DNA of 64,000 bases from Macrostomum hystrix (taxonomy: Eukaryota > Animalia > Platyhelminthes): assembly GCA_950097015.1 (NCBI GenBank), contig CATNEN010000038.1, positions 31,186,001 through 31,250,000 of the forward strand. The letters run 5' to 3'. The translations under genes were made by a program, and so were the position numbers. This document shows, piece by piece, positions 1 to 64,000 of the stretch (the first letter of the stretch is position 1; the number at the start of each line of letters is the position of its first letter). The notes beneath the pieces are model-generated. The model did not search any database. It had not been told where the DNA came from and worked only from the letters and a program-made list of their open reading frames with translations.

Positions 1-277
1 AGGCGTAGCCGTCGCACTTTCCAGGAAAGCACAAATTGTGCTCCAAACGCCACGAGCAAGTTTCTAGAATGATTTTCGAAAATTAAGGCTTGAGCTTCCG
101 TAGATATATCCACAATGTACAACTGTTTACCTATGCAGTGCTTCCTGTCAGCTGATAGCTTGAACGCCTCGCCCCTGGGTGCATGGTTGTACATGCACGT
201 CTGGCAGATCTTTGTTTCTTGTGCACTCGGAATGTGATGGCAATGAGTCAGGGCACAGTTTTGAATTTGGGGGCACA
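1..277 (-). CDS. Two internal exons (277..131 and 63..<1) of a Cys-rich extracellular-type protein, EGF/furin-like spacing; gene continues off the left end
   Basis: Acceptor tttcag before 277, donor G|gtaaac at 131, 67-nt intron, acceptor ttctag before 63; phases 1-1 are compatible. Spliced translation: CPQIQNCALTHCHHIPSAQETKICQTCMYNHAPRGEAFKLSADRKHCI-ETCSWRLEHNLCFPGKCDGYA. Confidence 0.7.
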
Positions 278-749
278 CTGAAATATGATGTTTCGAGTTG
301 TTATTCGATTGGCTGGTGGGGCAGAATCAGCAGAATCAGGCTCCAGCGAATCAGCGAGGGGTTAGAAGGGGTGCGCTAAACCATGACCATGGAACTTAGG
401 GCCGGAAATAGTCCGCATAGCTGAGAGACGAGGGGGAAGAAAGAAATGGCGGGCTGCCAGCCAGCCAATCAGCGGTCTTCGGAGCTAAGCCAATCGAACT
501 GGCGGTCTAGGGGCCAGGCAGCTAGCTCAGATGTGTGGAAGGCAGCTCAAATCATATTCAGGAGTGTAGGCTGTAACCTGTAAAAATTATTTGTTGAATA
601 ATTTTTTAACACGCTTACAATCGCATCTCGGGCTGTAGTGCGTCGGATAGCAGTTGCTGCAATAATCAGGGCTAGTACAGGTGCCGCCGTTGGAGCAGAC
701 GCCCTTGCGGCCAAAGCAGACGGCTGCAATTCAGAAGTTTAATGTCAGT

Positions 750-1275
750 TGGGGGTCACTTATTTTTCGGAACCCGAACGGAGCAACGCAAGCGCACGAA
801 CAGGGACAACTAAATACTCTAACTAACTACTACTAACTACTATACTGCTAACTACTAAATAAGAGTATCTAGTAGTCCCCTACGCACGAAACTCAAGAAA
901 CTCAAACTCAAGCCCTTTAGATCGTCGAGATATTCAACGGTTCTGGACGAAGGTCAGATTTTAACCTTAAGCGCTAGTGTATTTCATACAACCCTACACA
1001 CGAATTTGCATCGCGCCTCAGTGTGGCCCTCCCAGGCCTTCAAAATTTTAAGGCCGTGCAAATTTATGTAATAGGGATGGATGAAATGTATGAAGGGTGA
1101 ATGAAGGGTAAAAATCAGACCTTCGGTCAGAACAGTTTAACATCTCGACGATCTGAAGGGCTGGCGACTTGATTCTTGCTACAGAAGTTGCAGAAAAAAA
1201 ATTTAAGCTCGTGTTTTTGCGTATCGTGTGCTTGCGTTGCTCCGTTCGGGTGTAGCAAAAATAACTGTCAGGGGA
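750..1275. mobile_element. Palindromic MITE-like non-autonomous DNA transposon
   Basis: Outer inverted repeat (ttattttt..cccgaacggagcaacgcaagc.cacga at ~760-800 vs ~1222-1265) plus inner inverted repeat (912-968 vs 1104-1161). The central segment aagcgctagtgtatttca..gcgcctcagtg.ggcc recurs at ~61259-61320. Confidence 0.7.
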
Positions 1276-2065
1276 ATTCCCCCCTTGGTAACTCCACTGT
1301 TGAATGGTGTTTCGCTCTCAACAGTTATTAAACGTAAATCAAGCAGCGGCACTCACGAACAAGGCAGCCGGCATCTTGCTCGCTATTCCTGGCCCAACCG
1401 GGACAGCAGTCATAATAGTACCTGTGGCGCCAGCCAAATACCAGTCTTCTAATATGCGGATAGTGAAAGTCGCGGCTGAAATGAAAGTTTAAGTAGTTGC
1501 GTCAGTTACCAATCTATATTGTATTTCATCTAACAGAAAGTTTTGTGGACTTCATAGAAAGCATACTAAGCTAGAAAGCTTAAAGCTACATAAAAAGCCA
1601 CTGCCCATTATAGTTAGAATGCTAGATTATACATTTGTAGTTTGAGTTTTTGTTTTCGATAGTCATAATTTGATAGCAACTCGCAAAACACAATAGCTAT
1701 TCTCCATTCGGGAGCAAAGTGATTTCAGTCACAGTTTTATTTTTCTCTTTAAATTTCAATATTTCATTTTTTTGTTTTAATGCCTTTGTTTACAAATTTC
1801 AAATAGTTTATTCAACTAAAATTAATATTATGCATGCTACTGTTTTTCTATCGCCGTTTTTATCAAATTGTTCAGCCTTGTTACCAACATCGAAAAAAAA
1901 AATCAGCACCCAATGGGCGTGCGCACTTCAATAACAATAACAATATTGCCTAAATTAAAGATCATGTTTAGGATGTTGCTGAAAATCGTTATATTCCAAT
2001 AGTCCCAAAAACTAATGAAAATTTGCTGAAAAAAAACGTTTGTTCTGAAATATTTTGACGCTTAC

Positions 2066-2300
2066 ATTCTGTAGTAGTAGCCAAGCCGCCACCACCACCA
2101 TCTTCTGGTTGGCTTGACCAAGCACAGGTTCTGTCCTTGCAATTGGTTCATGAGGGTGGCATTGCTGTGGCGTCCCGTGCTCGCATCTCGTGGCGCATCA
2201 GTTTCGTCTCCGTCGTAGTCGAATTCCAGGTCGTCAACAACAACGCCAGGCAAAATGGTCACATTGTGCTCGGAATCGAATCTGACAATATCCGAAAAAA
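2066..2300 (-). CDS. Possible upstream exon of the same minus-strand gene
   Basis: GC-richer open frame (..DDLEFDYDGDETDAPRD..LCLVKPTRRWWWWRLGYYYR) ending at a good donor (gtaagc, 2065). The acceptor and the phase link to the 277 exon could not be resolved. Confidence 0.3.
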
Positions 2301-2980
2301 CTTGCAGATAGAAATTGATGGAAAATGTCTGGGTCAGATCTACAACTGGTTGCTTCGTACAGGTGTTCCGTCCATAGGCTTGGGAGGTCGCCACCATATG
2401 GATTTTAATTTTCCGCCCCTTTACGATAAATAAAAACTTGTGAAAATACAAGAGAAGAAAAAAACTGGGTATTTGAAATGCCACGTGATCTTTCTATACT
2501 GTTAAAGGACAAATGGCTTCATAAGATTCCAACCCTCGACCTACTCCTAGTTAGAATTTATAATCTGTACCGCCTTTATTCCACATTTTAACACTTTCAA
2601 GTCCACAGAGAAACTCACAAAGCGGAAACGCGATGGTCTGAGAACCGCAATAGCAGAAAAATTATCACAGCGATCTGAACACAACGATTCATTGTCGAAT
2701 CATCGAACAATTTTAATTTGCGTGCACTCTCTGTGAAATTGTCTGGACTCATGCAGTAAATATGCGTCCTTGTGTTTGTGATAGAATCCTTGACAGTTGC
2801 TTCAAATACAGAAATTCTAGATAAGATAATTTTAGTTAACCAAAACTAACTTGAGCGCACTGCTTACTGTCAATTTGTCAATAGCTACCTCTACAGTCTT
2901 TAAAATCCGCTGTCAAAAGCGTAAACTCAAAAAAAATTATATTCGCAGAGCAAAGATTGTCTGTCTGTATGTCTTGACAT

Positions 2981-4015
2981 GTGAATGTGAAACCCAAAGT
3001 AATTAGTGTGATTCCAAGAATGACAAGGTGAATGTGAAATACAAAGTAATTATTGTGATTCCAGGAATGACAAGGTGAATGTGAAACACAAAGTCATTAG
3101 TGTGATTCCAGCAATGACAAGGTGAATGTGAAACCCAAAGTAATTAGTGTGATTCCAGGAATGACAAGGTGAATGTGAAACCCAAAGTCATTAGTGTGAT
3201 TCCAGGAATGACAAGGTGAATGTGAAACCCAAAGTCATTAGTGTGATTCCAGCAATGACAAGGTGAATGTGAAACCCAAAGTCATTAGTGTGATTCCAGG
3301 AATGACAAGGTGAATGGGAAACCCAAAGTAATTAGTGTGATTCCAGGAATGACAAGGTGAATGTGACACCCAAAGTAATTAGTGTGATTCCAGGAATGAA
3401 AAGGTGAATGGGAAACCCAAAGTAATTAGTGTGATTCCAGGAATGACAAGGTGAATGTGAAACCCAAAGTAATTAGTGTGATTCCAGGAATGACAAGGTG
3501 AATGTGACACCCAAAGTAGTTAGTGTGATTCCAGGAATGACAAGGTGAATGTGATACCCAAATAATTAGTGTGATTCCAGGAATGACAAGGTGAATGTGA
3601 CACCCAAAGTAATTAGTGTGATTCCAGGAATGACAAGGTGAATGTGACACCCAAAGTAATTATTGTGATTCCAGGAATGACAAGGTGAATGTGAAACCCA
3701 AAGTAATTATTGTGATTCCAGGAATGACAAGGTGAATGTGACACCCAAAGTAATTAGTGTGATTCCAGGAATGACAAGGTGAATGTGAAATACAAAGTAA
3801 TTATTGTGATTCCAGGAATGACAAGGTGAATGTGACACCCAAAGTAATTATTGTGATTCCAGGAATGACAAGGTGAATGTGAAACCCAAAGTAATTAGTG
3901 TGATTCCAGGAATGACAAGGTGAATGGGAAACCCAAAGTAATTAGTGTGATTCCAGGAATGACAAGGTGAATGTGACACCCAAAGTAATTAGTGTGATTC
4001 CAGGAATGACAAGAT
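2981..4015 (+). repeat. 47-bp minisatellite, about 22 copies
   Basis: Unit gtgaatgtgaaacccaaagtaattagtgtgattccaggaatgacaag repeated head-to-tail with few substitutions and no spacers. Confidence 0.95.
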
Positions 4016-4554
4016 GACACTTAAATAAATTAGTAGTGTTATTCCAGGAAAATCTAAATCTTTGTTTTAAAACTGTACTCATTTTTGCAGGATTGAATGC
4101 ATAAAAAATACAGTCTGCCTCCTCGATGGTAGGAAATAATTTTGACGAAGATAGGGAATATAATTACTCCATCCCCCCTTTTCGGCCCTCCTAAGTTGAG
4201 CTAATACTCGTAGGCATGACCCAAAGCAATTAGTTGTGCGACGTGATTACGAAATCATCAAATATCTGTTATTTTTTGGGATCTACTGCATGGGAAAACT
4301 ACTGAATTCTTTTAGAATTCACTCATGCAGTGGTAGGCAAACTAGGCGGAAAAAGTTCCGTCCTTTTTTTCAAAAAGTTTTTTATAATTTAAGTCTCTGC
4401 AGCCGTCGGGTTGGCTTCATGAAACTGCTAGGAGTTCACGTGCTTCAATTCAATCGATCGCATCCGGTGAGAGTTCCGGCAGAACTATGGAATAATTGCT
4501 GGTGATTATTGTTTACAGGAAGTCAGCTGGCCGAGGGGCGCAGATAAAAATGCC

Positions 4555-4562
4555 TATAAATA
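4555..4562 (+). promoter_or_regulatory. TATA box of secreted-peptide gene 1
   Basis: TATAAATA ~100 nt upstream of the ATG at 4654; a matching AATAAA lies at 5675-5680, after the stop. Confidence 0.6.
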
Positions 4563-4653
4563 TGCAGCAAAAAGATACACCAGCTTCATCTACTCCTTGA
4601 CACTCTAGGTGCATTGCTGCTCATCAGTGCTATACACGGAGAAATCGGCAGAA

Positions 4654-5525
4654 ATGAAGTTTGTTGCCTGCTTCATTGCTTTGATCGCGGTTGCGGTGAG
4701 TCCTTTGTGCTCTGCCTTGCATCATTTTTCAAAATTTTGCTGCTCATTATACTGAGTCCTCACAGTTTCAGAAACAAAAACTGAACTTCACAACCTGAGT
4801 AATTTTTGTGAATTCGAATTCACTATATCAGAATCACGACATCCTCATAATAATAATTGGAGGAGGGCTGCGGGCAATGGCACATCATTTGGTGACACTA
4901 GACCCGCAGCCTGCGAGAAGGCAATTCCGCCCATCCCGCCGACTCCTGAGCACACACGCACACGGATACCGTACGCAGGCATGCACTCACACACATCTGC
5001 CCTGACTTTCTCATCGGCAGGCAGTTTACACTCTCACTGTGCCTTGGAGGTTGGCCCTCAAGGACGTAAATTGCACGAAAAGCCCCTAGACCTTCCAAAT
5101 AAATGTGGCCTCGCCATGGAATCGAACTCAGGGACCTTGACAAGGGAGGCAAACGCGTTAATCGCTCTGCCACCAACCCTCCTGACATCCTCATTGTCAC
5201 CGTTCCCGCTCTCCAGGCTGCCCAGCCGGCGGGCAACCAGCAGATCACTGAGGCACAGCTGGAAGCCTTCCTTCGTCCGTGCATCGTCGATGGAGTCAAC
5301 TGCCCGCCCGATGGCTCGATGAGCTACGCGAAGATCAGGGAGAACCTGGGCCAGACGAAGATGGCCGTTCAAATGTTCACCGGCCGGCTGCCGAACGAGT
5401 GCCAGTGCGACGAGAGCAGCGAGCGATGCAACCGGCGCTGCATGTACGCCCTGATGAAGGTGCTGATTGTCGACCTGCGCATGACTGGGCCGCCGGCTAA
5501 GCGGTTGTTCGGCAAGAAGGGCTGA
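4654..5525 (+). CDS. Secreted 6-Cys small protein precursor 1, 116 aa; join(4654..4695,5217..5525)
   Basis: Exon 1 encodes signal peptide MKFVACFIALIAVA followed by gtgagt; phase-0 intron; acceptor ctccag; exon 2 AAQPAGNQQITEAQLEAFLRPC...KRLFGKKG*. GC-rich codons; a paralog with the same structure lies at 7602. Confidence 0.88.
4847..5182 (-). mobile_element. tRNA-derived SINE, family A (in the intron of gene 1)
   Basis: Minus-strand A box TGGCAGAGCGA, B box GTTCGATTCC and (ATT)n tail; homologous along its length to 12711..13070. Confidence 0.8.
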
Positions 5526-6414
5526 GCCTGGACGAGTCGGTACCATTGCAGGATTGTCAGGATTAGCAATCGAAGTGCGCGATCCAGAGCGTGTATTGTG
5601 TCCACAGGAACTAAAAGTACATTGCAATGTCATTCTAAGTTTAATCAAGCATGGGCTAATAGTCCTTAGAGAGCAATAAATGTATTGAGCATTGCACTGC
5701 CAAAATGTGCAACTATATATTATTATTATTACAATGGGTGCACCATTGGGTGCTGATTTTCTGCTTATTTCGTGTTAATAACGAGTAATGACTACATTAT
5801 TAATTGGAAACATATTGGGCGATAAAAATAACGAAAGCATAACTAAATTAGGGAGAAAAATCAAGCAAAATAAAAAACGAAGTAATTTAAGCATAAAACA
5901 TAAGTTTAAATTGGACAAAAAAATTATTTTGAAAATGGACGGTAGAAAGTTATTTAACAGCTGTCACTGGCTGTGACATTAAATATAGCATTTTGTCCTC
6001 GACTGCTAAGCTTTCAAAATTCGAACAGTGCCTGCTACTTCTTTTCTGAGTTCATCTCTAATTAGAACACAAACAGGCCAATCGTACCTAAAAATAATAT
6101 GAACTTCGACTCTATTCTATATGCGATTTCTGCTTTTGCAGTTCTCAATGTCTCGAAGGCCAGTTTGTGGTTTCCCAGACGAAATCGGGACATTGTGCGC
6201 CTTTGTTCACGGTTAGAGATTATTCATGGGTACTTTTCACCGGAAGAATAATAAAAAATCTAGGTAAACATCGATTGTCTCAATCATCCTACTACAAGTA
6301 ACACGAGCGTATGCGTAGATTTGGGTTAGGGTCCCAGGTATTATAAGACTACATTGATTACTAATTATAAACTAAACTTTATCCCAAGGAATAGCACCAC
6401 GTATGGTAGGGCAG

Positions 6415-6660
6415 CAGGTGTTGTAGACCAGTGGTTAGACCGTCGGACACATGACTTGAAGGTCGGGGGTTCGAGTCCCAACTCCACTGAAACAAATACG
6501 TCGTATCAGTGTCCTTTAGCAAGAGGCTCAGGAGTCAGGAGTCAGGTGCTCTCAGGTGTGTGTGTGCTCAGGATTCAGCGAAATGGTCAGAATTGCCTCC
6601 TCGCTGGCTGCCGTGGCAATACCCTCAGCCCTCCTGAAAATATTATTAACATTATTATTT
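6415..6660 (+). mobile_element. Chimeric SINE: family B (CORE-like) head joined to family A tail
   Basis: 6415-6525 matches the head of the SINE at 7684 (tgtagaccagtggttag..ggttcgagtcc..gtcctttagcaaga). 6556-6660 matches the 3' end of 12711..13070 (gtgtgctcag..cagcgaaatgg.cagaattgc.tcctcgctggctgc..attatt). Confidence 0.7.
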
Positions 6661-7601
6661 TTAAAGTGAGCGGTACGTCGAGTTGTTTGAATTGAAAACT
6701 TTTGTATCAATAGGTACTTAATATTTCGTAATTACTTATTGGCCACTGAAGCAAAAAATACTAAGAAGGTTAGGTTGATAAGCCGTTTATTTTTAAACAT
6801 GTTTACGTTTTCAAGTTATTTGAACAAACAATACAACACACCAAGAACAAGACCAAATCTAAAATGTAGTTATTGGTCGCTGTTGTACAAAGTAAGATGT
6901 TTTTAATACACTAATCTCTCTAGATATGTATATCGATAATCGACAGACTGCAAATACTAGTAGATGGATGGAAGTGCACCTTGACGGAGCTGCTGGACCT
7001 TCAATAGGTGGCAGCAGCCAAAATCCATCCTGGGTAGTTGTACTGTTAAAGCACTACCTTGCCGCAAACTAGTGAAACTAGTATACGATTCGCACCTGTT
7101 CGCTTATCAAAGTGGCATTTTAAAGATACTTGATAATTTCTAGTCGCTAAATTTGAAAAACTGCAGTACTACAGTGATCGCCAGACCCGGAATGTTTGAA
7201 AAGAGTGCTTAAACTTTTTTGTGCACCGATTGACTCCTCCGTTTATTTTAGATAGATTTCAATAATTCAGCATTATCAAAGTTGAGCACAATTAGCTATC
7301 GAGGAGTTTGGCATATACAGGCCGGAAGATGATAATCAAACTTGAAAAATTGCAATGCATCATTTCGCCAGCAATCATTATCGCACTATTAATGCCAGTG
7401 CTATAACAGCGACTTCGAATTAACTTATGGGAAACTATTATAATTATACTTTCGTAGTTCAGCTAGTCCTGTCTGGCTGAAAGATTACAAATACGAGCCA
7501 ACTGTATTGCCATTTTCAATTTTCAGGAGTAGACCGAATTGAAGGAATCGTGAGTATTCAATTAAAAGTCAATCCTAAGAAAAGCAGTTGGTTCGAAAAA
7601 C

Positions 7602-8730
7602 ATGAAGCTCGTCGTCTGCCTTACACTTCTAGCTGTGGCTTCGGCTGTGGTAAGAACTATTGTCTAATGGCCAAGGTTGTAGAGGTTGTAGCCTAGTGGT
7701 TAGGGCGTCGGACTCACGACTTGAAGGTCGGGGGTTCGATTCCAGACTCCACTGAAACAATTTGTGTTCTTTAGCAAGACACTTTACGATCTGCATTGCT
7801 TCAGTTCACCCAGCTGCTAAATGGGTACCAGCATTAGCTGGGATAATTGAAGGTGGGTGTGGCGTCCGTCAAATCCATGGACTGAACAGCCGTACGCAGC
7901 CTTCAGATGCGCCGCGCAATAGCTGCGACTGTGCTGTCGGCTGCACATCTAGCCCGATTGGGACAGGTGTAATCAATTATTATTATTACTAATGGCCAAG
8001 GCGTTCAGGATTGTGTCTGTCTATGGCCAAACCTCACTCAATTAGGATTAGACAATCATGCAGGATTATCAACCGTATAAAATAAAACTGGAGCAGCTTA
8101 GTTAATGGTCATTTCTAAGGGTGCAGGATTATCTCTGTCTATGGCCCGAATTGCGACATGAAGGGCCACTCAGACCAAGATATTCTTCAATGACGCACGT
8201 ACTCCTCAGCCATTGAAGATTGTAGTTAGCCTATGCATGTTGAAACGAGGTTGAAAATAACGACAGCCCGCCCTCTGCTGTCGTCTATGGAATTCTAAAT
8301 CTATGTCTATGGAATATTGACCATAGACAACAGCAGAGGGCGGGCTGAAAGAAAGTCAATCCTCAGAATGCAGTCCATAGGTGCACAACATGTCAATCCA
8401 AACTTCTGCCGACGAAAATTGCAGTCGGCCCAAGGAGGCAACCAACGGCCCACTGAGGCCCAGCTGGATGCCTACCTGCGCCCGTGCGTCATCGACGGAG
8501 TCCGCTGCCCACCGAACGGCCAGCTGAGCTACGCCAAAATCATGGAGAACATGAACCAGGTGAAGATGGTGACCCGCCGACTGAAGGGTCAGCTGCCCAG
8601 CGAGTGCGAATGTGACAGCAGTGCCGAGCGGTGCAATCGAGTCTGCATGTACGCCATGATGAAGGTGCTGATTGTGCAGTACAATTTTCCTGCCCCTATT
8701 GGAAAGCGATTCATTGGCAGGCGCAACTGA
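7602..8730 (+). CDS. Secreted 6-Cys small protein precursor 2, 117 aa; join(7602..7649,8425..8730)
   Basis: Exon 1 MKLVVCLTLLAVASAV followed by gtaaga; phase-0 intron; acceptor ttgcag; exon 2 SAQGGNQRPTEAQLDAYLRPC...KRFIGRRN*; AATAAA at 8782. About 57/97 ungapped identities to gene 1. Confidence 0.88.
7684..7990 (+). mobile_element. tRNA-derived SINE, family B, with CORE-like central domain (in the intron of gene 2)
   Basis: A box tagcctagtgg and B box ggttcgattcc, then tgtgttctttagcaagacacttt..tgcttcagttcacccagctgctaaatggg, resembling the CORE-SINE domain; (ATT)n tail. Confidence 0.8.
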
Positions 8731-9499
8731 AATGTCAAAATACGTGCAAGGATCTTTAACTGAAACTGTACTTGAATGTCGAATAAAACAAATGATAAAG
8801 CGCTGACAAATAGAAACTTAAAATATACTGAAAAGAGTGAATCAGAAAGTTAAAAAGTTTTCATTTCATATAATAAAGACTTATTTTTTCAAAGAAAAAA
8901 CTCTCAAAATCTATGAACTTTTGAGGACATTATCCTTCGGCATGAAATTATTTTGATTCTGTCTGGAGCCACACAGTTAGCTCCTCTGACTGTACCACGC
9001 GTCAGTGGTAGTTACTACGAGTATATTTCAATTTTAATGTTGTATAGAAATAAATTTTCACCACAAATGACCGAAAATGAACGAATTGAACATTGTATAA
9101 ATGAAAGTGAGTTTTCAGGCTTCCAACTTTTTCTGCAATGAAAAATTGTAGGTATAAAAGAGTATACTGCACAAAAAAAATAAAAAAATTAGAGGCGTCT
9201 CACTATCGAAAAAGTGTAAAAATATAATGCTTAAATATGAAAAGTAAAAACTAATATCATGCATAACATGCAGATCACAAGATCACTGAAGCCTTAGAGT
9301 GGTACAAAAACCAATAACATTGAAAAGTAAGGCAAGACAGCGAGATGCACGCAAGACAAAAAACGAATTACGAAAATTCGGCGATGCGGATAAGATAATG
9401 CAAGAAAAATAAAAAATTTACGATTTTTGATGAAAAGCAAATTAAATTAACTTAAAGAATATTGGAACATTTCAGACCAAGTCCAAGAGCCCATTGAAG

Positions 9500-11443
9500 C
9501 TAATCTCTCAAAATCAGCGAGCCGCGAATGAAAGCCCTACAAATAGGGCAGGTCTTGAGGGACTTGGCGCACACCGAGCAGCAGACCACGTGACCACAGT
9601 CCAGGAGTAAGATGTTCACCTCCTTGTCCATGCACACCTTGCACGTCTTCCAGTCGTTTGTATCGCGGGGTCTCGGCTGCTGATTCAGAGGCTCCTTGAT
9701 CTCGGCTAGTCTGCTCTCGAAGAATGTCTCGGGATCCTGCGACTGCTGGCGCATGCGGTGGCTCTCGGTGAGCATGAAGTCGAGGAACAGCTCCGATGTG
9801 GCAAAGTCGTCGCCTCGCTGTCTGAGATGCAGCTCTGTGAACAGGCGGACTTGCAGAGCAGAGAATCCGAGCTGAGTGAGCAGTCTCACAACCGGCAGAT
9901 CAGCCCTCGCCTTGATGTCTCTGGCCTCGACTCTGAACTCAACTCCACGCGTGATTGCGAGCGCCTCGTCTGTGCGACGGCTGCGGACTGCGGAGGAGCC
10001 GCCGACACTCACCGCCGAAGCTGCAGCTGACGGATCAGGTGAGTCTCTCTGCACCGATGCAGCGGCACGATGAGCAACTCCGACCTTCGATACGGGAGGC
10101 GACAGTCGGTGCACCGCCTGCACAAAGTCGCTGCCTCGCTCCAACAACACGTGAGCACAGCGAGGTGACCACCGTGCGTGCTGCACCCACACATCATCGT
10201 CGCAGCTCCACTCACTCATGCGGAGTCCACAGCTGAAGCAGCAGGTCGCTCTCTCCTCACTCGAGTAGAAGAAGCCCGCCTTCGCCAGCAAGTACACCGG
10301 CTGCGGAACGAGCGCCGATCGCAGAGACTTTGATCTCTCTTGGTAGCTCTCGAACTGCTCATGTTTGGCAGTCACACTCGATGGGTCCGTCTCCAGACTG
10401 TGCTGCAGAGCGGACAGGTTCGTGAGCGCTCTCTCGGAGCACGCGGATCGAGCCACCTCGCTTGACACTGCCAGCCGAGGACGCCTCGTCAGGTCGAGTG
10501 AGATGAGCTCGTCATGAGCAGCAGCACTCGGTGATCCGTACTGAGCTCGAGTCCACCTCGATCTCACTCCGTCTGTCGCCATCGCCCACTCCGACATCTC
10601 AGTGGGCTCCATGGGAGGCAGCTCAGAGATCAGCCTCATGCTCCAGTCTCCGCTCACCATCACTGCCTCGGCATGTGCGGTGTGCTCAGTGCACAGTACT
10701 GCCTCCACCTGCACTGCCGACCTCGCCTCTCCTTCTGGCTCTCTGTGCTCTCGGGGCACGTTGCCCACATCGACGAACAGCACGAACGGACAGGTCGAGA
10801 AGTGGCGTCTGTGAGCCTCTCGCACCTGCTCACCCGCCTCCCAGTCCTTGAGCACACCCTTGCAGAAGGCGCACTTCACTCTGTCCGACTCCTGCAGGTA
10901 GAAGAATCCGTCAGCAGCCAGATCCGTCACTGACACCAGGTGAGACGCAGTGAATGACGCATCAGGCAGGTGGAAGGACTGCCACCTGTTGTCCTCACGT
11001 CTCATGTCCCACAGGTGCTGAGGAATGGAGGCCGGCATTCCAGTCGTGTCCCATCGCTGATTGCGGAAGTCCAGAGTCTGCGGCACGGACTGAGCTCTGC
11101 CGCCAGGAGTGCTGTTGTTGTAGTACCTCAGCACCTTGCTCCGTGCTGTCTGTATGGAATCCACGCGATTACCAATGTCCTGCCTTAGACTAGATACAAT
11201 TCGCATTCGCTGCTTTGACACATCTGCGTCTGAGGATCGCAGCATGGTTTGAGTCATTTCCTCTGGCCAGTCCGAGTGTTCCAGTTCTCCAACTATAGCA
11301 GAACATTTGACTGCTTCATTATTAGTTCTGTAACTGGCTTCTGTGCCGCCAGTTGGCTGAATTTCTGTGCCGCGATCGCTTCGTTTAAGTAAAGCGAGGA
11401 GTTCGCCGATTTTAGTAGTCGTATCTCTTGGCGGCTTACCCAT
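9500..11443 (-). CDS. Inhibitor-of-apoptosis protein copy 1 (BIR-BIR-UBA-like-RING), 647 aa
   Basis: Two CX2CX16HX6C BIR motifs (CAFC..H..C; CFSC..H..C) each preceded by GFFY; UBA-like segment (QLGFS..GDDF); C-terminal C3HC4 RING CKVCMD..CGH..CC..C..CPICR. Confidence 0.93.
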   Translation of the reverse strand: MGKPPRDTTTKIGELLALLKRSDRGTEIQPTGGTEASYRTNNEAVKCSAIVGELEHSDWPEEMTQTMLRSSDADVSKQRMRIVSSLRQDIGNRVDSIQTARSKVLRYYNNSTPGGRAQSVPQTLDFRNQRWDTTGMPASIPQHLWDMRREDNRWQSFHLPDASFTASHLVSVTDLAADGFFYLQESDRVKCAFCKGVLKDWEAGEQVREAHRRHFSTCPFVLFVDVGNVPREHREPEGEARSAVQVEAVLCTEHTAHAEAVMVSGDWSMRLISELPPMEPTEMSEWAMATDGVRSRWTRAQYGSPSAAAHDELISLDLTRRPRLAVSSEVARSACSERALTNLSALQHSLETDPSSVTAKHEQFESYQERSKSLRSALVPQPVYLLAKAGFFYSSEERATCCFSCGLRMSEWSCDDDVWVQHARWSPRCAHVLLERGSDFVQAVHRLSPPVSKVGVAHRAAASVQRDSPDPSAAASAVSVGGSSAVRSRRTDEALAITRGVEFRVEARDIKARADLPVVRLLTQLGFSALQVRLFTELHLRQRGDDFATSELFLDFMLTESHRMRQQSQDPETFFESRLAEIKEPLNQQPRPRDTNDWKTCKVCMDKEVNILLLDCGHVVCCSVCAKSLKTCPICRAFIRGSLILRD

Positions 11444-11687
11444 TTTTGTCGCTTTATGACAGTAGTACTAAAGGACAGTACTAAAGAAGTCCTTTCAATA
11501 TAGCTGAAATTTTGGGATTGGTTCGTGAGTCTAATACGTTGTTTATAATCTGAATTTTGTTTTGAGCTGCACAAAAACATGTTAAACTCGATTGAACTTG
11601 GACTGGAGTGACTTGTGTTGCTTGAACGGCCTGCTTATTATTTTCACAAGAGCCAGGGTTATGAACATTCCTTTATCTAAGAAATTT

Positions 11688-11940
11688 TAGCCTAGAGCGT
11701 CGGACTCACGACTTGAAGATCGTTGGTTCGATTCCTATCTCAAACGGAATAATTTTTGTCCTTTAGCAAGATTCTCAGCTCTGCATTGCCACTGTTAAAT
11801 GGTTACTTGCAGCATTAGCTGGGGTAATTGAGGGTTGGAGTGGTACCCACCCCTAGTCCATGGACTGAACAGCCGTGCGCAGCCTTTAGAGGCATTGGGC
11901 AATAGCTACGGCTCTGTTGTCTGCCCCGACATCATGCCCA
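11688..11940 (+). mobile_element. SINE family B copy, diverged
   Basis: Homologous to 7684..7990 (gcgtcggactcacgacttgaag..ggttcgattcc..gtcctttagcaaga..cattagctggg..catggactgaacagccg). Confidence 0.75.
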
Positions 11941-12710
11941 ATAGTCGCCTATGGGCCTACTAAACCAACCAAGCGATTTCGATGCACAATAAGCTTATTA
12001 TCAATTTCTCCTTTCAGAGGGGCTTCTTAAGGAGATAACTTTATTATCTGCCATCAATATTTAGATTAAGCACAAGTTTTAAAGCTTACCGCTGATGAAC
12101 AAAGAAGTTTGGAGCCATTCGATGGCCTTGGACGGCGCTCCCGGCTGGCGTATTGGCGGCAAGCAGCTGAAAGGCTTGATGCTTGTTGAAAGGCATGTTC
12201 TAAAAATTATACCTGTTAATAAGCTGTCAGACTCAGCGGTTTAGGGGCAGTTTAAGTTCACAGAAGCCGGATACACTCGTGCGGATCGTTTATTCATGCA
12301 GTGAATCGTTAATCGTTATCGCCAATATCTTTAAATTACAACGTACGAGCGTATAGCCAGCTCAAATGCCGCTTTTCTCCAAGGCCATCGTTTTGACCCG
12401 CTTATCTTTCTTTGTCATCATCGGTGTGAATTTATGCTTGAAAGCTCTGGTGTGAACTAGTGGCTTACTTTGGACCAAACATGATATACGCAGGGTAGGA
12501 TGCTGTTTACTAGGGCCGAGATTGGCACCGTCTTTGGCATCGATTTTTCAAAACTAGTTCGAGTATCAACAAATAACAGTGAAATAAGTTCTGATATACC
12601 ATATACTTCAAATGGTCAGAGAAATAAAAAAGAAGACTTCGATTCGTGATGTTATTCGCTTCCAAGAAAACGCCTTTTATGGTGTTTCTGCATGAATTTC
12701 TAGTTTCCAG

Positions 12711-13070
12711 GTGTGTGGGGTATGGGGATGTTTGCCTCTCGCACCAGTAATGTCGGCCGCGGAGCTCGATTCCGCGGTAATGCCACATTCATTTAAGGCG
12801 CAGACGCGGAGAGAAGGCTTGGGGGATTGTCGTGAAATTTACGCCCTTAAGGGCCAACTTCCAAGGCGCAGCGAAAGTGTACACTCCCTAACGATGAGAA
12901 AGTCAGGGCCGATGTACACACCTGTGTTAGTGCGTGCCTGCGTACAGTATCTGTGTGCGTGTGTGCTCAGAGATCAGCGAAATGGGCAGAATTGCATCCT
13001 CGCTGGCTGCGGATCTAGTGTCACCACATGATGTGCCTGTGCCTCCAGACCTCCAGCAAAAATTATTAAT
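12711..13070 (+). mobile_element. SINE family A copy
   Basis: Reverse-complement homolog of 4847..5182 with a degenerate B box (gctcgattcc). Confidence 0.75.
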
Positions 13071-14331
13071 CATCCGTTTCTGTGCAGCCGGGCTATTTAA
13101 ATTTAGGTAAAGTAGCAGAATTATGCAGCTTACCTGAGCTGTTCAAACAAAATTTGAACCAAAATTCAAACGCTGCCTTGTTTTCAAAATATCAAAATAT
13201 TAATTTTGCTTCAGATTGATGTGCTGTCGCTAGCTGCTGATGCACATATGCTGTGATATCTATATAGAAATATAGATCTATAAATATACAGATATTGTGT
13301 TCCAGAAAATTCCATGATTAGGTTTATTTACAAAATTATTCTATTTTTAGATATTACGACAGCCATTCCCCATAGCAAGGCTGGCTAGGCAAGCAAAGAG
13401 AACGATAGCCTAGTCACGAGGTCAATGTACATATAAGTTGCCTATTGTATGTGTATCACGCATGACTAAAAATAATGCGTGTTTTCCACTACTTAAAATA
13501 ATATTGACTGGGGACAAATGAATGACAACATAAGAAATGCAGTGGATAGCTTACTAACAGTAGAGCTAATTGAACATAGCGCGAATTCCTCGCATGGCGG
13601 CTCTTGGAAAATGCCACTAAATGTATGGGCGTAGAAATAATTAGAGTTCTAATCAACTGGAACTGCTATCTAATCTCACCCGACGGTAAAATCACCGAGA
13701 CTAGCTTTACTGAGTACAGCTGGGCTCAAGGCGAGACAGGGGTAAGGATGGCGGAGGAAGGATCACGGGCGGAAGAGGATGAGGTGGATCAAGGGGGTAG
13801 CATATACTCAAGGGAGAAGGGAGAGAAAGGGGAGAAGTCAGTGAAAGAAGGGGAGTGGTTCTTCTGGCCTCAGGCTAGCCAGTCCCACTCGTCCATTGTT
13901 TCACGAAAAAATTGTTGTGCCTATAAACACCACACCCACACAGGCACGAAAGCAGACACAGAAATTGCGATAACGGCAGAAAACGAGTACGAAATCGGGA
14001 CTGTAAGGATTCTTGAACGCCAACGAGTACGTCATTGCACTCGTGACCCGAGCACGATCCTTTTATTAGGTTTCGTAAATCCTCTCCCTCCCGGAGTAGG
14101 GCAGTTTGAAAAAAATTCGCTGAGGATGATTGATGAGTGGTGATGCCAACCCCATTACTAGTGCATTGCTTTCCGTTGAGCTAGCAGGTTGGCACACAAG
14201 CCACCCCGATTCTGGAGGGTATATGAGAGCCGGGGGAGATTTCGATGTATTGGTTGAGTTAGGAAGTTTTTCCCCAGCCATGTACTATCTTCCCTAAAGT
14301 CCTTTTCCCATTCCCTCTTCATCGATCCGCG

Positions 14332-14490
14332 CTTCCCGATCGTCTCAGGGTACTGTCTCGACTCTGTCCGCCGTCTTCCCGATCGTCTCCGGGTACAGTC
14401 TCGACTCTGTCCGCCATCTTCCCGATCGTCTCCGGGTACTGTCTCGACTCTCTCTCCGCCGTCTTCCCGATCGTCTCCGCGGGTACAGTC
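14332..14490 (+). repeat. 43-bp minisatellite, left block (~3.7 copies)
   Basis: Unit cttcccgatcgtctccgggtacagtctcgactctgtccgccgt. Confidence 0.9.
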
Positions 14491-14744
14491 CAAGGACTAT
14501 TAAACAACACAGGACGTTGCAATCGCGTTTTGTGCAAATTTTTCAGAAGGCTGGCTAAATGATGCTAAAATTAGTCTATGGCATATGCTTTACTCGTATT
14601 AATATATGCACGTAGCTCAAAAGGAAAGCATGTAGTTAAGCCTTTTACTTTTAGTTGTCCTTGTTTGCTTTTCTATCTTAGTTCGTTATCCGTTTTTTAG
14701 GTCTGCAGAAGACAGATGATTTATCTGACTTTGGTTTTCGCATC

Positions 14745-15095
14745 ATGCCAAGAAAATGCTGTGTAAAAGGCTGCAAGAGCAACTATGACAGTGGAGAGAG
14801 ATGTACTGTCTATAGTTTCCCGCGGGACGAACGAGAAGCGAGCATTTGGATGACGGCTTTACCGACGTACTCATCGGTGAGCATCAAAATGTTAACTATA
14901 TAAATAGAATGTGTAAACGGAATGTTTTTATAAGTCAACTTTTTGTTTTTTGTAATTGACCGTTGTGTTAATCGTACACAGAAAGCAACAAAGTACATGG
15001 GTGTTTGTAAAAAGCACTGGCCTGACAACGCACGGATGCTCAAGGTGAAGAATCACACACGTCCGATCGATCCACCATCTGTGTTTCATTGCGCT
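14745..15095 (+). pseudogene. Spliced THAP (C2CH) DNA-binding domain; 5' fragment of a DNA-transposon gene, join(14745..14876,14982..~15095)
   Basis: MPRKCCVKGCKSNYDSGERCTVYSFPRDEREASIWMTALPTYSS|gtgag..acag|KATKYMGVCKKHWPDNARMLKVKNHTRPIDPPSVF shows the THAP hallmarks C-x4-C, FP, W, C-x2-H and P-x-VF; it then runs into the minisatellite. Confidence 0.8.
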
Positions 15096-15103
15096 CCATA
15101 TAG

Positions 15104-15272
15104 CGTCTTCCCGATCGTCTCCGGGTACAGTCTTGACTCTCTCCAGCCGTCTTCCCAGTCGTCTCAGTGTACAGGCTCGACTAACTCCGGCCGTCTTCGC
15201 GATCGTCTCCGGGTACAGTCTCGACTATCTCCAGCCGATTTCCCGATCGTCTCAGGGTACACTCTCGACTGT
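15104..15272 (+). repeat. 43-bp minisatellite, right block (same family and orientation as 14332..14490)
   Basis: cgtcttcccgatcgtctccgggtacagtct.gactc.. about 4 diverged copies. Confidence 0.85.
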
Positions 15273-16133
15273 AGTCATCTAAAAATTAAAAAACAGATGT
15301 AAAAGATGAATGTGTGAAAAGTATGAGGTATTCGATGAGGATACTTAAGTAGAACTGAAATAAAACCTAAAGTGAACTAGAAGTACAATCACATCTAAAC
15401 GCCTACCATATATTAGCCTGCAATATCATACACGGATTAAACTCGTGGCAAACCATTTAAAGTCAAGATTGGTTGCCTTAACTTGTTGGCAATAGCAGAG
15501 AGTGCGTCGAATAACGAGTGTTTTTGTACAGTTTTATTGAAATCCGTGCCTCAATGCATGCGCCTGAAGGTGTTGCTGCAGTAAACGGTAAACGGGCTTT
15601 TACGGTCTCGCTGAGTACACACCGAAGAAATATAGAGAACCCACTGCATTCGTAAATTGTACGCAGAATTGCATTCAGAAATGGAAACACTGTTCGTCAT
15701 TTCTATTTTTAGAAGAAGTTATATAAATAAACTTACAAATTTATACCAGAAAAATCTAGATCTTAAAGTGGATCTGATTATTTATCTAAATAAAGCATGT
15801 AATAATTAACCAAAACTATATATAATGATTGGCAGAAGAGTCTAAATAATTACACATTAGTTTCCACAGAAGAACGACAATTTGTTCACGAACATCCAGC
15901 TGAAACACTTGCAGCACAGAAGAATTATAAAATATAGTAGCAGACCCGACGACGCAAGCTCTAATTCAACAAGCTTCATCACCTCGTGAGTCCGTCATTA
16001 AAAGCAGTCACATGCTATTATAACAGACCTGACGCTTAGATTTCACCATATCTTTGATGAAAATAAAAATGTAAAAAAAGTTATTTTTTTATTTTTTTAA
16101 GCAACAACTCAGCAGTCGCTAACAACACCAAGA

Positions 16134-18125
16134 ATGGCAGCCAGTTCATGGCATGACTACACAGCGCGATGGCTTCGTCGACATGACTCCAACAGAGCGG
16201 CACCTACCGAGGAAAATGCGCCACAGGCCGTCCAGCAAGTGTACGCCGAAATAACAAGTGTCGAAGTGTCTAAATATCCACAGCGAATAACTACCACAAT
16301 GGTCGAAAGGGCAGTCGCAGAAGGATACAAAACGGATCTAAAAAAGGCCCTTTTGAAACTGGCTTATTTTTCAACCCAAATTAACAACCACTCTCGAAAT
16401 GAGGCAACAAGAATCGACATCCACGGTCCAGAAATTCCAGGACTGTCTTCAAGTATAGCAAGAAGCAAGGTGCTGAGGTACTACAACAACAGCACTCCTG
16501 GTGGCAGAGCTCAGTCCGTGCCGCAGACTCTGGACTTCCGCAATCAGCGATGGGACACGACTGGAATGCCGGCCTCCATTCCTCAGCACCTGTGGGACAT
16601 GAGACGTGAGGACAACAGGTGGCAGTCCTTCCACCTGCCTGATGCGTCATTCACTGCGTCTCACCTGGTGTCAGTGACGGATCTGGCTGCTGACGGATTC
16701 TTCTACCTGCAGGAGTCGGACAGAGTGAAGTGCGCCTTCTGCAAGGGTGTGCTCAAGGACTGGGAGGCGGGTGAGCAGGTGCGAGAGGCTCACAGACGCC
16801 ACTTCTCGACCTGTCCGTTCGTGCTGTTCGTCGATGTGGGCAACGTGCCCCGAGAGCACAGAGAGCCAGAAGGAGAGGCAAGGTCGGCAGTGCACGTGGA
16901 GGCAGTGCAGTGCACTGAGTACACCGCACATGCCGAGGCAGTGATGGTGAGCGGAGACTGGAGCATGAGGCTGATCTCTGATCTGCCTCCCATGGAGCCC
17001 ACTGAGATGTCGGAGTGGGCGATGGCGACAGATGGAGTGAGATCGAGGTGGACTCGAGCTCAGTACGGATCACCGAGTGCTGCTGCTCATGACGAGCTCA
17101 TCTCACTCGACCTGACGAGGCGTCCTCGGCTGGCAGTGTCAAGCGAGGTGGCTCGATCCGCGTGCTCCGAGAGAGCGCTCACGAACCTGTCCGCTCTGCA
17201 GCACAGTCTGGAGACGGACCCATCGAGTGTGACTGCCAAACATGAGCAGTTCGAGAGCTACCAAGAGAGATCAAAGTCTCTGCGATCGGCACTCGTTCCG
17301 CAGCCGGTGTACTTGCTGGCGAAGGCGGGCTTCTTCTACTCGAGTGAGGAGAGAGCGACCTGCTGCTTCAGCTGTGGACTCCGCATGAGTGAGTGGAGCT
17401 GCGACGATGATGTGTGGGTGCAGCACGCACGGTGGTCACCTCGCTGTGCTCACGTGTTGTTGGAGCGAGGCAGCGACTTTGTGCAGGCGGTGCACCGACT
17501 GTCGCCTCCCGTGTCGCCTCCCGTGTCGAAGGTCGGAGTTGCTCGTCGTGCCGCTGCATCGGTGCAGAGAGACTCACCTGATCCGTCAGCTGCAGCTTCG
17601 GCGGTGAGTGTCGGCGGCTCCTCCGCAGTCCGCAGCAGTCGCACAGACGAGGCGCTCGCAATCACGCGTGGAGTTGAGTTCAGAGTCGAGGCCAGAGACA
17701 TCAAGGCGAGGGCTGATCTGCCGGTTGTGAGACTGCTCACTCAGCTCGGATTCTCTGCTCTGCAAGTCCGCCTGTTCACAGAGCTGCATCTCAGACAGCG
17801 AGGCGACGACTTTGCCACATCGGAGCTGTTCCTCGACTTCATGCTCACCGAGAGCCGCCGCATGCGCCAGCAGTCGCAGGATCCCGAGACATTCTTCGAG
17901 AGCAGACTGGCCGAGATCAAGGAGCCTCTGAATCAGCAGCCGAGACCCCGCGATACAAACGACTGGAAGACATGCAAGGTGTGCATGGACAAGGAGGTGA
18001 ACATCTTGCTCCTGGACTGTGGTCACGTGGTCTGCTGCTCGGTGTGCGCCAAGTCCCTCAAGACCTGCCCCATCTGCAGAGCCTTTATCAGGGGTTCGTT
18101 GTGCTTGAATCGAAGCGGGCTGTGA
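16134..18125 (+). CDS. IAP copy 2 (BIR-BIR-UBA-like-RING), 663 aa
   Basis: Same domain motifs; core from 16464 near-identical to the other copies; unique ~110-aa N-terminus; AATAAA at ~18323. Confidence 0.93.
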   Translation: MAASSWHDYTARWLRRHDSNRAAPTEENAPQAVQQVYAEITSVEVSKYPQRITTTMVERAVAEGYKTDLKKALLKLAYFSTQINNHSRNEATRIDIHGPEIPGLSSSIARSKVLRYYNNSTPGGRAQSVPQTLDFRNQRWDTTGMPASIPQHLWDMRREDNRWQSFHLPDASFTASHLVSVTDLAADGFFYLQESDRVKCAFCKGVLKDWEAGEQVREAHRRHFSTCPFVLFVDVGNVPREHREPEGEARSAVHVEAVQCTEYTAHAEAVMVSGDWSMRLISDLPPMEPTEMSEWAMATDGVRSRWTRAQYGSPSAAAHDELISLDLTRRPRLAVSSEVARSACSERALTNLSALQHSLETDPSSVTAKHEQFESYQERSKSLRSALVPQPVYLLAKAGFFYSSEERATCCFSCGLRMSEWSCDDDVWVQHARWSPRCAHVLLERGSDFVQAVHRLSPPVSPPVSKVGVARRAAASVQRDSPDPSAAASAVSVGGSSAVRSSRTDEALAITRGVEFRVEARDIKARADLPVVRLLTQLGFSALQVRLFTELHLRQRGDDFATSELFLDFMLTESRRMRQQSQDPETFFESRLAEIKEPLNQQPRPRDTNDWKTCKVCMDKEVNILLLDCGHVVCCSVCAKSLKTCPICRAFIRGSLCLNRSGL

Positions 18126-19028
18126 GACAGACGGACCACTTTGCACCTGGTATTTACATGATTATAACAGTTTTCTTTTGCGTACCTCTCGCTAGATCGC
18201 ATTTGATTTTTGGACTAAAATTTGAAATGCAAGCTTGTATTTTTAAAAAGCTTAACTGAATATTCTTTAATTCGGACGTCTGCTTCTAACCAGTAGAACG
18301 TTTGTTTTACTTCTTGCTTGCGAATAAAGCAAAGAATATGAATTTGTCGAATAGTTTTCTACTGCAGTATTGTGAAACCTTAGTATTTCTGTTTAAAGTA
18401 CCCGATCTTTCAATTCAGATCCGAAATCTATACGATGCGTTTTTAAGCAGCAATAAAGTAGAGTAGCTGCTTCCGTTTAACTATCTGACTTTTTACATTG
18501 TTTTATCTTGGTTTCTGGTCTACCAGCGGTATATGGTATACATGCTGACATGGTATCTAACGTTTGGCCTTTCTAATGACTCAGTTATTAGATAAAAAAA
18601 CACACATTTTACGATTTCTTGTGTCCAATAGGCGCTCGCTGATTGGGTGTAAACACCCACCCCTCCGCCTTGAGCTGGGTTGTATTTCAGCCGGCGCCTG
18701 CGTACTGCCCAGCCTTGTCTCTTCGTGCTGCGTGGTGTAAGATTTTTCTTTATCCTTGCCTCCTTTTTGCGTGCAGTTCTTCGAAACGTTTTATGTGCAA
18801 ATATATTGTATGTGGGCCATAGACGGTGCCCTCCCCACGTTCGCTCTCTGTTGTGTCGCAACTGCTGTCTGCCTTCGTGCCTGGGAGTGTGGTGTTTACT
18901 ACTACAATATGAAGACTTTACAACTTAATATTATATTTCTAACGTTTATATAATTAATTTTAACTTTTAACTAGATTTTGTTAAACATTTTTGGTTCTTT
19001 TTGAAAAAACTATTTGCGAGTATAAGTA

Positions 19029-20360
19029 CGAGGGTTGTGTCATAAATTCGCTGACAAACTTACATAGCGTCTGGTTCTTTTGTACTTCAGGGCAGAATTT
19101 TTTTATACAGAATAAGGCACTACCGATCTTATAGTCTATGGAAAATCTTCCCTCTGGCTTTTGAGACAAGGCAGAAATCGAGTGGGATTCAAACCACCCT
19201 TTTATCCAGTATGGAGAAAAGTGAAGCTACCAAGCGCAGCGCACTGTCATTTGGTCTTTGTGGAAGAAGCAGAAGAAGCAGGCTGATATTTACCGTGAGC
19301 TGCTGCAAATCTTTAGCGAGGATGCACCTTCGAAACAAACTGTGTCAAAGTGGGTGCAGCGCTTTGAGGACGGCTGGGAAACAGTTGATGATGCTCCCCG
19401 CCCAGGTGCACCGCGGTCATCCACTTCCAGTGACAACATCCAGCGTGTGCAGCATGCCCTGGACGATGATCGTGGAGCAACCCTGAGGCAGTTAGAGGAC
19501 TTGTTGGAGATACCAATGAAGAGCATTCATTGCATCATCTCCGACCAACTGCATATGACACGAGTTGTTGCACGATGGGTCCCTAAACTGCTGACTCCTG
19601 TCCAACTGCAAGAGAGGGGTCCAGATGTGCCGCCACCTACTCAGCGCCTATCAAAACGAGCCCGACTTTCTTGGCCGCCTGGTGACTGGTGATAAAACGC
19701 GGTTTCACTTCTACAAACCAGAAACGAAACGGCAGAGCAGCGTCTGGAAGGCTACTCACGAACCCCCACCGGTCAAGGCCAAGGCGGTGCAGTCAGCAGG
19801 TAAGCACATGTCCACCGTGTTCTGGGACAGAGAAGGCATCTTGCTGATCGAGTGGCTACCTGAAGACAGAACCATCAATGCCCAGTAGTACTGTGAAATA
19901 TTGGAACGGCTGCGTGAGAAGATCAAGAGTGAGCGCCGGGGAAGGATCACCAGGGGCATTGTGCTGTAGCAGGACAACGCCAGGCCGCATACCTGCAATG
20001 CAACTATGGATGTCATCAGGAGACTAGGCTTCGAGTTGCTACCTCACGCTGCCTATTCTCCTGACCTGGCCCCCAGTGACTACTGGTTGTTCCCTAAAAT
20101 GAAAGAGCCTCTTCGTGGCCATCTCTATGGAAGCCTTTCTGCACTCAGAGTGCATTTCTGCACTCTGCCATCAGCCAGTGGGTACGAGGGACCCCCACCG
20201 AATTCTTCGCCCAGGGCATCAGAAAGCTGCCAGAGAGATGGCACAAATGTGTGCAGCTTGGGGGTGACTATGTTGAGAAGTGCAATGTTGACAATTAGCT
20301 GTTCTTTGTTTTGTTTCTTTGATATCTGCAGTTGTCAGCGAATTTATGACACAACCCTCG
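19029..20360 (+). mobile_element. Full-length mariner (Tc1/mariner, DD34D) transposon, 1332 bp, defective
   Basis: Perfect 29-bp TIR cgagggttgtgtcataaattcgctgacaa; TA duplication at 19027-19028 and 20361-20362. Confidence 0.95.
19211..20290 (+). pseudogene. Mariner transposase, frameshifted with premature stops
   Basis: Motifs WVPKLL, VTGDKT, QDNARPH and YSPDLAPSDY (34 residues between the last two Asp), split over several frames with in-frame TAGs. Confidence 0.93.
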
Positions 20361-21161
20361 TATAAGAGATACTCTCGTAGTTGGTAAAATCAACAAAGGC
20401 ATGATGCACATATGCCAAGCTTTAGTAAATTATATTAACTCGTATTCTGTGCTCAAAGCGCATATTTTATAGCTCGGAAAGAGAATAGATTTTAGCGACA
20501 GACCTTGACTGCATGCTTGAAGTGTCCTTAGAATTAGAGGAGCTACAGGGACTACTGTACATATATTTTGCTATATCACCAACACAATGATTTACAACTC
20601 GTCATACAATAAAACTCATCATAAATGTTCACAGGAATACAATACATGCATAAAACATATTTCAATAGCCGTCTAATACTATTTTTAAGTACTCGTACAA
20701 GGATTGAATTTTACGATATATTCAAATGTTTAGTAAAATTCAGGAAAATTGTAAAAAACATATAAACCGACTACTCAACTCGGAAAGTGCATTGCTAGGC
20801 AAAAAAGCATTCAAAGCGTTAGTGACATTAAATCAATAAGTAATGGCAGAAGTATGTAACTCCTATAACATGACTGTTTGAACCTTTACACAGAAGTTAT
20901 TACCAATGCCTACTGCAGGACGAGAGTAGCTAAAACGCTGATAGCAGAAAAATATATTTCTGAATTTCACTTTGTAGCAAAATGCAAAGAACAGAAAATT
21001 AAACTGCTAAAAAGTAAAACCTAAGTAAACCAGCGAGAAGCACATGATCATAAAAGAAAAAATATGATTGCATTGAACTAAATTTTAGAATTTTCAATGA
21101 AAAGCAAATAACTTCAAATAATATTGGAACCTTTTAGACCAAGCCCAAGAGCCCATTGAAG

Positions 21162-23069
21162 CTAATCTCTCAAAATCAGCGAGCCGCGAATGAAAGCTCT
21201 GCAAATAGGGCAGGTCTTGAGGGACTTGGCGCACACCGAGCAGCAGGCCACGTGACCACAGTCCAGGAGCAAGATGTTCACCTCCTTGTCCATGCACACC
21301 TTGCACGTCTTCCAGTCGTTTGTATCGCGGGGTCTCGGCTGCTGATTCAGAGGCTCCTTGATCTCGACCAGTCTGCTCTCGAAGAATGTCTCGGGATCCT
21401 GCGACTGCTGGCGCATGCGGCGGCTCTCGGTGAGCATGAAGTCGAGGAACAGCTCCGATGTGGCAAAGTCGTCGCCTCGCTGTCTGAGATGCAGCTCTGT
21501 GAACAGGCGGACTTGCAGAGCAGAGAATCCGAGCTGAGTGAGCAGTCTCACAACCGGCAGATCAGCCCTCGCCTTGATGTCTCTGGCCTCGACTCTGAAC
21601 TCAACTCCACGCGTGATTGCGAGCGCCTCGTCTGTGCGACTGCTGCGGACTGCGGAGGAGCCGCCGACACTCACCGCCGAAGCTGCAGCTGACGGATCAG
21701 GTGAGTCTCTCTGCACCGATGCAGCGGCACGATGAGTAACTCCGACCTTCGATACGGGAGGCGACACGGGAGGCGACAGTCGGTGCACCGCCTGCACAAA
21801 GTCGCTGCCTCGCTCCAACAACACGTGAGGACAGCGAGGTGACCACCGTGCGTGCTGCACCCACACATCATCGTCGCAGCTCCACTCACTCATGCGGAGT
21901 CCACAGCTGAAGCAGCAGGTCGCTCTCTCCTCACTCGAGTAGAAGAAGCCCGCCTTCGCCAGCAAGAACACCGGCTGCGGAACGAGCGCCGATCGCAGAG
22001 ACTTTGATCTCTCTTGGTAGCTCTCGAACTGCTCATGTTTGGCAGTCACACTCGATGGGTCCGTCTCCAGACTGTGCTGCAGAGCGGACAGGTTCGTGAG
22101 CGCTCTCTCGGAGCACGCGGATCGAGCCACCTCGCTTGACACTGCCAGCCGAGGACGCCTCGTCAGGTCGAGTGAGATGAGCTCGTCATGAGCAGCAGCA
22201 CTCGGTGATCCGTACTGAGCTCGAGTCCACCTCGATCTCACTCCGTCTGTCGCCATCGCCCACTCCGACATCTCAGTGGGCTCCATGGGAGGCAGCTCAG
22301 AGATCAGCCTCATGCTCCAGTCTCCGCTCACCATCACTGCCTCGGCATGTGCGGTGTGCTCAGTGCACAGTACTGCCTCCACCTGCACTGCCGACCTCGC
22401 CTCTCCTTCTGGCTCTCTGTGCTCTCGGGGCACGTTGCCCACATCGACGAACAGCACGAACGGACAGGTCGAGAAGTGGCGTCTGTGAGCCTCTCGCACC
22501 TGCTCACCCGCCTCCCAGTCCTTGAGCACACCCTTGCAGAAGGCGCACTTCACTCTGTCCGACTCCTGCAGGTAGAAGAATCCGTCAGCAGCCAGATCCG
22601 TCACTGACACCAGGTGAGACGCAGTGAATGACGCATCAGGCAGGTGGAAGGACTGCCACCTGTTGTCCTCACGTCTCATGTCCCACAGGTGCTGAGGAAT
22701 GGAGGCCGGCATTCCAGTCGTGTCCCATCGCTGATTGCGGAAGTCCAGAGTCTGCGGCACGGACTGAGCTCTGCCGCCAGGAGTGCTGTTGTTGTAGTAC
22801 CTCAGCACCTTGCTTTGACCATTTTGAGAACGAATTTCTTCACCTATTGGATAGGATTGTCTTAGTTGAGCTACCAGTATCATTCTTTGCCTTGAAATTC
22901 CCTTGTCTGTTATGATAAGCAAGTTGCTTAGAAGATCGTTAACGATATCACTTAGAATTCGCTTTTCTTCCTGGTTGTTACTGCTGTAGTCTAGACTTTG
23001 TCTTTCGGGCTTATTTTCTTTTTGTACTAATAGTAGATGTAAAGCGGCTATCGAGACTTTTGTAGACAT
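21162..23069 (-). CDS. IAP copy 3 (BIR-BIR-UBA-like-RING); probable start at the second Met (23069), ORF extends to 23117
   Basis: Same motifs. Acceptor-like tttcag (23084) lies 14 nt before the ATG at 23069. Shares tail SLILRD and ~80 bp of 3' flank with copy 1. Confidence 0.92.
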   Translation of the reverse strand: MSTKVSIAALHLLLVQKENKPERQSLDYSSNNQEEKRILSDIVNDLLSNLLIITDKGISRQRMILVAQLRQSYPIGEEIRSQNGQSKVLRYYNNSTPGGRAQSVPQTLDFRNQRWDTTGMPASIPQHLWDMRREDNRWQSFHLPDASFTASHLVSVTDLAADGFFYLQESDRVKCAFCKGVLKDWEAGEQVREAHRRHFSTCPFVLFVDVGNVPREHREPEGEARSAVQVEAVLCTEHTAHAEAVMVSGDWSMRLISELPPMEPTEMSEWAMATDGVRSRWTRAQYGSPSAAAHDELISLDLTRRPRLAVSSEVARSACSERALTNLSALQHSLETDPSSVTAKHEQFESYQERSKSLRSALVPQPVFLLAKAGFFYSSEERATCCFSCGLRMSEWSCDDDVWVQHARWSPRCPHVLLERGSDFVQAVHRLSPPVSPPVSKVGVTHRAAASVQRDSPDPSAAASAVSVGGSSAVRSSRTDEALAITRGVEFRVEARDIKARADLPVVRLLTQLGFSALQVRLFTELHLRQRGDDFATSELFLDFMLTESRRMRQQSQDPETFFESRLVEIKEPLNQQPRPRDTNDWKTCKVCMDKEVNILLLDCGHVACCSVCAKSLKTCPICRAFIRGSLILRD

Positions 23070-23179
23070 GTTGCAGGATTTTGCTGAAATTTTATAAAAG
23101 TATAACCTATAGAACATTTATGCAACAGTACGACCTAAGATATTAAAAATATAAATAAAAAAATAACTTTATTTACTCA

Positions 23180-24681
23180 ATGTTTTTTATTTTTTACAAC
23201 ACAATCGCTTCGAGTGCCCTGTGTTATAGAATATTCTTGACTACTATATCCTTGAGAGCGTCCTACTTCTAGCTCCCAGACACGCCTTATCTCTTGCATG
23301 GAACTCTAGATTTTTTACAATTATGAAATCACTCTATTTTTAGGGAGTGTAATTTTAGGAGTCTGACATAGCGCATGTAGTGAGTCACTAGTTACTAGGA
23401 TTGGCATCTAGCTTTCACTCCTCGACTAGTTAGCTATTGTCCTTCCTTCTAGTATAGTTGTATTCAGAAGTTCTCTAGGATAAGGGCATAACTTAGACTT
23501 TAGATCTAGCAGCTACAGACAACTCTTGGACTAGAGAATCTTAGCAATCTCCATGTACAGGACTCTTCCTGTGATAGCCTATTAGTAGAGTAGGCAGGCT
23601 TTTTGATAAGAGCTTGCTTCTTAGCTCCTTAAGATAGCTCCATTGTCACTCTTTAGAAGTGCCAACTTATTTTAGTGTGGAACATTGTCCACCTAATGTG
23701 TCTCTGAGTCTCAAGTTTCAGATAATTTTTTAATGTCTATGGCAAGAGAAGTCTTACATGACAATTGATCATTCTAAATTATGTCGCAGCATCTGTAGTA
23801 TTTAGTTCAGGTATTCATTTTAAGAGCTTAATAGCTCCAAATTTAAAACCCACACTTACTAGGCCTACCCTTAATCAGTTTTATGCTTGCCAACTTCTTG
23901 AGTAATTAAAGTGAGACACCACATGCAATTTTTCACTTACCTAAGCAATTGAGCAACACACCTAGACCTTTCTAGGCTCTTAGCCTATACTCCTTGAACC
24001 AAACCCTATACTCCTCTTGACTCATAATCTATATAGAGGACACAAATTTAATCCACTTCTTATTAAGAGCACTTTTACCTACTAGCTACTAGGTCTTTTA
24101 TCTCGATTATGTAAAAAGTCATTAAAGTACATTGATTTATTTTTAGATTTAGATAGTCTAGTCCAGGAGAGAAAAGTAAAGTCTTGGCCAGCAGACCTAC
24201 ACCAGATTTACTTGCCTGACCTGAAGTCTGAGGGCAGTGGCCCAGCAGCCAATAAGAATGCAGCCCTTACAAGAGCACACACTGGGGCTTAAGAACTTGC
24301 AAGGTTTCCAGTCAAAAAATCAACTTAACTTGTAGAGACCTAGGGTAGCAAACCACACTTTGGAATCAAATACTTGAAAAACTAGGCTACTATCAGCTTT
24401 TAGTTTTTACAAGGGGTCATTTTAAAGCTTAGTCTATAAAAAATGGCTAAAGTTTTGTAAGATAAATGAATATGTGAGCTTATGGAGTCAATTTGAATTT
24501 AAGACTTATTTAGGGCCTAACGAGGACTACATTAAGAGGATTATGAAACCTTTTTTGATAGGAATATCTCAGGAAAGAAACTATTTTTTATCACCAAGCA
24601 GTTTTTTAAGCTGAGTTATATATAAGAAAGCTGCTAAAATTGTTGCAGGACTCAAGCTTGGGTGTGGCATCTGAAACTGAT
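23180..24681 (-). pseudogene. Putative hypermutated two-exon pseudogene, product unknown
   Basis: Candidate exon 24681..23941 (741 nt, tttcag acceptor, TAG|gtaagt donor, phase 0) joins a second exon from 23692. The frame has no obvious frameshift, but about 28 TAA/TAG and only 2 internal TGA. The region is almost devoid of CpG. Confidence 0.4.
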
Positions 24682-26306
24682 CTGAAACATAAATTTTGTT
24701 ATCTGGTAGACTGGTACTATGTATTCATTTTATTGACTACTTATACTTTTATATTAAAGGCTAATTCACACTGCCAAGGCTAGAACACACACAGATATAC
24801 TTTAGTAACAATAATAGCTACTTAAAAGGGCAATCAGCCCAGACCTAGTGAAAACCTATTCTAGTCCAGTTTATACTTGCTATTGTCATTGACACTCCTA
24901 ACTAGCTATAGGCTGGCCTATAGTTTAGGCTATAATTTATATAGCCTAACTGGGCTATAATAGGCTAGAACTTAGCAGCTTTATGATGTACTGTGGTGCA
25001 CAATTAATTAAAACCAACTAACAAAAAAGTTTGTTTTATATATTTTATAGCCTAGGCTAGGGCAGGCCTATAGCCAATAATAGCCAATATAGACAACTTG
25101 TCAAATTATAAGCAAAAAAGGACAGAACAAGACACTTTTTAATAGCCTAGATAGAATGAGAAAATTTTAGTTGCCAGTCGAGTCGAGTGTAGTCTACATA
25201 GGCCTACTAGGCCTAATTGCTAAAATTAGGCCAACTGCATGATAACAAGTGTTATACAGCTAGTTTGGAATGTCAGATTGGGTGAAAGGTGTGTAGACGT
25301 GACTCGTGATCGTGAGGTTGGCGGAATTTTAAGTTTTTGAGGGTTTCAGTCGGCGCAACAAAAGTTCGGTAAGGGGTAAAACACTACCCGAAAAATAGGG
25401 TAAAAGGCTACCCAATGATTTTAGGCGTCTACCCGCTTCAAATCGTCCAGAAAATGCGCCTAACCTATGCAGCTTCTAGTTTGGAATTTTCTTAGGTAAA
25501 AAACTGAAAGATTATGATGAAATTCACGTTTATTTCTGTTGGTAGTGTTTTACTCCAAAAAGCTACCCAAAACTACCCGACCCCTACCCCCGTCATTGAG
25601 AATCGAAAATCAATGGCTAAGCTTACTTTTACATCTTCTGCCATAATGTGTAATATCAAGTGGTTTTAACTTGCATAAGCAAAGTTAGGGTAATGGGTAA
25701 TTTGTTTTACTGTATTTTACTTTCGCATTTTTTAAACGTATAAATCTTAATCTTATTTAGAAACGCTAAACGAATAATATTGCCAAGATTCATATACAAT
25801 GTTATAAGAAATAATGCAGCTTTTTCAGTTCGAAAGCTACGATACTGCAGGTGTAGTGAAATTGCGATAATCTTTTCTTATCGTGTCAGTGATTTCTAAT
25901 CTGAGTTTTGGCCAACAACACACTAAGGTGATATATTATCAAAGTGCATCTAACTTAATAGACTTTATAATTCCGTTAACTAAATAATCTTATATAAACA
26001 GCAATAAAAACTTATGTCCATTTATCTATAGTAATATCAACAGCTATACATATATAAATATAGAACTACAAAAGTAATTATGCCTTATGCACATTGTTTT
26101 TATGTTATAAATAAAAAATATCAATATACCTTGAGGACATTGAGGTTTCAAATAAATTTATTCAAAGCAATTGAACATATTTTATATAAATTTAAACAGT
26201 ATTTGATTGCTGATTTGATTTGTTTTTCTGTTTTTATATGCATAAGACAACAATTATTTGCTTAAATATTATTAATATATTATTTCTCTTAATATAATAT
26301 ATTTTT

Positions 26307-27630
26307 AGTTGGTGTACAGTTGGCGTCAGTTGGTTTCTCCTGTAGTCCCTATTTGGTTGAGTTGGTGCACAGTTGGCATCAGTTGGTTTCTCCTACTGTA
26401 GTCTCTATTTAGTTGAGATGGTGCACAGTTGGCATCAGTTGGTTTCTCCCACTTTAGTCTCTATTTAATTAAGTTGGTGTACAGTTGGCGTCAGTTGGTT
26501 TCTCCTACTGTAGTCTCTATTTAGTTGAGTTGGTGCACAGTTGGCATCAGTTGGTTTCTCCTACTGTAGTCTCTATTTAGTTGAGATGGTGCACAGTTGG
26601 CATCAGTTGGTTTCTCCTACTGTAGTCTCTATTTAGTTGAGATGGTGTACAGTTGGCATCAGTTGGTTTCTCCTACTGTAGTCCCTATTTATTTGAATTG
26701 GTGCACAGTTGGCATCAGTTGGTTTCTCCTACTTTAGTCCCTATTTATTTGAATTGGTGCACAGTTGGCATCAGTTGGTTTCTCCTACTGTAGTCTCTAT
26801 TTAGTTGAGATGGTGTACAGTTGGCATCAGTTGGTTTCTCCTACTGTAGTCCCTATTTATTTGAATTGGTGCACAGTTGGCATCAGTTGGTTTCTCCTAC
26901 TGTAGTCTCTATTTAGTTGAGATGGTGTACAGTTGGCATCAGTTGGTTTCTCCTACTGTAGTTCCTTTTTAGTTGAGTTGGTGTACAGTTGGCATCAGTT
27001 GGTTTCTCCTACTGTAGTCCCTATTTAGTTGAATTGGTGCACAGTTGGCATCAGTTGGTTTCTCCTACTGTAGTCTCTATTTAATTAAGTTGGTGTACAG
27101 TTGGCGTCAGTTGGTTTCTCCTACTGTAGTCTCTATTTAGTTGAGATGGTGCACAGTTGGCATCAGTTGGTTTCTCCCACTTTAGTCTCTATTTAATTAA
27201 GTTGGTGTACAGTTGGCGTCAGTTGGTTTCTCCTACTGTAGTCTCTATTTAGTTGAGTTGGTGCACAGTTGGCATCAGTTGGTTTCTCCTACTGTAGTCT
27301 CTATTTAGTTGAGATGGTGTACAGTTGGCATCAGTTGGTTTCTCCTACTGTAGTCCCTATTTATTTGAATTGGTGCACAGTTGGCATCAGTTGGTTTCTC
27401 CTACTTTAGTCCCTATTTAGTTGAATTGGTGCACAGTTGGCATCAGTTGGTTTCTCCTACTGTAGTCTCTATTTAATTAAGTTGGTGTACAGTTGGCGTC
27501 AGTTGGTTTCTCCTGTAGTCCCTATTTGGTTGAGTTGGTGTACAGTTGGCGTCAGTTGGTTTCTTCTACTGTAGTCCCTTTTTAGTTGAGTTGGTGTACA
27601 GTTGGCGTCAGTTGGTTTCTCCTACTGTAC
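26307..27630 (+). repeat. 56-bp tandem repeat, inner domain of the left TIR (~23 copies)
   Basis: Unit agttggcatcagttggtttctcctactgtagtctctatttagttgagatggtgcac. Confidence 0.95.
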
Positions 27631-27707
27631 CAGTTTGTTATTTTGACTTCAGTCAGTATAATTCTAATTTTTTGGTACAATCAGTTTTCATTCCCTTTAC
27701 ATTTCAG

Positions 27708-28658
27708 TTGCGTCTATTGGCATCCAAACCAGAGGCAGCATTGCCTCCTTCTGGGCAAAATGTTCCTTGTCCAGAATCACCATGTATTGTTGTGTTTAAG
27801 TCGGATGGTATTGATATTTTAGAGGCCTCTCGGCGCCTTTGTAGCTGCATTCGGAACCTAACTCGTCGTAATGTCCGTGTATATTCAGACGCTGGTTATC
27901 GTCGATGCGGACGTGAAAAGGTTGCTGTTATTCAGAATTTGAGTAGCTCGTCAACTTCTGTGTTTTTGCACGGAATCAGTGGGAACGCCACTGTAGATAA
28001 TGATCATCGCCAGAATGGCTTCGAATGGCTACAACGTTTTGAAGCCCCGCCTCGCCCTTTTAACCGCGGACAGCTAAAATGGAAGCAGCATCTTTTGGCC
28101 ACTTTTCGGTGGCTAATCATGGAAGGCGACCCAGGCACATTAAGAACTTTGTCTGCCCTTTCAAACGCTCTATCTACAACGCTGCGTCTGCGAATTCGTC
28201 GTCGTCGTAATCAATTAGTACTGCCAAGATCTGACCAGGCAAGTAATCACCAACCGGGACATGAACGTCACGATGAACTCATTGATTTGAATGAGGAACT
28301 AGAGGACTCAGACAAAACAGCGGATGGCCAGCAGGGCGCTGACAAGCCAGCCAATGAACAGCAGGGCGCTGACAAGCCAGCGGATGGCCAGCAGGGCACT
28401 GACAAGCCAGCCAATGAACAGCAGGGCGCTGACAAGCCAGCGGATGGCCAGCAGGGCGCTGACAAGCCAGCCGATGACCAGCAGAGCGCTGACAAGCCAG
28501 CCGATGACCAGAATTTGGACACGGGAGGATCAAGCCACTCAGAAAATTGTCCGCCGGTGCCACGAAAGAGAGTGCATGAAAGCAAGAAACGGCCTAAACT
28601 TTTAGGAACGGAAAAAGCCGGTCCTCATGTGTCCAAACGACAACTACGACGACGCTAA
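27708..28658 (+). CDS. Unknown ORF/terminal exon inside the Foldback element, with 10-aa DKPADGQQGA repeats and a basic C-terminus
   Basis: About 315 open codons after acceptor-like tttacatttcag. The ORF-track start at 27546 lies in the tandem repeat and is probably spurious. 30-nt repeats at ~28310-28510; KRPK/KRQLRRR NLS-like tail. Confidence 0.5.
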   Translation: MRLLASKPEAALPPSGQNVPCPESPCIVVFKSDGIDILEASRRLCSCIRNLTRRNVRVYSDAGYRRCGREKVAVIQNLSSSSTSVFLHGISGNATVDNDHRQNGFEWLQRFEAPPRPFNRGQLKWKQHLLATFRWLIMEGDPGTLRTLSALSNALSTTLRLRIRRRRNQLVLPRSDQASNHQPGHERHDELIDLNEELEDSDKTADGQQGADKPANEQQGADKPADGQQGTDKPANEQQGADKPADGQQGADKPADDQQSADKPADDQNLDTGGSSHSENCPPVPRKRVHESKKRPKLLGTEKAGPHVSKRQLRRR

Positions 28659-30271
28659 TTTGCGGTTTCGTGCTTGGCCTTCATGCTTTGAGCTAGCTCG
28701 TATAACTCCGTTAGTGTCAGCGACTTTTAATTTCGCTGACATTGTTATTATTCGGCTACAGCTACTTAAGTATTTTTGTCGAATAAATCACAATCTAAAT
28801 ATGTTGCAACAGGCAACCAAATAATTTACTTATTCTGCTTCGTAACTCGTAAGTACAATAAATGATTGCATCAAAGCAAAACGCTGAACTGATAACGCCA
28901 TGTCACGCTGCCATCTAATTAATAAATGAAACTGTCATCGCCAGCAGTCGCTGAGCTGCCTGCCATAAATTAGTTTCGTCAATACCAAGTCACACCATGT
29001 TGTGCAGACAAAGTGTAATGTACAAAAAAGTAATTTTAGAGTAAAGTAAAGTAAAGTACAGTTTATTTGCGTTTCTTTGGCGCTTTTCTTAATAGCAACT
29101 GCTACTTCAAAAAGAGACTGCGGTCGAGCTGTATTAAACTATATTAAACTCAAAAGTTCAATGGAAACTTTTTCAGTCAGTTAAATAATTTTGCCTTCTA
29201 TTAAAGAATCAGCGTCTATCACTGACATGTCAAACTTGTCCATTGCAAATATCATATTTTTGCTTTCAGATTCAGATTTTTTGCGCTCAGTTGAGGCAGA
29301 CGAATGCCACCTGACAAGATATCCGCCGAGCGTTACGATCTTTTTAAATATTTTCATATTTTTTATAGAACGCAAAATTTCTTTAACTGAGTGGAATCAT
29401 TACAGTACAGCGGCAGTGCCGAAAAGCTGCAATAGCAGTAATGTAAAGATGTAACAGTAATAAGCGAGAGAGCAGCAACGAAATTTTAACTCGAGCCAAA
29501 TTAACTCAACAAAAAAGTAACTCAATGCGGAGGTACATTTCGTATAACTACTACGTTGGGAATCGTAGGACGTGAACCGGATGGTGACGAAGTCCCATTA
29601 CACTTATGTTGCTGTACCGATCTTTCGCCGAAATCAGTCGTAGATCCTGTAAGAAAGCATGGTGGTTGATGCAGAAATAATTAGCGATAAACCGATAATA
29701 CGCATACTACGAGTAATCATGCACTGTATGATTCGAGATTTTAGAGTACAACATCAGGAAACGTGCTAAATGTGTCTCCATTGATTAGCAAGACTATTTA
29801 ATTGATAAATTCCAACACGACGCCTATTTATAAATGCGATAAAATTGAGAGGAGATTAATAATGTTACTAATAATTCATGTTATTAATGGATCGCCTTAA
29901 ATTTTTGTCGTTTCCCATTACTACTTATTAGGTAATCCCTGAGCCTGACCAAGAAGGATATAAACAAAAATGTTTAAGTATTAGTCATCTGTGTGAATAA
30001 AAAGGTGAAATACGTAATTAGGTAATTGATTTTATAAGCGACCGAAAAGCAACAATGTCAATCAATTATCAAGGTGCAAACCTTACCGAACCGCCTGACA
30101 TAAGCGTTACGAACTGTGATACGACGCTTCCTTCCCTTCGGTAGGCCAATAACCGTTTTGTCTGCGTTTTTTGGATGACCACGACGTTCAATGGGGCGGG
30201 AAGCCGAAGGTTACAAGTTTTAGATGTCTGTGGCATAACGTCACAATGTAACAATGTAACAATGTAACGTA

Positions 30272-30530
30272 ACAATGACGGGCTGGCTGCCCGAGCGAGA
30301 CCCACTTGCAGCGGGCGCAGCTAAAGAACAGGTCGTGGGTGCAATAGCAGGCCGAACCTGGACAATGACGGGCTGGCTGCCCGAGCGAGACCCACTTGCA
30401 GCGGGCGCAGCTAAAGAACAGGTCGTGGGTGCAATAGCAGGCCGAACCTGGACAATGACGGGCTGGCTGCCCGAGCGAGACCCACTTGCAGCAGGCGCCG
30501 CAGCTAGAGTACAGGTCGTGGGTGCAACGG
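30272..30530. repeat. 90-bp tandem repeat (~2.8 copies)
   Basis: Unit acaatgacgggctggctgcccgagcgagacccacttgcagcgggcgcagctaaagaacaggtcgtgggtgcaatagcaggccgaacctgg. On the minus strand it reads open as QVRPAIAPTTCSLAAPAASGSRSGSQPVIV, downstream of the transposase remnant. Confidence 0.9.
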
Positions 30531-30578
30531 CTGGCGGAATTGATAATGCCGATTGAATAAAGCTGGTTCTTCGTCTCT

Positions 30579-30980
30579 TTAAGGCTCCTGACCTTTTCCA
30601 GGATCTCCAGGTGGGTTTAACGGAGCATCAAAGCCACCTTTGCGTCCTCTAGCACGCTTCGGGGGGCGAATCGGATGTTGCTCGTGCTGCAACCGCTTCA
30701 GTTGCAGTTTTACGGTTGTTAGTTGCGCACGGACAAATCTTGGTAACCTGAGCCGAGAACTTGGAGAAGGCAGTGCTTCGCTTTTGCACCAGCTGAACCA
30801 TGATTCAACAGCGGCGTTGGTCACGTGTGCGCTACGATTTCCTCCAAACACGGCCACACTCCAAAGAGGAAACAGTGGCATCCACTTTCGCAATACAACC
30901 TGAACAGCCTGAGGGTAGAAAAGATTGTTCAGCACGCCATTGCCATCGCTTGCTGTCACTTCGCTTGTATGGATGCAGCA
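30579..30980 (-). pseudogene. C-terminal remnant of a NOF-like/MULE DDE transposase
   Basis: NLFYPQ..KWMPLFPLWS..VTNAAVESWFSWCK..RLRLPRFVR resembles the TN-x2-VE-x-W/F-x3-K motif around the catalytic Glu. N-terminal part absent; apparent frameshift near 30610. Confidence 0.65.
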
Positions 30981-31086
30981 GATATCAAACAGCTAGGTAC
31001 TTGATATATTTTCGCATGTATTTCGTCAACTTTTCTAGGTCACTTTCCAGGTTAATAAAATCGAGTAGAATTCATTTGAAATCATG

Positions 31087-32402
31087 AAACCAACTGATGC
31101 CAACTGTGCACCAACTCAACTAAATAGAGACTACAGTAGGAGAAACCAACTGACGCCAACTGTACACCAACTTAATTAAATAGAGACTAAAGTGGGAGAA
31201 ACCAACTGATGCCAACTGTGCACCATCTCAACTAAATAGAGACTACAGTAGGAGAAACCAACTGATGCCAACTGTGCACCAATTCAACTAAATAGGGACT
31301 ACAGTAGGAGAAACCAACTGATGCCAACTGTACACCAACTCAACTAAAAAGGAACTACAGTAGGAGAAACCAACTGATGCCAACTGTACACCATCTCAAC
31401 TAAATAGAGACTACAGTAGGAGAAACCAACTGATGCCAACTGTGCACCAATTCAACTAAATAGGGACTACAGTAGGAGAAACCAACTGATGCCAACTGTG
31501 CACCAATTCAAATAAATAGGGACTAAAGTAGGAGAAACCAACTGATGCCAACTGTGCACCAATTCAAATAAATAGGGACTACAGTAGGAGAAACCAACTG
31601 ATGCCAACTGTACACCATCTCAACTAAATAGAGACTACAGTAGGAGAAACCAACTGATGCCAACTGTGCACCAATTCAACTAAATAGGGACTACAGTAGG
31701 AGAAACCAACTGATGCCAACTGTGCACCAATTCAACTAAATAGGGACTACAGTAGGAGAAACCAACTGATGCCAACTGTGCACCAATTCAAATAAATAGG
31801 GACTAAAGTAGGAGAAACCAACTGATGCCAACTGTGCACCAATTCAAATAAATAGGGACTACAGTAGGAGAAACCAACTGATGCCAACTGTACACCATCT
31901 CAACTAAATAGAGACTACAGTAGGAGAAACCAACTGATGCCAACTGTGCACCAACTCAACTAAATAGAGACTACAGTAGGAGAAACCAACTGACGCCAAC
32001 TGTACACCAACTTAATTAAATAGAGACTACAGTAGGAGAAACCAACTGATGCCAACTGTGCACCAATTCAACTAAATAGGGACTACAGTAGGAGAAACCA
32101 ACTGATGCCAACTGTACACCAACTCAACTAAAAAGGAACTACAGTAGGAGAAACCAACTGATGCCAACTGTACACCATCTCAACTAAATAGAGACTACAG
32201 TAGGAGAAACCAACTGATGCCAACTGTGCACCAATTCAAATAAATAGGGACTAAAGTAGGAGAAACCAACTGATGCCAACTGTGCACCAATTCAACTAAA
32301 TAGGGACTACAGTAGGAGAAACCAACTGATGCCAACTGTGCACCAACTCAACCAAATAGGGACTACAGGAGAAACCAACTGACGCCAACTGTACACCAAC
32401 TA
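31087..32402 (-). repeat. 56-bp tandem repeat, inner domain of the right TIR (~23 copies)
   Basis: Reverse complement of the 26307..27630 unit; the order of variants differs between arms. Confidence 0.95.
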
Positions 32403-33718
32403 AAAATATATTATATTAAGAGAAATAATATATTAATAATATTTAAGCAAATAATTGTTGTCTTATGCATATAAAAACAGAAAAACAAATCAAATCAGCA
32501 ATCAAATACTGTTTAAATTTATATAAAATATGTTCAATTGCTTTGAATAAATTTATTTGAAACCTCAATGTCCTCAAGGTATATTGATATTTTTTATTTA
32601 TAACATAAAAACAATGTGCATAAGGCATAATTACTTTTGTAGTTCTATATTTATATATGTATAGCTGTTGATATTACTATAGATAAATGGACATAAGTTT
32701 TTATTGCTGTTTATATAAGATTTTTTAGTTAACGGAATTATAAAGTCTATTAAGTTAGATGCACTTTGATAATATATCACCTTAGTGTGTTGTTGGCCAA
32801 CACTCAGATTAGAAATCACTGACACGATAAGAAAAGATTATCGCAATTTCACTACACCTGCAGTATCGTAGCTTTCGAACTGAAAAAGCTGCATTATTTC
32901 TTATAACATTGTATATGAATCTTGGCAATATTATTCGTTTAGCGTTTCTAAATAAGATTAAGATTTATACGTTTAAAAAATGCGAAAGTAAAATACAGTA
33001 AAACAAATTACCCATTACCCTAACTTTGCTTATGCAAGTTAAAACCACTTGATATTACACATTATGGCAGAAGATGTAAAAGTAAGCTTAGCCATTGATT
33101 TTCGATTCTCAATGACGGGGGTAGGGGTCGGGTAGTTTTGGGTAGCTTTTTGGAGTAAAACACTACCAACAGAAATAAACGTGAATTTCATCATAATCTT
33201 TCAGTTTTTTACCTAAGAAAATTCCAAACTAGAAGCTGCATAGGTTAGGCGCATTTTCTGGACGATTTGAAGCGGGTAGACGCCTAAAATCATTGGGTAG
33301 CCTTTTACCCTATTTTTCGGGTAGTGTTTTACCCCTTACCCAAAAGTTCTGTTGCATAGTAGTTGGTTCTATTTGAGCAAATTTGGCGAGAAGGTGGGTG
33401 GAGCTGAAAAACAATTAAAGTCGACGTGTTATTAGCCAGGATCGGACACTTCGTTTCTTAAAAAAATTATTAATGCAGATTTTCACAAAAAACGCACTAG
33501 CGAGATAGGGACTTCTCACGTTTTTTCACATTAAATTGTTGACAACTTTTATTGGAAGCAGACAAAGCAGACAGGTCTTCTCCTTGTGGTCCTTGATTAT
33601 TAGACTTAGCGTTCCTAAAATTTGGATCTTGGCTATTTCTACGAATTTGCAGTAAAACAAGTACAAAGTACAACAAACAAGACGAAATAATGAAACTACT
33701 AAGTTTCGAAAATAACGG

Positions 33719-36700
33719 TCTCTAAATATACTAATTTTCACGTGTTGTTTGTCTGTGTGTCTGTGTGTGTGTCAGTTCGACATCTCCTCCTAGAATACTG
33801 GCAACTCAGCGTTGAAACTTATATGGGAAAATGGGAAATTTTCCGAGGAAGGCTATAGGCTATTTTAATTCTGAAATTTCAAATTCTATGATCCTCAAAA
33901 AAGCAGAAAGGCTATTAAGTAGTATATAGTAGGCAAATGTCCTTCCCGCTGTGATGAAATTGGCCTCGGTTAAATGAGTTGCGTCAACATTTTGTGCCTA
34001 TCTGTTTAGTGTATTTTCTCTCCAGTGGAGGGTTGGCAGTCGGTTTGAAAAAAAATGGGGCGGAGAGGTGGCCGTACGCACATTCTAACTGCCTCTGTGT
34101 ATTGGCGGAGAGAGGGTGCCGTTAGTCAGTTCTATTGAGGGGTCTGATTTGTTCAATATTGAAGTGCGTACAATGGGCAGGGCAGAGTTGGCTGGGTTAA
34201 AATTCAATTGATAAAATTTGCGGGCCTGTTCTTTGCGCTGTTCTTTGCGCTAAAAGGCAGTGAAATTTCAGCTGAGAATTCTTCTTTTTAAGATTAGTGG
34301 ATAAAATTTTGTACTGCTAGAAAGAACTGAGGCGATCAGAGATCAGGGGATGGGAGATGAGGCGATGGGAATTTAGGCGATAGGAGATCAGGCGACGGGA
34401 GATGAGGCGATGGGAGATCAGGCGATGGGAGATCAGGCGATGGGAGATAAGGCGATGGGAGATGAGGCAATGGGAGATGAGGCGATGGGAGATCAGGCGA
34501 TGGGAGATCAGGCGATAGGAGATAAGGCGATGGGAGATCAGGCGACGGGAGATGAGGCGATGGGAGATCAGGCGATGGGAGATCAGGCGATGGGAGATGA
34601 GGCGATGGGAGATCAGGCGATGGGAGATTAGGCGATGGGAGATGAGGCGATGGGAGATGAGGCAATGGGAGATGAGGCGATGGGAGATCAGGCGATGGGA
34701 GATCAGGCGATAGGAGATAAGGCGATGGGAGATCAGGCGACGGGAGATGAGGCGATGGGAGATCAGGCGATGGGAGATCAGGCGATGGGAGATGAGGCGA
34801 TGGGAGATCAGGCGATGGGAGATTAGGCGATGGGAGATGAGGCGATGGGAGATTAGGCGATGGGAGATCAGGCGATAGGAGATGAGGCGATGGGAGATGA
34901 GGCGATGGGAGATCAGGCGACGGGAGATGAGGCGATGGGAGATCAGGCGATGGGAGATCAGGCGATGGGAGATGAGGCGATGGGAGATGAGGCAATGGGA
35001 GATGAGGCGATGGGAGATCAGGCGATGGGAGATTAGGCGATGGGAGATGAGGCGATGGGAGATGTGGCGACGGGAGATGAGGAAATGGGAGATTAGGCGA
35101 TGGGAGATCAGGCAATGGGAGATCTGGCGATGAGAGATCAGGCGATAGGAGATGAGGCGATGGGAGATGAGGCGATGGGAGATGAGACGGTGGGAGATCA
35201 GGCGGGGGAAGATCAGGCGATGGGAGATGAGGCGATGGGAGATGAGGCGATGGGAAATCAGGCGATGGCGATGGGAGATGTGGCGACGGGAGATGAGGCA
35301 ATGGGAGATTAGGCGATGGGAGATCAGGCGACGGGAGATGAGGCGATGGGAGATGAGGCGATGGGAGATGAGGCGATGGGAGATGAGGCGATGGGAGATG
35401 AGGCGATGGGAGATCAGGCGGGGGAAGATCAGGCGATTGGAGATCAGGCGATGGGAGTTCTCTCCCCTCAACCTCCTCCGGAGGAGGAGTTTAGCTCGTC
35501 TCTCTCTCTTCTTCTCTAAATATACTAATTTTCACGTGTTGTTTGTCTGTGTGTGTGTGTGTCTGTCAGTTCGACATCTAAATATACTAATTTTCACGTG
35601 TTGTTTGTCTGTGTGTGTGTGTGTCTGTCAGTTCGACATCTCCTCCTAGAATACTGGCAACTCAGCGTTGAAACTTATATGGGAAAATGGGAAATTTTCC
35701 GAGGAAGGCTATAGGCTATTTTAATTCTGAAATTTCAAATTCTATGATCCTCAAAAAAGCAGAAAGGCTATTAAGTAGTATATAGTAGGCAAATGTCCTT
35801 CCCGCTGTGATGAAATTGGCCTCGGTTAAATGAGTTGCGTCAACATTTTGTGCCTATCTGTTTAGTGTATTTTCTCTCCAGTGGAGGGTTGGCAGTCGGT
35901 TTGAAAATGGGGCGGAGAGTTGGCCGTACGCACATTCTAACTGTCCCTGTGTATTGGCGGAGAGAGGGTGCCGCGAGTTATTTCTATTGAGGGGTCTGAT
36001 TTGTTCAATATTGAAGTGCGTACAATGGGCAGGGCAGAGTTGGCTGGGTTAAAATTCAATTGATAAAATTTGCGGGCCTCTCAGTGTAGGCGGAGAAGAA
36101 TGTGCTTACTAAACTGGCTGCCCCTTGCGCTAAAGGCAATGAAATTTCAACTGTGAATTATTATTTTGCTTTTTAACATTTGAAAAGAACTGAGGCGATT
36201 TGAGATCAGGCAATGGGAGATCAGGCAATGGGAGATCAGGCGATGGGAGATGAAGCGATCAGAGATGAGGCAATGGGAGATCAGGCGACGGGAGATGAGC
36301 CGATGGGAGATCAGGCAATGAGAAATGAGGCGATGGGAGATCAGGCGATAGGAGATGTAGCGACGGGAGATGAGGCGACGGGAGATCAGGCGATGGGAGA
36401 TGAGGCGATGGGAGATTAGGCGATGGGAGATTAGGCGATGGGAGATCAGGCGATAGGAGATGAGGCGATGGGAGATGAGACGATGGGAGATGATGCGATG
36501 GGAGATTAGGCGATGGGAGATGAGGTGATGGGTGATCAGGTGATGGGAGATGAGGCGATGGGAGATGAGGCGATGGGAGATGAAGCGATGGGAGATGAGG
36601 CGATGGGAGATCAGGCAATGGGAGATCAGGCGATTGGAGATTAGGCGATGGGAGATTAGGCGATGGGAAATGAGGCGATGGGAGATTAGGCGATGGGAGA

Positions 36701-39700
36701 TGAGGCGATGGGAGATTAGGCGATGGGAGATCAGGCGATAGGAGATGAGGCGATGGGAGATGAGACGATGGGAGATGATGCGATGGGAGATTAGGCGATG
36801 GGAGATGAGGTGATGGGTGATCAGGTGATGGGAGATGAGGCGATGGGAGATGAGGCGATGGGAGATGAAGCGATGGGAGATGAGGCGATGGGAGATCAGG
36901 CGATGGGAGATGAGGCGATGGGAGATGAGGCGATGGGAGATGAGGCGATGGGAGATTAGGCGATGGGAGATCAGGCGATAGGAGATGACGCGATGGGAGA
37001 TCAGGCGATGGGAGTTCTCTCCCCTCAACCTCCTCCGGAGGAGGAGTTTAGCTCGTCTCTAAATATACTAATTTTCACGTGTTGTTTGTCTGTGTGTGTG
37101 TCTGTGTGTGTGTGTGTGTGTCAGTTCGACATCTCCTCCTAGAATACTGGCAACTCAGCGTTGAAACTTATATGGGAAAATGGGAAATTTTCCGAGGAAG
37201 GCTATAGGCTATTTTAATTTTGAAATTTCAAATTCTATGATCCTCAAAAAAGCAGAAAGGCTATTAAGTAGTATATAGTAGGCAAATGTCCTTCCCGCTG
37301 TGATGAAATTGGCCTCGGTTAAATGAGTTGCGTCAACATTTTGTGCCTATCTGTTTAGTGTATTTTCTCTCCAGTGGAGGGTTGGCAGTCGGTTTGAAAA
37401 TGGGGCGGAGAGTTGGCCGTACGCACATTCTAACTGTCCCTGTGTATTGGCGGAGAGAGGGTGCCGCGAGTTATTTCTATTGAGGGGTCTGATTTGTTCA
37501 ATATTGAAGTGCGTACAATGGGCAGGGCAGAGTTGGCTGGGTTAAAATTCAATTGATAAAACTAGCGGGCCTCTCAGTGTAGGCGGAGAAGAATGTACTT
37601 ACTAAAAAACTGGCTGCCCTTTGCGCTAAAAGCAATGAAATTTCAACTGTGAATTATTATTTTGCTTTTTAACATTTGAAAAGAACTGAGGCGATTTGAG
37701 ATCAGGCAATGGGAGATCAGGCAATGGAAGATCAGGCGATGGGAGATCAGGCGATCGGAGATGAGGCGATGGGAGATCAGGCGACGGGAGATGAGCCGAT
37801 GGGAGATCAGGCGATGGGAGATGAGGCGATGGGAGATGAGGCGATGGGAGATCAGGCGACGGGAGATGAGCCGATGGGAGATCAGGCGATGGGAGATGAG
37901 GCGATGGGAGATCAGGCGATGGGAGATCAGGCGATGGGAGATGTGGCGACGGGAGATGAGGCAATGAGAAATGAGGCGATGGGAGATCAGGCGATAGGAG
38001 ATGTGGCGACGGGAGATCAGGCGATGGGAGATCAGGCGATGGGAGATCAGGCGACGGGAGATGAGCCGATGGGAGATCAGGCGATGGGAGATCAGGCGAT
38101 GGGAGATCAGGCGATGGGAGATGAGCCGATGGGAGATCAGGCGATGGGAGATCAGGCGATGGGAGATCAGGCGATGGGAGATGAGGCGATGGGAGATCAG
38201 GCGATGGGAGATCAGGCGATGGGAGATGTGGCGACGGGAGATGAGGCAATGAGAAATGAGGCGATGGGAGATGAGGCGATAGGAGATGTGGCGACGGGAG
38301 ATGAGGCGATGGGAGATCAGGCGATGGGAGATGAGGCGATGGGAGATGAGGCGATGGGAGATGAGGCGATGGGAGATCAGGCGATAGGAGATGAGGCGAT
38401 GGGAGATGAGACGATGGGAGATGATGCGATGGGAGATTAGGCGATGGGAGATGAGGCGATGGGAGATGAGGCGATGGGAGATGAGGCGATGGGAGATTAG
38501 GCGATGGGAGATCAGGCGATAGGAGATGACGCGATGGGAGATCAGGCGATGGGAGATCAGGCGATGGGAGATGAGGCGATGGGAGATCAGGCGATGGGAG
38601 GTCAGGCGATAGGAGATGTGGCGACGGGAGATCAGGCGATAGGAGATCAGGCGATGGGAGATCAGGCGATAGGAGATGACGCGATGGGAGATCAGGCGAT
38701 GGGAGATCAGGCGATGGGAGATGAGGCGATGGGAGATGAGGCGATGGGAGATGAGGCGATGGGAGATCAGGCGATAGGAGATGAGGCGATGGGAGATGAG
38801 ACGATGGGAGATGATGCGATGGGAGATTAGGCGATGGGAGATGAGGCGATGGGAGATGAGGCGATGGGAGATTAGGCGATGGGAGATCAGGCGATAGGAG
38901 ATGACGCGATGGGAGATCAGGCGATGGGAGATCAGGCGATGGGAGATGAGGCGATGGGAGATCAGGCGATGGGAGGTCAGGCGATAGGAGATGTGGCGAC
39001 GGGAGATGAGGCGATGGGAGATCAGGCGATGGGAGATGAGGCGATGGGAGATGAGGCGATGGGAGATGAGGCGATGGGAGATTAGGCGATGGGAGATCAG
39101 GCGATAGGAGATGACGCGATGGGAGATCAGGCGATGGGAGATCAGGCGATAGGAGATCAGGCGATGGGAGATCAGGCGATAGGAGATGACGCGATGGGAG
39201 ATCAGGCGATGGGAGTTCTCTCCCCTCAACCTCCTCCGGAGGAGGAGTTTAGCTCGTAAATATACTAATTTTCACGTGTTGTTTGTCTGTCTGTGTGTGT
39301 GTGTGTGTGTCAGTTCGACATCTCCTCCTAGAATACTGGCAACTCAGCGTTGAAACTTATATGGGAAAATGGGAAATTTTCCGAGGAAGGCTATAGGCTA
39401 TTTTAATTCTGAAATTTCAAATTCTATGATCCTCAAAAAAGCAGAAAGGCTATTAAGTAGTATATAGTAGGCAAATGTCCTTCCCGCTGTGATGAAATTG
39501 GCCTCGGTTAAATGAGTTGCGTCAACATTTTGTGCCTATCTGTTTAGTGTATTTTCTCTCCAGTGGAGGGTTGGCAGTCGGTTTGAAAAAAAATGGGGCG
39601 GAGAGGTGGCCGTACGCACAGTCTAACTGCCTCTGTGTATTGGCGGAGAGAGGGTGCCGTTAGTCAGTTCTATTGAGGGGTCTGATTTGTTCAATATTGA

Positions 39701-42700
39701 AGTGCGTACAATGGGCAGGGCAGAGTTGGCTGAGTTAAAATTCAATTTATAAAATTAGCGGGCCTCTCAGTGTAGGCGGAGAAGAATGTGCTTACTAAAC
39801 TGGCTGCCCTTTGCAGAAATTTCAACTGAGAATTATTATTTTGCTTTTTTTAGATTTGTGGATAAAATTTGTACTGCTGGAGAGAACTTGAAGTTCTAAA
39901 TCCAGAGATATAAATTTCATTGCTGAATTCTGAAAATTGGGGATGCCAAGGGCAAATAAAGTTTTTATACTTTTGCAATGCTTTCAGCTGAGTGTACAGT
40001 GTCTCGGCGAGATTGCTAAGGAGAGAGAATTCGCCACAATACAGTTTCACACATTCCTATTCTCGAAGGCGGGCTGTTGAATTTTATTTATTGAAATTCG
40101 CACCTCTGACTGAGCGGGGCCCGGAGAACTGGCTGTCGTCAATATTAATGGCTCGGACTTCACCTGTTTTAACGGGTGGGGTTTAATTTAAAGTTGATGG
40201 AGTTCGCGCGATATGATTTCTAGCCCCTCAATCTTATCCGAAAGTTGTCGTCTATTTTAATTCTGAAGATTCTGGGCATGGTAGCTAAAGAAAAATTGGT
40301 CAATTTTGAATTGTTTTCAACAGTTTAGTCGGACAAAAGGCGGTTTACGCACATTGCTACTTTCAGACATCATTAGGTGAGGAGTTTTTGGTTAGTCAGT
40401 TTAGACACTGAGGTCTGAACTCTCTGAATTAAATATAAAATGACTGTACATTCACGCAAGATCGCACTGGGTGATGAGGCGATGAGAGATCAGGCAATGG
40501 GAGATCAGGCGATGGGAGATTAGGCGATGGGAGATCAGACGATGGGAGATGAGGCGATGGGAGATTAGGCGATGGGAGATCAGGCGATAGGAGATGAGGC
40601 GATGGGAGATGAGGCGATGGGAGATCAGGCGATGGGAGATGAGGCGATGGGAGATTAGGCGATGGGAGAACAGGAGATAGGAGATGAGGCGATGGGAGAT
40701 GAGGCGATGGGAGATCAGGCGACGGATGATGAGGCGATGGGAGATCAGGCGATAGGAGATGAGGCGATGGGAGATGAGGCGATGGGAGATGAGGCGATGG
40801 GTGATCAGGCGATAGGAGATGAGGCGATGGGAGATCAGGCGATGGGAGATGTGGCGACGGGAGATGAGGCAATGGGAGATTAGGCGATGGGAGATGAGGC
40901 GATGAGAGATTAGGCGATGGGAGATCAGGCGATGGGAGATCAGGCGATGGGAGATGAGGCGATGGGAGATCAGGCGGGGGAAGATCAGGCGATTGGAGAT
41001 CAGGCGATGGGAGTTCTCTCCCCTCAACCTCCTCCGGAGGAGGAGTTTAGCTCGTAAATATACTAATTTTCACGTGTTGTTTGTCTGTCTGTGTGTGTGT
41101 GTGTCAGTTCGACATCTCCTCCTAGAATACTGGCAACTCAGCGTTGAAACTTATATGGGAAAATGGGAAATTTTCCGAGGAAGGCTATAGGCTATTTTAA
41201 TTCTGAAATTTCAAATTCTATGATCCTCAAAAAAGCAGAAAGGCTATTAAGTAGTATATAGTAGGCAAATGTCCTTCCCGCTGTGATGAAATTGGCCTCG
41301 GTTAAATGAGTTGCGTCAACATTTTGTGCCTATCTGTTCAGTGTATTTTCTCTCCAGTGGAGGGTTGGCAGTCGGTTTGAAAATGGGGCGGAGAGGAGGC
41401 CGTACGCACATTCTAACTGCCTCTGTGTATTGGCGGAGAGAGGGTGCCGCGAGTTATTTCTATTGAGGGGTCTGATTTGTTCAATATTGAAGTGCGTACA
41501 ATGGGCAGGGCAGAGTTGGCTGAGTTAAAATTAAATTTATAAAATTAGCGGGCCTCTCAGTGTAGGTGGAGAAGAATGTGCTTACTAAACTGGCTGCCCT
41601 TTGCAGAAATTTCAACTGAGAATTATTATTTTGCTTTTTTTAAGATTTGTGGATAAAATTTGTACTGCTGGAGAGAACTTGAAGTTCTAAATCCAGAGAT
41701 ATAAATTTCATTGCTGAATTCCGAAAATTGGGGATGCCAAGGGCAAATAAAGTTTTTATACTTTTGCAATGCTTTCAGCTGAGTGTACAGTGTCTCGGCG
41801 AGATTGCTAAGGAGAGAGAATTCGCCACAATACAGTTTCACACATTCCTATTCTCGAAGGCGGGCTGTTGAATTTTATTTATTGAAATTCGCACCTCTGA
41901 CTGAGCGGGGCCCGGAGAACTGGCTGTCGTCAATATTAATGGCTCGGACTTCACCTGTTTTAACGGGTGGGGTTTAATTTAAAGTTGATGGAGTTCGCGC
42001 GATATGATTTCTAGCCCCTCAATCTTATCCGAAAGTTGTCGTCTATTTTAATTCTGAAGATTCTGGGCATGGTAGCTAAAGAAAAATTGGTCAATTTTGA
42101 ATTGTTTTCAACAGTTAAGTTGGACAAAAGGCGGTTTACGCACATTGCTACTTTCAGACATCATTGGGTGAGGAGTTTTTGGTTAGTCAGTTTGGACACT
42201 GAGGTCTGAACTCTCTGAATTGAATAAAAATGTCTGTACATTCACGCAAGATCGCACGGGGTGATGAGGCGATGGGAGATCAGGCAATGGGAGATCAGGC
42301 GATGGGAGATTAGGCGATGGGAGATCAGGTGATGGGAGATGAGGCGATGGGAGATTAGGCGATGGGAGAACAGGAGATAGGAGATGAGGCGATGGGAGAT
42401 GAGGCGATGGGAGATCAGGCGATGGGAGATGAGGCGATGGGAGAACAGGCGATGGGAGATGAGGCGATGGGAGATCAGGCGATGGGAGATGAGGCAATGG
42501 GAGATAAGGCGATGGGAGATGAGGCGATGGGAGATCAGGCGATGGGAGATTAGGCGATAGGAGATGAGGCGATGGGAGATCAGGCGATAGGAGTTGAGGC
42601 GATGGGAGATCAGGCGATGGGATATGTGGCGACGGGAGATGAGGCAATGGGAGATGAGGCGATGGGAGATGAGGCGATGGGAAATCAGGCGATGGGAGAT

Positions 42701-45700
42701 GAGGCGACGGGAGATGAGGCAATAGGAGATGAGGCGATGGGAGATCAGGCGATAGGAGATGAGGCGATGGGAGATGAGGCGATGGGAGATGAGGCAATAG
42801 GAGATGAGGCGATGGGACATCAGGCGATAGGAGATGAGGCGATGGGAGATGAGGCGATGGGAGATCAGGCGATGAGAGATCAGGCGATGGTAGATGAGGC
42901 GATGAAAGATAAGGCGATGGGAGATCAGGCGACGGGAGATGAGGGGATGGGAGATCAGGCGATGGGAGATCAGGCGATGGGAGATCAGGCGATGGGAGAT
43001 CAGGCGATGGGAGATGTGGCGATGGGAGATGAGGTGATGGGTGATCAGGTGAAGGGAGATGAGGCGATGGGAGATGAGGCGATGAAAGATAAGGCGATGG
43101 GAGATCAGGCGACGGGAGATCAGGCGATGGGAGATGTGGCGACGGGAGATGAGGCAATGGGAGATTAGGCGATGGGAGATCAGGCAATGGGAGATCTGGC
43201 GATGGGAGATCAGGCGATAGGAGATCAGGCGATGGGAGATGAGGCGATAGGAGATCTGGCGATGGGAGATCAGGCAATAGGAGATCAGGCGATGGGAGAT
43301 GAGGCGATGGGAGATGAGACGGTGGGAGATCAGGCGGGGGAAGATCAGGCGAAGGGAGATTAGGCGATGGGAGATCAGGCAATGGGAGATCAGGCGATGG
43401 GAGATGAGGCGATGGGAGATGAGGTGATGGGTGATCAGGTGAAGGGAGATGAGGCGATTGGAGATCAGGCGATGGGAGTTCTCTCCCCTCAACCTCCTCC
43501 GGAGGAGGAGTTTAGCTCGAAATATACTAATTTTCACGTGTTGTTTGTCTGTGTGTGTGTGTGTCTGTGTGTCAGTTCGACATCTCCTCCTAGAATACTG
43601 GCAACTCAGCGTTGAAACTTATATGGGAAAATGGGAAATTTTCCGAGGAAGGCTATAGGCTATTTTAATTCTGAAATTTCAAATTCTATGATCCTCAAAA
43701 AAGCAGAAAGGCTATTAAGTAGTATATAGTAGGCAAATGTCCTTCCCGCTGTGATGAAATTGGCCTCGGTTAAATGAGTTGCGTCAACATTTTGTGCCTA
43801 TCTGTTTAGTGTATTTTCTCTCCAGTGGAGGGTTGGCAGTCGGTTTGAAAATGGGGCGGAGAGTTGGCCGTACGCACATTCTAACTGTCCCTGTGTATTG
43901 GCGGAGAGAGGGTGCCGCGAGTTATTTCTATTGAGGGGTCTGATTTGTTCAATATTGAAGTGCGTACAATGGGCAGGGCAGAGTTGGCTGGGTTAAAATT
44001 CAATTTATAAAATTAGCGGGCCTCTCAGTGTAGCCGGAGAAGAATGTGCTTACTAAACTGGCTGCCTTTTGCAGAAATTTCAACTGAGAATTATTATTTT
44101 GCTTTTTTAAGATTTGTGGATAAAATTTGTACTGCTGGAGAGAACTTGAAGTTCTAAATCCAGAGATATAAATTTCATTGCTGAATTCCGAAAATTGGGG
44201 ATGCCAAGGGCAAATAAAGTTTTTATACTTTTGCAATGCTTTCAGCTGAGTGTACAGTGTCTCCGCTAGATTGCTAAGGAGAGAGAATTCGCCACAATAC
44301 AGTTTCACACATTCCTATTCTCGAAGGCGGGCTGTTGAATTTTATTTATTGAAATTCGCACCTCTGACTGAGCGGGGCCCGGAGAACTGGCTGTCGTCAA
44401 TATTAATGGCTCGGACTTCATCTGTTTTAACGGGTGGGGTTTAATTTAAAGTTGATGGAGTTCGCGCGATATGATTTCTAGCCCCTCAATCTTATCCGAA
44501 AGTTGTCGTCTATTTTAATTCTGAAGATTCTGGGCATGGTAGCTAAAGAAAAATTGGTCAATTTTGAATTGTTTTCAACAGTTTAGTCGGACAAAAGGCG
44601 GTTTACGCACATTGCTACTTCCAGACATCATTGGGTGAGGAGTTTTTGGTTAGATGAGGCGATGGGAGATGTGGCGACGGGAGATGAGGCAATGGGAGTT
44701 TAGGCGATGAGAGATGAGGCGATGGGAGATGAGGCGATGGGAGATGAGGCGATGGGAGATGAGGCGATGAAAGATGAGGCGATGGGAGATGAGGCGATGG
44801 GAGATCAGGCGACGGGAGATGAGGGGATGGGAGATCAGGCGATGGGAGATGTGGCGACGGGAGATGAGGGGATGGGAGATCAGGCGATGGGAGATGAGGG
44901 GATGGGAGATCAGGCGATGGGAGATCAGGCGATGGGAGATCAGGCGATGGGAGATGTGGCGACGGGAGATGAGGTGATGGGTGATCAGGTGAAGGGAGAT
45001 GAGGCGATGGGAGATAAGGCGATGGGAGATGAGGCGATGGGAGATGAGGCAATAGGAGATGAGGCGATGGGACATCAGGCGATAGGAGATGAGGCGATGG
45101 GAGATGAGGCGATGGGAGATGAGACGGTGGGAGATCAGGCGGGGGAAGATCAGGCGAGGGGAGATCAGGCGATGGGAGATCAGGCGATGGGAGATCGGGC
45201 GATGGGAGATGAGGCGATGGGAGATCAGGCGATGGGAGATGAGGGGATGGGAGATCAGGCGATAGGAGATGAGGCGATGGGAGATGAGGTGATGGGAGAT
45301 GAGACAGTGGGAGATCAGGCGGGGGAAGATCAGGCGATGGGAGATCAGGCGATGGGAGATGAGGCGATGGGAGATTAGGCGATGGGAGATCAGGCGATAG
45401 GAGATGAGGCGATGGGAGATGAGACGATGGGAGATGATGCGATGGGAGATTAGGCGATGGGAGATGAGGTGATGGGTGATCAGGTGATGGGAGATGAGGC
45501 GATGGGAGTTGAAGCGATGGGAGATGAGGCGATGGGAGATCAGGCGATGGGAGATCAGGCGATGGGAGATCAGGCGATGGGAGATGAGGGGATGGGAGAT
45601 CAGGCGACGGGAGATGAGGCGATGGGAGATGAGGCGATGGGAGATGAGGCGATGGGAGATGAGGCGATGGGAGATGAGGCGATGGGAGATGAGGCGATGG

Positions 45701-45842
45701 GAGATTAGGCGATGGGAGATTAGGCGATGGGAGATCAGGCGATAGGAGATGACGCGATGGGAGATCAGGCGATGGGAGTTCTCTCCTCTCAACCTCCTCC
45801 GGAGGAGGAGTTTAGCTCGTAAATATACTAAAATTCACGTGT

Positions 45843-45889
<47 letters not shown>

Positions 45890-48800
45890 TGGTTATCTCC
45901 TCCTAGAATACTGACAAGTCAACTTTGAAACTTATATGGGAAAATGGGAAATTTTCCTGGTCAGGCTATAGGCTATTTTAATTCTGAAATTTCAAATTCT
46001 ATGATCCTCAAAAAAGCAGAAAGGCTATTAAGTAGTATATAGTAGGCAAATGTCCTTCCCGCTGTGATGAAATTGGCCTCGGTTAAATGAGTTGCGTCAA
46101 CATTTTGTGCCTATCTGTTTAGTGTATTTTCTCTCCAGTGGAGGGTTGGCAGTCGGTTTGAAAAAAAATACGGCGGAGAGGTGGCCGTACGCACATTCTA
46201 ACTGCCTCTGTGTATTGGCGGAGAGAGGGTGCCGTTAGTCAGTTCTATTGAGGGGTCTGATTTGTTCAATATTGAAGTGCGTACAATGGGCAGGGCAGAG
46301 TTGGCTGGGTTAAAATTCAATTGATAAAATTTGCGGGCCTCTCAGTGTAGGCGGAGAAGAATGTGCTTACTAAACTGGCTGCCTTTTGCAGAAATTTCAA
46401 CTGAGAATTATTATTTTGCTTTTTTAAGATTTGTGGATAAAATTTGTACTGCTGGAGAGAACTTGAAGTTCTAAATCCAGAGATATAAATTTCATTGCTG
46501 AATTCCGAAAATTGGGGATGCCAAGGGCAAATAAAGTTTTTATACTTTTGCAATGCTTTCAGCTGAGTGTACAGTGTCTCGGCGAGATTGCTAAGGAGAG
46601 AGAATTCGCCACAATACAGTTTCACACATTCCTATTCTCGAAGGCGGGCTGTTGAATTTTATTTATTGAAATTCGCACCTCTGACTGAGCGGGGCCCGGA
46701 GAACTGGCTGTCGTCAAAATTAATGGCTCGGACTTCACCTGTTTTAACGGGTGGGGTTTAATTTAAAGTTGATGGAGTTCGCGCGATATGATTTCTAGCC
46801 CCTCAATCTTATCCGAAAGTTGTCGTCTATTTTAATTCTGAAGATTCTGGGCATGGTAGCTAAAGAAAAATTGGTCAATTTTGAATTGTTTTCAACAGTT
46901 TAGTCGGACAAAAGGCGGTTTACGCACATTGCTACTTTCAGACATCATTGGGTGAGGAGTTTTTGGTTAGATGAGGCGATGGGAGATGTGGCGATGGGAG
47001 ATCAGGCGACGGGAGATGAGCGGATGGGAGATCAGGCGATGGGAGATGTGGCGACGGGAGATGAGGGGATGGGAGATTAGGCGATGGGAGATCAGGCAAT
47101 GGGAGATCTGGCGATGGGAGATCAGGCGATAGGAGATCAGGCGATGGGAGATGAGGCGATAAGAGATGAGACGGTGGGAGATCAGGCGGGGGAAGATCAG
47201 GCGATGGGAGATTAGGCGATGGGAGATGAGGCGATGGGAGATGAGGTGAAGGGAGATGAGGCGATGGGAGATGAGGCAATAGGAGATGAGGCGATGGGAG
47301 ATCAGGCGATAGGAGATCAGGCGATGGGAGATGAGGCGATGGGAGATGAGACGGTGGGAGATCAGGCGGGGGAAGATCAGGCGATGGGAGATTAGGCGAT
47401 GGGAGATCAGGCAATGGGAGATCTGGCGATGGGAGATCAGGCGATAGGAGATCAGGCGATGGGAGATGAGGCGATGGGAGATGAGACGGTGGGAGATCAG
47501 GCGGGGGAAGATCAGGCGATGGGAGATCAGGCGATGGGAGATCAGGCGATGGGAGATGAGGCGATGGGAGATGAGACGGTGGGAGATCAGGCGGGGGAAG
47601 ATCAGGCGATGGGAGATTAGGCGATGGGAGATCAGGCAATGGGAGATCTGGCGATGGGAGATCAGGCGATAGGAGATCAGGCGATGGGAGATGAGGCGGT
47701 GGGAGATCAGGCGGGGGAAGATCAGGCGATTGGAGATCAGGCGATGGGAGTTCTCTCCCCTCAACCTCCTCCGGAGGAGGAGTTTAGCTCGTCGTAAATA
47801 TACTAAAATTCACGTGTTGTTTGTCTGTCTGTCTGTCTGTCTGTTGGTTATCTCCTCCTAGAATACTGACAAGTCAACTTTGAAACTTATATGGGAAAAT
47901 GGGAAATTTTCCTGGTCAGGCTATAGGCTATTTTAATTCTGAAATTTCAAATTCTAAGATCCTCAAAAAAGCAGAAAAATGATTTCGTAACCTTCTCTGG
48001 ACACTTTTTTCTTTTGAGCTGAGAAAACTGGAGTCGGTAAAAGTGGTTGCGCTATCATTTCGGCCTATCTGTTCAGTGTATTTTCTCTCCAGTGGAGGGT
48101 TGGCAGTCGGTTTGAAAATGGGGCGGAGAGGTGGCCGTACGCACATTCTAACTGTCCCTGTGTATTGGCGGAGAGGGTGCCGCGAGTTATTTCTATTGAG
48201 GGGTCTGATTTGTTCAATATTGAAGTGCGTACAATGGGCAGGGCAGAGTTGGCTGGGTTAAAATATAATTTTTTAATTTGCGGGCCTCTCAGTGTAGGCG
48301 GAGAAGAATTTACTTACTAAAAAACTGGCTGCCCTTTGCGCTAAAGGCAATGAAATTTTAACTGTGAATTTTGCTTTTGCTTTTTAACATTTGAAAAGAA
48401 CTGAGTCGATTTGAGATCAGGCGATCAGAGCCGCGATGGGAGATGAGGCGTTGGGAAATCAGGCGATGGGAGATCAGGCGATGGAAGATTAGGCGATAGG
48501 AAATCACGCGATGGGAGATGAGGCGATGGGAGATCAGGAGATGGGAGATGAGGCGATTGGAGATGTGGCGATGTGAGATTAGGCGATGGGAGATGAGGCG
48601 ATGGGAGATCAGGCGATGGGAGATTAGGTGAGGGGAGATCAGGCAATGGGAGATCTGGCGATGGGAAATCAGGCGATAGGAGATGAGGCGATGGGAGATG
48701 AGGCGATGGGAGATGAGGCGATGGGAGATCAGGCGATGGGAGATCAGGCGATGGGAGATCAGGCGATCGGAGATTAGGCATTGGGAGATCAGGCGATGGG

Positions 48801-51800
48801 AGATCAGGCGATAGGAGATGAGGCGATGGGAGATCAGGCGATAGGAGATCAGGCGATGGGAGATCAGGCGATGGGAGATCAGGCGACGGGAGATGAGCCG
48901 ATGGGAGATGAGGCGATGGGAGATCAGGCGATGGGAGATCAGGCGATAGGAGATGAGGCGATGGGAGATCAGGCGATGGGAGATCAGGCGATGGGAGATG
49001 TGGCGACGGGAGATGAGGCAATGAGAAATGAGGCGATGGAAGATCAGGCGATCGGAGATGAGACGGTGGGAGATCAGGCAATTGGAGATCAGGCAATGGG
49101 AGTTCTATCCCCTCAACTTCCTCCGAAGGAGGAATTCCGCTCGTAAATATACTAAAATTCACGTGTTGTTTGTCTGTCTGTCTGTCTGTTGGTTATCTCC
49201 TCCTAGAATACTGACAAGTCAACTTTGAAACTTATATGGGAAAATGGGAAATTTTCCTGGTCAGGCTATAGGCTATTTTAATTCTGAAATTTCAAATTCT
49301 AAGATCCTCAAAAAAGCAGAAAAATGATTTCGTAACCTTCTCTGGACACTTTTTTCTTTTGAGCTGAGAAAACTGGAGTCGGTAAAAGTGGTTGCGCTAT
49401 CATTTCGGCCTATCTGTTTAGTGTATTTTCTCTCCAGTGGAGGGTTGGCAGTCGGTTTGAAAATGGGGCGGAGAGTTGGCCGTACGCACATTCTAACTGT
49501 CCCTGTGTATTGGCGGAGAGAGGGTGCCGCGAGTTATTTCTATTGAGGGGTCTGATTTGTTCACTATTGAAGTGCGTACAATGGGCAGGGCAGAGTTGGC
49601 TGGGTTAAAATATAATTTTTTAATTTGCGGGCCTCTCAGTGTAGGCGGAGAAGAATTTACTTACTAAAAAACTGGCTGCCCTTTGCGCTAAAGGCAATGA
49701 AATTTCAACTGTGAATTTTGCTTTTGCTCTTATCATTTGAAAAGAACCGACCGAGTCGATTTGAGATCAGGCGATCGGAGCCGCGATGGGAGATGAGGCG
49801 ATGGGAGATCAGGCAATGGGAGATCAGGCGATGGGAGATCAGGCGATGGGAGATGAGGCGCTGGGAGATGAAGCGATGGGAGATGAGGCAATGAGAAATG
49901 AGGCGATGGGAGTTTGCGCTAAAGGCAATGAAATTTCAACTGTGAATTTTGCTTTTGCTTTTTAACATTTGAAAAGAACTGAGTCGATTTGAGATCAGGC
50001 AATGGGAGATCAGGCAATGGGAGATCAGGCGATGGGAGATGAGGCGATGGGAGATGAAGCGATGGGAGATGAGGCAATGAGAAATGAGGCGATGGGAGTT
50101 TTCGCTAAAGGCAATGAAATTTCAACTGTGAATTTTGCTTTTGCTTTTTAACATTTGAAAAGAACTGAGTCGATTTGAGATCAGGCAATGGGAGATCAGG
50201 CAATGGGAGATCAGGCGATGGGAGATGAGGCGATGGGAGATGAAGCGATGGGAGATGAGGCAATGAGAAATGAGGCGATGGGAGATCAGGCGATGGGAGA
50301 TGAGACGATGGGAGATGATGCGATGGGAGATTAGGCGATGGGAGATCAGGCGATAGGAGTTGAGGCGATGGGAGATGAAGCGATGGGAGATGAGGCGATG
50401 GGAGATCAGGCGATGGGAGATCGGGCGATGGGAGATGAGGCGATGGGAGATCAGGCGATGGGAGATGAGGGGATGGGAGATCAGGCGACGGGAGATGAGG
50501 CGATGGGAGATGAGGCAATGGGAGATCAGGCGATGGGAGATTAGGCGATGGGAGATCAGGCGATGGGAGATGAGGCGATGGGAGATTAGGCGATGGGAGA
50601 TCAGGCGATGGGAGATGAGGCGATGGGAGATTAGGCGATGGGAGATCAGGCGATAGGAGATGAGGCGATGGGAGATGAGGCGATGGGAGATCAGGCGACG
50701 GGAGATGAGGCGATGGGAGATCAGGCGATGGGAGATGAGGCGATGGGAGATCAGGCGATGGGAGATGAGGCGATGGGAGATCAGGCGATGGGAGATGAGG
50801 CGATGGGAGATGAGGCGATGGGAGATGAGGCAATGGGAGATGAGGCGATGGGAGATGAGGCGATGGGAGATCAGGCGATGGGAGATGTGGCGACGGGAGA
50901 TGAGGCAATGGGAGATCAGGCGACGGGAGATGAGGCGATGGGAGATCAGGCGATGGGAGATGAGGCGACGGGAGATCAGGCGATGGGAGATTAGGCGATA
51001 GGAGATCAGGCGATGGGAGATGAGGCGATTGGAGATGAGACGGTGGGAGATCAGGCGGGGGAAGATCAGGCGATTGGAGATCAGGCGATGGGAGTTCTCT
51101 CCCCTCAACCTCCTCCGGAATTTTTAAATTTGCGGGCCTCTCAGTGTAGGCGGAGAAGAATGTACTTATTACTAAAAAACTGGCTGCCCTTTGCGCTAAA
51201 GGCAATGAAATTTCAACTGTGAATTGTGCTTTTGCTTTTTAACATTTGAAAAGAACTGACTCGATTTGAGATCAGGCGATCGGAGCCGCGATGGGAGATG
51301 AGGCGATGGGAGATGAGGCGATGGGAGATTAGGCGATGGGAGATCAGGCGATGGGAGATCAGGCGATGGGAGATCAGCCGATGGGAGATTTGGCGATGGG
51401 AGATGAGGCGATGGGAGATGAGGAGATGGGAGATCAGGCGATGGGAGATCAGGCGATGGGAGATCAGGCGATGGGAGATGTGGCGACGGGAGATGAGGTG
51501 ATGGGTGATCAGGTGAAGGGAGATGAGGCGATGGGAGATCAGGCGATGGGAGATCAGGCAATGGGAGATCTGGCGATGGGAGATCAGGCGATAGGAGATG
51601 AGGCGATGGGAGATCAGGCGATGGGAGATGTGGCGACGGGAGATGAGGCAATGGGAGATCTGGCGATGGGACATCAGGCGATAGGAGATGAGGCGATGGG
51701 AGATGAGGCGATGGGAGATGAGACGGTGGGAGATCAGGCGGGGGAAGATCAGGCAATTGGAGATCAGGCGATGGGAGTTCTCTCCCCTCAACCTCCTCCG

Positions 51801-51847
51801 GAGGAGGAGTTTAGCTCGTATCTCTAAATATACTAAAATTCACGTGT

Positions 51848-51878
<31 letters not shown>

Positions 51879-54800
51879 TGGTTATCTCCTCCTAGAATAC
51901 TGACAAGTCAACTTTGAAACTTATATGGGAAAATGGGAAATTTTCCTGGTCAGGCTATAGGCTATTTTAATTCTGAAATTTCAAATTCTATGATCCTCAA
52001 AAAAGCAGAAAGGCTATTAAGTAGTATATAGTAGGCAAATGTCCTTCCCGCTGTGATGAAATTGGCCTCGGTTAAATGAGTTGCGTCAACATTTTGTGCC
52101 TATCTGTTTAGTGTATTTTCTCTCCAGTGGAGGGTTGGCAGTCGGTTTGAAAAAAAATGGGGCGGAGAGGTGGCCGTACGCACATTCTAACTGCCTCTGT
52201 GTATTGGCGGAGAGAGGGTGCCGTTAGTCAGTTCTATTGAGGGGTCTGATTTGTTCAATATTGAAGTGCGTACAATGGGCAGGGCAGAGTTGGCTGGGTT
52301 AAAATTCAATTTATAAAATTAGCGGGCCTCTCAGTGTAGGCGGAGAAGAATGTGCTTACTAAACTGGCTGCCTTTTGCAGAAATTTCAACTGAGAATTAT
52401 TATTTTGCTTTTTTAAGATTTGTGGATAAAATTTGTACTGCTGGAGAGAACTTGAAGTTCTAAATCCAGAGATATAAATTTCATTGCTGAATTCCGAAAA
52501 TTGGGGATGCCAAGGGCAAATAAAGTTTTTATACTTTTGCAATGCTTTCAGCTGTGTGTACAGTGTCTCGGCGAGATTGCTAAGGAGAGAGAATTCGCCA
52601 CAATACAGTTTCACACATTCCTATTCTCGAAGGCGGGCTGTTGAATTTTATTTATTGAAATTCGCACCTCTGACTGAGCGGGGCCCGGAGAACTCGCTGT
52701 TGTCAATATTAATGGCTCGGACTTCACCTGTTTTAACGGGTGGGGTTTAATTTAAAGTTGATGGAGTTCGCGCGATATGATTTCTAGCCCCTCAATCTTA
52801 TCCGAAAGTTGTCGTCTATTTTAATTCTGAAGATTCTGGGCATGGTAGCTAAAGAAAAATTGGTCAATTTTGAATTGTTTTCAACAGTTTAGTCGGACAA
52901 AAGGCGGTTTACGCACATTGCTACTTTCAGACATCATTGGGTGAGGATTTTTTGGTTAGTCAGTTTGGACACTGAGGTCTGAACTCTCTGAATTGAATAT
53001 AAAATGACTGTACATTCACGCAAGATCGCACGGGGTGATGAGGCGATGGGAGATCAGGCAATGGGAGATCAGGCGATGGGAGATGAGGCGATGGGAGATG
53101 AGGCGATAGGAGATGAGGCGATAGGAGATGAGGCGATGGGAGATGTGGCGACGGGAGATGAGGCGATGGGAGATTAGGCGATGGGAGATCAGGCGATAGG
53201 AGATGAGGCGATGGGAGATGAGGCGATGGGAGATCAGGCGACGGGAGATGAGGCGATGGGAGATGAGGCGATAGGAGATGAGGCGATGGTAGATGTGGCG
53301 ACGGGAGATGAGGCGATGGGAGATGAGGCGATAGGAGATGAGGCGATGGTAGATGTGGCGACGGGAGATGAGGGGATGGGAGTTTAGGCGATGGGAGATG
53401 AGGCGATGGGAGATGAGGCGATGGGAGATGAGGCGATAGGAGATGAGGCGATAGGAGATGAGGCGATGGGAGATGTGGCGACGGGAGATGAGGCGATGGG
53501 AGATGAGGCGATGGGAGATGAGGCGATAGGAGATGAGGCGATTGTAGATGTGGCGACGGAAAATGAGGCAATGGGAGTTTAGGCGATGGGAGATGTGACG
53601 ACGGGAGATGAGGTGATGGGTGATCAGGTGAAGGGAGATGAGGCGATGGGAGATGAGGCGATGGGAGATGAGGCGACGGGAGATGAGGGGATGGGAGATG
53701 AGGCGACGGGAGATGAGGGGATGGGAGATCAGGCGATGGGAGATGAGGCAATGGAAGATGAGGCGATGGGAGATGAGGGGATGGGAGATGAGGCGATGGG
53801 AGATGAGGCGATGGGAGATGAGGCGATGGGAGATGAGGGGATGGGAGATCAGGCGATGGGAGATGAGGCGATGGGAGATGAGGCGATGGGAGATGAGGGG
53901 ATGGGAGATGAGGCGATGGGAGATGAGGCGATGGGAGATGAGGCGATGGGAGATGAGGTGATGGGAGATGAGGCGACGGGAGATGAGGGGATGGGTGATC
54001 AGGCGATGGGAGATGAGGCGATGGAAGATGAGGCAATGGAAGATGAGGCGATGGGAGATGAGGGGATGGGAGATGAGGCGATGGGAGATGAGGCGATGGG
54101 AGATGAGGCGATGGGAGATGAGGGGATGGGAGATCAGGCGATGGGAGATGAGGCGATGGAAGATGAGGCGATGGGAGATGAGGGGATGGGAGATGAGGCG
54201 ATGGGAGATGAGGCAATGGGAGATGAGGCGATGGGAGATGAGGTGATGGGAGATGAGGCGATGGGAGATGAGGCGATGGGAGATCAGGCGATGGGAGATC
54301 AGGCGATAGGAGATGAGGCGATGGGAGATCAGGCGATGGGAGATGTGGCGAAGGGAGATGAGGCAATTGGAGATCAGGCGATAGGAGATCAGGCGATGGG
54401 AGATGAGGCGATTGGAGATGAGACGGTGGGAGATCAGGCGGGGGAAGATCAGGCGATTGGAGATCAGGCGATGGGAGTTCTCTCCCCTCAACCTCCTCCG
54501 GAGGAGGAGTTTAGCTCGTAAATATACTAAAATTCACGTGTTGTTTGTCTGTCTGTCTGTCTGTCTGTTGGTTATCTCCTCCTAGAATACTGACAAGTCA
54601 ACTTTGAAACTTATATGGGAAAATGGGAAATTTTCCTGGTCAGGCTATAGGCTATTTTAATTCTGAAATTTCAAATTCTAAGATCCTCAAAAAAGCAGAA
54701 AAATGATTTCGTAACCTTCTCTGGACACTTTTTTCTTTTGAGCTGAGAAAACTGGAGTCGGTAAAAGTGGTTGCGCTATCATTTCGGCCTATCTGTTTAG

Positions 54801-55856
54801 TGTATTTTCTCTCCAGTGGAGGGTTGGCAGTCGGTTTGAAAATGGGGCGGAGAGGTGGCCGTACGCACATTCTAACTGTCCCTGTGTATTGGCAGATAGA
54901 GGGTGCCGCGAGTTATTTCTATTGAGGGGTCTGATTTGTTCAATATTGAAGTGCCTACAATGGGCTGGGGCGGAGTTGGTGGGGTTAAAATTCTATTATT
55001 AAACTTGGCAGGCCTCTCACTGTAGGCGGAGAAGAATGTGCTTGCTAAACTGGCTGCCCTATGCGCTAAAGGCAATGAAATTTCAACTGTGAATTGTGCT
55101 TTTGCTTTTTAACATTTGAAAAGAACTGAGGCGATTTGAGATCAGGCAATGGGAGATCAGGCGATGGGAGATCAGGCGATGGGAGATCAGGCGATGGGAG
55201 ATGAGGCGATGGGAGATCAGGCGATGGGAGATCAGGCGATGGGAGATGTGGCGACGGGAGATGAGGCAATGAGAAATGAGGCGATGGGAGATCAGGCGAT
55301 AGGAGATGTGGCGACGGGAGATGAGGCGATGGGAGATCAGGCGATGGGAGATGAGGCGATGGGAGATGAGGCGATGGGAGATGAGGCGATGGGAGATTAG
55401 GCGATGGGAGATCAGGCGATAGGAGATGAGGCGATGGGAGATGAGACGATGGGAGATGATGCGATGGGAGATTAGGCGATGGGAGATGAGGTGATGGGTG
55501 ATCAGGTGATGGGAGATGAGGCGATGGGAGATCAGGCGACGGGAGATGAGGCGATGGGAGATCAGGCAATGGGAGATCAGGCGATGGGAGATAAGGCGAT
55601 GGGAGATGAGGCGATGGGAGATGAGGCGATGGGAGATGAGGCGATGGGAGATGAGGCGATGGGAGATGAGGCGATGGGAGATGAGGCGATGGGAGATGAG
55701 GCGATGGGAGATGAGGCGATGGGAGATGAGGCGATGGGAGATGAGGCGATGGGAGATCAGGCGATGGGAGATCAGGCGATAGGAGATGACGCGATGGGAG
55801 ATCAGGCGATGGGAGTTCTCTCCTCTCAACCTCCTCCGGAGGAGGAGTTTAGCTCG
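33719..55856 (+). mobile_element. Head-to-tail array of ~12 non-autonomous Helitron-like elements (approximate 3' ends: 35498, 37055, 39256, 41054, 43519, 45819, 47791, 49143, ~51120, 51818, 54518, 55856)
   Basis: Typical unit: 5' (TCTC)TAAATATACTAA, a (GT)n/(GTCT)n microsatellite, 0.6-1.2 kb conserved body, 15-bp minisatellite, perfect palindrome cctcctccggaggagg, then ..tttagCTCG usually followed by T. No TIR or TSD; no Rep/helicase ORF. Confidence 0.8.
34330..55815 (+). repeat. 15-bp G-rich minisatellite blocks (gggagatSaggcgat)n inside each Helitron-like unit
   Basis: Blocks of roughly 0.1-1.5 kb; they generate all the (HRLIS)n/(PHLPS)n/(MGDEA)n/(MRRWE)n ORFs. Confidence 0.97.
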
Positions 55857-57059
55857 TACTATGATAAAGTTATTGAGGTACACAATACAAGTGAAACCGT
55901 GACGCTCGCCTTTCACTTAAAAAGGACAGTACAACTTTGCATATATTACTACTTGAAGTAATAGGGTATAAGCAGAAAATAAAATTGACACTATTTCGAC
56001 AGAAAATATTTAGATGGAACACACACACGTTTTGCTAGCCGCAACCCAGCCGCATGACTTTTTAAAATCACTTGTACTACATGCAAAATCCGTCTTTCCT
56101 AATAGATTTCGACTAGATATAATTGTACCACACGCTAAATCATCTTCATATTGCCAATCATGTCACTATTGAAGCCTTCAAATGTCCGGATTTAGAAAAA
56201 TCGGTGCGGCTGGCATTGGGCTGATCACTTGCGTCCTCGCTTCTGACTAGATTCTTGTACCGTTTTTACTACGCGCCCTATACTCTTCCCGAGAGGCTCC
56301 TGCTGTCTCTGCTTTAAGCGCTGCCCCGACAGGTTCTATCGGTTGGCACAACTTCTGCCTATTTTTGGCTTCTTTGAAATAAATGACAAAATTTAGGGGG
56401 ACATCGTTTTTGCCGTATTGCAAAGTCAATTGATCGCAACAAGAGCTCGTATTTTACTTGTAAGCGCTGGTACTAGCAATGTTAGGTTTTCGTCACAATA
56501 CACTAAGCTTATGATTATGATTACATCACAACGCGTGTTGGTGCATAAAATATGCACTACCTAGCTTTTACTTATTCACAACTACATAATGCTTAATGTA
56601 CACCTCAAAAATTTTTCTAATTCAAGGCCGGCAAATTCAGAAACATGTGCTATTTCTAATGAATATAATGAGCAGACCAAGACTAAGTAGACATTAGGAT
56701 ATAATACTGTTATGTAGTGACTTGCAGCCAGCGCGTGTACGCTGAGTACACAGCGCTGGCAGCCGTCTGTTTAACATGGCTGACTATCAATTCATTGTAC
56801 GCGCTATTTTATCACCTCTAATCCTTGCATCAAACGTGCCGTCGCCTAAAAAATATATATCGGCTGTTCTTTCCTTTGTTCTTTCCCTTCGCTGATTTGT
56901 TCAGAGCGTGGAGCTCTGACTGTTTTCGTTGCTCTCGTGCACTAAATATCACCAGTCTAGAGTTATTTCAAACACCTCAACGTCAACGCCAGTCGTCAGG
57001 TAGGCGACAAACGAAGGTATTGCCTACTTCAACGCAGAAATCAGACAGACTTTACTGCA

Positions 57060-59072
57060 TCAAGTATTTATGAAAACCACACCCCTGATAAAGGCTCTGC
57101 AGATGGGGCAGGTCTTGAGGGACTTGGCGCACACCGAGCAGCAGGCCACGTGACCACAGTCCAGGAGTAAGATGTTCACCTCCTTGTCCATGCACACCTT
57201 GCACGTCTTCCAGTCGTTTGTATCGCGGGGTCTCGGCTGCTGATTCAGAGGCTCCTTGATCTCGGCCAGTCTGCTCTCGAAGAATGTCTCGGGATCCTGC
57301 GACTGCTGGCGCATGCGGCGGCTCTCGGTGAGCATGAAGTCGAGGAACAGCTCCGATGTGGCAAAGTCGTCGCCTCGCTGTCTGAGATGCAGCTCTGTGA
57401 ACAGGCGGACTTGCAGAGCAGAGAATCCGAGCTGAGTGAGCAGTCTCACAACCGGCAGATCAGCCCTCGCCTTGATGTCTCTGGCCTCGACTCTGAACTC
57501 AACTCCACGCGTGATTGCGAGCGCCTCGTCTGTGCGACTGCTGCGGACTGCGGAGGAGCCGCCGACACTCACCGCCGAAGCTGCACCTGACGGATCAGGT
57601 GAGTCTCTCTGCACCGATGCAGCGGCACGATGAGTAACTCCGACCTTCGACACGGGAGGCGACAGTCGGTGCACCGCCTGCACAAAGTCGCTGCCTCGCT
57701 CCAACAACACGTGAGCACAGCGAGGTGACCACCGTGCGTGCTGCACCCACACATCATCGTCGCAGCTCCACTCACTCATGCGGAGTCCACAGCTGAAGCA
57801 GCAGGTCGCTCTCTCCTCACTCGAGTAGAAGAAGCCCGCCTTCGCCAGCAAGTACACCGGCTGCGGAACGAGTGCCGATCGCAGAGACTTTGATCTCTCT
57901 TGGTAGCTCTCGAACTGCTCATGTTTGGCAGTCACACTCGATGGGTCCGTCTCAAGACTGTGCTGCAGAGCGGACAGGTTCGTGAGCGCTCTCTCGGAGC
58001 ACGCGGATCGAGCCACCTCGCTTGACACTGCCAGCCGAGGACGCCTCGTCAGGTCGAGTGAGATGAGCTCGTCATGAGCAGCAGCACTCGGTGATCCGTA
58101 CTGAGCTCTAGTCCACCTCGATCTCACTCCGTCTGTCGCCATCGCCCACTCCGACATCTCAGTGAGCTCCATGGGAGGCAGCTCAGAGATCAGCCTCATG
58201 CTCCAGTCTCCGCTCACCATCACTGCCTCGGCATGTGCGGTGTGCTCAGTGCACAGTACTGCCTCCACCTGCACTGCCGACCTCGCCTCTCCTTCTGGCT
58301 CTCTGTGCTCTCGGGGCACGTTGCCCACATCGACGAACAGCACGAACGGACAGGTCGAGAAGTGGCGTCTGTGAGCCTCTCGCACCTGCTCACCCGCCTC
58401 CCAGTCCTTGAGCACACCCTTGCAGAAGGCGCACTTCACTCTGTCCGACTCCTGCAGGTAGAAGAATCCGTCAGCAGCCAGATCCGTCACTGACACCAGG
58501 TGAGACGCAGTGAATGACGCATCAGGCAGGTGGAAGGACTGCCACCTGTTGTCCTCACGTCTCATGTCCCACAGGTGCTGAGGAATAGAGGCCGGCATTC
58601 CAGTCGTGTCCCATCGCTGATTGCGGAAGTCCAGAGTCTGCGGCACGGACTGAGCTCTGCCACCAGGAGTGCTGTTGTTGTAGTACCTCAGCACCTTGCT
58701 TCTTGCATTTTGAATCATGGTTCTGCTATCAATTAAGCCTATCGAATCTTCCTGTCTAAGGGCAGCAGCAATTAGCATTCGTCTCTTGTTCATTTCCTTG
58801 TCTGCGATGGCTGTCAATTGGAGAATAGTAAGCCAAGTTTTTGAATCATGGTGTGCTGCTGCATTGTTGTGTTCCGGCTGAGCCCTGAGGAACTCATCGG
58901 TGGGCATTAGGGCATTGCTTGTAAATTCAAAATCTCTCATGTCAATATCAGTTCTGGGTTGGTCTGAATAATTCATGTAGCTTATGATGTCCTCGCGGGC
59001 TGCTCTGCGAAACCCGGAATCAAACTGCCAGTTACGCACATGTTGAACATTTGCTACTCGTAGGTCTGACAT
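57060..59072 (-). CDS. IAP copy 4 (BIR-BIR-UBA-like-RING), 670 aa
   Basis: Same motifs; core (57085..58700) near-identical to the other copies; unique ~124-aa N-terminus; tail VVFINT. Confidence 0.93.
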   Translation of the reverse strand: MSDLRVANVQHVRNWQFDSGFRRAAREDIISYMNYSDQPRTDIDMRDFEFTSNALMPTDEFLRAQPEHNNAAAHHDSKTWLTILQLTAIADKEMNKRRMLIAAALRQEDSIGLIDSRTMIQNARSKVLRYYNNSTPGGRAQSVPQTLDFRNQRWDTTGMPASIPQHLWDMRREDNRWQSFHLPDASFTASHLVSVTDLAADGFFYLQESDRVKCAFCKGVLKDWEAGEQVREAHRRHFSTCPFVLFVDVGNVPREHREPEGEARSAVQVEAVLCTEHTAHAEAVMVSGDWSMRLISELPPMELTEMSEWAMATDGVRSRWTRAQYGSPSAAAHDELISLDLTRRPRLAVSSEVARSACSERALTNLSALQHSLETDPSSVTAKHEQFESYQERSKSLRSALVPQPVYLLAKAGFFYSSEERATCCFSCGLRMSEWSCDDDVWVQHARWSPRCAHVLLERGSDFVQAVHRLSPPVSKVGVTHRAAASVQRDSPDPSGAASAVSVGGSSAVRSSRTDEALAITRGVEFRVEARDIKARADLPVVRLLTQLGFSALQVRLFTELHLRQRGDDFATSELFLDFMLTESRRMRQQSQDPETFFESRLAEIKEPLNQQPRPRDTNDWKTCKVCMDKEVNILLLDCGHVACCSVCAKSLKTCPICRAFIRGVVFINT

Positions 59073-59269
59073 TGTCTTGTAGATGTCTTCGGTTGAAGTT
59101 TCGACCGTAAATATATGGAGACTTGGAGGTTTCTTCGGTTGGAGACGAAGCAGTTTTTCCTGATAGAATCGTATTCGACAAGTGACGTTTCTGAAAGTGT
59201 TATGAAGAGGACATTAATTTTAGTGTAAATGTTTTGAATACAGAACAAATCAGAGTGATGCTGAACCAA

Positions 59270-59850
59270 GGGGGGGCGAGTGGGTCAGCGGCTAGCGTCG
59301 CTGCCTCGCACTCCAATGGACGCTAGTTCGATTCTCCCTTCAAGTCACGATTAATTTCGTGTGGTTTGGACAGTAGCGACCGGCGAAGGTGCACCATATT
59401 TCATGCAATCAAAGCTTGAAATAATAGCTTCGCTCCTACCTTCTGTGTGCCTGTTCTGCGTTGTGTGAGTTGTGTGCGTTGGCGTTGGCGCTGGGGCGTG
59501 AGGCCTTGCGGGGGGTGGCTGGGGGCGGGTGTACACCGCCGCGCGCTTTCTGGATTTCCGTCAGCGCGATTGGATAAGTGTACACTCATCACCCGGCCCC
59601 TCGTGAGGACTGATTTCTTATCAGCCTTCCGCCCCGGCTTGGTCTGCTATGTGCGTGTGGGGCTGGGGTGGGGGACACTGCTGCATATTCTGGGTGCCTC
59701 CTGCCCTCCTCGGCTGGTCTGTGCTGCTGTGTGTGGTGCCTGCTCAGGGGAGGCGGCGCGATGGGCGCTAAGCGCCTAGTTCGCCGGTCTGGGGGCGTGC
59801 CGCTCCGTCGCTTGTGCGACAAGTGCCCCGGGCCCCCCTGCAAATAGATA
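59270..59850 (+). mobile_element. GC-rich element with tRNA-like head (SINE-like); possible diverged relative at ~18600-18900
   Basis: A-box-like tgggtcagcgg and B box gttcgattc at 59281-59335. The body (gcgattgg..tgtacac..cacc..tcagcc..cgcc..cttggtct) loosely matches 18630-18735. Confidence 0.45.
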
Positions 59851-62513
59851 GAGATACGAGGTAGATGCTGACCCAATATTTTGTGTAAATCCCCGACCTT
59901 ACCCTCTAGTACTGTTTGTTAATTTCTTAAAAATGAAAGCTAGCTGATTCTGGCTTGATTTTCTAGCTTTAAATTCAATAAATGTGTTTCTATTGTTTGA
60001 CACCAAGCTTGTTGGAAACGCGTTTATCCATCCGTTCACGATATCAAATATTCCCTTTAGTATAGGCTACCAGGGGCGTAGCCAGGATTTTTTTTGGGGA
60101 CGTCGGTTTTGGTTCTATCCAGCGTATCCAGAATAAAAAAACACTTAATTCATTTCTTTCGAAAAAAATGAATGCGAAAAAATTTGAGACATCAAATTTT
60201 GGGGGTATCGGCCGATACACCGATACACCGATGTGTGGAATTCCCCATTTTTTAGCTGTTTTACTCTCTGTACGTGGATTCTATTTTTAGAATTACTTAA
60301 TTCTAAAGCACTGCTTCTAAATGTGTACTGGATACCATTTACTTGTACACTAAGCTATCCCAAGGCAATCCCGTGGCTAAGCCGTGGACCAACCGGGGAA
60401 TTATCAGTGCAACTTGGAACCAAATAACAAAAAACGTATTTGCTGCTTGTAATTTTCAGGAATCAATTGTAATCCCAAAGCTTTACTGAAATCAACAATT
60501 GAGGATCATCATAATTGATTAGGAATTTTTTTTTACACTTTTTCGAATACGGCCTTTAGGCTATGGTTATGCACTAATACAATAACGTCTAAGTGAAACC
60601 ATTTCGTTCATTTTCTATTGTGGTGGGTGTGGTGGGTGCATGGATGTTTGACGACTTTGAAAAGTTTCTTTGTGAAAATCTAAATTAAACAAGTAAACTA
60701 GCGGGTAAAAGCTTTTTCAGTTGAATTCGAGCAAATCCAGATGTTTTACGCTTTCACTTTCAGCAGTATGTCGTTCCATAAATATTAATTTCGAAAGAAC
60801 ACTAAAATACTCGTAATAGAGAATAGCCATTTTCATAAGCTTCCGAAATGTCTTACTTATTATGATGCCGATGTCGCGGTTGATTCTCATTGACTTATTT
60901 TGATACGATTCGCGTGCTATCGACGGTCGACCTGGGATCATCGACTGAGTTTCGATTAATCCGATTTCAATAAGTTTTCAGCGGAAGTCAATGTTTTCCT
61001 GCTGATGCTAAAGTAACCAGCTAGATCTCTGAAAAAAAGGATTGAGTGGCATAAGTTAACAGAATAACTAACTACCTAGGGCCCACATGACAAATTTTGC
61101 TGTGCCTGAACGGAAAAATGCAAGCCCAAGAAACTGTAGAACACGGGACAACTATTTGTTGCTCATCTTCTGAAACACGAGTCAAGTCGCCACACTCGCC
61201 AGCTCTTCAAACCGTCAATATATTCAATGGTTCTGGCCGTAGGTAGGATTTTTCCCATAAGCGCTAGTGTATTTCAATCACCCCCATGCACGAATTAGCA
61301 CTGCGCCTCAGTGCGGCCATGCCAAGCCTACAAAATTTGTCAGCATGTCACCCGAGTGTGCCTGCATCATCTCCGTCTTCGGTGGTCACCTACCTTTTTG
61401 CACGGAATGTGGCCACTATGGACACCCTGACGCGAATTTCTCAAATTTACTGAACAAGTCTAAATACGAGGCGCAGCTCAACATGACACGTTACCGCCTA
61501 GTCTGTCAACCATCAGCCATCACCCAACGCTGTTAGCATTCAGGCGCTGCTAAAAAGATTTTCAGGTGGGCCGGGGGAGAAATCCCTCTGGCATAAAACG
61601 GGGGGGGCAAAACGCAATTCACTTGTGATTACGGCCATAGACAAAACGACGCTTTTATTATTGCGTGTTGGAACAGACTCCGGTCATTGCGTCCTTGTGG
61701 ACATTACATTACATATATTTGGACATAGACAATTAATTATTAAACGCGACTGACTCTAGAATCTCGAGTCATTGACGAGCCAGTTGACATGAAATAGACC
61801 GTAAATAAAAAGTAATGAATTTTCAGACTTAAGATAGTAAACAGTGCGAATTCTCAAAAAATTATAAATAATAATCCATATTCATTCATAGTCGTAGAAT
61901 TTGACAGCTCTGCTGTGCAAGTGTACTTACTTGTTCCTTATGTTATTTCAGAAGGCTCGATTGACGATGAAAGTTTGTAGAATCACATTTGTCACGAAGC
62001 AGCCTTATTTATAAAAAATGGCAAAACCAGAATGCTGTTCTCGTACGAGCGTATTTGTTGCTAAAAATAGCTTTTAGGACAGTATCTGAAAATAGTCCGC
62101 GCGCACACAGAACGCAAAGCGTTTCTCTGGGTGTTTTAAACCCTCCCCTATGTACATCTGTCATCTTATTACAGGTGTTCTATGCTAGCTAAAGCACAAG
62201 AAAACGCACACGCGATGAAAGCGAGAAGGAGAAGACATGCAGTGTAATTCAGCAAGCTGCCAGATTTACTTTTTTATCCGCACTGTAAATTTGTACACAA
62301 CGCATAGAAGTTTCAAGGTAGACTTGACGGAAAAGCCGTGGAAATGCCGCATTTCGGCTCATTATTTAGCCGGACTAGGCAGGACAAAGTTTGTTGAAAG
62401 CAATATAATTCTATCGTAAAATTTATTCTACATGCAAACACGTAATTTAAAAGAAACAATGCCAAACACAACATCGGAGCCGGATCTAGCCTCTGAATTC
62501 AGCGGTCTCTCAC

Positions 62514-64000
62514 ATGAGCAGTGAGCACGAGTCACTTCCGACAGGCACCGGACTTGAGCTTCAAAATTCCGCTTTGTCGACTGGAAACTCGAATTCGTCA
62601 ACGGCGATCAGCTTTGAAATTGGTTCGAGTTCAGCTATTGAAAGTGCCCATAGAAGTATGCCAGGTGCGAGGTTTTTATATAATTGGTCAATAAATAAAT
62701 ATCTGACCGATAAATATCTGACCCATAAATATCTGACCCATTAATATCTGACCCATAAATACCTGACCCATAAATATCTGACCCATAAATATCTGACCCA
62801 TAAATATCTGACCCATAAATATCTGACCCATAAATATCTGACCCATAAATATCTGACCCATAAATATCTGACCCATAAATATCTGACCCATAAATATCGG
62901 ATCAATAAATATCTGATCAACAAATGTCTGACCAATAAATATCTTATCAATAAATGTCTGACCAACAAATGTCTGGTTAGTCTGGACTGATAAATGACTG
63001 ACCAATAAATTTCTGGCCGATAAATGCCTGACCGATAAATATCTGACATATTAATGTCTGATCAATAAATATCTGATCAACAAATGTCTGACTGATAAAT
63101 TTCTGACCAATAAATGTCTGACCAATAAATGTCTCAACCGATTAATTTCAGACTGATATGACTGATTAGTTTCTGAATGATCGTTGTCCGAACGATCGTG
63201 CCTAATCAATGTATGCCAGAATGTCTGGACGGATGCATGGATAGATGGAGATGGATGGTTGGATTGATGGATGGATGCATGAATAAATGGATGTATGGAT
63301 GGATGGATGGGTGGATGGATAGGTGGGTGGATGGATGGATGGATGGATGGATGGATGGATGGATGGGTGGATGGATGGGTGGATGGATAGGTGGGTGGAT
63401 GGATGGATGGATGGATGGATGGATGGATGGATGGGTGGATGGATGGATGGATGGATGGATGGATGGATGGATGGATGGATGGATGGATGGATGGATGGAT
63501 GGGTGGATGGATGGGTGGATGGATAGGTGGGTGGATGGATGGATGGATGGATGGATGGATGGATGGATGGGTGGATGGATGGATGGATGGATGGATGGGT
63601 GGATAGATGCATGGGTGGATTGATGGATAGATGGATGCATGGATGGATGGGTGGATGGATGGATGGATGGGTGGATAGATGCATGGGTGGATTGATGGAT
63701 GGATGGATGGATGGACGGTTGGATGGATGGTTGGATTGATGGATGGATAGGTATTAGGGATGGATTTGAAACAAAGTACTAAAGATCAATCTCTCTTATG
63801 TTCTTGTGTCCATTTCAGGACTTACATCGGCTAACTTATTTGGCGCCACTTCCAACAGCGAAGACAGCGGAACAATGTCTCAGTTGTCAACAGAAGATCA
63901 GAACGATAGCCGACAAAGAGTAGAGAATTTCGCCTCTCACACAATTTCATCGTCCACCGCGGCCAGAGGCCATAGAAGGTGTCACTCCATGACTACTGCA
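62514..64000 (+). CDS. Probable 5' part of a Ser/Thr-rich protein gene, join(62514..62664,63819..>64000)
   Basis: [17 protein letters not shown]|gtgcga is phase 1 and joins catttcag|GA CTT ACA.., which stays open to the window end ([29 protein letters not shown]). Confidence 0.5.
62693..63135 (+). repeat. 15-bp minisatellite (taaatatctgaccca)n, degenerating rightwards
   Basis: Seen directly in the sequence. Confidence 0.93.
63225..63750 (+). repeat. (GGAT)n microsatellite
   Basis: About 500 bp of GGAT/GGGT tetramers. Confidence 0.97.

What the first reader, a model, noticed from the sequence alone, without database searches (positions are those of the whole stretch)
9500..59072. Four IAP genes with a constant core and variable N-termini: sharply bounded concerted evolution
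Seen: from codons AGC AAG (SKVLRYY; 11140, 16464, 22814, 58700) to ACC TGC CC in the RING, the copies are near-identical in DNA over ~1.6 kb, synonymous sites included, and are GC-rich. Just upstream they switch to 85-125 aa of unalignable, AT-richer coding DNA within the same exon, with no splice site. Copies 1, 3 and 4 still share a residual motif there (DADVSKQRMRIVSSLRQ / DKGISRQRMILVAQLRQ / DKEMNKRRMLIAAALRQ); copy 2 lacks it. Inference: these are old paralogs, not fresh duplicates. The BIR-BIR-UBA-RING module is being homogenised by gene conversion, even with the copy 34 kb away, while the N-terminus is excluded and diversifies. This resembles a constant-effector/variable-specificity design. 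IAP expansions are known in invertebrates; I do not know this architecture from them.
Basis: partly seen in the sequence, partly recalled or inferred. Interest (0 to 1): 0.85.

Follow-up and report, generated by a model that had tools for sequence, protein, structure and literature searches.

The report
Flatworm IAP genes homogenised by gene conversion
Seven neighbouring cell-death-inhibitor (IAP) genes of a Macrostomum flatworm are old, diverged copies whose 1.6-kb middle is kept almost identical by DNA copying between them, which is a clean new example of a well-known process rather than a new mechanism.

Summary
Four intact single-ORF BIR-BIR-RING genes share a 1595-1607 nt core that is 97-99.4% identical. 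The core starts at AGC AAG and ends at ACC TGC CC. Outside it the DNA is unalignable.

The whole genome holds seven such copies, not four, all within 137 kb of one contig.

The copies are old:
- In the 9 codons after the core the protein is unchanged, yet 7-9 codons differ synonymously between copy types.
- The N-termini keep only a weak colinear motif, also present in M. lignano.

The N-termini are coding: 0 stops in 809 in-frame codons, against 55 and 56 in the other frames.

Exchange within the core is reticulate: 28 of 55 informative site pairs fail the four-gamete test, and the best of 945 trees needs 23 steps for 13 characters. Contigs of three public DNA runs show about 7.5-fold depth on the core and cross an N-terminus/core junction without differences, so the assembly is not at fault.

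Best reading: interlocus gene conversion, stopped where homology ends.

Corrections: a UBA domain is not confirmed, and core GC3 (0.71) is normal for this genome. One pair also shares 172 nt of N-terminus.

Other IAP pairs here show the same pattern, and the scan has noted it on other DNA of this genome. The functional "variable specificity" idea is untested, and no RNA evidence was available.

The parts
9500..11443 (-). IAP copy 1 (c1), 647 aa, single ORF. C-terminal tail 9500-9545, homogenised core 9546-11140, N-terminal segment 11141-11443. BIR1 about 10781-10978, BIR2 about 10133-10351, RING 9524-9649.
16134..18125 (+). IAP copy 2 (c2), 663 aa. N-terminal segment 16134-16463 (motif weak), core 16464-18070, tail 18071-18125.
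   Evidence: DNA contigs of 3 runs cross 16463/16464 with 0 differences.
21162..23117 (-). IAP copy 3 (c3), 651 aa. Tail 21162-21207, core 21208-22814, N-terminal segment 22815-23117.
57060..59072 (-). IAP copy 4 (c4), 670 aa. Tail 57060-57105, core 57106-58700, N-terminal segment 58701-59072.
58701..58872 (-). Proximal N-terminal 172 nt of c4. It is 96.5% identical to the outside copy g7 (C38:31277637-31279249) and ends in a second sharp break. This is either a conversion tract that reached past the common border or a relic of a later duplication.
9412..9545 (-). Tail plus start of the 3' flank of c1. It is 87% identical over 134 nt to c3 (21080-21207), whereas the cores of the same pair differ at 9 of about 1600 sites. 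The same gene pair therefore carries segments of different age.
9519..9545 (-). 3' 'rim' of c1: the 9 codons P-ICRAFIRG just outside the core. The protein is identical in nearly all copies, but 7-9 of the 9 codons differ synonymously between type A (g1, c1, c3) and type B (c2, c4). The equivalent rims are c2 18071-18097, c3 21181-21207 and c4 57079-57105. The border falls between the last two zinc-binding cysteines of the RING.

Best explanation
A cluster of seven intronless BIR-BIR-RING IAP genes in a Macrostomum flatworm evolves in concert. The copies duplicated long ago, probably at or before the split from M. lignano. Since then, repeated non-reciprocal recombination (interlocus gene conversion) between copies in both orientations, up to about 135 kb apart, has overwritten the 1.6-kb middle of each gene with the sequence of its neighbours. 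Tracts stop where alignable homology stops. At the 5' end that is where the strongly constrained protein region begins (SKVLRYY). At the 3' end it is 27 nt before the point where the tails become unrelated. Because the flanks can no longer pair, the borders are fixed and sharp. Each gene therefore keeps its own promoter region, its own ~100-130 aa N-terminus and its own 6-9 aa C-terminal end on a shared BIR-BIR-RING body. What is shown: the identity step, the age of the flanks, the coding status of the N-termini, the mosaic of variants, and that the copy number is real. What is inferred: the molecular pathway (heteroduplex or SDSA blocked by heterology), and that selection on the N-termini helped to set the 5' border.
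For: Core identity is 97-99.4% with mean pS 0.030 and pN 0.0086, while the flanks are unalignable. The rim codons keep the protein, but 7-9 of 9 differ synonymously between types. The N-termini share a colinear but only ~27% identical motif, also with M. lignano P0001 (E 8e-6) and P0005 (profile match 10-176). The N-termini have 0 stops in 809 in-frame codons against 55 and 56 in the other frames. Of 55 informative site pairs, 28 fail the four-gamete test. The best of all 945 trees needs 23 steps for 13 informative characters, where about 1.4 double hits are expected. A 3-nt deletion is shared by the two most distant copies, and a 12-nt indel is shared by c1, c4 and g7. c1 and c3 are identical over the first 828 columns and carry all 9 of their differences after that. 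Core proteins group by species with 100/100 support: 98% identical within this species, 77-81% to the M. lignano copies P0001-P0004 and 72.5-74% to P0005. The copies are not embedded in larger duplicated blocks and lie in both orientations, so unequal crossing-over cannot explain the pattern. In the reads, single-copy depth is about 76 against 570 on the core, private variants of copy g6 occur at single-copy depth, and the N-terminus/core junction of c2 is crossed with 0 differences in three DNA runs from two studies. The same partial homogenisation occurs in three other IAP pairs of this genome.
Against: Tract detection inside the core is weak: the longest-run permutation test gives a best global p of about 0.07, and the PHI-like test is not significant. 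Clustering of cores by species would also fit independent recent expansions if the N-termini evolved extremely fast. No long reads and no RNA were available.
Confidence: 0.85

Rival explanations
1. The variable N-terminal segments are not part of the mature protein. Transcripts would start, splice or trans-splice at or inside the core (for example with translation from the Met of GMPASIPQ), so the 'variable N-termini' would be an ORF-reading illusion. The core would still be homogenised.
For: Three M. lignano database models begin exactly at KSKVLRYY and one at MPASIPQ. Macrostomum uses SL trans-splicing (own knowledge; also a scan note). N-terminal GC3 of 0.32-0.51 resembles non-coding DNA. 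The only possible RNA run showed the core alone.
Against: There are 0 stops in 809 in-frame codons against 55 and 56 in the other frames, and the frame closes 0-14 codons upstream of the first ATG in six of the seven copies. The motif is conserved across copies and in M. lignano P0001 and P0005, whose models include the N-terminus in one ORF. The truncated models lack a start Met and look partial. No conserved acceptor is present at the border.
Confidence: 0.1
2. Only the core was copied recently, as a partial-gene duplication into unrelated sites, and each copy recruited a new N-terminus and tail from the local DNA.
For: The borders are the same in all seven copies, the flanks are unrelated, and the N-termini have a non-coding-like composition.
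Against: The tail supplies the last RING cysteine and the conserved ICRAFIRG in every copy, using different codons, so it is homologous and old. The N-termini share a colinear motif among themselves and with M. lignano. The c1/c3 and c4/g7 pairs share extra flank segments of different ages.
Confidence: 0.04
3. Assembly or polishing artefact: the real cores are more diverged and were homogenised or collapsed in silico.
For: Repeats of 1.6 kb at 97-99% identity can be mis-polished, and no long reads were examined here.
Against: Each copy has private substitutions and in-frame indels. In unitig contigs of public runs the core path has about 7.5 times the single-copy depth, matching 7 copies, and private variants of g6 and g1 appear at single-copy depth. 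Junction contigs match with 0 differences in three DNA runs of two studies. An artefact could not create the drop from ~100% to noise-level identity at the borders.
Confidence: 0.03
4. Very recent whole-gene duplications, followed by explosive divergence of everything except the core.
For: Cores group by species.
Against: Non-coding flanks and the synonymous sites of the rim cannot become saturated while synonymous sites of the core stay at pS 0.03.
Confidence: 0.02

Closest known systems
Region-limited gene conversion in clustered protocadherin variable exons (Noonan et al. 2004, as reviewed in PMC3966226)
   Same: The paralogues lie in one cluster. One part of the coding exon is homogenised, giving very short branches, while the rest stays highly diverse. 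It is interpreted as conversion opposed by selection outside the homogenised part.
   Different: Here the genes are separate and intronless, each with its own promoter, and lie in both orientations. The homogenised part is most of the protein (both BIRs and most of the RING). The diverse part is a short, probably helical or disordered N-terminus rather than a recognition ectodomain. No function is known for the variable part.
RHCE/RHD and similar two-locus conversion-versus-selection cases (Innan 2003, cited in PMC3966226; theory in PMC3924837)
   Same: Polymorphism is shared and divergence is low across most of the gene. Fixed divergence is confined to one segment that conversion does not erase.
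   Different: Here there are seven loci rather than two. The diverged segments are beyond alignment rather than a cluster of fixed differences. No population data are available.
Rodent Naip (BIRC1) paralogues
   Same: They are IAP-family paralogues whose coding and intronic sequences were proposed to be homogenised by gene conversion, which obscures orthology (PMC1781489).
   Different: Naip proteins are NLR-type, with three BIRs, NACHT and LRR and no RING. Their identity is about 90% and not sharply bounded inside an exon.
Lineage-specific IAP expansions in molluscs, insects and crustaceans (PMC13159474)
   Same: These also show tandem or proximal clusters of BIR-RING genes, including intronless tandem arrays.
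   Different: That survey does not mention gene conversion or concerted evolution (0 occurrences). It also reports RING-containing IAPs as lost in Platyhelminthes. This free-living flatworm has seven BIR-BIR-RING genes in this cluster and further RING-bearing BIR genes elsewhere.

Membership tests
IAP (BIR-containing, RING-type E3) family | At least one BIR zinc-binding domain (CX2C...H...C) | tested here: met
   Pfam PF00653 matches two stretches per protein at E about 1e-26. A profile of the proteins matches XIAP BIR2 and BIR3 and cIAP1 BIR3 chains in the PDB.
IAP (BIR-containing, RING-type E3) family | C-terminal C3HC4 RING | tested here: met
   PF13920 matches at E about 2e-13. RING chains of cIAP1, cIAP2 and XIAP are matched in the PDB.
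   No UBA family is found at E<=5. The segment alone finds no UBA chain in the PDB. The AF2 model is too poor to judge the fold (mean pLDDT 34). A divergent helical UBA-like bundle is not excluded.
IAP (BIR-containing, RING-type E3) family | Caspase or IBM binding and E3 ligase activity | not testable with these tools
   This needs biochemistry.
Concerted evolution by interlocus gene conversion | Near-identity that includes synonymous sites and is sharply bounded against old, diverged flanks of the same genes | tested here: met
Concerted evolution by interlocus gene conversion | Mosaic or phylogenetically incompatible variants among copies | tested here: met
   28 of 55 site pairs are incompatible. 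There are 10 extra steps on the best of 945 trees.
Concerted evolution by interlocus gene conversion | Statistically significant pairwise tracts (GENECONV-type test) | tested here: inconclusive
   The best global p is about 0.07, for c1-c3 over columns 1-828. Power is low with only 67 polymorphic sites.
Concerted evolution by interlocus gene conversion | Converted parts group by species while unconverted parts group by locus across species | tested here: inconclusive
   Cores group by species at 100/100. The N-terminus of g1 aligns best to M. lignano P0001 (27% over 92 aa, E 8e-6), and tail types recur in both species. The signal is weak, and M. lignano DNA could not be fetched.
Concerted evolution by interlocus gene conversion | The copies are real, not an assembly artefact | tested here: met
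   Read-contig depth is about 7.5 times single copy, private variants occur at single-copy depth, and junction contigs match exactly. Long reads were not examined.

The most novel reading that the evidence does not exclude
The cluster may be a selected 'one body, many heads' repertoire. Seven different N-terminal modules, each with its own promoter, would direct an identical BIR-BIR-RING ubiquitin-ligase body to different partners, compartments or degradation signals. Conversion would keep the effector uniform, and selection would keep the heads apart. That would be a diversification logic not yet described for regulators of cell death, in an animal known for regeneration. A wider version is that this flatworm genome has an unusually high rate of short-tract interlocus conversion, shaping many gene families in the same way.
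Probability: 0.2. Interest if true: 0.65.

Novelty: new member of a known kind. Interest (0 to 1): 0.4.

Why it matters
This is a very clean natural example of how gene conversion and loss of homology together carve a gene into a shared part and private parts. The border is resolved to the nucleotide. The rim also serves as an internal clock: the protein is unchanged there while synonymous sites are saturated.

It also shows that RING-bearing IAPs exist, and are expanded, in a free-living flatworm. A 2026 survey based on parasitic species concluded that they were lost in Platyhelminthes (PMC13159474).

There are two practical consequences. Phylogenies of these genes built from the BIR or RING parts will wrongly suggest recent species-specific expansion. 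Copy-specific probes, RNAi triggers or primers must target the N-termini.

Tried and rejected
- **Recombination tests:** a PHI-like neighbour-incompatibility test was not significant. A GENECONV-like longest-run test was marginal.
- **gBGC as the cause of the GC-rich core:** rejected, because core GC3 equals that of other BIR genes in this genome.
- **Larger segmental duplications around the genes:** none found. Only tandem minisatellites appeared in a 154-kb self-comparison.
- **Search for protein fragments carrying the N-terminus/core junction:** none found.
- **Profile search of 1.84 billion representatives with N-terminus plus linker:** only M. lignano clusters were found.
- **AF2 model from 12 sequences:** unusable, mean pLDDT 34.
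- **RNA evidence:** the only possible RNA run held the core at low depth and no N-terminus, so it is uninformative.
- **Rfam on the window:** no match.
- **Literature on Macrostomum IAPs or gene conversion:** nothing specific.

Full report
**Observation.** The window holds four long ATG ORFs at 9500-11443(-), 16134-18125(+), 21162-23117(-) and 57060-59072(-). Each encodes two BIR domains and a C-terminal C3HC4 RING. The proteins are identical at almost every position from SKVLRYY to ICRAFIRG and unalignable before that.

At the DNA level, identity in 100-nt windows rises from about 0.3 (noise level) to 0.95-1.00 and falls back just as abruptly. It ends at ACC TGC CC and is 1595-1607 nt long.

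**Extent.** A search of the whole assembly (220 Mb, 42 contigs; the window is C38:31186001-31250000) finds seven copies of the core and no others. All lie between 31.142 and 31.279 Mb of contig C38, two on the + strand and five on the - strand. All seven ORFs are intact. The only length differences are in-frame indels of 3 nt, 3 nt and 12 nt. A self-comparison of 154 kb around the cluster shows that the genes are not part of larger duplicated blocks. The intervening DNA is unique sequence or minisatellite.

**Organism and family.** The nearest database proteins are seven Macrostomum lignano IAP-like proteins at 68-79% identity. Everything else is at most 57% identical, and only over short BIR/RING stretches. 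The genome is therefore a Macrostomum species other than M. lignano. An earlier scan note names M. hystrix, which I did not test.

The genome holds at least 20 further BIR loci. A 2026 survey of metazoan IAPs reports RING-containing IAPs as lost in Platyhelminthes and does not discuss gene conversion. That survey evidently sampled parasitic species only.

**Are the copies old?** Three lines of evidence say yes.
- In the 9 codons just outside the 3' border (P-ICRAFIRG) the protein is the same, but 7-9 of the 9 codons differ synonymously between type A (g1, c1, c3) and type B (c2, c4). This rim includes the last zinc-binding cysteine of the RING, so it cannot be newly recruited sequence.
- The N-termini retain a colinear motif (IADKxxSKQRMxIAxxLRQ) at only about 25-45% amino-acid identity and with different codons. 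The same N-terminal family is found in M. lignano. The g1 N-terminus aligns to P0001 at 27% over 92 aa with E 8e-6. An N-terminus-plus-linker profile matches P0005 over profile positions 10-176.
- The same gene pair carries segments of different age. c1 and c3 differ at 9 of about 1600 core sites, are 87% identical over 134 nt of tail and 3' flank, and are unalignable upstream.

**Are the N-termini coding?** The 809 in-frame N-terminal codons of the seven copies contain no stop, against 55 and 56 stops in the other two frames. Non-coding DNA just upstream has 4-11 stops per 100 codons. The frame closes 0-14 codons upstream of the first ATG in six of the seven copies. The N-termini are therefore maintained as coding sequence. 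Their GC3 of 0.32-0.51 is low. The core's GC3 of 0.71 is ordinary for BIR genes in this genome, which range from 0.50 to 0.81. The 'GC-rich core' is thus not a signature of biased conversion.

**Exchange within the core.**
- There are 67 polymorphic sites in 1610 columns. Mean pS is 0.030 and mean pN is 0.0086, which indicates purifying selection.
- Fifty-six of the 67 are singletons.
- Of the 55 pairs of informative sites, 28 show all four gametes.
- Exhaustive parsimony over all 945 trees needs 23 steps for 13 informative characters. Only about 1.4 double hits are expected by chance.
- A 3-nt deletion is shared by the two most distant copies, and a 12-nt indel is shared by c1, c4 and g7.
- c1 and c3 are identical over the first 828 columns and carry all nine of their differences after that.

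This is the reticulate pattern expected from repeated short conversion tracts. Formal run-length and PHI-like tests are only marginal, for lack of polymorphic sites.

**Species comparison.** Core proteins form one clade per species with 100/100 support. They are 97.4-99% identical within this genome, 77-81% identical to the M. lignano copies P0001-P0004 and 72.5-74% to P0005. The N-termini of paralogues within this genome are no more alike than g1 is to M. lignano P0001. Tail types (VLFL, VVF[IV], GT.L.I) recur in both species. This fits paralogues at least as old as the species split with the cores homogenised in each lineage.

**Assembly check.** Contigs from public runs were laid on 10900-16899.
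- In the best DNA run, single-copy stretches have depth of about 76 and the shared core path has 570. That is about 7.5-fold, matching seven copies.
- A contig crosses from the c2 N-terminus into the core (15038-16484) with no differences in three DNA runs from two studies.
- Private variants of g6 and g1 appear as separate paths, those of g6 at single-copy depth.
- The one possible RNA run held only the core at low depth, so it says nothing about the N-termini.
- Long reads were not available.

**Mechanism.** The copies lie in both orientations, are separated by unrelated DNA, and are homogenised only internally. Unequal crossing-over is therefore excluded, and non-reciprocal exchange (gene conversion) is the only adequate process.

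The 5' border coincides with the point where strong protein conservation begins, also between species. Upstream of it the sequence has diverged beyond pairing. At the 3' end only 27 nt of codon-wobbled homology remain before the tails become unrelated. I infer that heteroduplex or branch migration is blocked by heterology. Every tract that reaches the edge then ends at the same base, and the border is self-maintaining.

The border is not absolute. c4 and g7 share a further 172 nt of N-terminus at 96.5%, ending in a second sharp break.

**Generality.** Three other IAP pairs elsewhere in this genome show the same partial homogenisation:
- C39:9.46 Mb, 1173 nt at 99.7%. Identity again begins a few codons upstream of the LRYY motif, and here it ends before the RING.
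- C39:10.35 Mb, 465 nt at 99.4%.
- C5:1.13 Mb, 1135 nt at 98%.

The scan's own notes list many similar cases in other gene families of this genome. Those are unchecked leads, but they agree with what I tested in the IAP family.

**Comparison with known cases.** Region-limited conversion opposed by divergence elsewhere is established for protocadherin variable exons and for RHCE/RHD. It was also proposed for rodent Naip paralogues, which are themselves IAPs. This finding is a new and very clean member of that kind, not a new kind.

The idea that the N-termini confer different specificities on a constant effector is attractive but untested. The AF2 model was unusable, a UBA domain could not be confirmed, and no expression data were available.

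**Verdict.** Gene conversion among old paralogues is strongly supported, with confidence 0.85. The functional design reading remains open. Interest is moderate.

Noticed in passing
window 34328-55815: About eleven arrays (0.5-2 kb each, spaced 2-3 kb apart) of a 15-nt minisatellite, TGAGGCGATGGGAGA. They produce strong GC skew (up to 0.72) and long spurious ORFs on the minus strand that read (HRLIS)n. This looks like a higher-order repeat between IAP copies 3 and 4.
   Followed up: partly
window 25355-27619 and 31086-33355: A large inverted repeat at 96% identity, made mostly of 56-nt tandem arrays (about 23 units each). It flanks about 3.5 kb that holds a 370-codon open frame at 27546-28658.
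   Followed up: no
window 11700-11900 and 12700-13100: Two short stretches between c1 and c2 have summed read-contig depth of 10^5-10^6, against about 76 for single-copy DNA. Many variant contigs and joints map there, so they are extremely abundant dispersed repeats. There is no Rfam match.
   Followed up: no
G000 C39:9458791-9463548 (L048), C39:10352733-10358765 (L049), C5:1132702-1137041 (L051): Other IAP gene pairs show the same internally bounded near-identity: 1173 nt at 99.7%, 465 nt at 99.4% and 1135 nt at 98%. In L048 the N-termini and the RINGs differ while both BIRs are shared.
   Followed up: partly
whole genome G000; window genes: This flatworm has seven BIR-BIR-RING genes in this cluster, further RING-bearing BIR genes elsewhere, and about 25 BIR loci in all. 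A 2026 survey states that RING-containing IAPs were lost in Platyhelminthes (PMC13159474).
   Followed up: partly
G000 C7:12920506-12921819 (L030, L052): The closest paralogue outside the cluster (BIR-BIR-RING, 71% DNA identity over 140 nt) has its open frame starting in the middle of BIR1, so it probably has an intron there. The cluster genes have none in the CDS. This hints that the cluster descends from a retrocopy.
   Followed up: partly
window 2981-4017: A tandem array of a 47-nt unit, 22 copies at 95% match.
   Followed up: no
C38:31280986-31282962 and 31288025-31290000 (beyond the window end): Two direct repeats of 1977 nt at 99.95% identity, 7 kb apart, next to copy g7. They are probably the LTRs of a young retrotransposon. 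A scan note describes an LTR element in this neighbourhood.
   Followed up: no
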